DNA of 64,000 nt, taken from contig CAWBMP010000004.1 in assembly GCA_963790025.1 (NCBI GenBank), positions 992,001 through 1,056,000 on the forward strand. The letters are read 5' to 3'. Under the pieces are notes generated by a model. The model was not told the origin of the DNA and did no database searches. It was given only the letters and a program-made list of their open reading frames with translations. Positions 1-64,000 of this stretch are shown in pieces (the first letter of the stretch is position 1; each line of letters opens with the position of its first letter). This stretch comes from Nitrospirota bacterium. Lineage in GTDB: Bacteria; Nitrospirota; Thermodesulfovibrionia; Thermodesulfovibrionales; Dissulfurispiraceae. The position numbers were made by a program, and so were the translations under genes.

Positions 1-455
1 GCCGCGACATCGAACGCGAGGTGGTACCCATGGCCCTCGATCAGGGCCTCGCAATTCTTCCATGGAGCCCGCTGGCTGGGGGTTTGCTCTCAGGCAAGTT
101 TGATCTTGAGAAACCGGGACCGGAGGGCGCGAGACGCACCTCTTTCGATTTTCCGCCAGTTGATAAAGTTCGTGCTGCGGCGGTAATCAAGGTGATGCGT
201 GCCGTCGCCGGGGAGATGGGCATCTCCGTTGCAAAAGTCGCTCTCGCCTGGCTTCTGTCACGACCCTTCGTTACAAGCGTCATCATCGGAGCAAAGTCGC
301 ACGAGCAACTCTCAGATAATCTGGCCTCAAGCGACGTACGTTTAGCCCAGGAGCACATAATCCAACTCAATGAAGCAAGTGCGTTGCCCTCAGAGTATCC
401 AGGCTGGATGGTAGAAAGACAGAACAGGGATCGGCGTCCGGCAACAGCAGTCTGA
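1..455 (+). CDS. Aldo/keto reductase, C-terminal part (runs off window start)
   Basis: PWSPLAGGLLSGK, VALAWLL and VIIGAK..QL.DNL motifs typical of AKR C-terminus. Confidence 0.9.
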   Translation, partial: RDIEREVVPMALDQGLAILPWSPLAGGLLSGKFDLEKPGPEGARRTSFDFPPVDKVRAAAVIKVMRAVAGEMGISVAKVALAWLLSRPFVTSVIIGAKSHEQLSDNLASSDVRLAQEHIIQLNEASALPSEYPGWMVERQNRDRRPATAV

Positions 456-485
456 TCGCAACCTCAGGCGAGACAAATGGCGCAT

Positions 486-1238
486 TTAAGCTTCGTCATC
501 TATGTCGCCGCTACGATAGTACTTGTGCATCTCATCGGTATAGTTGCCGTCTTCATTATATATGATAAGCGGCTTTTCGATTTTCATGCCGGTCCTGGCC
601 CCTTTGGCAGCCTCAATTAGAAGCATCTTTGCATCGCTATTGACGGTCGAATGGACACAACGCACGCGTTTCACTTCCAGCCCATTGTCCTTCATGACAC
701 TAACGATTTCGGCCATCCGCTCCGGCAAATGAATAAGGCACAATCTTCCGTGGTGCTTCAGGAGGGCCGAGCCGGCCTTCACCAAATCTGCCAGGGAAAG
801 CAGTATTTCATGCCTGGCAATGGCCTTTTCATCATCGGGATTGATCAGTCCGGATTTCATCCTTCTGTATGGCGGGTTTGAAACAACGAGGTCGTATGCC
901 GGAGGACCCAGCGCCGAGGCGCCGAATCCATTTTCCGGCGAAAACATTTTTATGTCCATTCTGATTACCTTTACACGGTCTTCAAGCCTGTTCATTTCAA
1001 TATTTCTCTCGGCGAGCAGTGCGAGTTTTTCCTGCAATTCGACTAATACTACTTTTGAGCCGGCGTCTTTCTTGGCAAGGAGAAGTCCTATAATCCCGGA
1101 ACCGGCGCCGAAATCTGCGATCTTCCCGACAACCGGGCAGCGTGCAAAAGAGGCAAGCAGCAGCGCATCAACCGAAAAACGGTAGCCGTTTTTATGCTGA
1201 TAGACCTTGACACCTTTTAAAAAGTCGAGTGTAGTCAT
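486..1238 (-). CDS. tRNA1(Val) adenine(37)-N6 methyltransferase family
   Basis: YQ..GYRFSVDALLLA, DFGAGSGIIGL SAM motif, VVSNPPY, IARHE; start placed at ATG 1238 (MTTLD). Confidence 0.85.
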   Translation of the reverse strand: MTTLDFLKGVKVYQHKNGYRFSVDALLLASFARCPVVGKIADFGAGSGIIGLLLAKKDAGSKVVLVELQEKLALLAERNIEMNRLEDRVKVIRMDIKMFSPENGFGASALGPPAYDLVVSNPPYRRMKSGLINPDDEKAIARHEILLSLADLVKAGSALLKHHGRLCLIHLPERMAEIVSVMKDNGLEVKRVRCVHSTVNSDAKMLLIEAAKGARTGMKIEKPLIIYNEDGNYTDEMHKYYRSGDIDDEA

Positions 1239-1315
1239 CCTGGATAAGTTATTCCTGGGTAATGAAGGAAATATATACATATGATTTTAAGAAGTCAAGA
1301 GTCCCAAGGTTGACC

Positions 1316-2760
1316 TGTCAAGCCAATTTAGAAATGTCCTATTTTTACCAAAATAGAAATGTCCGGTTTTTACGCTGCTGCTTTCCTCAACCTTTTCCTC
1401 AACTCTTGCCTTTTGAATATAAGGTCTTGTGATGTTCTCCAGAGATGATCTTTTGCCGGCACGCTATTTTGTGAATATCGTCTAATGGTGCTTTTCTCTT
1501 TATTCATCTTTTCCGGCCGGGCATCAATTTCTTTATACTTAATGCGCCTATCCTGGTACATTACTAACATCGTGCCGTCAATGCGTTCTTCGACTATTAC
1601 TCTCGTCTTCTTTGGAAACGCCTCTTTAAGCTGATAGATTTTTTTATTGTGCCGTATAGTATTGTCATTTCCTACTGTATGCTCTGACCGTATACATAAT
1701 ATCCTGTTGAGGTTAAGTCCCTTTGGAATAGCCCTATGAATATCTTCCTTATGATGCGGATGAACCATAAATTTCTTATTAAAGTCAGCCCAATAATGTT
1801 CTTCCATGAACATGTTTGCTTCTTCTATTGTGTTGATTCCGCGCAGTCGCAGTTCCTTTACCAGTCGGTCCTGTAACGTTTCATACAGCCTCTCCACGCG
1901 CCCTTTCGCCTGAGGAGAATAAGCATGAATGCGTTTTACTCCAAGTTCTGCCAATGCTCTGCCAAACTCGCTCAAGGGTTCAGTGCCGTTAATCTCGTCC
2001 TCTATGGAGGGCTCAGATGAAGATTTATAGGTCTTGTGCCTATCAAAATATACGCTCATAGGAATGCCATATTTCCTTATGTACCGCTTAAAACTGTCCA
2101 TCGCAGGGATTGTGCCCTCGTATTCATAAAACCTGCCATATACTCTGCCCGTTGCGTCATCTATATAGGCCATTAGAACACATTGTGGGCCTCTGTCTTC
2201 AAACCATTTGTGATGTGAGCCATCCATCTGCAACATTTCCCCACAATTCATTTTCCGTGGACGCCATTGTCTATGTATCTTTCTTTTTCGTCTTTTCTGC
2301 CATTCTCCTGCCTCAATAAGCCATAAGCGTAAGGTCTCATCACTTATCTTTATTTCGTCTATCTCAAAGAGCTTTTCTGCTGCCAGAGTAGGCCCAAATC
2401 CTTTATACCGCTCCTTATATAACTTGATAACCCTTTCTTTGAGCTTCCTTGGCCTTTGTCTGTTCGATTGTCTGCCGCGAGATCGGTGCCTTATTCCTGT
2501 ATCCCCTTCCTCGCTTATACGTTTAACTATTCTCCTTATCTGTCTTTCACTCATTGAAATAATTTCGGCTGCCAGCCTCTGAGTTATCTCTCCTTCGATT
2601 ACTTTGTGAATTACATGCAATATCCTCAATTCCTTCTGCCGTACCATGATAATGTCCCCTTCTGCCATCCCGCCTCCCTCTCAAAAAGAGGCAGTATAGC
2701 ATTACCTCAATAGGACATTTCTAAATTGGTACTATAGGACATTATCATTTTGGCGCGACA
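1316..2760 (-). mobile_element. Insertion sequence, IS1202 family (formerly ISNCY), 1445 bp
   Basis: Ends TGT...ACA; imperfect IRs with repeated (T)AGAAATGTCC subterminal motifs; 17-bp direct repeat GAGTCCCAAGGTTGACC at 1299-1315 and 2761-2777. Confidence 0.92.
1370..2668 (-). CDS. DDE transposase (ISNCY/IS1202 type)
   Basis: N-terminal HTH, GEMLQMDGSHHKW, IDDATG, Y.DRH, SPQAKGRVER...TLQDRL. Confidence 0.95.
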   Translation of the reverse strand: MAEGDIIMVRQKELRILHVIHKVIEGEITQRLAAEIISMSERQIRRIVKRISEEGDTGIRHRSRGRQSNRQRPRKLKERVIKLYKERYKGFGPTLAAEKLFEIDEIKISDETLRLWLIEAGEWQKRRKRKIHRQWRPRKMNCGEMLQMDGSHHKWFEDRGPQCVLMAYIDDATGRVYGRFYEYEGTIPAMDSFKRYIRKYGIPMSVYFDRHKTYKSSSEPSIEDEINGTEPLSEFGRALAELGVKRIHAYSPQAKGRVERLYETLQDRLVKELRLRGINTIEEANMFMEEHYWADFNKKFMVHPHHKEDIHRAIPKGLNLNRILCIRSEHTVGNDNTIRHNKKIYQLKEAFPKKTRVIVEERIDGTMLVMYQDRRIKYKEIDARPEKMNKEKSTIRRYSQNSVPAKDHLWRTSQDLIFKRQELRKRLRKAAA

Positions 2761-2822
2761 GAGTCCCAAGGTTGACCGAAACCACTTTCCTTCGCTATCA
2801 TATGATCTGAAAGGAACCCTTA

Positions 2823-3716
2823 ATGCGCCCATTCAAAGAAATCAAGCATGATTACCGTTTTACTGAAGAAGATCAAAAGCGCCTCGTAGCACTTCAGTCT
2901 CTTATGACAGAACACACCGAGGAGATCATGAGCACGCTTAACCTCTGGTTCATGGGCACCAGAGGCGCCGCGACCTTCTTCACGACCGCGACGCTTAAAA
3001 ACCATGTGTTCAAGGCCCAGAAGGTGTGGTTTGAGGGGCTCTTTTCCGGTACCTATGACAACCGGTTCTACGAACGGCTCATAAAGATAGGCGGCGCCCA
3101 TGTGAGGCGAAATGTCGATGTCCACTACTTGCAGCGTGCAGCCAACATCATCAAAAACGCATGCACTGGGGTCCTCTCCGAGGTAGACGAACCGGTGGCG
3201 GAGATCACAAGCAATATGATCAGTGTGGGAAAGATCATTGACATCAGCATGAACGTGATCATAAGCGCGTACATCGAAGAAGAGATACGCCTCTACTCCC
3301 CCATCTACAAAGTAAAAAGCGCTCTGCTCAGCTTTTCTGAGCTCTTCTCACAGGGCACCAATTTCATGCTGGTGTTCGCGCTCATCGGTCTGACGCTCGG
3401 GGTCGTGTGGCTTTTCCTCCGGGATGTGATCAATATCTTCTCCGGTGATCTCGAGCAGGGCATTATCTCTTCCCTCGGGTCCATGCTCCTGATCTGGCTA
3501 ATGATAGAACTCATGAACACCGAGATCTCGCATCTGAAAGGCGGCAAATTTCACATAAGCGTTTTCGTGGGTGTTGCGCTTGTGACGATGATCCGGGAAA
3601 CGATGATCGCCACCCTCCGCCATGAAAAACCGGAGTCAGTTTATTATCTTATAGCCGCCATCCTCGTGATCGGTTTCGTATACTGGATTGTCACCAAAAC
3701 CGAAGATCGGAAATAA
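2823..3716 (+). CDS. Protoglobin-domain protein fused to PsiE-like membrane domain
   Basis: Globin-coupled-sensor-like N-terminus (FTEEDQKRL..., IGGAHVRRNV) plus four C-terminal TM helices with FVGVALVTMIRE. Confidence 0.75.
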   Translation: MRPFKEIKHDYRFTEEDQKRLVALQSLMTEHTEEIMSTLNLWFMGTRGAATFFTTATLKNHVFKAQKVWFEGLFSGTYDNRFYERLIKIGGAHVRRNVDVHYLQRAANIIKNACTGVLSEVDEPVAEITSNMISVGKIIDISMNVIISAYIEEEIRLYSPIYKVKSALLSFSELFSQGTNFMLVFALIGLTLGVVWLFLRDVINIFSGDLEQGIISSLGSMLLIWLMIELMNTEISHLKGGKFHISVFVGVALVTMIRETMIATLRHEKPESVYYLIAAILVIGFVYWIVTKTEDRK

Positions 3717-3727
3717 TAAACTCTGTT

Positions 3728-4786
3728 CTATGCTTCCCTGATCATTATCATCAGCGCTTCGAGCAACTCGTCCTCTTTGACCTGTCTTACCACTTCCCCT
3801 TTTTTAAAGACAAGTCCCATGCCCTTTCCCCCTGCGATGCCGAAATCTGCTTCTCTGGCCTCACCGGGACCGTTAACCACACAGCCCATGACCGCAACGC
3901 TGATCGGTTCTTTAATGTCCTTAATCGCATCTTCCACTTTTTGTGCAAGCGGCTTTAAATCAATACAGCACCTGCCGCATGTAGGGCATGAAATTAGTTC
4001 AGGTCCATGCCGGCGCAGACCGAGAGATTTCAGAATCTCATATGCCACCCGGATCTCTTCCGCCGGCTCGGCGGTTAGCGACACCCTCATCGTATCGCCT
4101 ATCCCTTCGGCAAGCAATATGCCGAGCCCGACAGAACTTTTAATGGTCCCGGTGAAAGGGGGGCCTGCCTCTGAAATGCCGATATGGAGCGGGTAATCAT
4201 ATTTTCCCGAAAACAAGCGGTAGGCTTCGACTGTTTTCATAACATTCGAGGCCTTGAGCGATATCTTTATATTTTGAAAATTCAAGTCTTCAAGTATCCT
4301 GATATGGGCCTCGGCACTTTCCACAAGGGCCTCTGGAGTCGGATGTCCGAACTTCTCAAGCAGGGTTTTATCCAGCGAACCGGCATTTACGCCGATCCTT
4401 ATAGGCACGGAGCGTTCAGATGCAGCGAGCACTACCTCTTTTATCTTCCAGAGAGCGCCGATATTGCCCGGATTCAGCCTTAGACCATCTACACCCTGTG
4501 TCAGCGCCTCAAGCGCTAACCTCCAGTCGAAATGTATATCGGCAACAAGAGGGATATTTACTTCCTTCTTGATCGGCCCGAGGGAGCGGGCTGCATCCAT
4601 GTCCGGGACAGCCAGCCGGATAATCTCACATCCCTGCGTTTCGAGATAGTGTATTTGTTCGGCAGTCGCCCTAACATTGCGTGTATCGGTTTTTGTCATT
4701 GATTGAACTGATATAGGGCTGCCCCCGCCTATTGGAACGTCTCCGACATATATCTGCCTGGTTTTTTTTCTATCAATTAGTGACAT
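3728..4786 (-). CDS. ispG: (E)-4-hydroxy-3-methylbut-2-enyl diphosphate synthase
   Basis: SVQSMT, ADIHFD, RLNPGNIG, CPTCGR and MGCVVNGPGEA. Confidence 0.97.
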   Translation of the reverse strand: MSLIDRKKTRQIYVGDVPIGGGSPISVQSMTKTDTRNVRATAEQIHYLETQGCEIIRLAVPDMDAARSLGPIKKEVNIPLVADIHFDWRLALEALTQGVDGLRLNPGNIGALWKIKEVVLAASERSVPIRIGVNAGSLDKTLLEKFGHPTPEALVESAEAHIRILEDLNFQNIKISLKASNVMKTVEAYRLFSGKYDYPLHIGISEAGPPFTGTIKSSVGLGILLAEGIGDTMRVSLTAEPAEEIRVAYEILKSLGLRRHGPELISCPTCGRCCIDLKPLAQKVEDAIKDIKEPISVAVMGCVVNGPGEAREADFGIAGGKGMGLVFKKGEVVRQVKEDELLEALMIMIREA

Positions 4787-4805
4787 ACATATTCATCCTC
4801 TCTTA

Positions 4806-5804
4806 TTAGGAATCTCCGCCGGACCGTATTCTCCTGATCGCAGCCATATGCTCTTCCAGTGTTTTTGAGAAGTAGTGCTTACCGTTGTTTTCCGACACAA
4901 AATACAGGTAGGGCACCTTCGCAGGGTACAATGCCGCGGTAATAGATTTTATTCCGGGGCACGCTATCGGGCCAGGAGGAAGCCCTTTAATTACATAAGT
5001 ATTGTAATCGGTCTTTCTTTTGAGATCACTCCTCGTTATTTTTCGTCTGCTGCTTTTTACACCGTAGATTGAGGTTGGATCTGCCTGCAGGGGCATGTCC
5101 TTCTTTATCCTGTTATGATAGACAGCGGAAATGATGGGCCGCTCATCATCGCTTATTGCCTCTTTTTCTATAATGGATGCAAGAGTCAACACCCTGTTCT
5201 CGCTCCAGCCGATTTCCTTCATGCGCTCCAGCAACTTTTCTGTATACTCACTTCTGAGCATGCCTACCATGCCTTTCAACAGCACCTTAGGATTTACCCC
5301 TTTGGGAATTCTGTAGGTTTGTGGGAAAATATAACCCTCCAGGCTAGGGGCATCGACATCAAGGAGTTTCAAAAAATCTCTGTCCCTTGTGAGACGATTA
5401 AAATCTTCTATATGCATAATTTTATTTTCAGCAAGCTTATTGCCGATTTCAAGCAGACTGTCTCCCTCGACAATTGTCACATCATATTCTATAATTTTCC
5501 CCTCTTTCAGGCGTTTGAACACCTGAAAAGGGCTCATAGTTCCCCAAAAAGAGTAAAACCCGTACCGTATTTTCCGGTCAAGGCCCGTCAGTCTCCCAAG
5601 TACAATAAAAATATTTTTGTCCCTGATAAGATTGTTCCCGTAGAGAATATTGATGGCCTGCTTATAGGTAGCCCCTTCCGGTATCTCCACCTCAAGCTGT
5701 TTTTTCCCGATATCCGAGGGTACGAAAAGCTGCATGCTCACATACACCAGTGGAAGAATCAAGAGTGTTGCTATGACAATTTTGAAATTCTGTTTTATGC
5801 TCAT
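4806..5804 (-). CDS. mltG: Endolytic transglycosylase MltG
   Basis: LEGYIFPQTY, LASIIEKE, LQADPT, YNTY...GLPPGPIACPG, YLYFVS. Confidence 0.95.
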   Translation of the reverse strand: MSIKQNFKIVIATLLILPLVYVSMQLFVPSDIGKKQLEVEIPEGATYKQAINILYGNNLIRDKNIFIVLGRLTGLDRKIRYGFYSFWGTMSPFQVFKRLKEGKIIEYDVTIVEGDSLLEIGNKLAENKIMHIEDFNRLTRDRDFLKLLDVDAPSLEGYIFPQTYRIPKGVNPKVLLKGMVGMLRSEYTEKLLERMKEIGWSENRVLTLASIIEKEAISDDERPIISAVYHNRIKKDMPLQADPTSIYGVKSSRRKITRSDLKRKTDYNTYVIKGLPPGPIACPGIKSITAALYPAKVPYLYFVSENNGKHYFSKTLEEHMAAIRRIRSGGDS

Positions 5805-5831
5805 AGTATTTAAGGATAACAGATAATAATT

Positions 5832-5875
5832 AAAAAACAGAAACGGGGCGGTCTGAAAAGACCGCCCCTGTTTTT
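5832..5875 (-). terminator. Intrinsic terminator after groEL (possibly bidirectional)
   Basis: GGGGCGGTCT-GAAA-AGACCGCCCC stem flanked by A- and T-runs. Confidence 0.8.
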
Positions 5876-5899
5876 ATTCTGATTTCTGACTTCTATCGT

Positions 5900-7534
5900 T
5901 TAGTACATTCCTTCCATACCGCCGCCGCCAGGCATCGGAGGCATCTTTTTGTCCTCCTCAGGCAACTCGGTAATCATTACTTCCGTAGTAAGCATCAAGC
6001 CGGCCACTGACGATGCATTCTGCAGTGCGGATCTGGTGACCTTTGTAGGATCGATGATGCCCGCCTTGATCATATCGACAAATTCCTCCTTGTATGCATC
6101 GTATCCGTAATTTACATCTTTCGAAGCCTTCACCTTTTCAACGATAACAGCACTCTCGATGCCGGCATTCTGAATTATTTGCTTTATCGGCTCTTCAAGC
6201 GCCTTCTTGACTATACTCACGCCAAGCTGCTGGTCATGGTCCAGCTTCATCTTATCCAGCGCCTTCATGCACCTGATAAGGGCAACACCTCCGCCAGGCA
6301 CAATACCTTCTTCAACTGCCGCCCTCGTTGCATGGAGAGCGTCTTCAACTCTGGCCTTTTTCTCTTTCATTTCAGATTCGGTCGCGGCACCGACGTTAAT
6401 AACTGCTACGCCCCCGACCAGTTTCGCAAGCCGCTCCTGAAGTTTTTCCCTGTCGTAGTCAGAAGTGGTCTCATCAACCTGGGTCTTGATCTGTTTTACC
6501 CTGCCCTGAATCTGCGCTTCGTTGCCCGCGCCCTCGACAATCGTGGTATTTTCCTTATCGATGGTGATTTTGCGGGCCCTGCCCAAATCATTGATCTTTA
6601 CGTTTTCGAGTTTAAGTCCGAGGTCCTCGGAAATGACTGTACCGCCGGTCAGAATGGCGATATCTTCGAGCATTGCCTTTCTTCTGTCTCCAAAACCCGG
6701 GGCCTTCACCGCCGCAACCTGAAGGGTCCCGCGCAATTTGTTCACAACGAGTGTTGCAAGTGCCTCTCCCTCGACTTCTTCGGAAATGATGACAAGTGGC
6801 TTGCCCATTTTTGCGATCTGTTCAAGAATGGGAAGGAGGTCTTTCATGGTCGAAATCTTTTTGTCGTGCAGAAGAATGAAGGCATCATCAAGTGCACACT
6901 CCATCCTGTCGGGATCGGTGATAAAGTACGGGGAAATATATCCCCTGTCAAACTGCATTCCCTCTACCACGTCCAGGGTCGTTGCCATCCCCTTAGCTTC
7001 TTCAACCGTAATAACGCCGTCTTTGCCGACCTTGTCCATCGCCTCGGCAATCAATTCGCCGACCGAAGGATCACTATTGGCAGAGATGGTGCCTACCTGG
7101 GCAATTTCCTTCTTCTCGGCAACAGGCCTGCTCATTGTTTTTAATTCTTCCACCACGGTTTCGACTGCTCTGTCGATTCCCCGCTTCAGGTCGATGGAAT
7201 TGGCGCCTGCGGTCACATGCCTCATGCCCTCTTTGTAAATAGCATAAGCGAGCACGGTCGCGGTTGTTGTCCCGTCACCTGCCACATCAGAGGTTTTGGA
7301 AGCGACCTCTCTCAGGAGCTGGGCGCCCATATTCTCGTAAGGGTCTTTCAGCTCGATTTCCTTTGCAACGGTAACGCCGTCCTTGGTTATATTCGGCGCA
7401 CCGAATTTCCTGTCTATAATAACATTCCTTCCCCTAGGGCCTAGAGTCGCCTTGACTGCGTCTGTAAGTATGGTCACGCCCTTTAAAATCGTCTGTCTTG
7501 CCGCTTCGTCAAACAGAAGTTGTTTTGCCGCCAT
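5900..7534 (-). CDS. groL: Chaperonin GroEL
   Basis: [22 protein letters not shown]-rich [11 protein letters not shown] tail. Confidence 0.99.
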
Positions 7535-7557
7535 AATGTTCAGTCCTCCTTTTTTTC

Positions 7558-7821
7558 TTACTCAATTATTCCTAAAAGATCTTCTTCTTTTACGATGAGA
7601 TATTCAACGTTGTCGATCTTGATTTTCGATCCCGAATACTTGTCGAAAAGCACCTGATTTCCGGCTTTCACTTCCTTCACTTCAGAGCCGACTGCATCCA
7701 CCGTTCCCTTTTGGGGTTTCTCCTTTGCAACATCGGGAACATAAATGCCCCCCGCTGTCTTTTCGATGTCCTCTTCTGAATACCTGATGACTACTTTGTC
7801 CTTAAGTGGCTTAATCTTCAT
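7558..7821 (-). CDS. groS: Co-chaperonin GroES
   Basis: [27 protein letters not shown]; directly upstream of groEL. Confidence 0.97.
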
Positions 7822-7906
7822 ACCGAACTAACCTCCTTCTAAAAGTAATTTTCAATCCTTAACGGAAAAACCGTTTAAGGTAATGATTGATATTGATGGC
7901 CCATTA

Positions 7907-7933
7907 TTAGCACTCATCACCATTGAGTGCTAA
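7907..7933. promoter_or_regulatory. CIRCE element (HrcA operator)
   Basis: Perfect TTAGCACTC-N9-GAGTGCTAA upstream of groES. Confidence 0.97.
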
Positions 7934-8052
7934 TAATAACGCGAAAACGAGGGTAGTTGCAAGGCTTCACAAGAACAAATATAGCCTACCAGAGATAAAT
8001 ATTAGTGATTTTTAGCTATTTTCTACGATTTCTAGCTCTTTTCTAACAAAAT

Positions 8053-8715
8053 CTATCTTTTTTGCGGCAACCACAACTTTATTGTGCCCAGGCCTGCCAG
8101 AAAGCCGCCTACGTGAGCAAACCATGCAACCCCGCCATGTTGAAGAGAGCCGGCACTAAGGAGTCCGCTGATGACCTGCAGCAGTATCCAAAAACCGATG
8201 ACAAAAACTGCGGGGATTCGAACAACTTGCCAGAAAAATCCAAAGAAAAGAAGGGTATGCACCTTTGCTCTAGGGAAAAGCAGGATGTAGGCGCCCAATA
8301 TGCCTGATATTGCACCACTGGCGCCGATCATGGGCATCATCGATTTGGGATCAGTCAGCGCATACGCATATACCGCGACAATACCTGAAAATAGGTAAAA
8401 CAATAAAAACATGAAGTGGCCGAGCTCATCTTCAATATTATCGCCAAATATCCACAGGAAAAGCATATTCCCCGCTACATGCAAAAAACCGCCATGAAGG
8501 AACATGGAGGTAAATATACTTTCAAGCGGAGACACCTGCTGTGCGCTGTGAAAAGTAATAAGGTTATGAGGTATGGCCCCATAGAGCAAGGCAATCTGCT
8601 CACCCTCAACTGGGGTCATCATTTCCCAGAGAAACACTATAATATTGGCAATAATCAGCCCCACGGTGACGAATGGAAAAGTGCGGGACGGATTATCTAC
8701 TTTAAAGGGAATCAT
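8053..8715 (-). CDS. Rhomboid family intramembrane serine protease
   Basis: FLHGGFLHVAGNM, GASGAISG, AHVGGF. Confidence 0.95.
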   Translation of the reverse strand: MIPFKVDNPSRTFPFVTVGLIIANIIVFLWEMMTPVEGEQIALLYGAIPHNLITFHSAQQVSPLESIFTSMFLHGGFLHVAGNMLFLWIFGDNIEDELGHFMFLLFYLFSGIVAVYAYALTDPKSMMPMIGASGAISGILGAYILLFPRAKVHTLLFFGFFWQVVRIPAVFVIGFWILLQVISGLLSAGSLQHGGVAWFAHVGGFLAGLGTIKLWLPQKR

Positions 8716-8896
8716 TTATGCACCATAATTTGATTAGTTTGCTTCTGTAACTTACTCATATTTAAGTTATATTGTATTCTGTCTTGATTGCTTTTGTAAA
8801 AGTTCATCCCTCCGTGACAATTATGAATCAGGGCACGCAAGCCTTGGGAATGTCAAAAAAGCAAAAATTTTTTAGGTGTGTGGAAGCCTGGAATAG

Positions 8897-8942
8897 TAAA
8901 TGAACCACGCTCCGGGTTGTAACCGGGAGCGTGGCTCATTTA
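8897..8942 (-). terminator. Long hairpin closing the leftward nuclease array
   Basis: TAAATGAACCACGCTCC / GGAGCGTGGCTCATTTA inverted repeat just past the stop at 8967. Confidence 0.6.
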
Positions 8943-8966
8943 TTGTTTGGGTCAAGAGCAGCGCGG

Positions 8967-9266
8967 TCAGCAGAAGAATGTTTGCAGTTTTCCCCTGAGT
9001 CCTTTTGCGGTTTGCAGAAGTGTTGTCGACATCTTCCTTATCGTCGCCAGGCCACAAGTAATGACGTCTTTGGTCGTCACTTCCCAGCCCTCTTTAATTT
9101 TTCCCGATATCAATCTCAAAATTTTCGCTATGGCTTCATGGAAACGTTCGATGAGTTTCTCCAGAAGGTAAGCGATATAAACTTCTATGGCGAGAGCTGC
9201 AAAGCTTGCCAACTCCTGATGATGATTACGGAAATCTTTTACAAGCTGCTCTATTAAATGATTCAT
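8967..9266 (-). CDS. Hypothetical protein (99 aa)
   Basis: Strong AAGGAGG RBS; coupled to the upstream EEP gene; no family recognised. Confidence 0.6.
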   Translation of the reverse strand: MNHLIEQLVKDFRNHHQELASFAALAIEVYIAYLLEKLIERFHEAIAKILRLISGKIKEGWEVTTKDVITCGLATIRKMSTTLLQTAKGLRGKLQTFFC

Positions 9267-9276
9267 AGTTCCTCCT

Positions 9277-10044
9277 TTAAATATTGAAAGTGGCGCTTAC
9301 CGGGCAGTGGTCTGAAACAGTTGACCAGTAGTTATAATCATCTTCGTGGCTTTTGCAGTCCAGGCGGCAGGCCCCTCCAACGGACACACCTTTAAAATGC
9401 GGGACAAGGGCAGGAGAAACAAGGATATGGTCAACCCTGCTTCCGTACTTCTCGGTCATGGTGTAAGCATCTCCAGCAGTAGCCAGCACAAATCTGGTAG
9501 CCTTTACAAAAGACTTGAGTTCCTCAAGGTTCTCGCCTCGACCACTAAAGCAGTTCATGTCGCCCAGGAGCAGCATGCGCTTATCGGCGGCAAGCTCTTT
9601 AATTATCCTGGTGAGCACTTTCCACTGCATCCTTCTTGTGTTCATATCCTTTTTCTTCTTTCCGGACTTCAGGTGGACGACAAGGACTTCAAAAAGAAGA
9701 CCTGTCTCAGTGAATTCAAATTCACCAAGCAGCGCAGGTCTTACTCTTCTGCCAACATCCACCTCGTCGTACGTTTTGAAACCAAGAGATTTCACGCGTA
9801 AGCCGTTGTAGAGCAGGCCGACCTTCTGGCTTGGATACTTCGTGGCAACAAATTTCCACTCTTCGCCGAGGAAATAAGTCGCATCCTTCTGAAAAAGACC
9901 GGGGTCCGTGATTTCCTGAACACCTGCAACGTCACATCCCTCCATCTCGCTGAAAAGGGCCATGTTGTCTTTTTCATAGCCCGCCTTTCCAAACCACTCT
10001 ATATTTAGAGTGGTTACTGTAAGTCCTTCTGTTTTTTTCTCCAT
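9277..10044 (-). CDS. Endonuclease/exonuclease/phosphatase (EEP) family protein
   Basis: TLNIEWF, VAGVQEI, VHLKS, LLGDMN, VDHILVS, SDHCPV. Confidence 0.9.
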   Translation of the reverse strand: MEKKTEGLTVTTLNIEWFGKAGYEKDNMALFSEMEGCDVAGVQEITDPGLFQKDATYFLGEEWKFVATKYPSQKVGLLYNGLRVKSLGFKTYDEVDVGRRVRPALLGEFEFTETGLLFEVLVVHLKSGKKKKDMNTRRMQWKVLTRIIKELAADKRMLLLGDMNCFSGRGENLEELKSFVKATRFVLATAGDAYTMTEKYGSRVDHILVSPALVPHFKGVSVGGACRLDCKSHEDDYNYWSTVSDHCPVSATFNI

Positions 10045-10144
10045 TTCTTCTCCTTTTTTGGGCACAAAAAAGCCGGTGATCCGTATAACCGATACCAGCC
10101 CTTTAGGGGTTATTTGTCTGAGGCGAAAATTCTAACTGCGGATT

Positions 10145-11119
10145 TTAGTGAGGCAGGGCTACTGTAAAGAAAACAAAGGCGTGGTCCGATGCGAAGACCT
10201 TTTCCTCAACTTCAGAAAAGCGTTCGAAGTCAAAGGGGACTGTGTTCCCATCCTCGAAAACAGCCGTTCCGCTACCCTTGGGCAATCCTCTTCTCTCGAT
10301 ATAAGGGATTCCTCTGCTGCTCTTCGAAAGAGCCGGGCTAAGTAGTATGTAGTCGAAATGCGTGACGATGTGGTGTGCGGTCCAGTAATGTGTCCACCGT
10401 TCATACTCCGGCAGCCGTGCAATAACGTCTTCCATCCCAAGTTCAAAAAGTGGCTGGAGCGCCGATGAATCCGGAGTGTCGTTAAGGTCACCAGCCACAA
10501 CAAAGGCAGCCGATTCAAATAACTCATCAGGAAACCGGCCCTTAATGATCTCTGCAACTCGTTCAGCCTGCATTCTTCTTTTGACACAAGCAGCCTCTTT
10601 CTCGTCATCTGTTCTTCCTGAACGGGATTTGAAGTGGTTAGCAAAAATCGTGAGCGGGGCGCCGTTGACATCCAGGGTTATCTCCAAACAATCCCTGCTG
10701 AAGAGGTATTCTCCATGCTCGGTTCTCTCATCTTTGTGGCTCCTCACGCTTACAACAGGAAACATACTCATAACGCCGACATTCACCAGCCGCTCATAGT
10801 GTCCGGCAACAAGCATGGTATATTGATACGCATCATCCAGGAAACTTTTATTGAAAACATCAAGCGCCGCCATGCTTTCAACTTCCTGAAGTATTACCAC
10901 GTCCGGCAAACTGCCGTTGCCGCATTTCAGAGCTAACGCCGCAAGCTCTCGAGATTCCGGATGACTCAGAATTTGACTGTCGTCCGTGGCGGCAGGAAGA
11001 TACCTGTAATCTTTGGGCACCTCCTCATAATGAAATTGACCGGGTGCCTTAAACCCTGTTTTGTACAGCACAAACATGTTATGCATATTGGCAGTGCAGA
11101 CCGTTACGGTTTTCATCAT
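10145..11119 (-). CDS. Endonuclease/exonuclease/phosphatase (EEP) family protein
   Basis: TANMHNMF, DVVILQEVE, NHFKS, VAGDLND, FDYILLS, SDHAFV. Confidence 0.9.
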   Translation of the reverse strand: MMKTVTVCTANMHNMFVLYKTGFKAPGQFHYEEVPKDYRYLPAATDDSQILSHPESRELAALALKCGNGSLPDVVILQEVESMAALDVFNKSFLDDAYQYTMLVAGHYERLVNVGVMSMFPVVSVRSHKDERTEHGEYLFSRDCLEITLDVNGAPLTIFANHFKSRSGRTDDEKEAACVKRRMQAERVAEIIKGRFPDELFESAAFVVAGDLNDTPDSSALQPLFELGMEDVIARLPEYERWTHYWTAHHIVTHFDYILLSPALSKSSRGIPYIERRGLPKGSGTAVFEDGNTVPFDFERFSEVEEKVFASDHAFVFFTVALPH

Positions 11120-11131
11120 TTCCTCCTTTCA

Positions 11132-12151
11132 TTAATTGCTGCGCTCAGACTCTGCTGATGCTCTTTCAAAAGCGGCGTCAGTCATTGAGCCTATGTAGTC
11201 CGCAACCATCCTTTTGATTGATGTGGTTGAAATGTAGCCCCTGTCCATTGCTTTGACCCATCGGCCAATGTCCGAGTCCATTCCCCTGCGAAGCTGTTCG
11301 CAACATGAATAAAAAAGGAATCGGAAACTGCTTTCCCGTTTCTTCCTCAACTGTTCAGATGCCGCATAGGAATATATGGCCCGGTAATTAAACGCGAGCA
11401 ATCCCTCAATCGCCTTAAACACCCTTTTCGAAAAAGCGACCATGGAGCTGCTGCTCTGTCTGACCAAGTCATCAATCAGGATGTCCCTGATAGAAGCTTC
11501 CGTATCGCCAAGCACACAAGCGATTTGATCAGGTATATCGCCCCGGGTTATGAGGCCCACTGCAATGGCGTCCTCGATGTCACGGCCTAAATAGGCAATG
11601 ACATCAGAGGCGCGCACTATGCAGCCCTCGAGAGTCATCGGCATAATCAGAGTGCTGTAGTGCGCCACTTTAAAACAGCTATTGAGTTCTGTTTCGAAAC
11701 ATGTCCAGGTCTTGCGGTAATTGGGGACATACTGTCTGCGTAACATCTCGCCGTTGTGGCAGAGGATTCCATCCAGCACCGGCAGCGACAACTCCAGTCC
11801 GTTTTCAAGCACCGTGAGTATCCTTGCGCTCTGGGCGTTATGGGCAAAGAATCCGCAGCCCGACTCCATGCACAGGGCATTCAGATATGCCTCTCCTTCG
11901 TGACCATATGGCGTATGCCCCAGGTCGTGACCAAGTGCGATTGCCTCGGTGAGATATTCGTCACACCTTAATAAACGGGCTATCCAGCGGGCCACGTGAC
12001 TGACGAGTTGCACATGTAGCCACCTCCGGGTGATTCCATCTCCTGCTCCCGCCTGAAACGCCTGGGTCTTGTCATACCGGGCATACGCTTTTGACCCAAT
12101 AATCACCCCGCTTTCCTTAAAATAGTCGGCTCCGGCCTGCATTGTTTTCAT
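11132..12151 (-). CDS. HD-domain dGTP triphosphohydrolase-like protein
   Basis: KTQAF, AIALGHDLGHTPYGHEGE, HNAQS.R, DVIAY..RDIEDA, VADYIGSMTD. Confidence 0.85.
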   Translation of the reverse strand: MKTMQAGADYFKESGVIIGSKAYARYDKTQAFQAGAGDGITRRWLHVQLVSHVARWIARLLRCDEYLTEAIALGHDLGHTPYGHEGEAYLNALCMESGCGFFAHNAQSARILTVLENGLELSLPVLDGILCHNGEMLRRQYVPNYRKTWTCFETELNSCFKVAHYSTLIMPMTLEGCIVRASDVIAYLGRDIEDAIAVGLITRGDIPDQIACVLGDTEASIRDILIDDLVRQSSSSMVAFSKRVFKAIEGLLAFNYRAIYSYAASEQLRKKRESSFRFLFYSCCEQLRRGMDSDIGRWVKAMDRGYISTTSIKRMVADYIGSMTDAAFERASAESERSN

Positions 12152-12241
12152 ACTCTTCGTTCCTCCTTTTCAAACAAAAAAAAGGCTGATGCCCTAACGT
12201 TCGGGCAGTCAGCCTTTCTTTAAATGGCTATTACTCTTTGC

Positions 12242-12409
12242 CTATACTTTGCTAAGGATCCACCCTAGCCTCTTCCGGTCCGATTCAGGCAACGTTGAAA
12301 GTGCCCGTATTACGAGCCAAGGCTTCTCTTTTATCAGTGCTTCTATCCTTTTATAGCTGCTCGTGCCGGTAGTTCCCTTGTCTCTTGCTATGTGTCTGCC
12401 GCCGTTCAT
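12242..12409 (-). CDS. Small hypothetical protein (55 aa)
   Basis: AAGGAGG RBS before ATG 12409, identical in context to the dGTPase RBS. Confidence 0.6.
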   Translation of the reverse strand: MNGGRHIARDKGTTGTSSYKRIEALIKEKPWLVIRALSTLPESDRKRLGWILSKV

Positions 12410-12504
12410 TGTGCACCTCCTTTTCAAACAAAAAAGGCGGCCGGCTTTTCACTCCGAAGGAGCTACTTGCCGGCCGCCATGATTGCTGCAATTAAGAAGT
12501 TATG

Positions 12505-12816
12505 TTACTGCGGTGATATCCCGCTGCGTACCATATGTAACCGAGTTTTGCCGTCACATATGTCCATGGCAGCGATAAGCATGGAAAGTACTCTTTCTGT
12601 TGCAAGCTGAAGTTCCTTTTCAGACCACTCGGGGTGGGCAGCTTTGTTGGCCCTATAAACTTCCATGAAGTTGTAAGACTTTTTGATCGTGTTGCAATTA
12701 ACGCGGATGGAAGAGTTAATCGCCCCTCCTGTCGCCACGTTATCCCCGGCAACTGCAAGACCTGCCGGTATTAAGGCTAAAGCTAAAGCAATTGCGAGAC
12801 TGTAATGTGTTTTCAT
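12505..12816 (-). CDS. Secreted hypothetical protein (103 aa)
   Basis: AAGGAGG RBS; signal peptide MKTHYSLAIALALALIPAGLAVA. Confidence 0.7.
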   Translation of the reverse strand: MKTHYSLAIALALALIPAGLAVAGDNVATGGAINSSIRVNCNTIKKSYNFMEVYRANKAAHPEWSEKELQLATERVLSMLIAAMDICDGKTRLHMVRSGISPQ

Positions 12817-13592
12817 AACTTCCTCCTTAGGGCTTGCGAATAAATAACTTGCCCTTAAAAACAAAAAAAGGCACAGCCCCTTCCAATGGTTGGGAGACTG
12901 TGCTCTTTCTGTGTTGCCTAATTTTTAACTTATTGTTTTTCGCAAAAAATATTTAAGCGGCAGGATAAAAATTCTCCAATACTGTTTTTTTGAGATGATG
13001 TTGATATGTCGCTTGAGGAGTAGATTGATCCAAGGTTGATATAAAACCTTTTGGAAATCAATCAAAAAAAACTTTATGAAAATTGTCGTTAGATTCGTCA
13101 GTGAAGGTTATTTCTAAAAATACTATAATAATAAAGGGCTGCCTTGTAAATAAAAAAGGGACATTAACAGTGAAACCAATTGAAATGTCTATGAATTACG
13201 TTTGATAAAAACTACGCTCCCCCCATTTGCCCCAAGATGGCGGAAGAAACTCGTAAAAACAAAGAGATACTCTTTAAAAGAACCTTCAAAAACAAAAGAA
13301 CTCTTAAAAGAATAAAACGAAAATATTTATTCATACATAATCGGTATATAATTTCACTCATTCCCAATTACTTTTCAATGTGTTCACAGTTTCCCAGTAA
13401 CTCTCTAGTCATGACTATAGTCACCTGTTGACTTACTAATCAGTCATTACTCCAGTCACCCTTCTTCTGCCTTTTGGTAGTGTTGAAAGGTTAGAGGTTA
13501 GACAACCTCAAACCTTTCAACTTGCTATCAATAAGAAAGCTACATGCTAACAAAAAAGCGTCTTCCTTACTGCTGAAAGCATATTGCTATCG

Positions 13593-13602
13593 AAAGTAAT
13601 AT
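13593..13602 (+). promoter_or_regulatory. Shared island motif AAAGTAATAT upstream of parM
   Basis: Exact match; an 8/10 inverted copy at 13581-13590 makes an imperfect palindrome. Confidence 0.55.
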
Positions 13603-13630
13603 CTATTTACGTACAGCATACAGCGTTCAG

Positions 13631-13726
13631 TGTTCAGCGTACTCCGTTGCAAACAAGACAGTTAATTATTGCAGTTTCAGTCGGTTAGAGCTTTTTAACT
13701 GTACGCCGAACACAGTACGGTGAACA
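13631..13726. repeat. Candidate parC/ParR operator repeats
   Basis: TGTTCAGCGTAC (13631-13642) and inverted variants GTACGCCGAACA (13701-13712) and GTACGGTGAACA (13715-13726) upstream of parM. Confidence 0.55.
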
Positions 13727-13753
13727 TGTTACGCAAAAGGGGGGTAGAGTATT

Positions 13754-14737
13754 ATGAAGATAGGAATTGATGTAGGATACGGGTATACCAAGGTCGTCAC
13801 AACGCATTCCTCAATTATCTTTCCATCCCGTGTGGGTCCTGCCAGGGAGTTGTCGTACTCGCTCAAAGAAGGCACTGACGTTATGGGAGAAACTGTCGAA
13901 TATGAGGGCGAACGATATTTTGTAGGGGAGAAGGCAAGACATAGCGATGTTACCTACACCCTCATGACAAGAGGCTGGATCGAGAGCAAGATGTATGGGG
14001 CATTGCTTACTTCGGCCCTTACCAGGGCAATGAACGGCAGATATGCTTTAGCTGACCCTGAAGAAATAATTATTGTCACCGGCCTTCCCGTAGATTATAT
14101 GAGAGATAAAACCAAAGCCGAAGAGAGCCTCGGAAAGGCGTGCGATGGGATTGGCCTCCGTATCACAGGCATCAATATAATACCGCAGCCTTTCGGCTCT
14201 TTTTTTGACATGTTTTACGATAATAACGGTGATATTGCCGGCAGCGCACCTTTCTTAAAAAGGATTGGGATAGTCGATATCGGTTATCACACCACGGATT
14301 ATATTCTTATCGAGGAGGCTCAACGCAATATCGAGAAGGCCTCTGGCAGCGTTCCTACTGGGGCCCATGAGATATACGATATTGTAGCCAGAGAATTAAA
14401 GAACATGTTCGACAGAGATACAGTTACTGCGGAAGAGGCCGAGCACTGCGTTAAAACCAAACATTATAAAGTCTCGGGTCAAAACAAAGATATGGGTACC
14501 CTGGTTGGCCGAGTGCTGTCACAAGTGGGGCAAAAGATAACTGGTATTGTTAAATCTAAATGGAACCTTGAAGGAGAAATTGACATTGTCCTGCTAACCG
14601 GAGGCGGAGCTGCGCTTATTCAGCCGCACATCTCATCTATAGCGCATACTCACTTCCTGATAAATGAACCCCAGATGGCCAATGCGCGAGGATATTATAA
14701 GAGGAGCGTCATCCTGGAACGAAAAATTAAAGGTTAG
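13754..14737 (+). CDS. ParM/StbA-family actin-like segregation ATPase
   Basis: IGIDVGYGYTK, VTGLPV, IPQPFG, IVDIGYHTTD, LLTGGGA. Confidence 0.9.
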   Translation: MKIGIDVGYGYTKVVTTHSSIIFPSRVGPARELSYSLKEGTDVMGETVEYEGERYFVGEKARHSDVTYTLMTRGWIESKMYGALLTSALTRAMNGRYALADPEEIIIVTGLPVDYMRDKTKAEESLGKACDGIGLRITGINIIPQPFGSFFDMFYDNNGDIAGSAPFLKRIGIVDIGYHTTDYILIEEAQRNIEKASGSVPTGAHEIYDIVARELKNMFDRDTVTAEEAEHCVKTKHYKVSGQNKDMGTLVGRVLSQVGQKITGIVKSKWNLEGEIDIVLLTGGGAALIQPHISSIAHTHFLINEPQMANARGYYKRSVILERKIKG

Positions 14738-14752
14738 CGGAGACATGGGCGG

Positions 14753-15049
14753 ATGGAAAAAACAGCAATATGCTTCATACGATTGTACCCTGATAATCCG
14801 GAGGATGCCCTTATTATTGCCGGCCTCGGCACAAGAAAAAGAAAAGGGGAGAAATCCAGGGTCATAAAAGACATACTTTATGCTCATTTCAGAAATAAGA
14901 AGAGCAGTCTCCCGGAACCGCCAACCGAATCACGCAAGGGGATTAAAGGACCATCGTCTCAGCTCCATCCGAAAAGCACTGCGCTGTCGGATGATGAAAA
15001 AGTGACATTAAAAAAGAACCTCGACGAACTTTCAGATATGCTTATGTAG
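14753..15049 (+). CDS. Putative ParR-like DNA-binding adaptor
   Basis: Small basic protein directly after parM; RHH-like N-terminus and C-terminal helix. Confidence 0.6.
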   Translation: MEKTAICFIRLYPDNPEDALIIAGLGTRKRKGEKSRVIKDILYAHFRNKKSSLPEPPTESRKGIKGPSSQLHPKSTALSDDEKVTLKKNLDELSDMLM

Positions 15050-15075
15050 TTCACCCGCGAAGAATTTGGTTCCCT

Positions 15076-15867
15076 CTAAAAAGCACTCTTCACCACTCCG
15101 CCATCAACCCTCAATGGAGCACCCGTAGTTGCAGACGAAAGCGGGCTGGCGATATAGGTTACCAATGCAGCAACCTCCTCGCACGAGGCAAACCGCTTGA
15201 TTAGAGATGTGGGCCGGACCTTCTCGAAAAATTCTCTTTCGACTTCCTCGATAGTTTTACCTTGGGCCTTTGAATATGTCTCGACAAAATCACCTACCCC
15301 CCGGGATTTTGTTGGTCCTGGAAGCACGGTATTTACCGTGATGCCTGTACCGGCCACTGCCTCAGCCACGCCGCGGGCCACCCCCAGCATTGCTGTCTTG
15401 GTTACGCCATAATGAATCATGTCACCAGGAATTTGCACACCGCTCTCGCTGGAAATAAAGATGATGCGCCCCCAGTTGCGGCGCTTCATTCCGGGGAGAA
15501 AAAGCCGGGTCAGGCGAATTCCGCTTAAAACATTTACCTCAAATATACGCCGCCAGTCATCATCCGAGGTGTCTTCAAAAGACCGCAGCTCATAGATGCC
15601 CAGGTTGTTGACCAGTATTTCTACATCGGGATATCCCCTAGCAAGTTCATTAGCCGCTTCAGCCGTACTCAGATCACCGGCAAATCCATAAAGTGTGCCT
15701 TTGCCGGTTTCCCGTAACTTTGCTACCGCCGTATCTACCGAAGCCTTTCCGCGGCCATTGACGATCACGCGGGCACCTTCCCGCGCAAGTGATTCTGCTA
15801 TCGCATAACCAATCCCGGCCGTGCTGCCGGAAACAAGAGCAAGTTTATTTTTGATCTTTAAATCCAT
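15076..15867 (-). CDS. SDR family oxidoreductase
   Basis: SGSTAGIG, LVNNLG, YGVTK, RVDGG. Confidence 0.93.
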   Translation of the reverse strand: MDLKIKNKLALVSGSTAGIGYAIAESLAREGARVIVNGRGKASVDTAVAKLRETGKGTLYGFAGDLSTAEAANELARGYPDVEILVNNLGIYELRSFEDTSDDDWRRIFEVNVLSGIRLTRLFLPGMKRRNWGRIIFISSESGVQIPGDMIHYGVTKTAMLGVARGVAEAVAGTGITVNTVLPGPTKSRGVGDFVETYSKAQGKTIEEVEREFFEKVRPTSLIKRFASCEEVAALVTYIASPLSSATTGAPLRVDGGVVKSAF

Positions 15868-16082
15868 GATCTACCCCCTCTCCGCCTTTTTTTATGATTA
15901 TATCGCTCTCTTGTTTGTCAATCAACCTGGACCCTGACCTTGTAGTTGGTTGTACGAAAGCCCTGCAGCATTTTCTTAAAGCCGCTGCAATTTTATGATA
16001 CAATCATCTAAGGTACAGCAGCGTGTAATTTAAAACTTTGGGACCTGAACGCTGTGATCCTCTTAATCAAATGGGAGAAGGC

Positions 16083-17132
16083 ATGGATGAAGAACGTCTG
16101 CAACATCTGATGAAACTTATCAAGGGCGATGGAGAAGTAAAAAGCGTAGAGGGTCGCTGCGAAGTAAAGGAAAATGATAAATCCGACGTGGAGCTTCTCG
16201 ACGTATACTCGCGTGCAGTTATAACGGTAGTCGACGCTGTAGGGCCGGCAGTTCTGAGTGTTTCTGTCGGCGCGCAATCCCGGGCGAACAAAACAGAACA
16301 GATCGGATCGGGCTCTGGTGTTATGATCGCTCCGGACGGCTATATCCTAACGAACGATCACGTTGTGCATAACGCTACACAGCTATCTGTAACACTTACG
16401 GATGGAACAACACTCCCGGCGACAGTTGTCGGTGTCGACCCGGCTACAGATCTGGCTGTGATCCGTGCTGACGGTTCCGGGCTGCCGTATGCAACACTCG
16501 GCGATTCAGGCTCATTGCGTGTGGGGCAATTAATCATTGCAATAGGTAACCCCTTTGGGTTCCAGTCCACGGTATCTACCGGCGTTGTGAGTGCTCTTGG
16601 CCGGGCCTTGCGAAGCCGTCAAGAACGGCTCATTGAGAATATTATTCAACATACGGCGCCTCTGAATCCCGGAAACTCTGGCGGTCCGCTGGTCGATTCC
16701 AGAGGGAGGATCGTCGGCATTAACACAGCGATCATCATGATGGCCCAGGGGATAGGTTTTTCCATTCCGTCAAATACAGCCGAATGGGTAGTGTCTCAAT
16801 TGCTTACTCATGGCCGGGTGCGCCGGGGGTATCTGGGCATTACTGCACAGCAGCGGCCTCTCACCAGACGATTGGTCAGATTTCATAATCTGAATAGCGA
16901 TTTTGCCGTCGAGGTTGTGTCGGTCATACCTGACAGTCCAGCCGCTAAGAGCGGCATACTGGAGGGTGATATAATAGTGGCTATTAACGATCAGGGTGTG
17001 ACAAGCGTGGACCACATCCATCGCTTTCTCGGTGAATGGCCTGTGGGAAAGTCGGTGAAGCTCACTGTTATCCGTTGGCAGGAGCGGCTCGAAAAAGAGA
17101 TTATTCCCTCTGAGGAAAAAAGTCTGAATTAG
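16083..17132 (+). CDS. HtrA/DegS-like trypsin serine protease with PDZ domain
   Basis: GSGSG, LTNDHVV, DLAVI, NPGNSGGPL, C-terminal PDZ; no signal peptide. Confidence 0.92.
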   Translation: MDEERLQHLMKLIKGDGEVKSVEGRCEVKENDKSDVELLDVYSRAVITVVDAVGPAVLSVSVGAQSRANKTEQIGSGSGVMIAPDGYILTNDHVVHNATQLSVTLTDGTTLPATVVGVDPATDLAVIRADGSGLPYATLGDSGSLRVGQLIIAIGNPFGFQSTVSTGVVSALGRALRSRQERLIENIIQHTAPLNPGNSGGPLVDSRGRIVGINTAIIMMAQGIGFSIPSNTAEWVVSQLLTHGRVRRGYLGITAQQRPLTRRLVRFHNLNSDFAVEVVSVIPDSPAAKSGILEGDIIVAINDQGVTSVDHIHRFLGEWPVGKSVKLTVIRWQERLEKEIIPSEEKSLN

Positions 17133-17168
17133 CTTAACAAACCTGACATCAATAAGGAGGATTGCGTC

Positions 17169-17666
17169 ATGTCAACTTCTGAAGCGGCTCAATTATCAGA
17201 GGCTATTCTACTTAGAGTAAAAGAAGTGAAGGAAATTTATGCGGGGTTGGATGAGAACACTGCCTCCAGCGCTCCTTCCGGTCGATGGTCACCCAAACAA
17301 ATCCTTTCTCACCTCTGTGGCCCTGAAGGACGCGGTCATTTACCGCTCATTAAGGTTTTTCTGGAACATGACACCCCTCGAATAGACCTTGACATCGGGA
17401 ATGATTTCTTTTCGGGGAAGCGTTCGCGGATAACCGTTACAGAGCTTTTGTCGGAGTTTGAACAAGATTACAGCAGAATAGCAGAATTTGCCTCTGGTTT
17501 AACAGGAGAACAGCTGAACAGGAAAGCTCATATTCCTGCACTGAAAGAATCGCCATTGGGCGAGTACCCTACGTTGGCAACATGGATTAAAGGGCTGGGG
17601 GAGTACCACGTCGGCTCTCATATAGACCATTTGCGGGAGATTTTAAAGGCCCTCGGGGCGGCATAG
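17169..17666 (+). CDS. DinB family protein
   Basis: WSPKQILSHL and C-terminal H..SH motifs. Confidence 0.75.
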   Translation: MSTSEAAQLSEAILLRVKEVKEIYAGLDENTASSAPSGRWSPKQILSHLCGPEGRGHLPLIKVFLEHDTPRIDLDIGNDFFSGKRSRITVTELLSEFEQDYSRIAEFASGLTGEQLNRKAHIPALKESPLGEYPTLATWIKGLGEYHVGSHIDHLREILKALGAA

Positions 17667-17693
17667 GTTTCCATGAAATGCCATACGTAAGTT

Positions 17694-18635
17694 CTATTTA
17701 AAAATAAGTTCCGGTTTTTTCATGAACACGCGTGTATCGGGCGGTACCGAGTCTGTAATCCACACGTTCCCCCCGATTACCGAACGGGCGCCAATCACTG
17801 TATCGCCACCCAATATGGTCACGCCTGAATAGACGATTACGTCATCCTCAAGTGTTGGATGGCGTTTTTCATTGCGGAGCTGTCCCACTTCATCTTTCGA
17901 GAGAGAAAGTGCCCCAAGCGTGACTCCCTGATATATCCGTACGCGGTCTCCGATTTTCGTTGTTTCCCCGATAACCACACCGGTCCCGTGGTCGATGAAA
18001 AAACTCTCCCCGATTCGGGCGCCAGGATGAATGTCGATGCCTGTCACGCTGTGCGCATATTCAGACATTATACGGGGGACCAGCGGAACATTTTGCCTAT
18101 AGAGCTGGTGTGCCATCCGGTGCACGGTAACTGCAAAGAGACCGGGATAACTGAATATCACTTCATCGTAGCTCTTCGCTGCAGGATCACCGTCATAGGC
18201 AGCGCGAACGTCCTTGGCGAGCAAGGTCCTCATATGAGGAAGCTCCTGCATAAAATTTACAGTAATCTCCTCGCCTTGCTCTTCGCATACGACGCACTCA
18301 AGGTTACGGCGGCGGCATTCATGACGTATTGCAAAGGTGACCTGTTTCGACAACTTTTCAAAAAACGTCGTTACTTCCTGCCCATAATAGTAGACCAGAT
18401 TAACTTTATCTATTCGCGTGGGGGAGAAGTAACCTGGATACAATAATCCACACGCCATATGCGTAATCTCTATGATAGATTCCTTTGAAGGCAGTGGTTC
18501 CAGGTCTACATGGTCAAAACAATTTTGTGCATGGCAGACTGCTACAAGGTTCTCCACTATTACAGGAATTTGGTCGCGAAACTGCCTATGTTTTTCTATA
18601 CTGATACTACACTGCTCAGAATCAGTCCTGTCCAT
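17694..18635 (-). CDS. cysE: Serine O-acetyltransferase
   Basis: AAYDGDPAA, YPG, TGIDIHPGA, FIDHGTGVVIGET, KRHPT. Confidence 0.92.
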   Translation of the reverse strand: MDRTDSEQCSISIEKHRQFRDQIPVIVENLVAVCHAQNCFDHVDLEPLPSKESIIEITHMACGLLYPGYFSPTRIDKVNLVYYYGQEVTTFFEKLSKQVTFAIRHECRRRNLECVVCEEQGEEITVNFMQELPHMRTLLAKDVRAAYDGDPAAKSYDEVIFSYPGLFAVTVHRMAHQLYRQNVPLVPRIMSEYAHSVTGIDIHPGARIGESFFIDHGTGVVIGETTKIGDRVRIYQGVTLGALSLSKDEVGQLRNEKRHPTLEDDVIVYSGVTILGGDTVIGARSVIGGNVWITDSVPPDTRVFMKKPELIFK

Positions 18636-18725
18636 TGCCGGCCCTTATGCCTCCACAAAATCATAAATTCATGAGAGGCGTACCAGGTACGCCCCTCGAA
18701 ACAATATCTCCCTTTCACTCTACCC

Positions 18726-19319
18726 CTAAACACCTGCTGCCGCAGTCAGCGCCGAGTATGGCACAGCACGGCGGGCCCATTCGCTCCCCGGGTATTTCTC
18801 CGTCAGGGTATCGTAAGCCCTGCGCAATGGTGAAGCCTCATGAAACTTCTTGTACTCGGCCACACCCAGATAAAAAATAGCCTCTGGAGTTGCCCCTGCA
18901 TTTGGATGCTGCTCTATGACTGAAGTGAATGCCTTGATCGCGTCGTTAAAGTGGTCGGTGTCGAAAAAGACCTTTGCCCTGCCAAGTTCAAGATGGGCAA
19001 GCAGGTCATCAATGGGGACATATCCCACTATCCGGTGGTGCTCTTTCCCCGACTTACCGTGGATTATAAGGGTCGGGGTCCATTTGATGTTAAATTGTTC
19101 CATAAGCTCAACCGGCTTATCAAAGAAGCACTGGGTTTTCAGAGGAATGAAATTATCCTGGATAAACTTCTGGACCTGCTCACTTGAATACGGACCCGTA
19201 TTCATTGCAGCGCAACCAATTCAACCGTCAAACCAGAAATCATGATAGATCGGCTTGCCTTCCCTTTTAGCCTTTTTTATTGCCTCGTTGAAGTTCCCTT
19301 CCCATATTATCTCGGCCAT
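18726..19319 (-). CDS. Selenocysteine-containing thioredoxin-fold protein (UxxC) with C-terminal TPR, 197 aa
   Basis: GGAGG RBS, ATG 19319; MAEIIWEGNFNEAIKKAKREGKPIYHDFWFDG-U(TGA 19223-19221)-IGC reads in frame into the 18726..19205 ORF; WTPT cis-Pro motif. Confidence 0.85.
19185..19204 (-). promoter_or_regulatory. Candidate SECIS hairpin
   Basis: TGAATACG-GGTC-CGTATTCA stem-loop 16 nt 3' of the in-frame UGA. Confidence 0.7.
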
Positions 19320-19359
19320 AACGCACCTCCGTTTGGATTAATGGTTAGCTCCATATCAA

Positions 19360-22300
19360 TCATTTATCATGAAACTGACCTGATGTCAAACACCCTGTTC
19401 CTGCACGCACCCGTTTGCCGGTGATTATCCTTGACGCATTGCTTTCAAGTGTATCTATCCTACCCTCAAATGCTGCATTAGCCAAAATCGTGGTTGTCCT
19501 CTGAAATGCTGCCGACGCAAGAAAACTTTTTGAGTACAGCGGTATCTGACTGATGCCGAGGAGCACGGGAGTCGCTGTCGGAGGCTTCAAGCCTCTTCGC
19601 CGGGTCCTGTCACACTCATCTTCAAATTCGCTCTTATGAATAATATCACCTGTCAGAAACCTTGCCCCCCGGCTGTCTGTAACTTTCACAAATCCGGTCA
19701 TCTGGCTAAGTATTATTTCAAAATGCTTGTCATGTATTACCACTCCCTGTTTGCGGTATATCTTCTGGGCTTCATCGAGTAAATATTTCCACACTGCTCC
19801 GCCACCTGCAGCATGCAACAGATCATGGGGGTTGACTGCACCGTCAATGTTACTGAGCTCCGCCGCTCTGCGCGGCCTTCTTGCTTCAAGAAGGTCAATA
19901 ACCTCCGGAAGCCCGCCGGTTATGTCCATGGGAGTGACAACTGCTCCACCGGTATGAAATGTTCGCAGGGTAAGCTGGGTCCCGGGCTCACCTATGGACT
20001 GAGCTGCGATAATACCCACCGCGTCCCCTGTCTCTGCGGGCCTGCGGCTGCCGACATTGAATCCGTAGCAGCGCGCACAAACGCCGCGTTGCGCCTTGCA
20101 GGTAAGCACAGACCGCACTTTGACCTTTTCTATTTTTGCCTTGCTGATTTTTGCCGCTGTCGCTTTATCCAAAACGGTGCCATACGATACGAGCACAGTG
20201 CAGGAGTCTATGTCCAGAACGTTATCTGCCAATGCCCTGCCGGTTATTCTCTCCTCCAGAGAAATTTCTACTGTACCGCCGTTCTTCAGCGGTCCAAGGT
20301 AAATGCCTTCGAGCGTCCCGCAATCATCCGTAGTTACGATGAGGTCACGCGCAGCACTCACCAGCCTTCTCGTAAAATAGCCCGCCGCCGGCGTCTTCAT
20401 GGGGCCATCCACCCTGCCCTTTCGCGCCCCGTGCGTGGAAAGAAAAAACTGGAATGCACTTAACCCTTCTCTGAAATTCGATGTAATCGGCATTTCTACA
20501 ATTTCACCCGTGGGCTTGGCCATCAAACCCCTCATGCCGTTTATTTGGCGTATCTGGTTGAAGTCGCCTCTCGCGCCAGAATCACACATCATAAAAAGGG
20601 CATTGGATTCTACATGCCGGTCTTCTTTTAATACGCGCATCGCTTCAGATGTTATCCTGTCGGTTGCTCTCGTCCATACGTCGATTTCCTTATTATGCCT
20701 TTCGTTGTCAGACATCAAACCGGTTTCATAATGGCTCCTCACCTCCGCTGCTTCCTCCTCTGCCTCAGCAACAATGGCCGCCTTTTCGGAAGGGACGAGC
20801 ATGTCATCAAGACAAAGCGATATGCCCGACAACGTCGCATATTTAAACCCAATGCCTTTTATCTCATCCAGAAACCTGATCGTCTCCCTGACGCCGCACT
20901 TTTCATAGCACAACTCGATTAAGCCGGCAAGTTCCTTTTTATTTAAGACTTTATTTATTACCGCGAAGGGTATACCTGCTGGAGTTATGGCATAGAACAG
21001 CACCCTTCCAGCCGTTGTTCTTACCAAGGCGCCATCTATTCTGACCTGAATGCTGGAATGTTCTTCTACAATATTGTTTGCATATGCAATACACACCTCG
21101 TCCACATCCGAGAAAAGCATTCCTTCCCCTTTTCCCCTTTTTCCCGATTTCCCATCGCTGGTCAAATAATAAATACCCAGGACAATGTCCTGAGACGGCA
21201 ATAAAGCAGGCCTGCCGTTGGCCGGATGGAATAAATTGTTAGTGGACATCATGAGGACCCTCGCCTCTATCTGTGCTTCAAGTGAGAGAGGCACATGCAC
21301 TGCAATGGTATCTCCGTCAAAATCGGCATTGAAGCCCGAACACACAAGAGGATGGAGCCTTATTGCAGCGCCTTCAACAAGGACAGGATCAAAGGCTTGC
21401 ATGCTTAATTTATGCAAAGTCGGCGCCCGGTTTATTATGACTGGATGCTCGGCAATTATATCATCGAGGGCGTCCCAGACTTCTGGTTTCTCTTTTTCAA
21501 AAAGCCGCTTTGCCTGTTTCAGCCTTGGGGCAAACCCATTTTTAATAAGCCACCGGTATATAAATGGCCTGAAAAGCTCAAGTGCCATTGCCTTCGGAAT
21601 GCCGACCTGATGGATTTTCAATTCCGGCCCTATAGTAATATGTGCCCTTCCGGAATAGTCGACCCTTTTGGCAAGAAGATTATGTCTGAATATTCCACTC
21701 TTAGAGCTTATCATCTCTGAGAGCGATTTAAGCGGCCTTTTTTGAGACCGGTTTTTGACGGCAACATTCCTGCCATTGTCGAGCAGGCTGTCAACTGCGG
21801 CCTGAAGAAGCCTTTTTGCATTCTGAAGTATTATTTCTGGAGCGCCGAGGTGAATAAGTCTTCGCAAGCTTTGATTTTTGTAAATGACCTTGCTATAAAG
21901 CAGATTAAGATCGGAGGCAACAGTAGTCCCGGCGTCAGGAAAAATTATGGGGCGCAGGTCAGGGGGCAATACAGGCAGCATGTCTAAAATCATCCACTCC
22001 GGTTTGTTTCCGGACTTCAGGAGTTTCTCGATCAAAGAGAGTCTGCTTCTTTTTCTCAGGGATAACGTGCCATTCTCTTTAAGTCCCTTCGGAATGGCAT
22101 CCAGGTCAAGGCCTGTAAGTAGTTTCCTGATCGCTTCCGCACCGGTTTCAACATGGAAATGATCGCATGAAGTCCGGTATTTTCTGTACTCTTCATGTGT
22201 AATTGTCTGGTTCTGTTTGAGACCGCTGTCGCCCGGATCAATTACAACATAAAATTCGTATTGCACGATTTTTTGGACCTGCCGGGGAGGCAGTCCCAGT

Positions 22301-22671
22301 ATCCTTGCAAGAACGCTTTTAGGCCCTTTGTAATACCAGATGTGCGCAACAGGCGCAGCGAGAGTTATGTGGCCGAGTCTTTTTCTTCTCTCTTCCGGTT
22401 CCAGCAGCCCCGTACCGCAAGTCTTACATGAGGCTGCTCCACCGTTATCTGTGCCACAAGAACATTTACCCTTTCTTACCGGGCCGAATATTCCTTCGCA
22501 GAATAACCCATTTTTTACCGGGCCGCCATTTTTTAAACTGAATGTTTCCGGCGAAGACACCTCGCCATAAGATAATAAACTCTTCCCGAGGGGACTTAAA
22601 AGACCGATTCTAAGAGAATCAAATGCCTGATTATCGATCATAGGTTGTTGGCTGCAGGGACATGCCTCCAT
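19360..22671 (-). CDS. rpoC: Orphan, shortened DNA-directed RNA polymerase beta' subunit paralogue (1103 aa)
   Basis: [70 protein letters not shown], RAGTG; no rpoB or ribosomal protein genes nearby. Confidence 0.95.
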   Translation of the reverse strand: [1103 protein letters not shown]

Positions 22672-22700
22672 TATTTTGTCGCAACAAGACGCTATAGTAA

Positions 22701-22710
22701 ATATTACTTT
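22701..22710 (-). promoter_or_regulatory. Shared island motif AAAGTAATAT upstream of the rpoC paralogue
   Basis: Exact match 29 nt before ATG 22671. Confidence 0.7.
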
Positions 22711-22773
22711 CTTAATTGATATTTACGGCATTTGTTTTACGATATGTATATCGATGATATTTTAGGAGGACAA

Positions 22774-23019
22774 ATGGTAACAACTACAATATCACCTAAA
22801 TATGAGGAAGAAGCACTTGTTGCAGCAGGTCTTATCAACAGGACATCGGTTATTAAGCTCACTGAAAGCATTGCTATCTTCGCAGCAGACCTGAGCCTGA
22901 AATGCGGGCTGCCGATGGCCGATGCTGTTGTATACGCCACTGCACGGGAGGAAGATTGCCAGGTAGTGACTGGTGATGCCCATTTTAAGGGGCTCGACAA
23001 AGTTGAGTTTATTTCATAA
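22774..23019 (+). pseudogene. Collapsed vapBC remnant (AbrB-type antitoxin start fused to VapC C-terminal half)
   Basis: AGGAGG RBS; MVTTTISPKY (AbrB-like start) joined to ...LPMADAVVYATA...VVTGDAHF (PIN C-terminus); PIN N-terminal acidic residue absent. Confidence 0.7.
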
Positions 23020-23122
23020 TTGGGGAGTGTACTAAGTACGTCCCTTAGTGTGGTGTCCCCGGCACTGTCCCACATGCTATTATATATAAACGGTATGGAA
23101 ATCGATTATTTGGAGGAAGCAC

Positions 23123-23833
23123 ATGAGAGTATTTGTCGTTGCAGTATTGGGCCTTATTCTTTTTGCCGGGCAGTCTTTCGCGGGAGATAATAAACAGATG
23201 AGTGAAAAGGAAAAACTGAGTTACAGCCTTGGATATGCACAGGGCAGCAACATGGCTGGTTTTTTCAAAACCCAGTCTGTTGACATAGATACAAATGTTT
23301 TTGTCGAGGCCTTCAAAGCCGGCCTTTCCGGAACCAAACCGCTTCTGACGGACCAGGAAATACATCAAACCCTGGCGGACTTTCAGAAAAGCATGGCGGC
23401 CAAACAGGGGAAAGTCATGCAGGAATCAGCTGAAGCTAATAAAAAAGCTGGGGAAACGTTTCTTGCTGAAAATAAGAAAAAGGCTGGTGTTATAACACTG
23501 CCAAGCGGCCTTCAATATATAGTCCTGAAGGAAGGCACAGGGGAAACTCCTAAAGCAACGGACAAGGTCACAGTCAATTATCGGGGGACCCTCATCGACG
23601 GGAGAGAATTTGACAGTTCCTACAAACGCGGAGAGCCCGCAGTGTTTCCTGTCAATAAAGTGATCCCTGGCTGGACCGAGGCGCTGCAATTAATGAGAGT
23701 TGGTTCGAAATGGAAGGTCTTTATACCCTCAAATCTAGCTTACGGCGAAAGGACCGCAGGCCAGATGATAACGCCCAACTCAACCCTTATCTTTGAGGTC
23801 GAGCTTCTTTCTATAGAATCAGATAAACAGTAA
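23123..23833 (+). CDS. FKBP-type peptidyl-prolyl cis-trans isomerase (Mip/FkpA-like)
   Basis: Signal peptide, SYSLG, LPSGLQY, YRGTLIDGREFDSS, VIPGWTEALQLM. Confidence 0.95.
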   Translation: MRVFVVAVLGLILFAGQSFAGDNKQMSEKEKLSYSLGYAQGSNMAGFFKTQSVDIDTNVFVEAFKAGLSGTKPLLTDQEIHQTLADFQKSMAAKQGKVMQESAEANKKAGETFLAENKKKAGVITLPSGLQYIVLKEGTGETPKATDKVTVNYRGTLIDGREFDSSYKRGEPAVFPVNKVIPGWTEALQLMRVGSKWKVFIPSNLAYGERTAGQMITPNSTLIFEVELLSIESDKQ

Positions 23834-23925
23834 GAACTGATAGTGAAGGGCCCACAAAAAAAGGGTACACATCCTTTATTTTCCGCAAATTAACATCCCT
23901 GCGAAAAAATGGGGACCTGTACCCA

Positions 23926-24188
23926 TCAATTATATTCTCTATACACTTCCTTGCGATGTATCACTGCGATAATGAAAAAAGTATTTTTGTCTGGCTTTAT
24001 CCAATATATTACTCTATAATAGTCAACCCTGAGTCTGAATTTTTTTTGAATTTTCCTTCTATAGGCTTGCAATCGGCTGATGGATCGCAAACCAACCTGC
24101 TTACGGCATTCAGTATGCTGATTGCATTTTGCTTATCGATTTTTTTTAGCTGTCTGTGGGTATTGGAGGTCAGGCCTATACTGTTCAC
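23926..24188 (-). pseudogene. RelE/StbE-family toxin with a single frameshift in an A8 tract
   Basis: GTG start...RQLKKID...KPIEGKFKK [A8, plus-strand T8 at 24040-24047] FRLRVDYYRVIY...IIAVIHRKEVYREYN*. Confidence 0.75.
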
Positions 24189-24536
24189 CTTTCCCGGTAA
24201 CTGCGAGTGTGGATGTCTAACGGTATAGTCCTGACCCCCAGTTTGCAGTTTGCAGTTTTCGGTATTCATAGCAACAATGTTTAAATGTTTACAGAGAGTG
24301 CGTGTTCCTGTCAACATCAAACGACACCCTAAGCTACTTCTTTGATAAGTAAATAATGATTAAATGTACTGGATTAGGTAATATAACGATGAAAGTATTA
24401 TGTATACTATGCCGGAAGATGTGCGGGCGGAATAAAAGGATAGGAGTAGTGTTCGAGACGTGACATGAATAGTGTGTTGAAGGTTTTGGTTTCGATGTTC
24501 CTGATGACAGGGTTGTGTGGGTGCGGTTGAGGTAAG

Positions 24537-25127
24537 ATGAAACAATTCATTCTCTCAACAATTGTGACAGTGGCGCTATGCGCTACGGCGTGCACGATTG
24601 CTGGAAGAGACTTTGTTAGAGCCGATTGGGAAAAACTAAATTATGGGGAGATGACACGCGAGCAAATAATTCAGGAATTTGGTGAGCCACTTCACGAAAC
24701 CCCACTTGAAATTAATAATTCTTCATGTACAGCTTTAGTTTATGATTTCGGCGGACCGACAGTAGGAACACGAACCCAGGTGTTTTACTTTTTCTCTAAT
24801 AGACTCATAGGGTATTTTTTTACCGGCGATCTTAAGGGCGCAGGTATTGACCCTGAGTCTTTTTCAAAAATCTCTCTTATACAAAAAGGGGTGACAAGAA
24901 TGGGCCAGGTCGATGCCCTTTTTGGAAAGGCACGTGGAATCTTTATATACCCGATGACGAAGAATAAAGAGGACAGGACTTTTGTTTATGCGTACTTGCA
25001 TGGGGGATTCAGTCGTCCAGATGAAAGAATGTTGATTATTAATTATGATACCCAAGGAATAGTGAAAGATTTTAAATATTCCATTATATTAGGCCTCAAG
25101 TCTTTCCTCGACTTTATAGTGATGTAA
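24537..25127 (+). CDS. Hypothetical lipoprotein with two BamE/SmpA-like repeats
   Basis: Lipobox-like ATAC; GEMTREQIIQEFGEP and KGVTRMGQVDALFGK repeats. Confidence 0.6.
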   Translation: MKQFILSTIVTVALCATACTIAGRDFVRADWEKLNYGEMTREQIIQEFGEPLHETPLEINNSSCTALVYDFGGPTVGTRTQVFYFFSNRLIGYFFTGDLKGAGIDPESFSKISLIQKGVTRMGQVDALFGKARGIFIYPMTKNKEDRTFVYAYLHGGFSRPDERMLIINYDTQGIVKDFKYSIILGLKSFLDFIVM

Positions 25128-25184
25128 TTCCTTTCGATGCGGCACTTATAACCTGAAGTGCCGCGCATTCTCTCCAGAAATTTT

Positions 25185-26825
25185 TTACTCTGTATATGGA
25201 TAATTATACTGTTGCAAATCCCTCGTGGGTTGATGAAACATTTCATTGTAAACCTGTTTAAACCTCGGATCATCTGACCCTATCTGTGTAACCACCGTAG
25301 CTCCGCAGCCTTTCGTGTGCGAAGCCCCGCCGCATGCCAGAGCCTGCCGGAGGTCAATTTTGCCGATGAACGTCCCATATTTGCAAGGAGTCGCGTCGAA
25401 CGCTGCATTCAACCATTGCGCATCAGTACGGCTGGCCACTATTGCGCCATCGCCGGTAGTGCTCGGCGTTGTGAGGTCATAAGACGAATCGAAAAATGGC
25501 GTTATATCTGCAGTAGTTTGGGTTGTTGGTGAAAACCCGGATGCTACGAGCCCGCCGACAGCACCGGCACTGCCTCCAATAAGCGCTCCCGTCCATACTG
25601 CATTAAGCCCAGCGGAAGAAGCTGCGCCAGCAGTGGCACCGGCCCCGCCCCCAGCGCCGGCACCCCCAGGTATAAGAGCACCAATTGCTGCACCACCAAC
25701 CGCCATAATAACAATACACGCAATAAACACAAACAGGCCCGTAAATCCCGACTGAGACTTCGACCACTGATACAACAATATCTCCGAATTATCAAAGTTC
25801 GCGCCCTGTCCAGTAACCTGAGTAAATCCAACCTGGTTCCCATCAACCCACGTCGGGTTATAAACAAAATCGGCATACGAACCACTATGTGCTTTCATTG
25901 CAACTGTCCAGTCCTGGCTAAGCCAGTACGACACAGTCACTTTCACTGTTTTCGTAAAAAAACCACCGTGTGATTCTTTTTTTATGTCCTGCCGTATCTT
26001 CGAATTAGCCACAAACGCCACAGCCGCCTTATGTGTCATCAATGCAAGCGCCACCAGATTGTACAGTCCTGCCTGCGTGATGTTATGGAAATCACCGTCT
26101 CCGTTGTCGAAATCCCTGAGCCCCCGGTGTGTGTAACACGGGTCGCTGTTGAACCGCTGGTGAAAGTAATAGTTGCTGTGATTGATCTTGTCCTGATCAG
26201 CGCCGAAGATAAAGTAAGGCTGCAACATCGTTCTGCCGAAGTCATACTCGGCAACATCGTGCATGATCCGGGTATTATCGACATTCGGCGGGTCGGATGT
26301 GGACAACTGGTGCTCCGTCGGATCGCACCCTGGTCCGGAATTATAATCCAGCCAAGCGAAATTATAATAATGCTTCCCCATGAAATGATGAAAATTGCCG
26401 GGTGTGATCTGCAGAAGATCCGCCCTGATGTTGGGACCTACCTGCGCCATACGCATCAGCGCGAGAGTCGCGGTATTTGTGGCTGGGTCATATTTAGCGA
26501 GGACCATAGGCGGCGGTGCGCTCGGCAGGACAATTGTATTTGATAGCTGATTGCTGGGAATATTGAGGTATACAGCGTCTTCCCTGCCTGCCATTCGGGC
26601 CCACGCATACTTCAACATCCCATGGGGCGCCGACGTGTCCGTAGGAAGCGGCGGCACTGGCCCCGGAGTGCCTTGATATATGCCGCCGGCATATGCGCTT
26701 GCTATTCCCACTTGCAGGCCCAGTTCTTTAGTCTCCTCATGCGGCATGAAGATCAGAAATGTCCACGTGAATAGTGTCACAAGGAATGCGCTGATTGTCT
26801 TATGAACCCATGTCTTTTGTGCCAT
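25185..26825 (-). CDS. Hypothetical exported/membrane protein with Gly/Ala-rich hydrophobic C-terminal region
   Basis: 546-aa ORF, N-terminal TM, C-terminal hydrophobic hairpin; preceded by the island motif. Confidence 0.75.
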   Translation of the reverse strand: MAQKTWVHKTISAFLVTLFTWTFLIFMPHEETKELGLQVGIASAYAGGIYQGTPGPVPPLPTDTSAPHGMLKYAWARMAGREDAVYLNIPSNQLSNTIVLPSAPPPMVLAKYDPATNTATLALMRMAQVGPNIRADLLQITPGNFHHFMGKHYYNFAWLDYNSGPGCDPTEHQLSTSDPPNVDNTRIMHDVAEYDFGRTMLQPYFIFGADQDKINHSNYYFHQRFNSDPCYTHRGLRDFDNGDGDFHNITQAGLYNLVALALMTHKAAVAFVANSKIRQDIKKESHGGFFTKTVKVTVSYWLSQDWTVAMKAHSGSYADFVYNPTWVDGNQVGFTQVTGQGANFDNSEILLYQWSKSQSGFTGLFVFIACIVIMAVGGAAIGALIPGGAGAGGGAGATAGAASSAGLNAVWTGALIGGSAGAVGGLVASGFSPTTQTTADITPFFDSSYDLTTPSTTGDGAIVASRTDAQWLNAAFDATPCKYGTFIGKIDLRQALACGGASHTKGCGATVVTQIGSDDPRFKQVYNEMFHQPTRDLQQYNYPYTE

Positions 26826-26902
26826 AAGAATCCTCTTTTTATTGTCCCGTCCCCTGTAGGGGGGTAAAAACCAGGGGACGGGAATGTTAGGCCTTCATCA
26901 GG

Positions 26903-26912
26903 ATATTACTTT
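26903..26912 (-). promoter_or_regulatory. Shared island motif AAAGTAATAT
   Basis: Exact match 77 nt before ATG 26825, followed by a 12-bp perfect stem (26845-26883). Confidence 0.7.
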
Positions 26913-27107
26913 TAAATTCTTCTCAGTGTACCCAGGAGATTATTTCTCCATTATGATTTATTGTTTCATTGTGCAATAGGAGGGACATCGATTACATAAA
27001 ATTCTTGACATTTTTATATAATCCTTCTTAATTTACCGTATGTGCTTTGATTATTCGGGGTGATTAGTTCCAGAACTCTGCGCACTACTATGCTTAAGGA
27101 GGTATGT

Positions 27108-30100
27108 ATGGGCGTATCCAGAAGAGATTTCCTGAAGATTTCCGGCGGATCTGTTCTTGCGGGGTCTTTGGGAGTGGGAGTTAAACAGGCAGAAGCAGAT
27201 ACAGCAGAGCTTAAAATCAAAAATGCAAAAGAGACCCTTACCATATGCCCATTTTGCTCCGTGGGTTGCGGCATTGTTGTACACTCGGCAAACGGCAAAG
27301 TCATAAATACCGAGGGCGATCCAGATCACCCCATAAACGAAGGCACGCTCTGCTCAAAAGGCTCCTCGATGTATCAGGTCATAAACAATCCGTCCCGGCT
27401 CACAAAGCCGCTCTACCGTGCACCAGGCGCCGCTCAATGGAAAGAGGTTGAGTGGGAATGGGCCTTTGATGAGATTGCAAATAGAATAAAAGATACGCGT
27501 GACAGGACGTTCAAAACCACCTCAAAGTCAAAAGTGAAAGAAAAGGGCCCTGATGGAAATGAAGTAGAGGTAGAGAAGGAATTCTTGGTCAACCGGACCG
27601 ACGGGATCGCCCATGTGGGAAGCGCCGCCCTTGATAATGAGGAATGCTATCTGATACAGAAATGGGTCCGCTCTCTGGGACTTGTTTATGTAGAGCACCA
27701 GGCCCGAATATGACACTCCGCAACTGTAGCGGCTCTGGCAGAGTCGTTCGGACGCGGTGCAATGACAAACCACTGGATAGACCTCAGGAATGCCGATGTT
27801 ATTCTCGTAATGGGTGGAAACCCTGCGGAAAACCATCCCATATCAATGAAATGGATCATGATGGCCAGGGAGAGAGGCGCAAAACTCATAGTCGTTGATC
27901 CGCGTTTTACCCGTACTGCAGCAAAGGCCGATATATATGCCTCACTTCGTTCAGGGACCGATATCGCTTTCCTCGGCGGCATGATTAAATACATTTTCGA
28001 TCACAACCTCTACTTCAGGGATTATGTCGTGAATTATACCAATGCAGCATTTCTTGTTAATCCTGACTTCAAAGGCCCTGGAGAATTGGAAGGACTCTTC
28101 TCCGGATATGACCCCAAAGCCAGAAAATATGATAAAAAGACATGGTCCTTCCAGATGGACGCAAGCGGCGTACCGAAGAAAGACCCGACACTCAAAGATC
28201 CCCATTGTGTTTTTCAGCTGCTAAGGAAACAGTATGCACGTTATACTCTCGATAAAGTTTCAAGCATTACCGGGACCCCGAAGGAAGACCTCCTGAAGGT
28301 ATACAAAACTTATGCCTCAACCGGAAGGCCGGACAGGGCAGGCACCGAATGTTACGCAATGGGCTGGACCCAGCATACGGTAGGGACCCAGAATATAAGG
28401 ACCATGTCAATAATCCAGCTCCTTCTCGGCAATATTGGAATAGCCGGGGGTGGAGTAAACGCCCTGAGAGGCGAATCCAATGTCCAGGGTTCTACAGATC
28501 ACGGGCTGCTTTTCCACGTATTGCCGGGTTATCTTCCGGTGCCCAGTGCTACAGTTGTTGATCTGAAAGCCTACATAGACAAATTCACCCCGAAGACAAA
28601 AGAGCCTAAAAGCGTGAATTGGATGAGCAATATAGGCAAATACATGACGAGTTACCTGAAAGCTATATACGGGGACCATGCGACAAAGGAAAATGATTTC
28701 GGATATGCCTGGCTTCCCAAGCCCGATGAAGGAATGAACGCATCATGGCTCATGATTTTTGACCAGATGTTCAAGGGGAAATTCGATGGTTTCTTTGCCT
28801 GGGGACAAAATCCCGCATGTTCGGGTGCGAATTCTATCAAGACGAGAAAGGCACTGGCAAAGCTGAAATGGATGGTGAATGTAAATCTGTTTGATAATGA
28901 AACAGGCTCGTTCTGGAGGGGCCCCGGAGTGAATCCAAAAGAAATTCAGACTGAGGTCTTCATGCTTCCATGCTGCTCATCGGTTGAAAAGGAAGGCAGC
29001 ATCTCTAATTCAGGGCGCTGGGCACAATGGCGATACAAGGCGATACCTCCTATCGGCCAATCCAAACCGGACAGTGACATCATGAATGAACTCTTCTTCA
29101 GAGTAAAAAAACTCTACGCCCGCAAAGGCGGTGCATTCCCAGCCCCGATACTGAACCTGACATGGAACTATGGTGAAAGAGGTCCGGACGGGAAGGTCAA
29201 AGAGATCAATACTCACCTCATCGCCAGGGAGATTAACGGGTACTATCTTGAAGACCTATTTGACAAGAAAGCCACTCCTCCAAAGCAGCTCGGGAAGAAG
29301 GGAGAACTCTGCGCCACCTTCGTGCATCTTCAGGACGACGGATCTACGTCATGCGGCAACTGGATATATAGCCAGAGTTATACTCAGAAAGACGGGAAAA
29401 TCATTAATATGATGGCGAGGAGGAAAAAGACCGATCCTACAGGGCTGGGACTTTATCCTGAATGGTCGTGGTGCTGGCCAGTGAACAGGAGGATAATCTA
29501 CAATCGCGCATCCGTTGACCCGCAAGGCAGGCCGTGGGACCAGAAAAGGGTCCTTCTTAAATGGAACGCCGAAAAAGAAGATCCCAACACAAAAAAGCCC
29601 GGCGTATGGGAAGGAGATGTGCCTGACGGCCCTGCTCCTCCGTTAGCTTCGGAAAAAGGGAAATACCCTTTCATCATGAAGCCGGATGGCGTGGGTTCTG
29701 TGTTCGGGCCGGGACTTAATGACGGGCCGTTCCCTGAACATTATGAGGCGCTCGAATGTCCCGTGCATGAAAATCCGATGTCGAAGCAGAGGATCAATCC
29801 CGCAATCAAACTTTTTGCTGATACAGACACGTTCTCGTGTGATTTAAGGTTCCCTTACGTGGCTACAACATATCGCATTTCCGAGCACTGGCAGACAGGT
29901 GTCATGACGAGGCATGAGCCGTGGCTGCTTGAGGCGGTCCCGCAGCAGTTCGTCGAAATGAGCGAGGAGCTTGCCAGGGACAAGAATATTAAATCAGGCG
30001 ATAAAGTAACTATAAAATCCGGTCGCGGCGAAATATGGGCCGTTGCAGTGGTGACAAAAAGATTCAAGCCTTTTAAGATCGCGGGCGGCATAGTGCACCA

Positions 30101-30254
30101 GGTAGGGCTGCCGTGGTGTTTTGGATGGCAGTATCCCGAGGACGGCAGCGGAGGCGACAGTTCCAATATTTTGACCTCCACCATTGGTGACGCAAATACC
30201 ATGATCCCTGAATCCAAGGCCTTCATGGTGAATATCGAGAAGGCAAAGGTATAG
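27108..30254 (+). CDS. fdnG: Selenocysteine formate dehydrogenase alpha subunit (1048 aa, Tat-exported)
   Basis: SRRDFLK Tat motif, CPFCSVGC, EHQARI-U(TGA 27711-27713)-HSATVAALAESFGRGAMTNHW continuous frame. Confidence 0.95.
27728..27748 (+). promoter_or_regulatory. Candidate SECIS of fdnG
   Basis: AGCGGCTCT-GGC-AGAGTCGTT hairpin just 3' of the UGA. Confidence 0.7.
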
Positions 30255-30262
30255 GAGGAGAT

Positions 30263-31078
30263 ATGGCAACCGCAATTAAAACAAAAGGCGCATTGATAGA
30301 TTTGACCAAGTGCATTGGATGCAGGGGCTGTCAGATCGCCTGCAAAAACTGGAACAGCCGCTCGGTGAAAAAAACAGTGATGACCGGCAATTTTACCAGC
30401 CCCGTTGATCTTAACTCTGAGACGTATACTATGGTGAAATTTGTTGAGCAGGAGCACGACAACAGGCTCGGATGGGATTTCATAAAACTGCAATGCATGC
30501 ACTGTAATGACCCGGCATGCGCATCCGTGTGTCCCGTAGGCGCTTTAAAAAAGAGCCCTGCCGGACCGGTCATTTATGAAGCCGACCGCTGTATCGGCTG
30601 CCGGTACTGCATGCTGGCTTGTCCGTTCCAGGTCCCCAAATATGAATGGGAAAAGACGTTTCCGCTTGTTCAAAAGTGTACGTTCTGCGCTGACAGGATA
30701 GCAGGTGGGATGACGCCTGCCTGTGCAAAGTCATGTGCACCCGGCGCAATTCTTTTCGGTGATCATGAAAAGGTCGCCGCCGAAGCCGAGCGCCGTATCA
30801 GGGAACACCCCAATAAATATGTGAATCACATTTATGGAAAGGAGGAAGCGGGCGGCACATTATGGATGTACATATCAGGCGTTCCCTTTGAGACCCTGGG
30901 CTTCAGAATGAACATCCCCAAAGTTGCCCTTCCTTCATTAACATGGGCATCTCTGGCAAAACTCCCTTATGCAGTCGGCGGCCTGGTGACCATTCTGTCG
31001 CTTATTGCCTATTTCAGAAACCGCGGAGCAGAACATGAATCTGCCACGCGGAACAACAGCGAGAAGGAGGGACAATAA
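30263..31078 (+). CDS. Formate dehydrogenase iron-sulfur subunit (FdnH/HybA-like)
   Basis: CIGCRGCQIAC, CMHCNDPACASVCP, CIGCRYCMLACP, KCTFC; C-terminal TM. Confidence 0.92.
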   Translation: MATAIKTKGALIDLTKCIGCRGCQIACKNWNSRSVKKTVMTGNFTSPVDLNSETYTMVKFVEQEHDNRLGWDFIKLQCMHCNDPACASVCPVGALKKSPAGPVIYEADRCIGCRYCMLACPFQVPKYEWEKTFPLVQKCTFCADRIAGGMTPACAKSCAPGAILFGDHEKVAAEAERRIREHPNKYVNHIYGKEEAGGTLWMYISGVPFETLGFRMNIPKVALPSLTWASLAKLPYAVGGLVTILSLIAYFRNRGAEHESATRNNSEKEGQ

Positions 31079-32211
31079 TGAATACAATCGAAAGCCGGCC
31101 AACTGCATCATTTTTGTCGCCGGGCACGCTGATATTGATAGCGTTAATTTTCATAGGAGGGTTTGCCGCTTTCTACCGCTTCGCAAACGGATTGGGCGCG
31201 GCTACGAACCTTAGCGATAACGTACCCTGGGGCTTATGGATTGCGTGCGATGTCCTGAGTGGAGTGGCGCTTGCAGCCGGAGGTTTTACCATAACAGCGG
31301 CAGTCTATATCTTCAATATGAAAAAATACAAACCTATTGCCCGCCCTGCCATCCTGACTGCATTTATCGGTTATCTGATGGTCATCGTAGGGATCGTCAT
31401 CGACATAGGACAGCCCCTCAGGATAATGCATCCCATCTATATGTGGCAGCACCGTTCCGTCATGTTCGAGGTTGTCATATGCGTTGCTCTTTATACAGCG
31501 GTGCTCACGCTCGAATTCGCCCCATCTTTTCTTGAACGGTTCAGGCTTCATGGATTGCTGAAAATCCTCAAATTCTTCACTTTCCCGATTGTGATAGCAG
31601 GCATCACCCTTTCGTTCCTTCACCAGTCTTCGTTGGGTGCCCTCTACTTAATAGTACCAGCTAAGATGAGCAAGCTCTGGTACTCTCCTGTCATGCCTCA
31701 GATGTTTTATTTATCAGCTATCTGTGTGGGATTGGCAATGACGAATTTTGAGACTATAATGAGCGCCAGGGTATTCAAAAAAGAATATGAACACGACATT
31801 ATCAGTGGACTTGCAAAGGGGACTTCGATAGCGCTTCTCATATATCTTGTACTTAAAGTAATAGACCTGCAAGTCAGAGGGGCTTTACCGCTGCTTTTTG
31901 GCGGAAGTGCGGCTGCCAAAATGTTCCTCTCCGAAATAACAATTGGTGTCATCGCGCCAATGGTGATGCTCTGGATCAAAAATATTCGCGAGTCGATCGG
32001 AGGCGCCCTCCTAGCCTCAATATTGGTAATTGCCGGGGTGCTCCTTAATCGCTTCAATACAAACTTTTTCGCCGAGGTCGGCAGCGGCATCTCCTATTTT
32101 CCCACATGGAGAGAGTTAGCCATAACAGCAGGCCTGATATCTCTCGGCGTATTCCTTTACAGATTGGCTGTTATTTATCTGCCGGTTTTTCATACTGAAG
32201 CCGAACATTGA
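31078..32211 (+). CDS. NrfD/HybB-family membrane subunit
   Basis: PWGLWIA.D, ALAAGGF, SVMFEV, LHQSSLG; about 10 TM helices. Confidence 0.9.
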   Translation: MNTIESRPTASFLSPGTLILIALIFIGGFAAFYRFANGLGAATNLSDNVPWGLWIACDVLSGVALAAGGFTITAAVYIFNMKKYKPIARPAILTAFIGYLMVIVGIVIDIGQPLRIMHPIYMWQHRSVMFEVVICVALYTAVLTLEFAPSFLERFRLHGLLKILKFFTFPIVIAGITLSFLHQSSLGALYLIVPAKMSKLWYSPVMPQMFYLSAICVGLAMTNFETIMSARVFKKEYEHDIISGLAKGTSIALLIYLVLKVIDLQVRGALPLLFGGSAAAKMFLSEITIGVIAPMVMLWIKNIRESIGGALLASILVIAGVLLNRFNTNFFAEVGSGISYFPTWRELAITAGLISLGVFLYRLAVIYLPVFHTEAEH

Positions 32212-32229
32212 AAAAAACACTAAGATTCA

Positions 32230-32261
32230 TGTCAGGTCTTGTCACGCGACAAGACCTGACA
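32230..32261. repeat. Perfect 14-bp REP-like hairpin
   Basis: TGTCAGGTCTTGTC-ACGC-GACAAGACCTGACA, no U-tract. Confidence 0.7.
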
Positions 32262-32611
32262 CTCAATTCCTCTTCAAACCCCAAGATGCCAATGCCCGAT
32301 CAAAATATTATCTGCTAACGTCTTAGTTATTGCTTAATCATCACCAACATTAATAACGGCATCTCACAATAACCGCGATATCGAAAAAAGCTCAACTATA
32401 TTCATTTCGTCCCGCGTCCCTTGACAAATTGTCGCAGATTGCTATAATTTGCACATAAAAAGAGAATGCTATATTTTGTGAATTGGGACATTGGCATTTA
32501 TTTTGCTGAATTCGTTTGCGTGCAAAATCTGCAAATTGAGTATGTTCAGGAACGAGATAATAACTGGTTAGGTTTTGTTTTCCGGCTAATAAGGAAGAAA
32601 GGAGAAAGAAG

Positions 32612-33184
32612 ATGGGAAAAGCGATTTTTGGTTTTTTTGCACTTCTTGGATTAGGCTTAGATTTTGGACACGGGGTCGCCAGTCGAGTCGTGCACAAGCT
32701 CGGGCCTTTACTCGTTGTGTTGGTGCTGTGTGCCACGGCGTGCGTCCCTCAGACGAGGAAAGATGACAAGCAGGAGCCCTGCTGGTTGCTGTATGACAAC
32801 TGGAACGTAGGCGCAGTCGGCAACAACGGGAAGAACATCATGATCACAGTGCCGGCCAAAGCTCCCGACGGTCATAATGTCCAACAGTGCAACATCTGCC
32901 GTATCGATACGTATCATTGGAACGGGGGACAGGGGGCGGTTCCAGGGAAAGTTTCGGTCTTCATTCCGGCAACAGGGCTCACGGACACACCACCCAACAA
33001 CGCGACGGCTACGCCGGGCGCAGGTGGTGCCCCGAACGTCAATTGGTCGCAGACTGGTTTCACAGCTGGCGTCCCGGCCGGTGGGCAATTCGAAGTACGC
33101 GACAGCAATCCGGGTACGTGGTCACAGAACGCGCAGACGAACGGCTTCGGCTACACTCGCGTTTGGTGCTGGCCAGAAATATGA
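32612..33184 (+). CDS. Hypothetical lipoprotein (start may be GTG near 32689)
   Basis: Lipobox-like ATAC; TYHWNGGQG...DSNPGTWSQN beta-rich domain; GC-rich segment. Confidence 0.6.
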   Translation: MGKAIFGFFALLGLGLDFGHGVASRVVHKLGPLLVVLVLCATACVPQTRKDDKQEPCWLLYDNWNVGAVGNNGKNIMITVPAKAPDGHNVQQCNICRIDTYHWNGGQGAVPGKVSVFIPATGLTDTPPNNATATPGAGGAPNVNWSQTGFTAGVPAGGQFEVRDSNPGTWSQNAQTNGFGYTRVWCWPEI

Positions 33185-33417
33185 GGTGAGATGTGGATTG
33201 GTGTTGAGACCCTGCTAGGCGCCGGGTTCATTACAATAGACAGGCCCGGCGTCTAATTTTTAAGAATAAGCTTGACCAGTGTGGCAAGGGCAGATTAACG
33301 TTTTTTCCTGGGGTGGTCCTGCAGGTAAAAATAAATACCTGCAAAAAGCATGGCAAGAGCAAGCCCCGCCATAAGAATATATACAGGCTCGAACATTTAA
33401 TTTTCCTCCTTTTCTGC

Positions 33418-33612
33418 CTATGACGGTATAACGATATATGCAATAATTCCTGCAAGAAGTGTTAATGTGACAATTATTATCGCTTCAAAGCCAGTAAGAG
33501 TCTGAGTCAAGAAGCCGCTCACAAGCCTTACTGTTGCCATATATTTAGCAATATCAAAGATTGCTTTCCCTAATTCCTTACGCCTGTCCTCATTACTACT
33601 ATTACTTATCAT
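33418..33612 (-). CDS. Small two-TM membrane protein
   Basis: RKELGKAIFDIAKY then two hydrophobic helices. Confidence 0.55.
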   Translation of the reverse strand: MISNSSNEDRRKELGKAIFDIAKYMATVRLVSGFLTQTLTGFEAIIIVTLTLLAGIIAYIVIPS

Positions 33613-33643
33613 ATACTATCCTTTGCCCTTCTCTGTCAACATT

Positions 33644-34432
33644 TCATTTCATTGAAATCGGCAATACCCCTCTGTCGCCTGATGGAAACTGTATCACTTC
33701 GCTGAATCTGCATCCGTTCACAAGGAAATGAGACCACAAGACAAAGGATACAGGGGGAAGGGCCGCCTGTCTTTTCGTCATATCATTCTGCAAGTACTGG
33801 AATATCCTGCGGAGCCGCTCACCGTTGGGCACTACCAGCATGACATTATTTCTGAAAGATGATATTTTCTCAAAAACCTTCGACCTGCCCATGCCGGCTG
33901 CATCTATCTCCACATCGAAAGTATACGCCTCTCCTTTATACGGAACTATCCTGATTCTGAAATCTGGGAAAAAGGTGCGCCTCCTCTCCCCTTTCTTTTT
34001 AATCTGTCTGCCAAACGCCTTCCGTGCGTAATACTCTGTGTGGATATATTCTATTCTATAGAGATTATGCACCTCAGCCTCTTCCACCATCTTGCGCATA
34101 GTAGAGGCAACCATGAGCTCGTGCATGAGTTCGATAGTTTTGGGAAACACATACCGTATGTTTTCGATTTCAAACCCATACTTTAATACGACCTCATAGG
34201 CGCCAGCTTTCTGCAGCACAACAATCGGACTGTCGTGCCTGTCCACCTTTTTAGACTGGATAAGACCGGCATTCTCCAACTGTAACAGGCGTTTCCATGC
34301 ATATTTGGAAAATTCTTTTGAAGCTTCCTGCTTCGGAAAATATTTCTTACCTATAGAAATGACATTGCTCGGCCCATAGGAGAGATGTTTCAATATTTCG
34401 TAATCCCGTTCCGTTATCTTCTCGATTCTCAT
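33644..34432 (-). CDS. Replication-relaxation (Replic_Relax)-like protein
   Basis: N-terminal wHTH (ITERDYEIL...LLQLENAGLI), HELMV, FPDF, VEID; translationally coupled to virD4. Confidence 0.7.
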   Translation of the reverse strand: MRIEKITERDYEILKHLSYGPSNVISIGKKYFPKQEASKEFSKYAWKRLLQLENAGLIQSKKVDRHDSPIVVLQKAGAYEVVLKYGFEIENIRYVFPKTIELMHELMVASTMRKMVEEAEVHNLYRIEYIHTEYYARKAFGRQIKKKGERRRTFFPDFRIRIVPYKGEAYTFDVEIDAAGMGRSKVFEKISSFRNNVMLVVPNGERLRRIFQYLQNDMTKRQAALPPVSFVLWSHFLVNGCRFSEVIQFPSGDRGVLPISMK

Positions 34433-36417
34433 AGACTGTCCATGGGAAACTCATCCGTTTCCTGCAAAAAACCTAATTTGTCGGCCCTAGCGGCCTGAGT
34501 TGTTCTGCTTTCCGACTTTTCGAGTTTACGCAGGTACCCTTGAACATCAGAGGCCCTTTCTTTCAACAAATCCTGGATTTCCCCCTTTTTGATGTCGTAG
34601 GGGACAGCCGGCATATAAAATTCAAATGGTTTATTCAGCAATCCCTTGTATTTCCGGTCCTTATAATAAGGAAGCTGATTGGCAAAAAATGGCCTGATCC
34701 CTTTTGCGAGCACCAGGCATTTGCTTTCATCCATATAGTGAATATTATCTGCTGTTATCAGCGGGGCCTTCTCAGCCTTTTCATAATACCTGAATGAAAT
34801 AAAATCAAAGACCCCTCTGCTTTTCATGGGAGAATTGAATGAAGTTTCCCCAAGCCATAACGATATTTCTTTGCACATTTCGTATGAGCATCCCGGCAAT
34901 ACGATGATTGTGCGTAATGACGATATAAATGACTGAGCGCTGCCCGACTTCATTTTTTTCATCATGCCCTCTATGTCGGATTTGTCCTGCACATAAATGG
35001 TCATGCCGGCCCCTGAAGATCTTCCGGTCGCTGCGAATTCATCAACTTTCGGCAGATTCAGGCGTGCAAATTCATCAAGGTAAAACCATGCGTGGCGCGG
35101 TTTTGCTCCCTTTTTATTGGCCTCGGAGGCTTTTTCGTAATCCCGCAGCATAAGAAGCCGAGCTATCATGCTTGCCATCACTTTCATGTCATTCCTCTGC
35201 AGTTCTGCTTTGACCACAAACAGACATGGCTCGCTGAAAAATATTTCTATGTCAAAATCATTCCGTATAAGTGCCTGCCGCAATGTCGGACCATCCATAA
35301 ACTGAAGTTTTCGGTATAGGCCTTGCATCGCATTGACTCTTTCCTGCGGCATAGTGTCAGCAAAGAACCTGAACTCATCAATAACATCTCTACTCCCGGT
35401 GCTTGCTATGAAGCGTGTCAGTTCATCAGGAGGAAGTTTGACCGCATCAAGCACTGTAGTGAGATTTCTGTATTCGGGAGGCATTTTAAGCACCGCCATC
35501 AAAATTGACCATATCAACCGGTATTCCCTCCCTATAAAATGGTCTGTGTCGGATTTCATTTCACCAACCTCGGCAAAGTAGCTGCCGAACAACGCATTGA
35601 TTATCTCTTTTAGGGCATCATGTGTCTTCTGGTTCGAAAAATCGCTTTCCACCATCATTAAGGGATTAAAATGCATTTTCCATTTATACGGATCGAAATT
35701 AATTACCTTTCTGCCTTTCGCCCACCATGCATGGCCCACTATGTCAACAATGTCTTCATCAGGCTTGACATCGACGCAAAAAACTGAACAATTACTGAAA
35801 GAATCATTTACAATGTTGGTAATCAGGAAACTCGATGTTTTCCCTGAACCCGGAGGCCCCGGAATCAATATCCCCTCCTGCCTCCTCTTCTTATCGATCC
35901 CAATTCTTTTGCACTTATAAGAGCCAATCTGAAAAAAATTATCCTCCGCGGTCTTTTTCTCGACAAACCCGGATACTTTAATAAGGACTTGCATAAGACC
36001 GAAAGACACTGCAAGAGACATAAGGGCCAGTACCGGAGAAGCGACAATTTCGTGATAAATAAGGTAATAAGGAATTGTGCCCAGAGCATAAAGCATCACA
36101 CTACCCCCTGGTCCCCAGACAGCATAAACATGGACCTTGCCGGGGATCGCGAGTCTCGACAATATCTCTCGCTGCGTAGCAAAACGTCCCGAGGTGGCGG
36201 GATTGTCTTTTATACGTACTCTTCCACGAGACAGTACTGTTATAAAGAATGCAATAATAAAAAAAATCGCCAGGCAGACTAACGAACAAAGCACAATTAT
36301 CTGGCTGGGACTTACATGAAGGCCGGCTATTCTCCTGATTGCTATGGCAAGGTCCGACAACGGACCCTTATTCAGTGCATGCTCAATATCTCTCAGTGCC
36401 ATCGCCTGCCCTACCAT
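34429..36417 (-). CDS. Type IV coupling protein (VirD4/TraG/TraD-like)
   Basis: N-terminal TMs, GPPGSGKT, HFNPL, FYLDEF, GRSSG..M.IYVQD. Confidence 0.9.
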   Translation of the reverse strand: MVGQAMALRDIEHALNKGPLSDLAIAIRRIAGLHVSPSQIIVLCSLVCLAIFFIIAFFITVLSRGRVRIKDNPATSGRFATQREILSRLAIPGKVHVYAVWGPGGSVMLYALGTIPYYLIYHEIVASPVLALMSLAVSFGLMQVLIKVSGFVEKKTAEDNFFQIGSYKCKRIGIDKKRRQEGILIPGPPGSGKTSSFLITNIVNDSFSNCSVFCVDVKPDEDIVDIVGHAWWAKGRKVINFDPYKWKMHFNPLMMVESDFSNQKTHDALKEIINALFGSYFAEVGEMKSDTDHFIGREYRLIWSILMAVLKMPPEYRNLTTVLDAVKLPPDELTRFIASTGSRDVIDEFRFFADTMPQERVNAMQGLYRKLQFMDGPTLRQALIRNDFDIEIFFSEPCLFVVKAELQRNDMKVMASMIARLLMLRDYEKASEANKKGAKPRHAWFYLDEFARLNLPKVDEFAATGRSSGAGMTIYVQDKSDIEGMMKKMKSGSAQSFISSLRTIIVLPGCSYEMCKEISLWLGETSFNSPMKSRGVFDFISFRYYEKAEKAPLITADNIHYMDESKCLVLAKGIRPFFANQLPYYKDRKYKGLLNKPFEFYMPAVPYDIKKGEIQDLLKERASDVQGYLRKLEKSESRTTQAARADKLGFLQETDEFPMDSL

Positions 36418-39020
36418 ATATCTGCTGCGTTAATCAGGCTGGCTGCTACTCCGTGAGGGTATGTTTTCGCAAAGGCCTTCGTCGTTTCCTTTTCTACCTC
36501 AGCTTCCGTTGCTTCGGGCATATTTACCCTTATTTCCTCCCTCATAGCAGCATACGCCTCCTTATCAGGCGGGTCTGTGGTGAAAGTAGCATAGTTGAGC
36601 GGCGTGGACATAAACCTCGTCACACCTTTTCCGGATCCTCCCGACCTTAGCTTCTTAATATGGACAAATGCCTCGCTGTAAAATCCCATCAGGCTTCTTA
36701 AACTCTCGGTAGTATATGCGTCCGGTTCCGATAATCCAAGGTAGCCCATCGCATCGAGCATACTCTGGCTAGGTTGGCGGAAATAAACCTGGATGTTCGC
36801 CTGGGAGAGGCAGACTTCTCCTACTTTTCCGGCTTTGAGGAGATCTGAAACTTTTTGTGTCATTACCCCCACAGCTGTATTGTAATGCCGGTATGTCCTG
36901 AACGCATTGTCAACGAAATCTGCGCCGACCGAATCAATAAAAATCCGGTGGGCCTCATCGATCGGGAGCCATTTTCGTCCAAGTAATTTTTTCACCTGTT
37001 CACCGATGACAAGCATAATATTAAAAAGCATTGCCCGCATAAGGTCCGGCGCCTCTTTTAAGCCTCCTATATCGAATACTATAAACGGATTGTCCACATT
37101 GAACGAGGACCTCCTGAAATAGTTTGCATATTTCCCTTTGCCGACATAAAACGCGAGGCGTTCGGAAAGAGATTTCCCCTTTTCGCCGAAATGGGATTTC
37201 AGTATATTATTAAAGTCTTCCAGTTCAGGCATCCTGTTATAGTGGTGAAGTTTTTCGTATGTAAACTGTATTGCCTTGTCGATCAGCGCTATGTCGGACT
37301 GGGCCAATTCCTCGTTCTTCCGCGTCATGATGGATGAAAGAAAGTTCGACAGCAGCAGGAGGCGCTCTTTATCGAGCTCACACTCAAACGGGTTATACGA
37401 TACAGGGTCATTGAGGCTGAACGATATATACTCGCCGCCTAGCAAAGAGCAAAGTTTTTTATATGAACCCATCATGTCGATAATAAAAAACCTGTCGCCC
37501 CTCCTGAAAAATTTGACCGCCATCATATTCAGCAAAGCGCTCTTTCCCGTGCCTGTTTCACCGGATATAATAAAATGCGGCACTGTGCCATCGAAGAAAT
37601 CGAGATACACCGGTTCACACGTCCTTGAAAGCCCTATCATGCCCGGGTTTTTTGTACCAAGCCAGGCCCCGGTTGCCGGGACTATTTGAGCAAAAGAATG
37701 GGAAGGCAGTTTAAACGTACGCGACAAATGGTTCTTGTTATCTAGCGGGGCATAATGGAAAGGGAGACAGTTTTTAAAGAGGCTTTGAGATAAAATGTTG
37801 TCAGCAAGCATCGGCAGTTCCAGGTCCGCAATTTTAGCGTTAACCTTCTGCGCATAGGTATTTGCGAGGTCGTAGGTCTCGCCTACATTGGTAATGGCAA
37901 ATGAAAAATGGAATACTTTTTTTCCAGCAAGCATGTTTTTTTCGATCGTGTCCACATCTGCTGCTATAGCGGAATTGTCATTGTCCTCCCTGCCGAAAGG
38001 ATTCATCAACCCGTATGAAGCAAAATTTCCTTTCCATTTAAGCGCTCTCTTTTCTTTGTCTTGTACCTCTACAAAGCCGGTCAGGCATATATTGATATCT
38101 CCAGGTATTTCCATAAGCTTATACATAATGCCCGGTACAGTATATTGAGGGGCATTCGTGGCTGCGCTGGTCCGGTAGTAATGACCGTCAGAATAGACAA
38201 ATGTGTCATCGGTATAAATAAATGTCCTGAACAATTGCCTGCTCAGATCTATTTGAGATATGTATTCAGGCGCACCCAGACCCTCTTTAAACATATTCTT
38301 GTGCAGGTATTGATGGAAATAGTTGATAAGGTCCTGGCCTTCGCATCTGCGGAGTCCGAACCCGTTATTTTTCATCATGGATTCGAACAAAGTGATACTG
38401 CTGCTGAAAATATTAATTTTTTTGGTTATGTCCATTGTCGCCGATTCCAGTTCCACCCTTTCTATAGCGCTAACAGACCTTTCTCCCAGCGTAATCTTTC
38501 TCGGCACATGAAAAATTGCTATATAAAACCGCATCGTCCTCGGGAAAACGCTCCTTCCGCCCCAAAGTCCCGCTTTTGAACTGTTGTGCAAAAACATCAC
38601 CTGTTCATTATAAAGAGAGTCAATGGCAGCCGGTCCCTCCCCCTCCGATCCATTCGTTGAATCGGAGACTATAGGAAGATACAAACTGACATTACGGTCC
38701 GACGCTACAATAAATTGGAACGCATATCCTTCTGGTATTTGGAGAAGTGCTGCTTCCATCAGATTCGCTATTGCGAGTTTCTGTCCGTCAAGGCTGTTTG
38801 CCTCATGTACGAAAGGGGTATACTCCCACATGGCCCCGACATATCTTTCTTTTTTGCCTGTATCTCCGAGGACAAACACCTTATACTGTCCGTTAAAGCT
38901 TCTATAGGGGAGCATGCTTCCAAAAGAAGGCAGGGTTGTGAATGCTTCATTGACTTCCTGAACAGAATCGAATCGTATCCCGTCAAGGTCATGATCTTTT
39001 AATTTTTTTTCGATCTTCAA
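36411..39020 (-). CDS. VirB4/TraC-family T4SS ATPase
   Basis: ISGETGTGKS, IIDMMGSYKKLC.LLGGEY, YNPF, IDEAH, RTYRHYN..VGVMTQ. Confidence 0.92.
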   Translation of the reverse strand: MKIEKKLKDHDLDGIRFDSVQEVNEAFTTLPSFGSMLPYRSFNGQYKVFVLGDTGKKERYVGAMWEYTPFVHEANSLDGQKLAIANLMEAALLQIPEGYAFQFIVASDRNVSLYLPIVSDSTNGSEGEGPAAIDSLYNEQVMFLHNSSKAGLWGGRSVFPRTMRFYIAIFHVPRKITLGERSVSAIERVELESATMDITKKINIFSSSITLFESMMKNNGFGLRRCEGQDLINYFHQYLHKNMFKEGLGAPEYISQIDLSRQLFRTFIYTDDTFVYSDGHYYRTSAATNAPQYTVPGIMYKLMEIPGDINICLTGFVEVQDKEKRALKWKGNFASYGLMNPFGREDNDNSAIAADVDTIEKNMLAGKKVFHFSFAITNVGETYDLANTYAQKVNAKIADLELPMLADNILSQSLFKNCLPFHYAPLDNKNHLSRTFKLPSHSFAQIVPATGAWLGTKNPGMIGLSRTCEPVYLDFFDGTVPHFIISGETGTGKSALLNMMAVKFFRRGDRFFIIDMMGSYKKLCSLLGGEYISFSLNDPVSYNPFECELDKERLLLLSNFLSSIMTRKNEELAQSDIALIDKAIQFTYEKLHHYNRMPELEDFNNILKSHFGEKGKSLSERLAFYVGKGKYANYFRRSSFNVDNPFIVFDIGGLKEAPDLMRAMLFNIMLVIGEQVKKLLGRKWLPIDEAHRIFIDSVGADFVDNAFRTYRHYNTAVGVMTQKVSDLLKAGKVGEVCLSQANIQVYFRQPSQSMLDAMGYLGLSEPDAYTTESLRSLMGFYSEAFVHIKKLRSGGSGKGVTRFMSTPLNYATFTTDPPDKEAYAAMREEIRVNMPEATEAEVEKETTKAFAKTYPHGVAASLINAADIW

Positions 39021-39044
39021 AGGTTGTCCCTCAGCTCCTTACCC

Positions 39045-40004
39045 TTAAAACGTTTTTATATATTCGGCCCCATTTATATAATGTGGGATTTCATGGCTTT
39101 TACCTTCCCGTATAAGTCCTCTGATCAATTCATTCGGGAATAAAGCCTCCACAAGGGCCTTTCTGCCCCCTGCCGGTTTTTTTACGAGCCTTTGTGCTGC
39201 GGTAAGGTTAAGTGTCGAGGCAATTTGCTGCTGGACAAGATGCCTCTCCTGAGGAGGGAACAGGCCATAAAGCCGGTTGACCGTCTCAACGACATTAATA
39301 GTATGCAATGTCGCAAAGACAAGATGCCCGGTCTCAGCAGCATTGACCGCGAGCCTGGCCGTTTCAGTGTCCCGTATCTCTCCCACCAGTATTACATCAG
39401 GGTCCTGTCTTAAGGCATACTTAAGCGCATGGGTAATATCGTCGGTATCGCTGCCTATCTCCCGCTGATTTACCACAGAATAATTGGTGCTTTCAAAAAG
39501 ATACTCGACCGGGTTTTCTATTGTGATTAGATGTATGCTCTTCCTCTGTAGCATATGTTTTATCATGGCTGCAATAGTGGTAGACTTCCCGCTTCCCGTG
39601 GGCCCGGTCACCAGCACCATACCATTCTTCATATCCGCTACCTGATTCAGGTTTGCCGGAAGACCCAGGTCCTCAATATCAGGTATTTGCAGCGGAAGCA
39701 GTCGCAGCGCTATCGAAAGCCTTTTCCCATTTGAGTGAAAGTAGTTTCCCCTCCATCTTCTCGCTCCATAGGTGAATGAAAAGTCCCCGTCTTTGCCGGA
39801 AAAGCCAGCCGGGATGACATTATCCAGGAACCTGTTCATATTGGAAATGTCTACTGGATCAAGATCACTCCTGATCAAATCGCCATCAATACGAAATACA
39901 GGCTGATTCAGCTCGGCAAGATGAATATCGCTGGCACTGTGCTCGATGCCGACTGAAAGGATATCTTCGATACCAGAACTCAATTCAGTTAATTTCACAG
40001 CCAT
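39045..40004 (-). CDS. PilT/PilU-family ATPase (copy 1)
   Basis: ASDIHL, TGPTGSGKSTT, ALRQDPDVILVGEIRD, ETGHLVFATLHT, LIRGLIRE. Confidence 0.9.
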   Translation of the reverse strand: MAVKLTELSSGIEDILSVGIEHSASDIHLAELNQPVFRIDGDLIRSDLDPVDISNMNRFLDNVIPAGFSGKDGDFSFTYGARRWRGNYFHSNGKRLSIALRLLPLQIPDIEDLGLPANLNQVADMKNGMVLVTGPTGSGKSTTIAAMIKHMLQRKSIHLITIENPVEYLFESTNYSVVNQREIGSDTDDITHALKYALRQDPDVILVGEIRDTETARLAVNAAETGHLVFATLHTINVVETVNRLYGLFPPQERHLVQQQIASTLNLTAAQRLVKKPAGGRKALVEALFPNELIRGLIREGKSHEIPHYINGAEYIKTF

Positions 40005-40046
40005 TAATTTCCGCTCCCTGTTTTTTAATTTGTTGTGCAATAGTCC

Positions 40047-40066
40047 ACTTACTTGAATATTACTTG
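40047..40066 (-). promoter_or_regulatory. Island motif, extended form (CAAGTAATATTCAAGTAAGT)
   Basis: 9/10 motif match; 19 bp identical to 53085-53103 upstream of the pilin gene. Confidence 0.75.
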
Positions 40067-40106
40067 CTAAATTGCGTTCACGAAGTGATGACTGCATTGC
40101 AACTTT

Positions 40107-40640
40107 TTATTCGACCTTAAACCCGTCTTTTGCCAGTTGTTTTTTGACCTGTGTCACATATTTTATCTTTCTAAGCAGGTTATAGCTGTGATAATTGCCC
40201 ACCGCATGCCATGTATAGCCGTTCGAGACTATCTCGCTGGAGAGTTTATAGGCGGCGAGCAGTGAGGATATATAAGGGTCCAACATCTGCAGCTTTGTTA
40301 TCCCCAGCCTTTTGCCGATATAATAATAATTGACCTGCCATGGACCTATGTCGATATTATCAGTGCTTAATCGGGACAGGTAAAATACAGCCTCAACATA
40401 AGTCCTCGGATATATTGGTATGCTTTTGCCGTTTCCCAGATTCACGCATAGCGCCCATGGGTGTCCGTTGCTCTCCACCTGCTTTATGGCGTTAAGAAGT
40501 TCAACAGGCACCTGGAACCGCGCCGCAGCCTTATATTGAGCATCGCTGACTATCTCATGGATGCTCTGCTCAGCACTCGCAAAGGAAGGCAAAAAGCTAA
40601 TAAGGCAAAGCAAAAAACAATGAAAAGCCAACTTATACAA
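40107..40640 (-). CDS. Lytic transglycosylase (SLT domain, VirB1-like)
   Basis: Signal peptide, AIKQVES, DIGPWQVN, AVGNYHS. Confidence 0.9.
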   Translation of the reverse strand: MYKLAFHCFLLCLISFLPSFASAEQSIHEIVSDAQYKAAARFQVPVELLNAIKQVESNGHPWALCVNLGNGKSIPIYPRTYVEAVFYLSRLSTDNIDIGPWQVNYYYIGKRLGITKLQMLDPYISSLLAAYKLSSEIVSNGYTWHAVGNYHSYNLLRKIKYVTQVKKQLAKDGFKVE

Positions 40641-42549
40641 ACTTTTTCTCCTGCTTACTTACAAAATCATAGAGGTCCCCGCCAACCAGATTTTCTGAAC
40701 TCATCACATTCCCCCAGCGCAGCTTTGCCACATTTGCTCCACCGCCCGGAAGGTAGCTGAATCTAATGCCGTCAACCGCCGTCTTAGCTGCAAATACCTC
40801 TCCTTTACCTGCGGTGTTGAGCTTTGTCGCCATGGCCCCATCTGAGTCAGTGCCTCCCTGCGGCTTTGAAAAACTCACCCTTCCGTCTGTACCCGCCCGC
40901 ATGAGCACACTGTTCCAGGCCCCGGATTCGCTGTCCCGTACCTGGGCAACCACTCCTGTCTCTAACATTCCCTGTGGAATGCTGCTTAGCGCACCTCCTA
41001 GTTCTCCGCCGTTCACGCCTCCTTTAATATTTCCTGATACCCTTTGAGCGGAAACATAATCCGGGCTTGATGCCGATCTATCCTCTGTCACCGCAGCCAA
41101 CGCATTGCCAAAAGCTTCGCTGTTTTCTTTATTCATATCAAAGTTGCTAGCGGCGGTTGTAACAGGTGTGCCCTCAGGCGGCTGCCCTCTTCCGCCGGTA
41201 CTGGCCACCACATTACCGCCTCCCCAGCCTCCGCCGCTGAGAATGCGACCGGCTTGTGCAGCTCCAGCGCCACTACCGCCTGGACCCGGGCTTCTTACCA
41301 TTGAACGCATTTTTGCATAGGCCGGCGTTGTGAGACTACGGTAAATGCCCGATACTGCAGCGCTGACGATGCTTGACAGCCCTATATTGCGAGGCCTGTT
41401 GCCAAACAGAAGAAAGCCAGTCAGAATTGGAGATGATAAAACCACTGCAACCTTTGCCAGCATAATGAAAGTTTTCTCCAAATCAAAAAGGTTAAAACCT
41501 CCGTCATTAAGGCCGGCGATCGTAAATCCATCGACAGCAGCAATAATAACCGGGATAAAAGAGAGCCAGAGATAACCCTCAAGGTATGTAATAATAGCCT
41601 TCCATAGTCCGGGCAGCATAGCAATGCCTATAATAAACGGGTACATTACAAAATATATAATTATAAGAAGCTTAAGAAAGAATGGAAGGACCTTAGCGTA
41701 CAGAAAAGCACTGTAGAATGCTACAGGAGTAAAAATGTGCAGAAATGCGGCGAGCCCCCCGTTGCCGATTTCAGTCCATTGTTGTTTTGCCTGATCTGAG
41801 GCCGCAGATATAAACCTTTCAAACATATTGCTTTTGTCATATTTCCCAAACTTGTCCGGATCGATCCCCTGAGCCGACGCTGCCTCTTGATTTGCCTGTT
41901 TGACTGCTGACACAAGCGCGTTACCTTTTGCCGAACAGTCCGGAGGTGCACCTTGTCTGATAAAGTAATCCTGATAATAACTGTAGTTATACGTTATCTT
42001 CTGATCGGCATACTGTCCATCATTATTGCCGTATTTTGTGAAGTCTGCGCAGTTTTTATTCCAGTACTCAATGTCAGGGGCAAGCGCTGCGGTATTTTTT
42101 ACCAATTCGCTTTGGGCCTGCTGCACCTTCATGAAATATTTTTCAAACGCAAAAGGCATTTTCGAAGGCTGGAAATCATTCTGATAGACTTTTGCGCTTA
42201 TAACATCTACTGATTCTCGTCCCCACCTCATCACCTCGCCTATCACGAGCACCGAATACCTCAGCCCAACAGGTATTTGCCCCAACTGCTGATAAGGCTG
42301 GCTCTGATAATTAACGTCCATATTTGTTGTCCACCCGTATCCAAAAAATAGCCATAAGAGGAAAATCCCTAAAAAATGCTTTTTCGATTCAGCCAAAAAA
42401 GAATGAGACCCTCCGGTTTCCTTATATATGAGAACAAAGCTCACTATGGCTATCAAGGCATAAAGATATTTAAATCCGGTCGGGAGCAATTGGATCATTT
42501 CCAGTCCTATAGCCGCCCCCTGGGCAATTTGTTCGATAGCAGTGTCCAT
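40633..42549 (-). CDS. TraG-N/VirB6-like polytopic membrane protein
   Basis: Multiple TMs around a periplasmic domain plus Gly-rich cytoplasmic tail; T4SS context. Confidence 0.6.
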   Translation of the reverse strand: MDTAIEQIAQGAAIGLEMIQLLPTGFKYLYALIAIVSFVLIYKETGGSHSFLAESKKHFLGIFLLWLFFGYGWTTNMDVNYQSQPYQQLGQIPVGLRYSVLVIGEVMRWGRESVDVISAKVYQNDFQPSKMPFAFEKYFMKVQQAQSELVKNTAALAPDIEYWNKNCADFTKYGNNDGQYADQKITYNYSYYQDYFIRQGAPPDCSAKGNALVSAVKQANQEAASAQGIDPDKFGKYDKSNMFERFISAASDQAKQQWTEIGNGGLAAFLHIFTPVAFYSAFLYAKVLPFFLKLLIIIYFVMYPFIIGIAMLPGLWKAIITYLEGYLWLSFIPVIIAAVDGFTIAGLNDGGFNLFDLEKTFIMLAKVAVVLSSPILTGFLLFGNRPRNIGLSSIVSAAVSGIYRSLTTPAYAKMRSMVRSPGPGGSGAGAAQAGRILSGGGWGGGNVVASTGGRGQPPEGTPVTTAASNFDMNKENSEAFGNALAAVTEDRSASSPDYVSAQRVSGNIKGGVNGGELGGALSSIPQGMLETGVVAQVRDSESGAWNSVLMRAGTDGRVSFSKPQGGTDSDGAMATKLNTAGKGEVFAAKTAVDGIRFSYLPGGGANVAKLRWGNVMSSENLVGGDLYDFVSKQEKKFV

Positions 42550-43824
42550 TTATTTGTTATAGCTATTCTTTATGTCCTGGAGTATGTCTTGTTGCATCAC
42601 TTTATTCGTTGCGTCATTCCCTTTACTTCCATAGGCCGCCTCATGCTGCACTTTTGCTTTTACTACATTTTGCTGTCGTTGTTGCCAGTAGCTATTCCTC
42701 TCCATAACCTGCCTTTCCCAGTTGGAGAGGTCTCCATCATTGCCATTCGCCTGGTTTTTTAACTTTACAAGATCGTTAACTTCTTTTTCCTTTTGACCGG
42801 TCATCTGGGCTATAGGCGTTGTGAATGCATCGGGGACAGGCATTTGGGCATTCGATGCCGCTTTATTCATGATCGACGACCAACTGTAGGTACTATACAC
42901 GGTTTGAAGGAGCGAAAGCCGCTCAGCCAATTTTATTTTAAACACTGTTTGTTCGTCGGCTGGAAAGGATGCAATCATATTAATTGTTTCGGCGTGAGGG
43001 CAGATTACCCCGCCATTTCCTCCGCTGTTATTATTGCCGGCGCCGACACACAGTTTCATGTTTTTAATATCATCCTGTGTGATGTATCTCGTTCGGGCCG
43101 CATACACTGCACTGTCGACCTCAGGACCATAAAAAAGCATGTTTGCCTGATACACTTTGTCCGCAGTCATTGTTGGCGGCGTCCCTCCGCTTCCATTCGG
43201 ACACATCTTTACGTCGCCAAAAAAAGCTTTGATGGAATCCTTGCCGGTCCCGTCGGGAAGCGTAACACCCTTAAGCGACGTGTCCACGGCTGACACGCAT
43301 TCCTGAGTGCCGAACAATGAATACCACGCGTTTGAAGGTTTAGAACAAAAAACATCGTCTCCATTATTCTGTTCCATACATTTGGCGAAGGACGCCTTCC
43401 TTATGCCTGCTATATCTTTATTTTCCATATAATCCCTTGCCGTCTGGTAAGTCTTGCACTTGTCGGACAATACTGCCAGATATTTATGCGCCTCAGACAG
43501 AAGGTTAGATGAGACGCTATATTCTGTCGGGAAAAAATAGGCGATCAGCGCTGTTGAGGCAAGCCCCGGCCAGCTTTTTGCGTTGCCTGCCGCCTGTTGA
43601 GCCATCGATAACAGGTCGCTCAATTGGTTGGTTACCCCCAAATCACCGCAGCCGCCAAGCCCTGCGCTGAGACCACCGTTAATCAATCCCTGGTCAAAGG
43701 TTTCGCCGGAGCTTTGAGGCTGTACCGGTATCCCAAGCCGCGCATTTAGGTCAGGATCAATTGCAAGGCAAATGTCCGCGGCTAAGATCACTATAATCAG
43801 GGCTGCTATTACTGTCAGTTTCAT
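42550..43824 (-). CDS. Exported conjugation protein (TraH/ICE PFL_4711-like)
   Basis: Signal peptide, GGCG motif, paired cysteines, C-terminal coiled coil; upstream of the TraG-like gene. Confidence 0.5.
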   Translation of the reverse strand: MKLTVIAALIIVILAADICLAIDPDLNARLGIPVQPQSSGETFDQGLINGGLSAGLGGCGDLGVTNQLSDLLSMAQQAAGNAKSWPGLASTALIAYFFPTEYSVSSNLLSEAHKYLAVLSDKCKTYQTARDYMENKDIAGIRKASFAKCMEQNNGDDVFCSKPSNAWYSLFGTQECVSAVDTSLKGVTLPDGTGKDSIKAFFGDVKMCPNGSGGTPPTMTADKVYQANMLFYGPEVDSAVYAARTRYITQDDIKNMKLCVGAGNNNSGGNGGVICPHAETINMIASFPADEQTVFKIKLAERLSLLQTVYSTYSWSSIMNKAASNAQMPVPDAFTTPIAQMTGQKEKEVNDLVKLKNQANGNDGDLSNWERQVMERNSYWQQRQQNVVKAKVQHEAAYGSKGNDATNKVMQQDILQDIKNSYNK

Positions 43825-43891
43825 TTGTTTCCTGCCGAATAAATACCGTCTGCCCCTACTCTGCTAAAAGGAGGCGACGGGGATTGCTATT

Positions 43892-44596
43892 CTACTGCGG
43901 GACGTTAAAAACCTTTGAGAGCGAGGCCCTGTCCATTGCGCCTTCATGATGACCTACAACCTCTCCGTTGTCTGACAGCAGGATGAGTGTTGGGACTGCT
44001 GTCACATTGTAGTTCTTAGCCATTTCTCCCGAATAGTCACCCACCGCTGGAATTCTCACTCCGCTATGCTCAAGATATGCCGTTGCACCTCGATCAGTGG
44101 ATTTGATCCCAATTCCCACAAGCTTTCCTGAAGACTGGTAATCGGAGAGCAACGGCGTCATTCTTGCACACACAGGACATCCCTCACTGAAAAAATATAC
44201 CGCCTTATTGAACACTACCTGCTTTGTTTCGTTTGTAGTCTTCAGCTGCGACCTTGATGACTGTGGTTGTGTTTCCGGCGCTGAAAGAATCCTGCCTACT
44301 TCCTGGACCCGGTCCATTCTTTTTTTATACCAGTCTCTGTACCGCGCCACATTTTCAGGCGAGGGATTCCTGAACACGTCGACCAGTGGCTGTGGAGGTT
44401 CATTTGCAAACTTAGGCTGCCAAACATAAGGATCGCTTGCTGCCTTATTATTATCTACAAGACTGTCTTCCTTCACGTCTTTGCACCAACCGTTGAAGTA
44501 ATTTACGCCGCAAGTGTTGTCGTCTGCCGTCGCCTTTTGTAGCGGCATGATGATAATTAACAATGCAATGTTAAGACCAATTAAAATATGCAGCAT
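43892..44596 (-). CDS. TraF/TrbB-like thioredoxin-fold protein
   Basis: NPSPENV, YFFSEGCPVC, VTAVPTL. Confidence 0.7.
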   Translation of the reverse strand: MLHILIGLNIALLIIIMPLQKATADDNTCGVNYFNGWCKDVKEDSLVDNNKAASDPYVWQPKFANEPPQPLVDVFRNPSPENVARYRDWYKKRMDRVQEVGRILSAPETQPQSSRSQLKTTNETKQVVFNKAVYFFSEGCPVCARMTPLLSDYQSSGKLVGIGIKSTDRGATAYLEHSGVRIPAVGDYSGEMAKNYNVTAVPTLILLSDNGEVVGHHEGAMDRASLSKVFNVPQ

Positions 44597-45429
44597 TTGA
44601 CCATGAACTGCCAGTATATGATGACAAAACGGTCGCTACAACCAGGCCTGTTCGCAAACTTCTCCTGTGACATGGATGGAGTCCCAATCGGATAACACAT
44701 TCCGGGTGTCGGGCCGCCAATCTCGTAACGGTCAATCAAGATATGCCCGCTGCTGACACCGAGGCCACTGCCAGAAGCCAGGTCCTGCGCCCGGTAGGCA
44801 TAAAGAAGGCCGGCTGTAACATTTGATGGATGGCTGGTCCATCCGCAGCGAGGGAAAAGCTGACCCCACGCCCCTACCTGTGCAAGCGCTTCGGCTAGAC
44901 CCCCGGTATCCTTGCACGTCTTCCACGTAGTGGACGCCTCCGACCTGAATATCGTTCTGCCCAGCAAGTTATTACTTCCGCTCATCATGCAGGTTTGGGC
45001 CGGATGTCCCGAAAGCATTTCGGATAAATCAGTCACGGAAAAAGCATATATATGCGCTTCACGATGTTTTGTTTGAGTGTCGTTGCCGGGTTCCCCCTGT
45101 ACCATGCTTCCCGCATTAGTGGCCATGTCACTCAGCGACTGGCCAAATGATCCATCCGGGAAAATCGTTGTCCCTGCATTGCCTGTCACCTCGATAGCGT
45201 AAATCGGCAGCCAATAACTGACCAATTTTGACACATGACCGCACGTACCTATAGTAGTAAACTGTGCGCATGGAACAACAAACGGCTTGATACTTGCCAG
45301 TACCTGGTGAAGACCGCCCGGATAGCATGTGGCAATTGTTCCGCCATCGCCGACCAGCGCAAAGGACGAAGATGCCCATAATACTACTGCCAGGATGGAA
45401 GCGATATTTTCTCTTTTAATAATATTCAC
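44581..45429 (-). CDS. TraU-like protein
   Basis: Cys-rich exported protein with VSYWLPIYAIEV and WGQLFPRCGW. Confidence 0.7.
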   Translation of the reverse strand: MNIIKRENIASILAVVLWASSSFALVGDGGTIATCYPGGLHQVLASIKPFVVPCAQFTTIGTCGHVSKLVSYWLPIYAIEVTGNAGTTIFPDGSFGQSLSDMATNAGSMVQGEPGNDTQTKHREAHIYAFSVTDLSEMLSGHPAQTCMMSGSNNLLGRTIFRSEASTTWKTCKDTGGLAEALAQVGAWGQLFPRCGWTSHPSNVTAGLLYAYRAQDLASGSGLGVSSGHILIDRYEIGGPTPGMCYPIGTPSMSQEKFANRPGCSDRFVIIYWQFMVKCCIF

Positions 45430-45509
45430 AGCATCCCTTTCAACAGCAACTAGTCCCGGTATTTTTCGAGCTCACACATGCAATGTCCGTCTCCAGATTT
45501 TTAAGCACG

Positions 45510-46469
45510 TTATCTTAGGCCTCCTATTGGAGAAATTGGCACCTGAACTGGTTGACTTGGCACGTAGGTCATAGGCTGTCCTGCTGGAGGTTGGACCACC
45601 GATGTTATGCCTTGAGTTTTTGACGCAAACATGGACGCGGATACAGGATAGCGGTCAGGGAGTTTCATTGCGACCCTGACTTTTTTGCCGTTTTTGCCCT
45701 CCAGAAGTACACGATCATGATCTATTTGCTTTACAGTGAACTCTCCTGCTGTTTCACCTTCCATTGCGTCTACATGTTCTCCTGTTGCCGATATAAACGA
45801 GGCAATAGTATTGCCATCCACAGTATGAATGGACATCAATGTGGGAGGGACAGCGTCTTTATCAGACATGATCACCGTCTGCAGGTTCCTTTTTTCTGCA
45901 ATTTTTGAAGATATCTCCTTTTTTTGGGCCGTTACCTGATAAGGAATAATCTCTATCTCACCCGAAACTTTCTTGAGTTCACTGAGCAATTTTTTCTCCT
46001 TAACTTCCGCCTCCAGGACTTTATTTTTCTCTTCCTGTTCCTGAAGCACTGCAGAATTGTTGCCCGATAGAATATCGCGTGCAGGTAAATATACAACGCG
46101 TTTCGGTTGAACAATCTGAGGGGCCCCATTTGAAAGAGGAGAATTCGGCATATTGCTGTCGAGTTGAGTATTGGATGGCCCTGCCTTCGCTATCTGGTCT
46201 GTCTGTTGCACTCTGGCGAAAGGCAACGGGCACTGGGAAACGCTGTTTTTACCGATGGTTGAAGATTTGGGAATGCTCCCATTCTTGAGTGATTTGTAAA
46301 ATCCTGAACTGTCTGGAAGAAATCTGGCTACTCCAAAACCTGTAAGTACCATGAGAATAATGAATATAATGATCGACCGTAAATTTAAAAGCTTATGTTT
46401 CACCTGCTTGCCCGGCTGCTCTTCTTCGTGTGCAGAAAACGAGTCAGCTTTTTCCCCTTTAAGCCACAT
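45510..46469 (-). CDS. PilP-like pilus biogenesis protein
   Basis: TM, coiled coil, beta domain (GETAGEFTVKQIDHDRVLL). Confidence 0.5.
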   Translation of the reverse strand: MWLKGEKADSFSAHEEEQPGKQVKHKLLNLRSIIIFIILMVLTGFGVARFLPDSSGFYKSLKNGSIPKSSTIGKNSVSQCPLPFARVQQTDQIAKAGPSNTQLDSNMPNSPLSNGAPQIVQPKRVVYLPARDILSGNNSAVLQEQEEKNKVLEAEVKEKKLLSELKKVSGEIEIIPYQVTAQKKEISSKIAEKRNLQTVIMSDKDAVPPTLMSIHTVDGNTIASFISATGEHVDAMEGETAGEFTVKQIDHDRVLLEGKNGKKVRVAMKLPDRYPVSASMFASKTQGITSVVQPPAGQPMTYVPSQPVQVPISPIGGLR

Positions 46470-46542
46470 TTTTTACCTCCCGCAAGTATTAAATGTTAGG
46501 CGTCAGCAGCATTTGCGCCTCTTCAATAAAGTCTTTGGCTAA

Positions 46543-46552
46543 ATATTACTTT
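46543..46552 (-). promoter_or_regulatory. Shared island motif AAAGTAATAT
   Basis: Exact match 73 nt before ATG 46469. Confidence 0.7.
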
Positions 46553-46729
46553 TTCAAATGAGATATTCCCAATGACTTGGTGCAGGATCATTTTTTCTGT
46601 AATTCCGGCTTCTCCTGAATTTTTCAAGAACTTTAGGAAGAAAGATTTGGGATTTCGATGAGCATTGTTCTGCCGACTGAATTCCGGGGACACATTACTT
46701 AACTCTTAACATGAGCAAAGTTACCAGTT

Positions 46730-47287
46730 TCAAAGGCGAGTAACTTTTTTTGAATAAATAGATTCAAGTTTAGAAAGTAGAAAATACTTTTGAGCAAGTT
46801 TCTTAACAATACCCATATCGGCCTTTTTTGCAAGCATATTAATATCGACAGCATCCTGCTCGCTTAGAGGCAATAATTTCATGAGAATCAAATATTCGGG
46901 TGTCACAACTTTGATTTTTTTGTCGAATACTTCGGCTATAACAGCATGTTTAATTGCTTCTGCAGCCAAATCAAAATCTTTTGTGCCTATAATATCCACC
47001 TGAAAGTGACCTGACATAAAAGAGAATTTTCCCTTTATAGTAATCCGCGGAGTTGCCTTATGAAGAGATATCCTTTTTTGAAATCTTGATTCAACGATAG
47101 AAATAAGGTCGGGCCATTTAATTTTTCTTGAGATAATAACTAGCAGATCAACATCCCGTGTGGTACGAGGCCTGACCCATGCCGATAACGCGAGCCCGCC
47201 GATAAGGGCATAATCCCTTATTATATCATCGTCCTTTAATGTATCGAAGATTGCGATAGCTTTTATAAAGGCATCGACAATCGACAT
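46730..47287 (-). CDS. Nucleotidyltransferase (AbiEii/DUF6036-like)
   Basis: YALIGGLAL, RPRTTRDVDLL, VDII, PEYLILMKL...QDAVDI. Confidence 0.8.
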   Translation of the reverse strand: MSIVDAFIKAIAIFDTLKDDDIIRDYALIGGLALSAWVRPRTTRDVDLLVIISRKIKWPDLISIVESRFQKRISLHKATPRITIKGKFSFMSGHFQVDIIGTKDFDLAAEAIKHAVIAEVFDKKIKVVTPEYLILMKLLPLSEQDAVDINMLAKKADMGIVKKLAQKYFLLSKLESIYSKKVTRL

Positions 47288-47400
47288 TATTTTTTCCTTG
47301 CTGCCTTCTTAACGGCGGTCTTCAGAATGATGGAGAGGTCAAGAAGTTCAAGTGCAATTTCAATGTTTTTGCCGTTAGGTCTCAAAGATTTCTTTTTCAT
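47287..47400 (-). CDS. 37-aa basic peptide coupled to the nucleotidyltransferase
   Basis: MKKKSLRPNGKNIEIALELLDLSIILKTAVKKAARKK*; TAATG stop/start overlap. Confidence 0.5.
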   Translation of the reverse strand: MKKKSLRPNGKNIEIALELLDLSIILKTAVKKAARKK

Positions 47401-47728
47401 AGTGGTTATTATACTTTATTTCAGAGGTCCACAGGAAAATTGAAAGACAGATACGACAATCACGTGCATCATATAGCTGTTTCGGCCTCCAAAGAGGGAC
47501 TACGGAACGTCATCGGATAAGAGCACGCTTAAGCGGATGAAGCCGCGGCCAAAACCGGTGATCAAGGATAGGAAAGATAAGTAATGTGTCCCCGGAATTA
47601 TCAAGACGAAATACTTCGGACAGTTTATTCCGGTTTAGTTCGGACACCGATATATGCGGTGCCATTCCGAAGCAGGAACAGTTATCTGGTAGACCCACAA
47701 ATTAGGCAATCCTACCTTATTGTCCTAC

Positions 47729-47757
47729 TTGACAATCCTCCTTATTAGTATTATCAT
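47729..47757 (+). promoter_or_regulatory. Sigma70-type promoter of vapBC
   Basis: TTGACA-N17-TATCAT. Confidence 0.65.
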
Positions 47758-47777
47758 AATATCAAGGGGGTATTTCT

Positions 47778-48008
47778 ATGAAAACATCAGTCACAATTCC
47801 TGATGAAATATTCAGGCAAGCCAAGGCTATATCCGACAATTTTAGTCAAGTAGTTTCGGATGCATTAAGGGAATATATCAGGCAAGGAAAGGTTCGGAAA
47901 GCAAAAAAGAGTTTTGGCAGCTGGAATGCCCGTGATGGAAAAAGTGTTGATATTGTAAATGAATTGCGAAAAGAGGAAGGAAGAAATTATGCAGACAGTG
48001 ATCATTGA
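47778..48008 (+). CDS. RHH antitoxin (VapB/CcdA-like)
   Basis: MKTSVTIPDEIF...SQVVSDALREYI; overlaps the PIN gene. Confidence 0.8.
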   Translation: MKTSVTIPDEIFRQAKAISDNFSQVVSDALREYIRQGKVRKAKKSFGSWNARDGKSVDIVNELRKEEGRNYADSDH

Positions 48009-48390
48009 TACCGACATCGCAATTGATTATCTGCGCGGTATTAATTATGCCAAGAACCTTATAATCCCCCTATTAGAAACTGAGAGAGCTTTTCTAAGCG
48101 TGCTTGGCGTGTATGAACTTCAGGCTGGTATGCGAGATGGAGAACAAACGAGCACAGGAGATTTGATAAATGCTTGTTGTATTGAATTGGTGACTTATGA
48201 TATTGCGATTAAGGGCGGGGAACTGTACAGGCACTTCAGGAGCAAAGGCATTACTCTGACATCCATAGACTGTCTCATCGCAGCAACTGCGGCGTTAAAG
48301 GGACACGTGATCGCAACTCGGAATACCGAGCATTATCCAGAAAAGGGACTGCTGTTGTCCGAACTAAATCAGAATGAATACCCGAACTAA
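47989..48390 (+). CDS. VapC PIN-domain toxin
   Basis: IIDTDIAIDYLRG, YEL, DCLIAATA, TRNTEHY. Confidence 0.9.
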   Translation: MQTVIIDTDIAIDYLRGINYAKNLIIPLLETERAFLSVLGVYELQAGMRDGEQTSTGDLINACCIELVTYDIAIKGGELYRHFRSKGITLTSIDCLIAATAALKGHVIATRNTEHYPEKGLLLSELNQNEYPN

Positions 48391-48407
48391 ATCGTATTCC
48401 TTTTTTT

Positions 48408-49583
48408 CTAATTACAGTTCACACCAGCGCCAACCGGTGCCTGTACGCATTGCGATCCCGCATATGTATAATGGTCACACGACAGGGTATTGACCGTGTC
48501 ATTCGTGTAATCGTAAAGTGCATTTGTCCCGAACGGATCTATAATGATCTGCGCCAGAAGCCTCGGGTCCGGAAAATTGCCGGGAATGACCTGTCGAAAG
48601 GGATAAGATTTGGCGTCATATCCATTCGAAGTGGCTGTGTAACTGAAGCTGCCATTTGGCTGTACAAGGTAACGGTCCGTCGTATATTGGAGAGTGTAAA
48701 TAATAGTCCCGACATTCTGATATGAATACATAAGAGGGAACTGCTGGTTGCAAGTGTTTACGGTCCTGCTGCTGGAATCAATAGTTATCCTTGCGATACA
48801 GTTGCCGCTGGTATCGCAGTCTTCCGCTATTTGAACATTCCGTGCGTAATCGACGATTGCATATGAAGCAGTATAATTGGTAAATTCGGGGACTACGACT
48901 TCGCTGATCAACGACTGAAGCCCCTGGTCTGGATTTACGACGGGCTGATTACTGGTAGACTGCGGAGGATCGTACCTCCCATGCGTTTCAACAGTAGTGC
49001 TGCTTATAAGATTCAGGCTCTGGTCGAGGATGTTCTTGTAAAGTATTCCTCCGTCGGGATATTCCGATGCTAACCCGGGGGGAAGATCCGGTGCAGCAAG
49101 TGGATGATAAACATAGTATAGGATTCGAGGGTTCACTGATATGACCCTCATTCCCATGTTCCGGACCCGCCCATCCGGATAAATAAGAAGTGGCAGGTAA
49201 ACAGCCTTCGGTGTGCCCTTATCAGCATCATCAATGAAATTATAGTACCAATCCAGCCGACAGTAATCATATCCGCTGCCGGCAAGATACGATACGACGC
49301 TTGCCACGTATCCATCAGGCACCAGCCCGGCAAAGGCACTAAGCGCATCAGAAGCCGACGCGAAATCGCCTTGCGAAATGCCTCCGTTACCCAGTGCATA
49401 GGCAGGCTCTACTTTCGCGTCGAATGCATCTGAGCGCTTCCATGTAACATTATTTTCTCCGGCACCGTGCCCTTCGGTAATAAACAGTATATTTTGTACT
49501 GGCACAGAGGTTATCCCGCAAAATGCCGGGGTGCCGGCAAACGTTGTGATCACCCAAAAAAACGTTATTAGCCAAAGTTTCAT
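48408..49583 (-). CDS. Secreted hypothetical protein (possible pilus-associated adhesin)
   Basis: Signal peptide; Tyr/Cys-rich; last gene of the pilin block. Confidence 0.6.
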   Translation of the reverse strand: MKLWLITFFWVITTFAGTPAFCGITSVPVQNILFITEGHGAGENNVTWKRSDAFDAKVEPAYALGNGGISQGDFASASDALSAFAGLVPDGYVASVVSYLAGSGYDYCRLDWYYNFIDDADKGTPKAVYLPLLIYPDGRVRNMGMRVISVNPRILYYVYHPLAAPDLPPGLASEYPDGGILYKNILDQSLNLISSTTVETHGRYDPPQSTSNQPVVNPDQGLQSLISEVVVPEFTNYTASYAIVDYARNVQIAEDCDTSGNCIARITIDSSSRTVNTCNQQFPLMYSYQNVGTIIYTLQYTTDRYLVQPNGSFSYTATSNGYDAKSYPFRQVIPGNFPDPRLLAQIIIDPFGTNALYDYTNDTVNTLSCDHYTYAGSQCVQAPVGAGVNCN

Positions 49584-49584
49584 C

Positions 49585-50544
49585 TCAGTATAACCCTGTA
49601 GCTGTTACCGTCAGGAATACGCCTGGGGACCATGGCAATTCCGCGTTTAGGACCGCCGTATACGGAATTGTCATCCCGGTAGTATCCGGGTTTCTTGAAG
49701 CAGCAGAGGAGTTGTCAAGCAACATCTCCCTACCCCACGCAGTAGTCACGGCATCGGTGTTCAACCCGAGCGCGGACTTGAGTCCCGTAGCTGTCACAGT
49801 TTGAGCTCCTGTACAAGTAGAATTGGAAACCCCCGATGCGCCGTCCCATGCCTGGTCCTGAGCGCATGAACTGCTCTGGTTTGCAAACCGGTCTATATAG
49901 ATGTTTTTCTGAACGTCGTTAAGGTAAAGCTGCGTAAAATAGTTTTGATAAGAATCGCGGACAATATACATCTTTTGGAGTGTGTTTTGAACATTGCTTA
50001 CCTCATACTGCCAGCCGTTTACAATGACGCCAATATCATCACCGAGCAAATTCAGCGTCCCTGTAGTTTGATCGGACGTACTTTCCATAGTGCCGTTCCA
50101 GCCGGAAGACACCAGAGCAATTACATGATAACTCACCCCCGAAGTGCTGTCCTGCAGAAGATTCGATACAAACACCATCAGGGGATTATGCATCGAATCG
50201 GTGGCAATAGCTGAGGATGCAAGGCTCGAATTTGACGCTATGGCCCGCAGCGCTGAAAGATTGCCGGCATCAGTCGCAAGCCCATTACTGAGCGCGTATG
50301 GAGTGCCATTAATCGCGAATACGAACGTATTGGAGTTCTGCGAATCCACAGACCACGCATTGGACTGGTATGCAGTCTGCAACGCTGCCCGGAGATCGGC
50401 AAGGTTTTTCTTGACCTCGGTTTCCCTTTGCCACCGCACCAAATATATCCAACCGCCCATGGACATCACGGTTATAGTCATTATGATGCCAAGCACGATT
50501 GCAAGTTCAGCTAGAGTAAAACCACTATTATTAAAGCTCTTCAA
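49585..50544 (-). CDS. Prepilin-type N-terminal methylation domain protein (large minor pilin)
   Basis: G|FTLAELAIVLGII. Confidence 0.85.
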   Translation of the reverse strand: MKSFNNSGFTLAELAIVLGIIMTITVMSMGGWIYLVRWQRETEVKKNLADLRAALQTAYQSNAWSVDSQNSNTFVFAINGTPYALSNGLATDAGNLSALRAIASNSSLASSAIATDSMHNPLMVFVSNLLQDSTSGVSYHVIALVSSGWNGTMESTSDQTTGTLNLLGDDIGVIVNGWQYEVSNVQNTLQKMYIVRDSYQNYFTQLYLNDVQKNIYIDRFANQSSSCAQDQAWDGASGVSNSTCTGAQTVTATGLKSALGLNTDAVTTAWGREMLLDNSSAASRNPDTTGMTIPYTAVLNAELPWSPGVFLTVTATGLY

Positions 50545-50554
50545 GTGGACGTTC

Positions 50555-51301
50555 CTAATTATTTGTTGTTGCCGTCATCCAAATCGTCGCACCCCAGGGA
50601 GTATTAAATCCGATCCGGGACGTATAAGGCGGCGCCAATGAATTCACAGTTGGGGAGGAATTATCGAATATCATATTATTTCCATACGCGTCCTGGCAGT
50701 CCGCAACTCCCACGCCGAGCACCGGCTGCAGTATCTGAGCAGTGGCATTCGTCACGCACTGAATCTCGCCCATCCCTCCGCACGATGTGCCTGTAAAAAA
50801 GTTTGCCCCCACCCCACCGCTTTGCAGCTTCTCCGCCTTGAAATAATTCTCAAGCGCGGAAGTCAAAGTCGCAGCTTTATTCTGTGAGGCCCGCACCAGG
50901 GACATGCCGATTCTACAGCCATCCACAATCTGTACCTGGTCATTGCTGCCGGACGTCACATTCCCTGTTATCATGTCCATTGTTGTCGCGGTCCCTGATA
51001 GTCCCGGGAGGACAAGCGCATACCTGTGAGCATATGTCTGCCCGTTGCAATTCACTCGGTTTGAAGCAAGCAACGTCAACCCCCACCGAGCGCTGACGCC
51101 AGGCGGCACAACTTGCCCTGCATTTCCGTCGATCATAAAAATGTTGGACTGATACCAGGCCGTAATATTTTGTGACTGTTCCGCAAGTAACACCGTTTTT
51201 TCCGCTGCGGTAACACTGTTGGCGTCATAAACGGTGCCTGCCGTCATAAGTGAAAAAAAAGCGGCTATGAAAAAAAATACTGCTATAACTATTGCCGCCA
51301 T
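50555..51301 (-). CDS. Pilin-like protein (paralogous to 49585..50544)
   Basis: Hydrophobic N-terminus; C-terminal DAYGNNMIFDNSS...PYT resembles TAWGREMLLDNSS...PYT of the neighbour. Confidence 0.65.
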   Translation of the reverse strand: MAAIVIAVFFFIAAFFSLMTAGTVYDANSVTAAEKTVLLAEQSQNITAWYQSNIFMIDGNAGQVVPPGVSARWGLTLLASNRVNCNGQTYAHRYALVLPGLSGTATTMDMITGNVTSGSNDQVQIVDGCRIGMSLVRASQNKAATLTSALENYFKAEKLQSGGVGANFFTGTSCGGMGEIQCVTNATAQILQPVLGVGVADCQDAYGNNMIFDNSSPTVNSLAPPYTSRIGFNTPWGATIWMTATTNN

Positions 51302-51307
51302 TATTGA

Positions 51308-52342
51308 TTATCGAAACGCTTCCTGGTCATACGAATAACGTTTTGCCTCCTCCACAGTTATATGCCCGTGGCTTACCAGCATATCGAGCGATTTGTTCAA
51401 TTGGATACACCCATTGGAAGACATCAACTGATTAGGAAGCTGCTGCAGCTTGTCGCTTCTTATAATATTGGATATCGCCCTGTTAGTTATGCATATCTCG
51501 TACGCTACGCGCACCAGTCCATTTCTGCCCCTGATAAGCTTTTGGACAAGCACAGTCCTGAGTACTGATGATAGAGACGACCTCACATTCCCTTTCATGT
51601 CTTCCGGCTGCATATCGATAAACCGGGCAACGGTTTGATGCACCGAATCCGTGTGCATTGTCGAAAGCACCAGATGCCCGGTTTCAGCGGCCTGCAGTGC
51701 TACCAGTGCAGTCTCCCTGTCTCTTATTTCTCCAACCACAATGATATCAGGATGCTGGCGCATAGCTGACCGGAGATGAGGAAGAAAGCTTTCGCCAGTC
51801 CCGGTTTCCCTTTGGCTTACTAGGGACTTTCGCTCTTTTATGATGTATTCAATCGGGTCTTCTATCAATATGATCTTTTTCCTGTAACGGTCATTTATGT
51901 ATTCGATTAACGAGGCCATTGTTGTAGACTTGCCCGATCCTGTCGGACCGCATATCAGGATGAGTCCCTGTTTTAATTCCATCGATTGATAAAGATGTTC
52001 CGGGAACCCAAGTTCTTTTAATGTCTTGATACGCGATGGTAAAAGCCTTATTGTTAGGTCCAGTCCCTGCCAGCGCTTGTCAAGATTGCACCGGAGTCTC
52101 CGTCCGTTAAAGGTGACACCGAAATCCAGAGGCAAGCTTTCAATATTGCCCTTAAAAAGAAGATCATTCAGGAGTGTTTTTATTTCATTATCATTAGTCC
52201 TGGAATCACAAATTGGTTTCATTTCGTTGTTTGTTCTGATAGAAGGATGTGAGTCCGCAGCAAAGTAGAAGTCACTTAAACCGTCCGTATCGAGGTGCCC
52301 CCGGACTATATCTATCAATTGGTTACAGTTGCCAGTGTCCAT
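51308..52342 (-). CDS. PilT/PilU-family ATPase (copy 2)
   Basis: GPTGSGKSTT, IEDPIEY, AMRQHPDIIVVGEIRD, AISNIIRS. Confidence 0.9.
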   Translation of the reverse strand: MDTGNCNQLIDIVRGHLDTDGLSDFYFAADSHPSIRTNNEMKPICDSRTNDNEIKTLLNDLLFKGNIESLPLDFGVTFNGRRLRCNLDKRWQGLDLTIRLLPSRIKTLKELGFPEHLYQSMELKQGLILICGPTGSGKSTTMASLIEYINDRYRKKIILIEDPIEYIIKERKSLVSQRETGTGESFLPHLRSAMRQHPDIIVVGEIRDRETALVALQAAETGHLVLSTMHTDSVHQTVARFIDMQPEDMKGNVRSSLSSVLRTVLVQKLIRGRNGLVRVAYEICITNRAISNIIRSDKLQQLPNQLMSSNGCIQLNKSLDMLVSHGHITVEEAKRYSYDQEAFR

Positions 52343-52446
52343 ATGATCGTCCCCAAAATAGCTTGCAATGTGCTACGTTCAGCGCACTGTAAAAAAAAGT
52401 TTTTTTATTAACGCAAAACCCTGTTCACAAAACGTAGTGCTCTGTA

Positions 52447-53040
52447 TTACCAGGTTTCTTCAACTATAAAATATATGTCCGTTGTATCCGCATTACCATC
52501 GGAAAGGCAAACTCTGTTTCCCATTTGGTCTTTTATGGCTTTTGCAGTATCGTGGGGGACCGACAGTACTTGCACGGTGTGGTCTGCCCCCGTTGGATTA
52601 TTGGCCCCAACCTGTGTACAGTTCGCACAGTTGCCAGTCCCGCCGCCGCTGCCCGTAAGTTTGACATAGTGATACGTCACCCCTGCAACAAACTGGTCAG
52701 CAACATCAATGGCCGGAGCTGTCCCGGTCGTCTTTGACGGCGTGTCCATATATGGACCTTTCCAGTAGTCCGTTACAGTTGAAGGCATAACACTTTTGTC
52801 CCATAAAAGCTGCAGCGCTGCAGGATACGAGCCGAGATCGGCCTTGTAACGTATCAACCCGGATGATATGTTTTCAACGGTTTTCATGATCGCAGCCGCA
52901 TTCCTTTTGTCAGAACTGCCCTGGAGCGTCGGCAAAATAAGTGCCAGCAAAACAATTATTATCGATATAACCATCAGGAGTTCTACAAGCGTAAAGCCTG
53001 ACTCACAAGACGCACCAAGAATTCGCTTTTTTATTCTCAT
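52447..53040 (-). CDS. Type IV pilin / GspG-like major (pseudo)pilin
   Basis: G|FTLVELLMVISII; YKADLGSYP...L..L...WKGPY; strong RBS. Confidence 0.88.
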   Translation of the reverse strand: MRIKKRILGASCESGFTLVELLMVISIIIVLLALILPTLQGSSDKRNAAAIMKTVENISSGLIRYKADLGSYPAALQLLWDKSVMPSTVTDYWKGPYMDTPSKTTGTAPAIDVADQFVAGVTYHYVKLTGSGGGTGNCANCTQVGANNPTGADHTVQVLSVPHDTAKAIKDQMGNRVCLSDGNADTTDIYFIVEETW

Positions 53041-53084
53041 TTCCCCCTCCTTAGTGGATTTCTATTTGAGTCGCCCGGCAAAGT

Positions 53085-53104
53085 ACTTACTTGAATATTA
53101 CTTT
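53085..53104 (-). promoter_or_regulatory. Island motif, extended form (AAAGTAATATTCAAGTAAGT)
   Basis: Exact 10-mer 54 nt before ATG 53040; 19 bp identical to 40047-40065. Confidence 0.75.
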
Positions 53105-53263
53105 TTGAAACACGATAAATGGGTTGAGGTGGTTCACGTCAGTTTTATTAAAGTTCAAGGGCAAGGGGCAAAAATCGATAATTCCGACATGTTGCTATAT
53201 CAATGGGTAAACCTGCTGTATGGGTTCATTGGACTGTTTGCTTTTTTGAGGTTATGATAAACT

Positions 53264-53701
53264 CTACGGCTCAGATTCGGGCCAAGCGATAAGGCCGGTA
53301 ATCGATGCTCCATGCCAGAGCTGTCGGTCAAAGGTAGCCAGAACAACTGGCTCACCCAGCATTTCCTGCCAGAAAACCGCAGCCGCCAGATGAACGGCGT
53401 CGTATCCCCGTAATCCGTGGTCCCATGCTAGGGTAGCTGCGCGGGCTACCAGAACTTCCGTTATCTGAAAGCGAATCAGGTCCTCCCAATCAGCAGTGAC
53501 CACTTGCAATGCAGCGGCTGCCTCGTCACGCCTAAGCACGTGCATGCGGATAGCTTTCCCAAGTGCAGCTGCGACTTCAGCACGACTGATGGCAGCAGTA
53601 GCAATAACATTAGCCTTTGTTATAAGCGAAGTGACTGCCTGTGAGCCAGCTTCGGCAACATAACGCTTCAACAAAGCGCTTGCGTCCAAATATAATATCA
53701 T
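53264..53701 (-). CDS. VapC PIN-domain toxin
   Basis: YLDASALLKRYVAEAGS, LRGYDAVHLAAA, TFDRQL. Confidence 0.9.
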   Translation of the reverse strand: MILYLDASALLKRYVAEAGSQAVTSLITKANVIATAAISRAEVAAALGKAIRMHVLRRDEAAAALQVVTADWEDLIRFQITEVLVARAATLAWDHGLRGYDAVHLAAAVFWQEMLGEPVVLATFDRQLWHGASITGLIAWPESEP

Positions 53702-53973
53702 TCCCGGTCCTCAATCAGCAGGTCTGCCACCGCACGCTTGCCCCGTGCTTTTGCAACTGGGGGCATCGGAGAAAGCTTTTTCCTGTTCCAGAAAACCAAG
53801 CCGGCTTTCACCATAACGTCAATGCGATCTCCTACAGGAGCGGCGGCCGGTACAATACGGCCAATTGGTGTCCCCCGTTCCGTTATAACTACCGACTCAC
53901 CAGCCTTAGTTAAACGCAAATAATGGCTTAGCCGACTCTTTAACTCACGAATACTCACTAGCGTTACAGCCAT
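53698..53973 (-). CDS. Phd/YefM antitoxin
   Basis: VSIRELKSRLSHYL...GESVVITERGTPIGRIVP. Confidence 0.9.
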   Translation of the reverse strand: MAVTLVSIRELKSRLSHYLRLTKAGESVVITERGTPIGRIVPAAAPVGDRIDVMVKAGLVFWNRKKLSPMPPVAKARGKRAVADLLIEDRE

Positions 53974-54151
53974 AATAAACACCTCCGTCACACTGCCTTG
54001 TGACTACATTATAGCATAACGTGACCCACACATGACAGCTGCATGGGAATTCCCAGTTTAATCCTGCTTATCGCCCTGCAACCGTCATGTCCAGAACATA
54101 GACCCGGCCCCAATTTTCCAGGAATTCCTAATTCTCAATTCTCGATTTTTC

Positions 54152-55162
54152 TTAAAGTCCGCCGAGCATACTGTATATCGGATATACCGTTATCCCGAAC
54201 AACCCTACTATTGAGAGTCCTGCAACGAGCAAAAGCGCAATGTTCAGTGTCGCGACCATTCTGCCCATCATCTTATCAAGACTCTTTATCTCGATCTCGG
54301 AAAGTTTTTTAAAGGACTTGCCTATTTTGCCGGTCGCATCTCCAACTTCCAAATAAATGACAACGTCATCGCTTGCACCGCCTCTTTCAAATGATTTAGG
54401 TACGGAGTTGCCTTCCTCCATGGCCTTGCCGGCTTCGGATAATACTTTCTTAAGAGGACCTGCAAGTGATTGTCCTACGGCATTCAATGACCTTGTCGTA
54501 TTTATGCCCGACTCATGAAAAACGGCGAGAAGCAAATAGGCTGTGGCATTTTCCTGCAAGGTCAAGACACTACTGACAACCGGTATTTTGTACAGGAAAT
54601 AATAATACCTTTTGACAAGAAAAAAAATGAGCGCTCCGGCGCCTATAATTAGCACTAAAGACAATGAAAGATTGCCTCTCAAGAATACCGACAGTGTGAA
54701 TAATGCCTTTGTGGCTGCTGGTATTTTCTTTGGATCTACGCTTTTAAAAACAGCGGCAAACCTCGGTATAAGAAATATGACCACGCCGCCGAATGTACCC
54801 GCAAGTGCCGTGATAATGCCGATCGGGTAGGAAATGGCTTTTTTGGTTCTTTCATATACCGTCTGTTTCAATTGATATACCCGACCGATCTCGGCGAATA
54901 TTACATCCAGATGGCCGGATTTTTCTCCGGCAGTTATGGCTTCTATAAGGTTATCCGGCAGTATGCCGTGAAATCCGGCGGCAATCGTCCCTTCTTCAAT
55001 GAAAATTCTTCGCCTCATGTCCTCAATTACCTGTGCCTTTCTTTTTTTTGCGAAGATGCTCTCGAGTCTCCGCAAAGTGTATCTGATATCAAGGCCATCT
55101 GCTATTGATTCTTCAAACACTTCGAGAATTATTGATATCTCTTCTATTTTTAAATCAATCAT
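54152..55162 (-). CDS. PilC/GspF inner-membrane platform protein
   Basis: AGEKSGHLD, KAISYP, IPRFAAVF, VGDATG, YPIY. Confidence 0.88.
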   Translation of the reverse strand: MIDLKIEEISIILEVFEESIADGLDIRYTLRRLESIFAKKRKAQVIEDMRRRIFIEEGTIAAGFHGILPDNLIEAITAGEKSGHLDVIFAEIGRVYQLKQTVYERTKKAISYPIGIITALAGTFGGVVIFLIPRFAAVFKSVDPKKIPAATKALFTLSVFLRGNLSLSLVLIIGAGALIFFLVKRYYYFLYKIPVVSSVLTLQENATAYLLLAVFHESGINTTRSLNAVGQSLAGPLKKVLSEAGKAMEEGNSVPKSFERGGASDDVVIYLEVGDATGKIGKSFKKLSEIEIKSLDKMMGRMVATLNIALLLVAGLSIVGLFGITVYPIYSMLGGL

Positions 55163-56769
55163 ATTACCCTCTCAATCTCCTCGTAAGAGGATATCCCGCT
55201 CAGTACCTTATATTCGGCATCCTGCCTTATATTCGGGACGATTGCGGAAGCCTGTTCCCTTGCATCTATAATATTTCCGTCGAGGGCCAGGTCAAGTGCT
55301 TCCCGTGTTGCGCTCTGAAACGGAAAGTGTTCTGAAAGCATGGTCCTGCCTTTATAGCCCGTGTTATTGCATTTGGAGCAGCCGGCTGCCTCATATACTT
55401 CCCCCTTTGGAGAAGCAGACCGGTCGGACTTTTTTTTGCATGAACAAAGAACTCTCGCCAGCCGTTGAGAAATTATGCCGAGAACAGCAGCCTCTATCAT
55501 TGAGTTCGGAATGCCTAGCCCCTGAAGCCGGGGGATAGCTTTGATTGCATCATTGGCGTGAAGTGTTGTAAAGACAAGATGCCCCGTGTTTGCCATGTCA
55601 AAAGCAATTTTAGCGCTTTCTTCATCTCTGATTTCACCGCAAAAAATGATATCGGGATCGTGCCGCAGGATGCTCCTGAGCGCGTCTGCCATAGTGAGTT
55701 TGTCGTTGACCTGTATTTGCTTCCATAAATAGTTGCGGTATTCAACAGGGTCCTCCACTGTTACAACCGAACGCGAGATAGTATTAATGGTGGCCATAGT
55801 TGAGTATATGCTCGTGCTTTTGCCTGAACCCGTAGGTCCGGTAAAAATTATCAGCCCGTGAGACTTGAGCTTTGACACATTAAGAAATTCCATGACAAAC
55901 CTGCTTACGCCGAGGTCTTCAAGCGGTAAAATACTTGTCCTTCTGTCAAGAATCCTGATGACTACGGACTCTGCGTACCCTTTTCTGCTCCAGTTGGGTA
56001 TCGTCGATACCCTGAAATCTACCGGAGCATACCTATCTTCTCCCATGAACTTCCCGTCGATCCTTCCGTCCTGCGGCTGTTGTTTTTCAACCTGATTCAT
56101 GCCGCTCTGCAATTTAATCAGGTTGGTTAGTCGGGTAAATTGGTCATCATCGAGAGCAACGAGCATTTCAAGCAGACCGTTGCGCCTCAATTTTATTCTT
56201 CCGCCCTCGACAGTAGGTTCAATGTGTATATCGGAGCATCGCTCGATGATCCCCTTTTTCAGGAGCAGGCGTAGGCCTTTTCCTGCCTGTTCTTCATGGG
56301 CAGAGCCTTTCGAGAGAGCTTTTACTATTTCATCGTCCGCTATGTGAATCAGGGATTCAAGATATCTCTGATAGGTATCACTCGAAACCACTACGAATTG
56401 CGCCTGCTTCCCCAATCGCTGTTTAACATGCCGCGCTACGGCATCTCTTTTATTTATACTCATTGGATCAACCATCCCGATCTTAACAAAAGTTCCGTTC
56501 TGCTCTATCGGAACGATCTCGTTCTCTTCTATGAATGAAAATTCAACCGGTATGTCCCGCTGTACATCATGGGTAAAGATCGAAAAATGCTCCAGTCGCC
56601 ATTGCTCCGCCAAACACAACGATAGCGTCTCCGGGTTCACCAGCGACATTTCCAGAAGTATTTCTCCTAGCGGCTTTTTTCTTATCTTTTGCTCTTTTAA
56701 AGCAAGTTCTATATATACGGCCGGGACATTATGGTCGATCAATACTTTTCCTATTTTTCTTTCAAACAC
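55159..56769 (-). CDS. PilB/GspE assembly ATPase
   Basis: SDIHIEP, PQDGRI, TGPTGSGKSTS, LRHDPDII, tetracysteine motif, GYKGR. Confidence 0.93.
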   Translation of the reverse strand: MFERKIGKVLIDHNVPAVYIELALKEQKIRKKPLGEILLEMSLVNPETLSLCLAEQWRLEHFSIFTHDVQRDIPVEFSFIEENEIVPIEQNGTFVKIGMVDPMSINKRDAVARHVKQRLGKQAQFVVVSSDTYQRYLESLIHIADDEIVKALSKGSAHEEQAGKGLRLLLKKGIIERCSDIHIEPTVEGGRIKLRRNGLLEMLVALDDDQFTRLTNLIKLQSGMNQVEKQQPQDGRIDGKFMGEDRYAPVDFRVSTIPNWSRKGYAESVVIRILDRRTSILPLEDLGVSRFVMEFLNVSKLKSHGLIIFTGPTGSGKSTSIYSTMATINTISRSVVTVEDPVEYRNYLWKQIQVNDKLTMADALRSILRHDPDIIFCGEIRDEESAKIAFDMANTGHLVFTTLHANDAIKAIPRLQGLGIPNSMIEAAVLGIISQRLARVLCSCKKKSDRSASPKGEVYEAAGCSKCNNTGYKGRTMLSEHFPFQSATREALDLALDGNIIDAREQASAIVPNIRQDAEYKVLSGISSYEEIERVI

Positions 56770-56809
56770 GCCTTTTGCTCCATACCCTTGTTAAGGTCCT
56801 TCTGCTGCG

Positions 56810-57259
56810 TTACCCTTTGAAATAACATCGCGCATTTATTTTTATTGACCTGCTGGCCAGGACATGTTTTGTATATACAACCGGCATCAACTCCTTAAGT
56901 TTTTCAAGAGAGATAATTATATGAGCAAGAGATTTGTAATTATTTATATCGATCACAAATGAAATATACTTGCCCACATCATCTGAAGACTCGGCCATTT
57001 CACTCATAGGGAAACCTTTCTTATCCGCTATATTTTTAAGGCCCAGCATAGCGTCTTCCTTTGTATCGAGATGCACGTTAAAAGCAGGCAAAGTCTTTAA
57101 ATTACGTATTTTTGCCATTAGTATTGCGGTTTTCTGCTTTTCTGCTTTCAGCCGCATTTCAAGCTCGCTGTTTTTTTTATATTGGGGCAATGTGATACTA
57201 CTGTAAATCAAAAAGGCGGCGATAATTGCCCCGACCGGCAGGACCGGTATCTTCTTCAA
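56810..57259 (-). CDS. PilO-like alignment protein (start uncertain)
   Basis: TM plus coiled coil; position between the pilN-like gene and pilB. Confidence 0.5.
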   Translation of the reverse strand: MKKIPVLPVGAIIAAFLIYSSITLPQYKKNSELEMRLKAEKQKTAILMAKIRNLKTLPAFNVHLDTKEDAMLGLKNIADKKGFPMSEMAESSDDVGKYISFVIDINNYKSLAHIIISLEKLKELMPVVYTKHVLASRSIKINARCYFKG

Positions 57260-58148
57260 CAGCTCTGGTAAAGCTGATTTCAATTGTTCCTCCTCGTATG
57301 CTGACCCTTGCATCCTTTGCCGATTCCTTGATTCTGTATGCCTCTTCGGCATTTTGTAATGTTACTGTCCCCGTTATGTTTCTGCGTTCCGAGGTCGCAT
57401 TGATAGCTGAATATTTCCTCCCCTCGAGAAACGATAATGTCTTAATGACCTCATCGAGAGGGATGTTCACAGCATCAAGGTAAAGAGGTAATCTCGCCAG
57501 ATACTCTGTCTTAAGGTCATCCTTAATCCGCCTGTTTTCAAACTCCACTGATTCAAGGTCATTTTCCATGTTTTTTCCTTTCAGGATCAGAACAGCCCAA
57601 ATTACTATGCTCAGTAGAACGAGCGATGCACTCGCTGTAATTTGTATCAACCTGTTCCTTTTGCTTTCCTTTTCAAGGTCTCTATATGCCGGGGTACTCT
57701 CGACCGCCTCCCAAAGCTTCACAATCGGGATATTGGCGCCGTATATTTCCGTTACATTGCTCTCCGGGAGATCCAACTCATTAATTTTATTTTCTATTTC
57801 ATTTCTGTCCTCAATATCATCACTCGTAAAGCGCCATATCAAGGCACCGTTACGATAAGAAAAAACCAGGAGCCTCTTCGCAAAGTAAATGCCAACAATC
57901 GCATTCTCTCTGACGTTAAGTGTCTGAAATAGACTTTTGGCCTTTTTTATTTTCTCATTGGCAATGCTTTTCTCCAGGAAAAAATAATTGCCATGTTTGC
58001 TGTAATATTTATAGTTCCGGTCTTTCCGATCTCCAACTGTTGAATGGTCTGTTAATACTGCCAACCCTTCGGTCGACGGTAACGTGCCGCCTACATTACC
58101 GCTTCGGTCTATGTAAAATTTCTCTTTCTGAAAATCGATATAAATCAT
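57198..58148 (-). CDS. PilM/PilN (GspL)-like bitopic protein
   Basis: Cytoplasmic domain, TM, coiled coil; follows the secretin. Confidence 0.5.
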   Translation of the reverse strand: MIYIDFQKEKFYIDRSGNVGGTLPSTEGLAVLTDHSTVGDRKDRNYKYYSKHGNYFFLEKSIANEKIKKAKSLFQTLNVRENAIVGIYFAKRLLVFSYRNGALIWRFTSDDIEDRNEIENKINELDLPESNVTEIYGANIPIVKLWEAVESTPAYRDLEKESKRNRLIQITASASLVLLSIVIWAVLILKGKNMENDLESVEFENRRIKDDLKTEYLARLPLYLDAVNIPLDEVIKTLSFLEGRKYSAINATSERRNITGTVTLQNAEEAYRIKESAKDARVSIRGGTIEISFTRAVEEDTGPAGRGNYRRLFDLQ

Positions 58149-59695
58149 TTTGCCCTCTCCACCCTCAAGGAAATCACAATTTCTGACTTGCCGCCGGTAT
58201 CATTTTGCGATTTAAACAGGGCCCCCAAAATAGGCGCCTTTGAGATAAGCGGAACTGACTTTGAGCTTATGTTCTTTTGCTCTTTCTTAATGCCTCCAAT
58301 AACGATTGTTTCGCCGTCCTTCAGAGTTACTGACTGCAAGGTCTGCTGCACCGAGGACACAGGGTTAGCAAAGGTGTTGCCGCCGATGTTGAACGTAACA
58401 TAATCATCAACACTCGCAAGAATTGGCGCTATCTGCACATCAATTCTGCCGTCATCCCTTATGTGACACCGTACTGCAAGCATAATACCGTCCTGTGCAC
58501 GTGAAATGGTATAGCTTGTCTGAGCTGTTCCAACGGTGCCGCTTATTGTCGTCTGGATGCTGCCGATATACGGAACGCTTTTGCCTGAGAAAATGGCGAC
58601 GGGCTGCAGATTCCGGGCATAGATATGGGGCTTTGAAAGCACCTGCACACTGCCTTGGTCCTCAAGGGCCTTGAGAACACCCGAGACATCTGATGCGGTC
58701 CTGGCAATAGTGAGTGTTGGGGATGTCACATCGGTCACAGTGGACACAGCCTTCAACGAAGTCCCTCCCTTAGTAAGCTGGATGCCCCCTATTTTGTTTG
58801 CCAAAATATTCCAGTCAATGCCGTATGTAAAATCTGAACTCGTCGACACCTCGTTAATTGTTGCCTCTACAAGGATAAGACGATCTGATGATTCTTTAAG
58901 TCCGTTGATGTACTGAGCAATAAGCACTATGTTCCTTGGCGAGTCCACTACCATCAGGCTCGCTGCCAGCCAGTCAACTACATAGTGGCCATCCGTGGAA
59001 AGCAGCTTCTTTATGTTTTCCTCAAACATCTTCCTGCCGTCTACCGTATCTCCCGCTTTCTTTAGTGTTACATTTGCCTTGAGGTTCTGCGAGCCTGTAT
59101 CTGCACCGCTGCTGCCATACCCTGTTCCTCCTCCTGTGCTGCTGCCGCTGTTGCTGCCGCCTACCATGTCCCCGCCCATCTCTGCCGTCATGTTCGGAGA
59201 CGTTATACTTACATCAGGAATCGAAAAGTTCCTCACTATGAGCTTCTGTACGGTTATCGTCTTGTCCTTTATCTCATATCCATAGTTCACATAACCCGTT
59301 ATAGCATCAAGTGCCTGTGATAAAGGGATGCCTCTGACATCCACTACCACCGGCAGATTGGGGTCCACCTGTGCCCCAAAGATTACCGTATATCCTGTCC
59401 CACTTCCCATTTCCAGCAAAATGTCCCCTAACCTCCGCCCATAGGAGGTCAGCGAGACAAGTGGTCCAGAGGATACCACCTGAACCCCCTTTTCTGAAGG
59501 ATGCGCAGGAGGGAGTTGAGAGGTCAGGGATGAGTCCCTGGTTAAAGAAATAATGATTTTCTTCTTTTGCTCTATTTCCTTTGTCTTATTATCTTGTGCT
59601 TCATGCCTCGCTTCTCCGGGTTCCTGAGCAAACAAGGGAGTCTGCATTTGCAGTAAAGCGAGCACAACGGCCATATAAGATATTATTTTTATCAC
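58145..59695 (-). CDS. Secretin (MshL/PilN/PilQ-like)
   Basis: ILVEATINEV, YGIDW, VLSKPHI, LKDGETIVIGG, VPLISKAPILGALFK. Confidence 0.92.
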   Translation of the reverse strand: MIKIISYMAVVLALLQMQTPLFAQEPGEARHEAQDNKTKEIEQKKKIIISLTRDSSLTSQLPPAHPSEKGVQVVSSGPLVSLTSYGRRLGDILLEMGSGTGYTVIFGAQVDPNLPVVVDVRGIPLSQALDAITGYVNYGYEIKDKTITVQKLIVRNFSIPDVSITSPNMTAEMGGDMVGGSNSGSSTGGGTGYGSSGADTGSQNLKANVTLKKAGDTVDGRKMFEENIKKLLSTDGHYVVDWLAASLMVVDSPRNIVLIAQYINGLKESSDRLILVEATINEVSTSSDFTYGIDWNILANKIGGIQLTKGGTSLKAVSTVTDVTSPTLTIARTASDVSGVLKALEDQGSVQVLSKPHIYARNLQPVAIFSGKSVPYIGSIQTTISGTVGTAQTSYTISRAQDGIMLAVRCHIRDDGRIDVQIAPILASVDDYVTFNIGGNTFANPVSSVQQTLQSVTLKDGETIVIGGIKKEQKNISSKSVPLISKAPILGALFKSQNDTGGKSEIVISLRVERAK

Positions 59696-59730
59696 TGTAG
59701 TAAAGTTTTTCGAGAAATGCCTTCAGTAAG

Positions 59731-59740
59731 ATATTACTTT
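59731..59740 (-). promoter_or_regulatory. Shared island motif AAAGTAATAT
   Basis: Exact match 35 nt before GTG 59695. Confidence 0.7.
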
Positions 59741-59902
59741 CTAAAATCTGAAGATGTGGAGGGGCACAAATTTGACGAAACAGCCAGTTGCACATACAGC
59801 TTTAGCTAATCAGACATATTTTTCAGCGAGGAAATGTTTATTATACTTTCGGAGGACTGATGCGTAGTTGTAATTACCTGACCCGAAAGTAAACAGCTAG
59901 GT

Positions 59903-60529
59903 CTATAGGAGAACTTGTCGTGCATTACTCTCTGCGTATGGATACTCCATGTGCTTTGCTGTTGCCCGTGCAATCCCCTCGCCAAAATACCGGGTTACGA
60001 CTTTGAGTGCCATATCAATGCCGGCAGAGATTCCTGCAGATGTGATGACTCGCCCATCTTCAACAACGCGTTCATCACGCCTTACGGTAACTGACGGGAA
60101 GGACGTGCTCATCCACTCAAGAGAACGCCAATGCGTAGTTGCGCTGAGGCCATCAAGCAATCCGGCAAATCCAAGGAGCATTGAGCCGGTGCAAACAGCT
60201 GTGAGTGTTTCGACCTCAGCCGCACGTTCTTTGATCCACTCTATCATTACAGAATTGCCCATTTCCTTTCGTGTGCCCCAGCCACCGGGAACAACAAGAA
60301 TGTCGAGTTTCGGACAGACATGAAATGTATAGTCAGGTATGACTTTCATACCTCCAGCCGTGACTATAGGTTCATCTCTTTCTGAGACAAGTACGACATC
60401 AAAGGGTGATGGTTCCTCTCGCCTCTTCTCTTCATCGAGACGAACAACAGAAAAGACCTCGAAAGGGCCGCATAAGTCGAGTATCTCAACATCCTCAAAT
60501 AATATGATGCCGACCTTTTTTCTTATCAT
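59903..60529 (-). CDS. DJ-1/PfpI family protein
   Basis: EILDLCGPFEVF, VVPGG, AVCTG, TSAGISAGID. Confidence 0.92.
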   Translation of the reverse strand: MIRKKVGIILFEDVEILDLCGPFEVFSVVRLDEEKRREEPSPFDVVLVSERDEPIVTAGGMKVIPDYTFHVCPKLDILVVPGGWGTRKEMGNSVMIEWIKERAAEVETLTAVCTGSMLLGFAGLLDGLSATTHWRSLEWMSTSFPSVTVRRDERVVEDGRVITSAGISAGIDMALKVVTRYFGEGIARATAKHMEYPYAESNARQVLL

Positions 60530-60702
60530 CTTCTCGCCTCATTGTCAATTGCAGTTAGAAATATACACAATTATAACAGGTTCCACGCTCACAATTTCAG
60601 CATGTATCGAACGGCATGAATTCCTTTTCTTTTTTTCCTGCTTAGAATGTGGTAAAGTTCATTGGTACACATAAATACTTAATTAAAGGAGCCCGTCGCC
60701 CA

Positions 60703-61704
60703 TTGGAATCACTCAGAAAAAGACTGATACTTTCCGGTGTATTGCTATGCCTTATTATATCTTTTGGGACTGCCGGTTTTATCGTTATAGAGGGATGGAG
60801 CTTTCTAGATTCAATTTATATGACTATCATTACCCTCAGCACCGTTGGTTACAAAGAGGTCCATGACCTCTCGACCCACGGTAAGATATTTATAATGTTC
60901 CTCATTATCGGCGGTGTGGGCACTGTCTTCTATGCCCTCAGCATTTGGGCCAAGCTGTTGTTGGAAGGAGAACTTCAAGAACTGTTCGGGAGGAAAAGAT
61001 TGGAAAAGAAAATAAAAGACCTGCATGGCCATTATATCATTTGCGGTTACGGGAGGATGGGGGAAATAATATGCAGAGAGATTAAGGAAAAAGGGGAAAA
61101 ATTCGTTATTGTTGAAAGAGACTCCGGCAGGCTAACCAGGCGAGAGGATTTGCTGGTTTTGGTGGGCGATGCAACACAGGATGAGGTGCTAAAGGAAGCT
61201 GGTATCGAAAAGGCAAAAGGGCTGATATCGGTTCTGTCGACCGATGCCGAAAACCTTTTCGTTGTCCTGAGTGCCCGCGGTCTTAACTCTGACCTTTTCA
61301 TAGTCGTACGCGCAGGAGAGGAAGGCTCCGAAAAAAAGTTGCTTAGGGCCGGTGCGGATAGGGTAATATCGCCCTATCGTATAGGCGGTCTCCGCATCGC
61401 CCACACGGTGCTGAAGCCCGCTGTTGTCGATTTTATAGAATTTGCCACAAAAAGCGGCAATATAGATCTTCAGATGGAAGAGGTCACTATCTCTGAAGGA
61501 GCAAGACTGGAAGGGTGTACGCTGGACAAATGCGGTATAGGCAAGGACCTCGGCATTATTATCGTTGCTATCAAGAGAAGTTCTGGTGAAATGAAGTTTA
61601 ATCCCACTTCGCATACTACAATAAGGGCCGGCGATATTTTGATCGCCCTCGGAGAGGTTCCCAAGTTAAGAATGCTGGAAGATCTGTCTGTAACAAAAAA
61701 ATGA
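60703..61704 (+). CDS. Potassium channel with RCK (TrkA-N/C) domains
   Basis: TLSTVGY filter, IICGYGRMG, GDAT, C-terminal TrkA-C. Confidence 0.92.
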   Translation: MESLRKRLILSGVLLCLIISFGTAGFIVIEGWSFLDSIYMTIITLSTVGYKEVHDLSTHGKIFIMFLIIGGVGTVFYALSIWAKLLLEGELQELFGRKRLEKKIKDLHGHYIICGYGRMGEIICREIKEKGEKFVIVERDSGRLTRREDLLVLVGDATQDEVLKEAGIEKAKGLISVLSTDAENLFVVLSARGLNSDLFIVVRAGEEGSEKKLLRAGADRVISPYRIGGLRIAHTVLKPAVVDFIEFATKSGNIDLQMEEVTISEGARLEGCTLDKCGIGKDLGIIIVAIKRSSGEMKFNPTSHTTIRAGDILIALGEVPKLRMLEDLSVTKK

Positions 61705-62067
61705 TTCCAGTCAAAGGACGCGGGACACAAATCGAAACACTTGAAGACTTACTGGAGCATTTCAAAGGAATAGTTCTCGTTGCCTAAACAATTATTTTTT
61801 TGATTAGTGCAATTGTGAATTATAGCTACTATCGCTATTTGCAAGATAATCCGAGTTTCTACCAACAGACAAAACCTGGCTGGTGTTGACTTGCAGATAA
61901 ATGTTTATAATCGTATTAGCGCTTTATTCTAACGTACTTATGAAAATAACATGATGGCATCCTATTAGCTGGCCAGACGCAATATGCTTTATGGTAATTG
62001 TTAGTCCTGTTAAGTTGAGCAACGGTAACAGGTTTCTTCTAAACTCATCACTTCTTCCGCGTGCCTA

Positions 62068-62601
62068 TTATTCGCCAATGCCTGGCAGAGAAAAAGGAAC
62101 TCGTATAGTAGTCACACATGCCTTATCTTGAAATGCTTTTTCTATTAAACGAGCTGTCTGATTGAACAGAAAACGTTGCCACCATTTAACTGTGATAATA
62201 ACCGGTAACACTACTGTAACATGGCTTTCCTTATTACTGCGGAGTATCCGGTCGATATATTCCGTTAACGGTTCAAGAATGGATCTGTCAGGAGATTCCA
62301 GGATAAAAAGAGGAACATCTATCTTATACCTTTCCCATTGTTCCTCAATTTTATCCCTATCGCAATAATCAAGCAATATATGGACGGCACTAACACTGCC
62401 CTCAAGGTGTTTTGCATAACGGATAGCGTTGATGACTGGTTTATCAAGGCCCACTACAGGAATAACTATGAAATGATTCCCATGAGTAGGATCGAAATAC
62501 ATATCATCAAAGATCGCGTGTCCTGCGACTGCGATTTGGGCAGCACTCGGTTTATTAGCAAGGCGGTCTATTAAACATGGATGCAACATATCGTATCCCA
62601 T
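62068..62601 (-). CDS. Standalone KimA/YdaO C-terminal cytoplasmic domain-like protein
   Basis: IVIPV..LDKPVINAIRYAK, V.AVHI, LESPDRSILEPL..YID, VTVVLP...KWWQRFLFNQTA. Confidence 0.7.
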   Translation of the reverse strand: MGYDMLHPCLIDRLANKPSAAQIAVAGHAIFDDMYFDPTHGNHFIVIPVVGLDKPVINAIRYAKHLEGSVSAVHILLDYCDRDKIEEQWERYKIDVPLFILESPDRSILEPLTEYIDRILRSNKESHVTVVLPVIITVKWWQRFLFNQTARLIEKAFQDKACVTTIRVPFSLPGIGE

Positions 62602-62857
62602 TCTTCAATACCTCTCTGATCCTCGCTTAAGCATGTTTGATGCCAAAGGAGAAGGCAGAATGAAGTCGTTGAGTTAATTTAATAATACAAGGCTAGTTAA
62701 AAGTCTCAAGATATTTCATATTAAAAAATGTAGTATGATCTTTAAAAATGAAATCTAAAATTAGACTGTAGACAAGTTTCAATAGCATCTTTTGCCTTGA
62801 CAATAAATGTTCGGTCTATTGACAATATTCCTCTGTCGGTATTAAAGTATTAATCAA

Positions 62858-62992
62858 AATGCAGCCTAAATCCGTTTAAAACCATCCGGTTAACAATGGA
62901 TGCGGGGGAACCGTCATATGGGGCGTATTCCTTGACCAAGGATAGGGTACTTCCAAGCCCGAGCCCGTCAGCTAACCTCGTAGGCATAAGGA
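62858..62992 (+). ncRNA. c-di-AMP (ydaO-yuaA) riboswitch
   Basis: GCGGGGGAACC...TGGGG...TAGGG...CCCGAGCCCGTCAGCTAACCTCGTAGGC; upstream of kimA. Confidence 0.92.
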
Positions 62993-63011
62993 AGGGCAAT
63001 AGGCAGATTAC

Positions 63012-63040
63012 AAAACCGCTGCTTTGCCGGCGGTTTTTTT
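63012..63040 (+). terminator. Riboswitch expression-platform terminator
   Basis: AAAACCGCTG-CTTTGC-CGGCGGTTTTTTT. Confidence 0.85.
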
Positions 63041-63073
63041 GTGCTCTCCTGTTTGCACCCAGGGAGGAATTTA

Positions 63074-64000
63074 ATGTCACTCAAGCGTTTTCTCATCGGC
63101 AGTCCGATCGAATCGATCAAAGAATCACACGAAAGGCTCAACAAACTAATGGGTCTTGCTGTGTTCTCTTCGGATGCGCTCTCATCTGTGGCCTATGGTC
63201 CGGAGGAAATTCTGCTCGCGCTAATCGTCGGCGGCACCGCGATGCTACATTACTCACTAGCGGTTGCCGTAAGCATCATTGTGCTTATTGCAATTGTCGC
63301 CACTTCCTATTACCAGACAATCCATGCATATCCTTCTGGCGGTGGTGCCTATATTGTTGCAAAGGACAACCTCGGTGACTATCCGGGAGTCGTGGCAGGG
63401 GCCGCACTACTTATCGACTATGTATTGACCGTTACTGTCAGCGTCTCCGCTGGTATTGAGGCAATTACCTCCGCTTTCCCTGCGCTGCACAACCAGGCAG
63501 TTGTTATGTGCTTGGCAGCAATAGCGCTAATCATGGGGATTAATCTCAGAGGAGTGCGGGAGTCCGGAAAAGTCTTTTCGATACCGGTTTACATATTTCT
63601 CGGAAGCCTTTTTCTTCTTATAGGCATGAGTTACGTAAAATCCTTTACGCTTCTTCGTCCTGCTCCGGTAGAATATAGAGCGGCAACCTCAAACACGCTC
63701 GCGCTTTTTATCATACTGAAGGCCTTTGCCTCAGGCTGCGCCACCCTCACTGGAATAGAGGCTGTTTCCAACGGGGTGCGCGCCTTCAAAGCTCCGGAAG
63801 CCCGTAATGCTGGGATTACTCTTATGTGGATGGCGATCTTGCTCGGAACCCTTACCCTAGGCATCGCCTATTTCGCTGACTATTACAGGATTTTGCCCAA
63901 TGAAAATGAAACCGTACTGTCTCAACTTGCCAGGATGGTATTTTCAAAAGGGATAATCTATTACACCATACAATTCGCTACGGCTTTTATGCTCATTCTT
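63074..64000 (+). CDS. kimA: KimA/YdaO APC-family K+ transporter (runs off window end; absent from ORF track)
   Basis: MSLKRFLIGSP...LAVFSSDALSSVAYGPEEIL, YPSGGGAY, GCATLTGIEAVSNGV. Confidence 0.88.
   Translation, partial: MSLKRFLIGSPIESIKESHERLNKLMGLAVFSSDALSSVAYGPEEILLALIVGGTAMLHYSLAVAVSIIVLIAIVATSYYQTIHAYPSGGGAYIVAKDNLGDYPGVVAGAALLIDYVLTVTVSVSAGIEAITSAFPALHNQAVVMCLAAIALIMGINLRGVRESGKVFSIPVYIFLGSLFLLIGMSYVKSFTLLRPAPVEYRAATSNTLALFIILKAFASGCATLTGIEAVSNGVRAFKAPEARNAGITLMWMAILLGTLTLGIAYFADYYRILPNENETVLSQLARMVFSKGIIYYTIQFATAFMLIL

Follow-up and report, generated by a model that had tools for sequence, protein, structure and literature searches.

Introduction

The IncP and IncW plasmids carry global operators (KorA, KorB and TrbA; ArdK and StbA), in which a short site is repeated at many backbone promoters. 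These operators are palindromes or repeat arrays with identified repressors, some of them overlap the −10 region, and a ParB-family global regulator exists there as well. In phage T4, the late promoters carry TATAAATA, which is read by gp55. For the AcaCD system, the box is reported to lie near −35, ahead of the start site, as in a class-2-activator arrangement, and data mining with the motif to find further regulon members (PMC4207636).

Here we analyzed a window of 64,000 nt (992,001-1,056,000 of contig CAWBMP010000004.1) from a Nitrospirota MAG of the Dissulfurispiraceae (GCA_963790025.1), which covers much of an old integrated conjugative element of these uncultured bacteria. The word (A)AAGTAATAT recurs there ahead of scattered genes and, judged from its sequence context, is most likely the core of a dedicated promoter that would turn these genes on jointly.

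Results

Occurrence of the motif

The exact 10-mer AAAGTAATAT occurs six times in the window against 0.19 expected (six or more in 0 of 100 shuffles), in line with the chance rate below one that the sequence-only reading had estimated, and 20 matches against 5.49 expected are found when up to one mismatch is allowed. A seventh site, CAAGTAATAT, matches at 9 of 10 positions. All seven positions named in that reading were borne out, as were their distances to the gene starts, and every copy is indeed intergenic and lies on the strand that is sense to the next gene. The copies and the genes that they head are listed below, with distances measured to the next same-strand start:

13593 to 13602, plus strand: motif copy AAAGTAATAT, 151 nt before parM
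13754 to 15049, plus strand: partition module, parM and a downstream 98-aa gene (Pfam)
19360 to 22671, minus strand: RNA polymerase beta′ paralogue, 1103 aa, 49% identity to the chromosomal RpoC
22701 to 22710, minus strand: exact copy of the motif, 29 nt from the start of the beta′ paralogue
25185 to 26825, minus strand: motif-headed gene of a 546-aa protein, no family match
26903 to 26912, minus strand: exact motif copy, 77 nt before the 546-aa gene
33644 to 40004, minus strand: operon of a PilT-like ATPase, TraC (869 aa), a coupling protein (662 aa) and a 262-aa protein (Pfam)
40057 to 40066, minus strand: motif copy CAAGTAATAT, 9/10 match, between the SLT and PilT-like genes
40107 to 46469, minus strand: F-type mating-pair operon, PilP-like through SLT (Pfam and NCBIfam)
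46543 to 46552, minus strand: exact copy of the motif, 73 nt from the start of the PilP-like gene
48408 to 53040, minus strand: pilin operon (Pfam and NCBIfam)
53095 to 53104, minus strand: exact copy of the motif, 54 nt from the start of the pilin gene
54152 to 59695, minus strand: type IV pilus operon (Pfam)
59680 to 59689, minus strand: additional, degenerate copy AAAATAATAT, 51 nt downstream of that at 59731
59731 to 59740, minus strand: exact copy of the motif, 35 nt from the start of the secretin gene

The parM product (327 aa) has actin-like ALP_N/ParM domains in Pfam, and searches of Pfam and NCBIfam with the 546-aa protein gave zero matches. At 40057 the longest ORF starts upstream of the motif, and 52 nt separate the motif from an ATG with a ribosome-binding site; the genes that follow encode PilT-like, TraC, TraD/VirD4 and 262-aa Replic_Relax-like proteins, the last of which is relaxase-like as an atlas lead only. 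The copy at 46543 heads genes for PilP-like, TraU, TraF-like, 424-aa, TraG_N and SLT proteins, the pilin operon encodes a 197-aa pilin, a T2SSE ATPase and 248-aa, pilin-like 319-aa and 391-aa proteins, and the type IV pilus operon encodes the secretin, 316-aa and 180-aa proteins, a PilB-like ATPase and a PilC-like platform protein. The 196-aa gene at 24537, with TAGGTAATAT and AAAGTATTAT upstream, is a possible weak extra member.

The element continues for ~38 kb past the window, where the motif recurs three times, before TraV, before another secretin/pilus operon and before a TraL-E-K-B operon, the site of the TraL operon being a 9/10 match. The 8-mer AGTAATAT thus precedes parM, the beta′ gene, the 546-aa gene, the PilP-like and pilin genes, two secretins and TraV, and together with the PilT site and the TraL site at least 10 operon heads over ~85 kb carry the motif. 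No AGTAATAT was found upstream of the cargo, toxin-antitoxin, regulator or housekeeping genes of the element, as the sequence-only reading had noted by eye for most of these classes, and by this distribution only the operons for transfer, pili, partition and beta′ have the motif at their head.

An unbiased count over the 41 intergenic segments of the element, set against 1656 other intergenic segments, gave AAGTAATA (10 against 0.77 expected) and AGTAATAT (8 against 0.80) as the two most enriched 8-mers. Within 200 nt upstream and in sense orientation, AGTAATAT is present at 8 of 43 gapped genes of the element (bounds C4:1004000-1094000) compared with 15 of 1743 gapped genes outside it (Fisher p=2e-8). 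All nine copies of the 9-mer in the element are sense and intergenic, one of them scored as such despite a position 32 nt into the longest ORF, while 31 of 38 copies outside the element are inside ORFs. The word is not frequent and unbiased throughout the genome, because the exact 10-mer occurs 19 times in 3.45 Mb and 7 of the 19 copies lie inside 65 kb.

Conservation in related elements

In related Dissulfurispiraceae MAGs the 9-mer is kept while its flanks have diverged, for example before SLT, and the core is conserved even where TraC identity is only 60%. All 11 exact 9-mers in five related loci lie between genes on the T4SS strand, and two more are found in G046 and four in three metagenome contigs. 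The orthologous copies before parM in G027, G057, G006 and G030 keep AGTAATAT, and the G046 orthologue of the copy before the pilin gene reads AAAGTAATATtcaggtaagt. One site has shifted its position, being upstream of SLT in G027, G308, G309 and G057 and between SLT and PilT in G000, and L043 has both. All six elements of this type have a motif copy upstream of their beta′ paralogue. The related elements G010 and G030, which belong to another genus, have kept only a degenerate GTAnTAT and have canonical −35/−10 promoters at some operons.

Geometry of the motif

We aligned 26 non-redundant sites, which were picked at up to one mismatch to the 10-mer, a choice that itself accounts for part of the invariance of the core. 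With that selection, TAATAT is present in 25 of the 26 sites, the lone variant being TAGTAT. The hexamer is identical to TATAAT at four of six positions, and its positions 1, 2 and 6 match the T at −12, the A at −11 and the T at −7 in all 26 sites; the natural variants TAGTAT and TATTAT both differ at the third position. The bases before it are (A/C/G)AAG, with G at −13, and the invariance reaches past the hexamer on both sides (AAG before, Y-T-A after). The TG of an extended −10 at −15/−14 is absent from the 26 sites. Likewise, none of them has a 5/6 match to TTGACA 16-18 nt upstream and no column is conserved there, as already seen among the window copies in the sequence-only reading, whose TT or TTT 1-3 nt upstream is present at six of seven copies, the exception being that of parM. 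A 4/6 match to TTGACA at this distance occurs in 9 of 26 sites against ~13% of random intergenic positions, and therefore a weak ordinary −35 may contribute.

Downstream, purines dominate 7-11 nt after TAATAT, with 23 of 26 sites having one at the ninth nucleotide. Ribosome-binding sites begin 6, 9 and 11 nt past the motif at three sites, so there is space for a start site only with the motif as the −10 region, and the start codons of these three sites follow 16-26 nt after the motif, too short a distance to fit both a −10 and a start site downstream of it. None of 74 sigma-70-like calls overlaps a motif copy, and one weak call (9/12; 22783-22754) lies within 100 nt upstream of one of the seven window copies, in a simple consensus scan that atypical promoters may escape. 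The tRNA genes of the host have canonical TTGACA-N17-TATAAT promoters.

The beta′ paralogue

The beta′ paralogue retains the catalytic NADFDGD, lacks the large trigger-loop insertion and has a shortened zinc-finger loop. Its zipper is changed at all five positions compared, which are those probed in a published zipper study (K41, Y47, R48, T49 and F50 equivalents). In a plasmid collection, beta′-like genes were matched in 69 of 72,556 records, all at <60% identity, and among the matches listed most are megabase replicons or ordinary rpoC annotations. Our literature searches brought up nothing on a beta′ paralogue of a conjugative element.

Discussion

We give somewhat better than even chances to the reading in which the motif forms the core of a set of dedicated, −35-poor promoters uniting one transfer regulon, including the beta′ paralogue. 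The sequence-only reading had proposed a single regulon of scattered modules and the extra beta′ subunit, which is supported by enrichment, targets, orientation and conservation alike; it had left promoter and operator side by side, and the geometry of the sites favors a −10 region. TAATAT, the last six bases, would act as the −10 hexamer, with transcription starting ~7 nt downstream, (A)AAG placed around −16 to −13, the Y-T-A after the hexamer belonging to the same recognition block, a weak T-run at about −22 to −20 and no conserved −35. One copy stands ahead of the beta′ operon and of almost all operons for transfer, pili and partition, and modules scattered by cargo insertions over ~85 kb would thus stay one regulon.

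Because the host uses TTGACA-N17-TATAAT, its plain holoenzyme probably transcribes from an invariant block with no −35 weakly or not at all. A dedicated factor acting at the −10/spacer region would then be needed, and these promoters probably depend on it rather than on the plain host enzyme; in another shading, they may be weak host promoters overlaid by the site of a regulator. In the element we found no sigma-70-family gene (the search covered sigma-70 region 2), no NusG paralogue (PF02357 matches only C2:455945 and C2:653048, both outside it) and no recognizable activator gene, so no candidate gene for the postulated reader is evidenced.

That last shading leads to a second reading, a serious possibility if well short of an even chance, in which the motif is the site of a separate element-encoded regulator, a global repressor or an activator, and overlaps the −10 of ordinary weak host promoters, comparable to the KorA, TrbA and KorB operators of IncP. 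It would account for an invariance longer than a −10 hexamer and for the weak enrichment of 4/6 −35 matches, and conserved HTH proteins are encoded beside the TraL operon. The candidate binder is a 499-aa HTH protein (Pfam HTH_7) with ParB/KorB-like features, an atlas lead to ParB_N/KorB clusters (0.92) that comes from a language model only and has 168 shared features, below the mark of 170. An XRE-type protein is encoded there too, and both have homologues in G027 and G010, yet the divergent XRE/499-aa region of G000 has a different palindrome of its own and no motif copy. The decayed G057 and G006 keep exact copies without the 499-aa gene, which is uninformative about function. A partial inverted half, AGTAATATTTACT, follows the 22701 copy, and a direct repeat AAGTAA-N5-AAGTAA is present at 40057 and 53095, but neither partner is conserved and the spacing varies; the site has a strict orientation and no symmetry, one half alone being conserved where an operator palindrome would have two.

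Returning to dedicated promoters, their reader could be the beta′ paralogue itself. We consider it quite unlikely that a polymerase with this subunit reads the −35-less AAG-TAATAT promoters, the host enzyme being reprogrammed by a swap of its core subunit. As the beta′ operon itself carries the motif, such a switch would be self-reinforcing and, if true, would change promoter specificity via the largest core subunit and not via sigma or a small appropriator protein. The sequence-only reading had raised positive autoregulation through beta′ as a possibility, and the sequence tests speak neither for it nor against it.

Very unlikely, in our view, is a motif that is transcribed and works in the 5′ leader, as an ops-like pause or loading site or at the RNA level. 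The sense orientation ahead of long operons and the copy within a string of genes, between SLT and PilT, would suit it, and a −10-like word can cause sigma-dependent pausing; the zipper paper ties spacer contacts to such pausing (PMC3173786). The second NusG-family gene of the genome, at C2:653048, lies outside the element, the simple consensus scan gave no sigma-70-like call from which a leader would be transcribed within 100 nt upstream of six of the seven window copies, the ribosome-binding sites at three sites follow the motif too closely, and the sequence around the motif, which is unconserved, showed neither compensatory changes nor a structural pattern. Hardly credible, and already disfavored, is an absence of function, the copies being remnants of promoter or leader cassettes that were duplicated, or chance matches in AT-rich intergenic DNA: some copies do share longer stretches (the two-copy leader at 59731/59680 also precedes TraU in G027 and G309, the 40057 and 53095 copies share 19 nt and both have AAGTAATATtcaagtaagt, and a 44-nt parM-promoter-like stretch precedes an unrelated gene at C2:754137), but 26 non-redundant sites have one core amid unrelated flanks, with strong enrichment, target specificity and persistence in elements whose TraC is only 60% identical.

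Under the favored reading of dedicated promoters, the motif defines by sequence a regulon of an uncharacterized conjugative, pilus-rich element from an uncultured, environmentally important phylum. It can be used to assign unknown genes to the transfer programme, such as the coiled-coil gene that precedes beta′ and the gene of the 546-aa protein, and it shows co-regulation surviving the scatter of modules by cargo insertions. It also links an intact, catalytically plausible second beta′ gene to the transfer programme in six of six elements, which opens a rare concrete hypothesis, that promoter choice may be altered via a core polymerase subunit of a mobile element.

Comparison with known systems

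Among single-block promoters, the closest are the −10-type promoters of the extended −10 and beta′-zipper/Z-element class, including those of phage middle and late genes in Thermus phage P23-45 with gp39, by which a mobile element marks its own genes and which work without need of a −35; here AAG and no TG at −15/−14 precedes the hexamer, no gp39-like factor is known, and the element has a whole beta′ paralogue instead of a small appropriator protein. The T4 late promoters have in common with the motif a single −10 block, no −35 and a dedicated reader, which is inferred here; T4 has gp55, whereas in the element the search for sigma-70 region 2 turned up neither a gp55-like nor a sigma-70-family gene. 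The ops site of RfaH is also a short oriented word before long operons, conjugation operons included, but it is transcribed and needs a NusG paralogue, which the element does not have, and a long leader is disfavored at three sites. With the IncP/IncW operators the motif shares a site repeated at many promoters of an element, and here too there is a ParB-like lead, whereas it is asymmetric and strictly oriented and its binder is putative. The AcaCD/SetCD boxes of IncA/C and SXT/R391 elements are likewise one short, sense-oriented motif before most transfer operons that makes them a single regulon; they lie near −35 where our motif lies where a −10 would be, their hosts belong to a different phylum, and the FlhC/FlhD family was absent among the Pfam-scanned ORFs, with ORFs under 60-80 aa covered in part. 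Regulon boxes of conjugative elements are a known class, and the motif described here joins that class.

Gene content of the element

The window spans C4:992001-1056000 of a host genome (G000) of 3.45 Mb with 47% GC. All results come from the DNA sequence of MAGs, and gene starts were set by a longest-ORF caller with a ribosome-binding-site check. The element, an old integrated conjugative element lying partly within the window, extends ~38 kb past it.

Gene content of the window and of the extension (Pfam and NCBIfam assignments for the first six lines)
Left part of the window: housekeeping genes groES/EL, ispG, YceG
Right of the housekeeping genes: parM, then the 1103-aa beta' paralogue (an extra rpoC-like gene)
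F-type transfer set: TraC, coupling protein, TraU, TraF-like, TraG_N, SLT
Type IV pilus sets: pilin, PilB/C/T-like, secretin
Amid the transfer and pilus sets: cargo-like genes (SDR, HtrA, FKBP, polysulfide-reductase-like operon, DJ-1, K+ channel)
Also amid these sets: toxin-antitoxin pairs
Past the window: second secretin-led pilus operon, TraV, sensory cargo, TraL-E-K-B operon, 250-aa/499-aa HTH gene pair, XRE-type gene
After the coupling protein: 262-aa gene, Replic_Relax lead from a language model only

At 27060-30254 (+), a molybdopterin oxidoreductase gene is split by one in-frame TGA (27711-27713, context ..ARI-TGA-HSATV..); both parts share the frame, a tRNA-SeC is present in the genome (C2:313123), and the locus is probably one gene, for a selenocysteine enzyme, and not two. 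At 2823-3716 (+), a protoglobin domain and a PsiE-family membrane domain are fused in a single ORF.

Motif copies before the transfer and pilus operons

The motif, a 10-mer with the core hexamer TAATAT, has six exact copies in the window, against 0.19 expected, and none of 100 dinucleotide-preserving shuffles reached six. Allowing at most one mismatch gave 20 matches against 5.49 expected, including the copy at 40057. Every copy in the window sits on the coding strand of the gene that follows. The sequence-only reading had given coordinates and gene distances that proved correct for all copies on recount, and its remark that TT(T) lies just upstream is true for 6 of the 7.

Motif copies, with distance to the next same-strand gene
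13593, plus strand: exact copy AAAGTAATAT, 151 nt before parM
22701, minus strand: exact copy, 29 nt before the beta' paralogue
26903, minus strand: exact copy, 77 nt before a 546-aa gene
40057, minus strand: CAAGTAATAT, 9/10 match between SLT and the PilT-like gene, 52 nt before an ATG with a ribosome-binding site
46543, minus strand: exact copy, 73 nt before the PilP-like gene
53095, minus strand: exact copy, 54 nt before pilin
59731, minus strand: exact copy, 35 nt before secretin
C4:1070867, minus strand: exact copy, 53 nt before the second secretin, part of the matrix training set
C4:1075261, minus strand: GAAGTAATAT, 16 nt before TraV, absent from the training set
C4:1090748, minus strand: AAAGTAGTAT, 73 nt before the gene that opens the TraL operon, absent from the training set

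The three sites in the extension were scored by a weight matrix made from 15 sites.

When all 8-mers were counted in the 41 intergenic segments of the element (10.4 kb) and in 1656 others (333 kb), the most enriched were AAGTAATA (10 against 0.77 expected) and AGTAATAT (8 against 0.80). Among genes preceded by a gap of 40 nt or more, AGTAATAT was found in sense orientation in the 200 nt ahead of 8/43 genes in C4:1004000-1094000 and of 15/1743 elsewhere (odds ratio 26, p=2e-8); the limits of the element were drawn by gene content, from parM to the XRE-type gene, and not by the motif, whose positions had already been seen by then. The eight carriers are parM, beta', the 546-aa gene, the PilP-like gene, pilin, both secretins and TraV, and the PilT copy is missing from this count because the longest ORF there covers the gap. 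None of the element's cargo, toxin-antitoxin, sensory or regulator genes carries AGTAATAT, which bears out the earlier observation that no copy precedes cargo or toxin-antitoxin genes. Genome-wide, the 9-mer AAGTAATAT has 47 copies: all nine inside the element are sense and intergenic, including one lying 32 nt within a longest ORF, and 31 of the 38 outside lie within ORFs.

A second enriched word, CTTCCTTA, was set aside as it occurs here and there on either strand without a pattern, and the idea of a DNA uptake sequence was rejected because the motif has only 19 copies genome-wide. Two relaxed copies, TAGGTAATAT and AAAGTATTAT, lie at 24350-24536 (+) upstream of a 196-aa gene with a weak BamE-like match, a possible extra regulon member among the cargo. 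On a different contig, at C2:754137 (-) (locus L021, ~9137), ~44 nt including ATAGTAATATCTATTTACG are near-identical to the parM promoter region and lie 83 nt upstream of an unrelated 602-aa Big_1-domain gene.

Motif anatomy and promoter geometry

For the anatomy of the motif we retained the 26 of 34 curated sites with differing flanks; as these were chosen at no more than one mismatch to the 10-mer, part of the core's invariance follows from the selection itself. The positions after the motif are Y (24/26), T (20/26) and A (16/26), purines prevail 7-11 nt past TAATAT (23/26 at the ninth nucleotide), and T is weakly favoured 4-6 nt upstream of the motif, with no conserved column further upstream in the 26 sites. 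At a spacing of 16-18 nt ahead of TAATAT, TTGACA was matched at 5/6 or better by none of the sites and at 4/6 by 9/26, compared with ~13% of random intergenic positions. Host tRNA genes have plain TTGACA-N17-TATAAT promoters, and in a looser best-of-many test 17/49 tRNA upstream regions paired a -35 of at least 5/6 with a -10-like hexamer. A consensus scan made 74 sigma-70-like calls, none on a motif copy and only one, a weak one, in the 100 nt ahead of a copy.

Counted from the motif, the closest ribosome-binding sites start at 6, 9 and 11 nt, and the start codons follow at 16, 19 and 26 nt. With ribosome-binding sites so close downstream, the motif can serve neither as a -35 box nor as an upstream activator site at these three operons; it occupies the usual place of the -10 region. 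Natural variants alter the third base of TAATAT, giving TAGTAT and TATTAT, and it is at the third base that a -10 hexamer tolerates change best.

Conservation in related elements

The same-genus genome G027 carries a compact syntenic copy of the element adjoining the same groEL locus, with exact or 9/10 motif copies, all sense, before the TraL operon, the second secretin, a pilus ATPase operon, TraU, SLT and parM, and a further copy before a ~320-aa gene that is followed by beta'. In five loci found through TraC, all 11 exact 9-mers lie between genes and on the T4SS strand; like every count taken across these related genomes, this one is not independent, as the genomes are kin. The motif also precedes pilin, a PilP-like gene and one more operon in G046, whose TraC shows only 60% identity. 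In three short metagenome contigs it stands before SLT, and one of these has another copy between SLT and PilT. The flanks before SLT differ by lineage (...gacccGAAGTAATATtaag..., ...ggtcaCAAGTAATATctca..., ...ctccAGGTAATATttag...) with the core unchanged, and the site lies before SLT in most elements and after it in the source genome, G000. A core kept amid differing flanks, together with a shifted site, is the pattern of a selected cis-element and not of inherited sequence similarity.

In a second genus (G010 and G030, GC 55-58%), the element is syntenic and carries the same regulator genes, and the motif is reduced to a degenerate GTAnTAT, as in AAGTATTAT before SLT and CAAGTAATAT before a parM-like gene; some operons have canonical TTGACw-N17-TATAwA promoters. 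On C18 of both genomes (L028-L031), a canonical promoter with a conserved spacer (TTGACwTTCTCTCTTTTTCCGTATAwA) recurs in several copies, mainly within divergent intergenic regions. G006 has kept parM with an exact motif copy, while TraC and the 499-aa gene are absent and beta' is only a remnant; the host could be able to read the motif, or the locus could simply be decaying.

The element shares its HD-domain/groEL neighbourhood in G000 and G027 (region of window position 13754; G027 L013/L014; G006 L017). Identity between G000 and G027 is 85% for TraC and 82% for ParM, with 94% for the flanking GroEL and 76% for YceG, and the element has decayed in G057 and G006. Divergence of the element proteins at about the level of the flanking housekeeping genes, along with this decay, suggests long vertical residence in the genus.

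The beta' paralogue

The paralogue is 1103 aa long, 49% identical to the chromosomal RpoC, and retains NADFDGD. It also occurs in the same-genus genomes G027 (78% identity) and G037 (77%) and in G308 and G309, and is broken in G057 and reduced to 68 aa in G006. In 6/6 elements of this type it lies downstream of a motif copy, directly in G000 and G308 and via a ~300-aa coiled-coil gene in G027, G037, G309 and G057. Compared with chromosomal beta', it lacks ~190 aa of trigger-loop insertion, its zinc-finger loop is shortened and its clamp helices carry substitutions. In the zipper, S-PET-FSLKNG replaces K-PET-INYRTF, a change that covers all five positions probed in PMC3173786; in that study Y47 and R48 of the zipper set the use of -35-less promoters, and PMC3950348 places the zipper and zinc finger of beta' near the spacer on extended -10 promoters. 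The altered zipper is common to all paralogues, the motif-poor g10 elements included, so it does not track the motif lineage, and a link between zipper and motif type was rejected.

An intact paralogue accompanies the element in two genera (window 19360-22671 (-), G027:C12:318866-322132 and G010:C18:58306-62376), in a short form of 1092-1130 aa, which lacks the trigger-loop insertion, and a long form of 1325-1356 aa. The genome has a single rpoB, with no second copy found. On known plasmids, matches were limited to 69 of 72,556 records; identity stayed below 60% in every case, the records listed were mostly megabase replicons, and no close relative was among the matches. A literature search for rpoC paralogues on mobile elements, or under the family name, found nothing relevant.

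What may read the motif

From these sequence patterns we lean towards the motif being the -10-region core of dedicated, -35-poor promoters, which would unite the dispersed modules and the beta' operon as a single regulon and would require some dedicated factor to read it. Within this reading, a polymerase containing the beta' paralogue is an improbable candidate for that factor.

That the motif is instead the operator of some other regulator and overlaps the -10 is unlikely, though it deserves attention; this would account for invariance beyond the hexamer and for the weak -35 signal, but the motif has no palindrome and no binder is assigned to it. Pfam at a relaxed threshold, together with NCBIfam, revealed no regulator among the element's unknown ORFs, and no sigma-70-family gene lies in the element, PF04542 being found only outside it (C4:95481, 1171147, 1265434 and 1573582). 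A transcribed ops-like or RNA element is highly improbable given the tight spacing to ribosome-binding sites, the near-absence of upstream promoter calls in the consensus scan and the lack of a NusG paralogue, for which the element was searched. Chance or mere duplication is excluded in practice.

The XRE repressor was discarded as a reader, since the motif has no copy in its divergent region in G000, where a palindrome of another kind is found; this conserved ~24-bp palindrome (AGATAACTAAC.TGTTAG.TATCT), between the XRE-type and 499-aa HTH genes (L020:17894-18155, which is G000:C4:1093894-1094155, and L011:5494-5759 in G027), is likely the element's switch operator, unrelated to the motif. 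The 499-aa HTH protein may be ParB/KorB-like, a lead from a language model only. The 262-aa gene by TraD and beta' was rejected as a partner of beta' as it resembles Replic_Relax relaxase-type proteins (a language-model lead), and a Fur/Zur-like 7-1-7 palindrome was dropped, as it matches the 22701 copy only.

Comparison with known systems

Conjugative elements are known in which a single motif precedes every transfer operon, and the IncP/IncW global operators are one example of a shared site at transfer operons. The AcaCD boxes and SetCD boxes are further examples of one motif before transfer operons (PMC4207636; see also PMC4344509). Unlike these boxes and operators, the motif described here is asymmetric and sits at the -10 position, the element has no recognisable activator or sigma factor, and the regulon includes a core-polymerase paralogue. 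The nearest functional analogue is found in phage middle and late genes, where -35-less promoters are combined with a polymerase-modifying factor (PMC3950348).

Follow-up and report, generated by a model that had tools for sequence, protein, structure and literature searches.

A second beta' gene in a Nitrospirota genome

The window, a 64,000-nucleotide stretch of contig C4 of a Nitrospirota bacterium, contains a gene for a short-form paralogue of the RNA polymerase beta' subunit, RpoC (Table 1). The first-pass annotation had taken this gene for a beta' paralogue, and indeed the protein is a second RpoC: it aligns at 50% identity with the 1369-aa canonical RpoC of the same genome, scores 1262.6 bits against the NCBIfam equivalog TIGR02386 (cut-off, 963.5) and harbors Rpb1 domains 1 to 5 in order (Pfam E-values of 1.9e-54 to 1.9e-14). 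Its C terminus is 16 aa shorter than that of the host copy. The canonical gene (P0002) adjoins the only rpoB of the genome, as rpoB-rpoC on contig C2, whereas the paralogue stands alone on contig C4, outside this operon and without a second rpoB. The genes rpoA and rpoZ are also present once each.

The catalytic NADFDGD motif, the eight zinc-binding cysteines and the equivalents of E. coli R425, R933 and H936 were invariant in an alignment of 49 sequences; in the paralogue the trigger-loop Arg and His are R903 and H906. The cysteines form two four-Cys zinc sites (Cys70/72/82/85 and Cys784/858/865/868). Beside its canonical beta', this bacterium has another, intact version of the largest subunit of RNA polymerase. 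An AlphaFold2 model of the paralogue monomer, based on a 49-row alignment, was of low confidence (mean pLDDT, 63.7; pTM, 0.45), with the trigger loop (residues 885 to 918) and the jaw stump (residues 933 to 944) below a pLDDT of 50. Among the sequencing-run matches to the paralogue no RNA run was found; there were five DNA rows from two studies, one of them with at least half of the words.

Table 1. Features of the beta' paralogue and neighboring genes, in window positions
Feature	Position	Strand	Detail or basis
1103-aa beta' (RpoC) paralogue gene, short form	19360-22671	-	Open frame without stops; five Rpb1 Pfam domains
N-terminal zinc-binding domain, four Cys retained, basic patch gone	22414..22464	-	Alignment
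Catalytic NADFDGD motif, intact	21310..21330	-	Residues 448-454
Third deletion, short forms only	20605..20631	-	Junction 20616/20617
Double-proline bridge helix (E. coli 787 and 791), at least 7 other changes	20344..20433	-	Alignment
Trigger loop without SI3 (RTFHTGGAVVTPMDITGGLP)	19906..19965	-	Residues 903-922; deletion junction ~19935-19941
Second trigger helix end and jaw stump (EARRPRRAAELSNIDGAVNPHDLL)	19816..19887	-	Residues 929-952; deletion junction 19845/19846
Thioredoxin-fold and TPR gene, downstream of paralogue	18726..19319	-	Pfam on 159-aa part; translation with TGA=U
ParM/Alp-like actin gene and 98-aa ORF	13754..15049	+	Pfam ALP_N, MreB-like_C
HD-domain (dGTPase-like) gene and two EEP-nuclease genes	8967..12151	-	Pfam; PADLOC dGTPase match for HD protein
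Conjugation-type T4SS genes	33644..46469	- (paralogue's strand)	Pfam, NCBIfam

The paralogue lacks SI3 and the jaw

Aligned with the host RpoC and in E. coli numbering, the paralogue has two clean gaps, in agreement with the earlier reading that both SI3 and the jaw are absent. The SI3 gap corresponds to canonical residues 931 to 1111 (181 aa; E. coli 942 to 1128) and the jaw gap to canonical residues 1143 to 1192 (50 aa; E. coli 1160 to 1211). Both domains are present in the canonical RpoC of the host, which therefore does not share the deletions. The position first proposed for the losses, 19835..19960, is the right site, but the feature extends about 20 bases past each end. The remaining trigger loop is one residue longer than that of the solved, SI3-less Thermus beta', and the match to the latter passes over chain residues ~1283 to 1326, which are the jaw.

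Both gaps were common to all nine short-form sequences, while both domains were found in all 27 canonical and all seven long-form paralogue sequences examined, so the gaps are not an accident of alignment. The loss had been described as clean. This holds for the present genome, but the eight other short forms retain an SI3 linker of 14 to 15 aa, and the jaw stump varies from ~5 to 17 aa among the orthologues. Linker and stump shrink independently along several branches.

Other altered parts of the subunit

A third gap, at canonical residues 694 to 704 (E. coli 706 to 715), was present in all short forms. We take this site to lie just after the secondary-channel rim helices; the clade-B long forms are expanded there. 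Like the SI3 and jaw deletions, for which removal in frame at domain boundaries had been correctly noted, this deletion is in frame and at a module border.

In a census of 121 proteins, the bridge helix had the canonical motif in 105 and the two-proline form in 16, all of which were paralogues (the present protein and 15 others). The double proline marks clade B, short forms included, and the bridge-helix substitutions are grouped at positions 783 to 805. In the zinc domain, the basic patch is missing from the short forms. Furthermore, at 42 alignment columns a residue invariant in 27 canonical sequences was absent from all 13 paralogues (the partial copy of G001 was left out of this count). 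These columns concentrate in the zipper, zinc domain, lid, clamp helices, rim helices, bridge helix and trigger loop, a distribution that suggests directed remodelling and that we counted in favor of the explanation preferred below.

The short forms derive from long forms

Two trees, of 41 and 44 rows, were computed with the trait columns dropped. In both, the paralogues formed one clade (support, 100) and sat on long branches. The nine short forms also formed one clade (support, 100), nested among long forms that have SI3 and the jaw. As judged from this topology, the losses of SI3 and the jaw are derived and not ancestral.

Orthologues with the same gaps were found in five genomes and four metagenome contigs, with conserved synteny, and frames of ~1090 to 1130 aa were open in the four complete genomic copies and in contig L122. 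An order-wide sample (n = 201) contained nine genomes with two matches. Among the three of these examined, two (G078 and G166) had clade-A long forms and the fetched copy of the third (G094) was canonical. Two other genomes, 81% (G005) and 74% (G008) complete, give no information on presence or absence. A second rpoC in G013 was considered as a further paralogue, but it lies on a 4.9-kb contig, is of canonical type and is probably contamination; since it groups with the canonical RpoC of another family, it was left out of the paralogue set. Querying genome contigs with the paralogue returned, among the best 80 of 571 matches, canonical RpoC loci only (45 to 54% identity). A protein search of PLSDB gave 70 records, all below 60% identity, and hence no close plasmid-borne relative; the 25 records listed had 44.9 to 47.0% identity, and some were megabase-sized records filed as plasmids.

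Linkage to conjugation genes

The T4SS genes of the window encode a 262-aa Replic_Relax-like protein, a coupling protein, TraC/VirB4 and a PilT/TraJ-like ATPase, together with SLT, TraG_N-like, TrbB/TraF-like thioredoxin and TraU-like proteins. The coupling protein and the VirB4/TraC ATPase are supported by Pfam (PF02534, 1.8e-31; PF19044, 8.7e-35; and PF11130), with NCBIfam TraC-F-type and VirD4-like matches below the equivalog cut-offs. The 262-aa protein has a weak likeness to the Replic_Relax proteins of other loci (BLAST E-values of 1e-11 to 1e-14). Matches of the actin gene to NCBIfam ParM and PRTRC-D were both below cut-off. Neither a relaxase (no Pfam or NCBIfam match) nor an integrase was recognized among the window ORFs scanned, the 64-kb window had no tRNA, and no phage genes were seen near the paralogue. 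This conjugative-element context had not been part of the first-pass annotation.

In the window, the paralogue and the T4SS operon are ~11 kb apart, with unrelated genes in between. In metagenome contig L122, as in G006 and G018, the paralogue has T4SS genes directly upstream of it, arranged as T4SS ATPases, coupling protein, 262-aa Replic_Relax-like protein, (~300- to 340-aa ORF), beta' and ParM-like protein. Indeed, in every clade-B genome the paralogue is linked to a coupling protein, TraC/VirB4, a ParM-like protein and a Replic_Relax-like protein. The ParM/Alp-like gene with its 98-aa ORF is a conserved neighbor of the short-form paralogues and of the long form of G018. Of 41 relatives, eight were found to have a coupling protein, and these are precisely the ones that carry a clade-B paralogue or a pseudogene of it; in all eight it lies on the same contig, 3 to 20 kb away. 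None was found in the 31 relatives without such a copy. Clade-A paralogues come after ParB and Replic_Relax at two of three loci. The HD-domain and EEP-nuclease genes directly adjoin the block of the paralogue in L122, G006, G003, G009 and G007. PADLOC has no family for the paralogue and gave only the dGTPase match of the HD protein.

Terminator scans compared with shuffled sequences revealed no excess (21 versus 17.7 and 5 versus 4.5 expected for the element; 4 versus 4.6). Because of this, the paralogue cannot be linked to a terminator-rich target by a simple scan.

Selection and decay

The dN/dS of the paralogue was 0.11 to 0.21 in all 10 pairs (dS, 0.4 to 1.5), compared with 0.012 to 0.027 for canonical rpoC in the same genomes, a constraint six to seven times looser. 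With dS values of up to 1.5, such ratios mean that most replacements were removed by selection, and they indicate purifying selection on the paralogue. Together with the invariant Asp triad, zinc sites and trigger-loop Arg and His, this bears out the earlier view that the gene is not in random decay, for the genomes where it is retained. In G004, however, the paralogue is a pseudogene whose lesions are a 14-nt tandem duplication, an A8 frameshift and a stop codon (CAG to TAG), and in G002 only a 65-aa remnant is left, so the paralogue is dispensable. It is also split in G007, in an assembly that splits canonical rpoC as well.

The intact T4SS genes of the element had dN/dS values of 0.03 to 0.15. 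Chromosomal rpoC and the element genes have the same dS, an indication of long vertical descent, and the coupling protein is interrupted by stops in four of eight genomes (G001, G003, G004 and G007). Given these stops, the chromosome-like dS and the lack of a recognized relaxase or integrase, the element seems to be an old one in partial decay.

Comparison with known polymerases

The paralogue shares with canonical RpoC the five domains, the catalytic motif, both zinc sites, a bridge helix and a trigger loop. It differs in its place outside the rpoB-rpoC operon, in not being the sole copy and in its linkage to conjugation genes, as well as in the missing SI3 and jaw, the shortened post-rim loop, the non-basic zinc domain and the two-proline bridge helix. 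According to the part of PMC11077087 used here, SI3-less beta' subunits are natural in Thermus/Deinococcus, Firmicutes and Actinobacteria. However, these keep the jaw and are the only beta' of the cell, whereas the paralogue lacks the jaw and is co-resident with another beta'. In addition, SI3 was lost secondarily here, the housekeeping beta' of the lineage having it.

Nearly the same segments as in the natural gaps were removed in the engineered E. coli polymerases of Windgassen et al. (2014, PMC4227799), and there too, as far as the excerpted text goes, SI3 deletion gave a loop of Thermus length. Those enzymes are laboratory constructs in a sole beta', while the paralogue is a natural second subunit with many further changes. 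In E. coli, SI3 deletion alone is inviable without a suppressor (PMC11077087, in part). Natural bridge-helix prolines are also known from plant polymerases IV and V and from rare bacterial variants, and are described as "exceedingly rare" in the portion of Weinzierl (2010, PMC2988716) drawn on here. The same portion reports that prolines introduced into the archaeal bridge helix mostly lower activity, two hinge positions excepted. In an alignment by residue name, the prolines of the paralogue fall at archaeal A818 and A822 and at neither hinge, M808 or S824, where such changes are reported to be tolerated or superactive (PMC2988716). Unlike plant polymerases IV and V, the paralogue is bacterial and element-linked. 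Actinomycetes have rpoB paralogues that encode a rifampicin-resistant second beta; these are chromosomal and are not known to show domain loss. They likewise provide a second large core subunit that pairs with a single-copy partner, but the subunit is a different one.

What is new here is the loss of the post-rim loop and of the zinc-domain basic patch in the short forms, the bridge-helix prolines of clade B and the linkage to conjugation genes. Literature searches returned nothing relevant on rpoC paralogues, on second copies of the gene or on a link to conjugative elements.

Expected effects on pausing

E. coli polymerases without SI3, the jaw or both escape the his hairpin pause ~3-, 5- and 5-fold faster, respectively, and the two domains are described, in the pausing sections of PMC4227799, as one interdependent module. 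Given this, and these effects on the his pause, their joint loss makes functional sense. The same sections report an elongation rate up to 2-fold higher upon SI3 deletion, and they contradict, for pausing, the earlier assumption that jaw and SI3 act through contact with downstream DNA. As covered by the excerpt of PMC11077087, SI3 shifts between jaw and rim helices, and its deletion in E. coli enhances consensus elemental pauses, so a polymerase without it would be pause-resistant at most for hairpin pauses; that excerpt leaves open the effect of SI3 deletion on termination, and the termination resistance proposed in the first-pass annotation is conjectural. The further proposal that the deletions were selected for pause resistance is unsupported, since constraint is six to seven times looser than in canonical rpoC, the stumps are eroding and two congeners have a decayed gene.

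A proposed origin and role

In our preferred explanation, which we hold with about even confidence, an element-borne alternative beta' joins the host beta and yields a polymerase blind to hairpin pauses. The feature would be the trigger-loop-to-jaw part of a beta' that belongs to conjugative elements of one lineage within the Thermodesulfovibrionia (Nitrospirota). Long ago, a duplicate of this lineage's rpoC presumably became linked to DNA-transfer and partition genes and at first retained SI3 and the jaw, as in the long forms. Clade B would then have gained the double-proline bridge helix, and SI3, the jaw and the post-rim-helix loop would have been lost in frame in the genus of the present genome. 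The three lost parts probably work together in hairpin-stabilized pausing: SI3 consists of two SBHM domains inserted into the trigger loop, and a third, its docking partner, makes up the jaw. The basic patch of the zinc-binding domain was also lost, with the catalytic core kept intact under purifying selection. Since beta, alpha and omega are each encoded by a single gene, the paralogue most likely takes the place of the host beta' in part of the core enzyme. Such a polymerase, lacking the SI3-jaw swivel module, would elongate faster and ignore hairpin pauses, like the engineered E. coli enzyme, and it could plausibly be used to express the long co-directional operons of the element itself. 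The sequence anatomy, the derived state of the losses, the selection and the gene linkage are shown by the data; that the subunit assembles with the beta of the host, changes pausing and takes part in transcribing the element is what we infer. An intact second copy beside DNA-transfer genes, cleanly rid of two surface domains that cause pausing in the usual enzyme, hints that a mobile element here supplies a transcription engine of its own make.

Taken further, a conjugative-element lineage might possess its own pause-blind polymerase through an SI3-jaw-stripped beta' and a pre-kinked double-proline bridge helix, with no antitermination factor; we offer this tentatively. To see in such a dedicated element-gene polymerase the bacterial counterpart of plant polymerases IV and V is an analogy of similarly speculative standing.

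Alternatively, the subunit could be a relic under relaxed constraint, the passenger of a fossil conjugative element that lost domains it did not need and has little or no present function. The higher dN/dS, the pseudogene and the remnant, the coupling protein degraded in half of the genomes, the independent shrinking of linker and stump and the long tree branches would all be expected of such a relic. Nevertheless, the dN/dS of the paralogue is at a level like that of the intact T4SS genes, its frame is open in all complete genomic copies and in L122, the catalytic residues are all invariant and the three deletions keep the frame and coincide with module borders; we consider a relic possible but clearly the less probable reading.

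It is improbable, in our view, that the element beta' serves as an inhibitor-insensitive replacement that keeps transcription going when antibiotics or jaw-binding phage proteins block the host beta', in parallel with the actinomycete rpoB paralogues and with resistant target enzymes encoded on plasmids. Streptolydigin-type and bridge-helix-cap inhibitors presumably act at bridge-helix and trigger-loop sites, and some phage proteins, we assume, bind the jaw. The changes grouped in bridge helix and trigger loop, the missing jaw, the location on a mobile element and the dGTPase-type defence match in the same block would fit this role. However, the neighboring ORFs scanned included no gene for biosynthesis or for an inhibitor, the paralogue matches no PADLOC family, and resistance leaves the zinc-domain, zipper and lid changes unexplained.

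The altered clamp-helix, zipper and rim-helix surfaces would also suit a non-catalytic regulator or decoy titrating beta, sigma or elongation factors without transcribing, but such a protein would not need the Asp triad, the NTP-contacting Arg and the trigger-loop Arg and His, all invariant across the clade, which makes this role very unlikely. An artefact (contamination, a phage gene, mis-assembly or gaps from assembly error), as the G013 copy probably was, we reject as scarcely credible here: the contig exceeds 1.7 Mb and has housekeeping genes flanking the paralogue, the GC content is 48.7% for the paralogue and 46.7% for the window, no phage genes are nearby and the orthologues have the same gaps in conserved synteny.

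In the accepted view, a bacterium has a single core RNA polymerase, which sigma and elongation factors redirect. If, as in the preferred explanation, the subunit joins the host beta, mobile elements could reprogram transcription by exchanging the catalytic subunit, and the resulting enzyme, with unusual elongation properties, would be of use to biochemistry. A co-resident beta' that naturally lacks SI3 and the jaw, which are deleted in E. coli for studies of pausing, would be a ready natural experiment on what both domains do, and the order of evolutionary events can be read from the long form through the proline bridge helix to the short form.

Finally, the thioredoxin-fold and TPR gene neighbors the paralogue in most relatives by synteny, and in the window it has an in-frame TGA (19221-19223) at its redox motif.

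Loss of SI3 and the jaw in a second β' subunit

The genome's second β' gene lies in the window. Its product has the complete set of five Rpb1 domains that characterises the largest subunit of RNA polymerase and scores 1262.6 bits against TIGR02386, the NCBI β' equivalog, versus a cut-off of 963.5. In the source genome (five contigs, 3.45 Mb), the canonical rpoC (1369 codons) is located on another contig, directly 3' of the only rpoB, and the two β' proteins are 50% identical. In their alignment, the paralogue shows two large, clean-edged gaps. The first corresponds to canonical residues 931-1111, which form SI3 in the trigger loop (E. coli 942-1128), and the second to residues 1143-1192, the jaw (E. 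coli 1160-1211; all E. coli numbers were taken from the E. coli rpoC locus sequence). The closest solved structures are those of Thermus β', which naturally lacks SI3; the paralogue trigger loop equals the Thermus loop plus one residue, and Thermus chain residues ~1283-1326, the jaw, are skipped in the match. The alignment gaps and the Thermus comparison therefore bear out the first-pass annotation, which had described both SI3 and the jaw as missing. The host's canonical RpoC does not share these deletions. The predicted structure of the paralogue monomer was of low confidence.

Features of the window and of the conserved run at related loci
Feature	Position	Strand	Remarks
β' paralogue gene	19360-22671	-	uninterrupted 1103-codon frame
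First peptide quoted in the first-pass annotation	19906-19965	-	paralogue residues 903-922
Second peptide quoted there	19816-19887	-	paralogue residues 929-952
Clade B-type bridge helix, two prolines	20344-20433	-	E. coli positions 787 and 791; likewise at loci L090, L102, and L122
Run in G006, G018, and L122			secretion ATPase, TraC/VirB4-type ATPase, type IV coupling protein, 262-aa protein, ~300-340-aa ORF, β'
Same T4SS genes in the window	33.6-46.5 kb	-	strand of the paralogue; then type IV pilus-like genes to 59.7 kb
Co-directional cluster	33644-59695	-	conjugation-type T4SS, type IV pilus/T2SS-like, and AbiEii toxin genes
T4SS part	within 33644-59695	-	coupling protein, TraC/VirB4, PilT/TraJ-like ATPase, SLT, TraG_N-, TraU-, TrbB-like
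Pilus/T2SS-like part	within 33644-59695	-	two more secretion ATPases, T2SSF, pilins, PilP-like, secretin
HD (dGTPase-like) and two EEP-nuclease operon	8967-12908	-	forms one conserved block with the paralogue, contiguously so in L122
Thioredoxin/TPR gene 3' of the paralogue	18726-19319	-	in-frame TGA 19221-19223
Molybdopterin oxidoreductase, TAT/Fe4S4 part	27060-27713	+	217 aa
Molybdopterin oxidoreductase, second part	27762-30254	+	830 aa
Small ORF	22732-23019	+	divergent from the paralogue, ~100 bases upstream

Origin and distribution of the short forms

A search among 5.8 billion proteins recovered 13 close relatives of 825-1127 amino acids, 66-79% identical to the paralogue, and a few longer ones (1306-1341 amino acids, 55-59% identical) separate from the bulk of canonical RpoC at 47-55%. 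In trees of 41 and 44 sequences, from which the SI3 and jaw columns were left out, the paralogues formed a single clade (support 100) on a long stem within Nitrospirota, adjoining the canonical Thermodesulfovibrionia sequences. One branch, clade A (genomes G011, G078, and G166), is long-form. The other, clade B, comprises long forms (P0017; P0014 with G018 and P0016) plus one clade, again with support 100, of the nine short forms. Since every long form has kept SI3 and the jaw, the loss of both falls on the stem branch of the short forms. At the former SI3 site, the other eight short forms carry a 14-15-amino-acid linker that is absent from the source genome's copy, and the jaw stump measures about 5 to 17 amino acids, depending on the branch. 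When JGI metagenomes were scanned for the pattern of the proline bridge helix, only four contigs turned up, all with short forms; the paralogue family is rare. A "second copy" in genome G013 clusters with the canonical RpoC of another family; as a probable contamination, it was dropped from the paralogues.

Further changes in the paralogues

The short forms have a third gap in common, equivalent to E. coli 706-715, which we take to lie just after the rim helices; the same site is expanded in the clade B long forms. Furthermore, the N-terminal zinc domain of the short forms retains its cysteines, and the canonical motif's basic residues are gone. At 42 columns, the residue invariant in 27 canonical sequences never occurs in 13 paralogues, and we assume these columns to be located in the zipper, zinc domain, lid, clamp helices, rim helices, bridge helix, trigger loop, and C-terminal region.

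The bridge helix stands out most among these changes: it reads GRVDGPMKTPAAGYF in clade B and GLADTALKTAN(S/A)GYL in 105 of the 121 β' proteins compared. The double proline was found in 16 of these 121 proteins and in none of the 105 canonical ones. Clade A carries L783R, T786G, and L796F and is free of the prolines. By Weinzierl (PMC2988716), natural bridge-helix prolines are called "exceedingly rare" and engineered ones mostly damaging, two hinge positions giving instead a superactive archaeal enzyme. By residue-name alignment, these hinge positions differ from the clade B proline positions.

Predicted effect on pausing

In E. coli, the jaw is described as the third SBHM domain, contacted by SI3 while the trigger loop is unfolded; removal of SI3, the jaw, or both shortened the his hairpin pause approximately 3-, 5-, and 5-fold, effects that were interdependent and did not require downstream DNA, and SI3 deletion made elongation up to 2-fold faster (PMC4227799). 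Upon trigger-loop folding, SI3 moves off the jaw to the rim helices, and in a viable SI3-deleted strain hairpin pauses were suppressed and consensus elemental pauses enhanced, an effect on termination being left open (PMC11077087). In light of this interplay, losing SI3, the jaw, and the loop adjacent to the rim helices together looks like the removal of one functional module. By analogy, we predict that the short-form enzyme is insensitive to hairpin pauses, not pause-free in general.

Association with a putative conjugative element

In genomes G006 and G018 and in the metagenome contig L122 (23 kb), a co-directional run of genes ends with the paralogue. The 262-aa protein of this run is weakly similar to Replic_Relax proteins, and the ~300-340-aa ORF is missing in G018. 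A thioredoxin-fold gene, a small ORF, and a ParM-like actin gene follow; at short-form loci, these are succeeded by an HD-phosphohydrolase gene and two genes for EEP nucleases. In the window, ~11 kb containing unrelated FKBP and molybdopterin oxidoreductase operon genes separate the paralogue from the T4SS genes. The coupling protein was present in 8 of 41 related genomes, exactly those with a clade B paralogue or its pseudogene, always on the paralogue's contig and 3-20 kb away, and in none of 31 genomes without a paralogue; it contained stops in four of the eight. Clade A paralogues lie downstream of ParB and Replic_Relax genes at two of three loci. The scanned ORFs of the window included no recognisable relaxase or integrase gene, and no tRNA was seen at a border of the element. 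Like the paralogue, the element genes are under purifying selection (dN/dS 0.03-0.15), and their dS matches that of rpoC on the chromosome. Inheritance of the element within the genus has therefore long been vertical.

The reading we consider most likely, at about an even chance, is that the paralogue is an element-borne alternative β' without the SI3-jaw pausing module, predicted to pair with the β, α, and ω subunits of the host. It would join these subunits, each encoded by a single-copy gene, in place of canonical β' in part of the core enzyme. Our literature search, which covered listings and abstracts outside subscription journals, found no paper on a bacterial β' paralogue or on one linked to conjugation.

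Selection and alternative explanations

The pairwise dN/dS of five short-form genes was 0.11-0.21 in all 10 pairs (dS 0.43-1.5), and that of canonical rpoC in the same genomes was 0.012-0.027. Selection on the paralogue is therefore clearly purifying, although 6-7 times looser than that acting on housekeeping rpoC. The genus can also dispense with the gene. In a set of 10 congeneric genomes, the source genome included and two incomplete ones being uninformative, four have a full open paralogue, one has a copy cut by the contig end, and one has a copy split by a frameshift, canonical rpoC being split too in that assembly. In G004 it is a pseudogene, marked by a 14-nt tandem duplication, an A8-run frameshift, and a CAG-to-TAG stop, and in G002 only the last 65 codons remain. 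We regard the main rival, a relaxed relic of a fossil element, as unlikely.

At locus L098 of G004 (G004:C3, contig positions 8225-11600 and 21416-23265), the paralogue and the coupling-protein gene are both pseudogenes, the latter with many stops, and they appear to be decaying together.

In an alignment of 49 paralogue and canonical sequences, the catalytic Asp motif, both four-Cys zinc sites, and the equivalents of E. coli R425, R933, and H936 were invariant. With smaller probability, the paralogue could be a replacement target insensitive to inhibitors or a non-catalytic decoy. An artefact is excluded by the synteny across five genomes and four contigs.

Neighbouring genes

In G002 the paralogue is deleted and the HD/EEP-nuclease operon retained; the operon is hence not strictly dependent on the paralogue. 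A simple terminator scan of the operon's strand found four hairpins, no excess over chance. The 159-aa thioredoxin/TPR ORF is the tail of a longer gene: with TGA read as U, the frame starts at ATG 19319 and contains the redox motif DGUIGC. On this reading, the gene encodes a thioredoxin-fold selenoprotein truncated by ORF calling. The two molybdopterin oxidoreductase parts, 48 bases apart, may belong to a single gene that contains an in-frame selenocysteine codon, an arrangement known from formate dehydrogenases.

The small ORF upstream of the paralogue had no NCBIfam match, and its end resembles PIN-domain toxins by eye; an overlapping 112-aa minus-strand ORF without a Pfam match is probably spurious. 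In the congener G003, a group II intron reverse transcriptase/maturase gene (L104:11529-12887) directly adjoins the paralogue, another sign of this block attracting mobile DNA.
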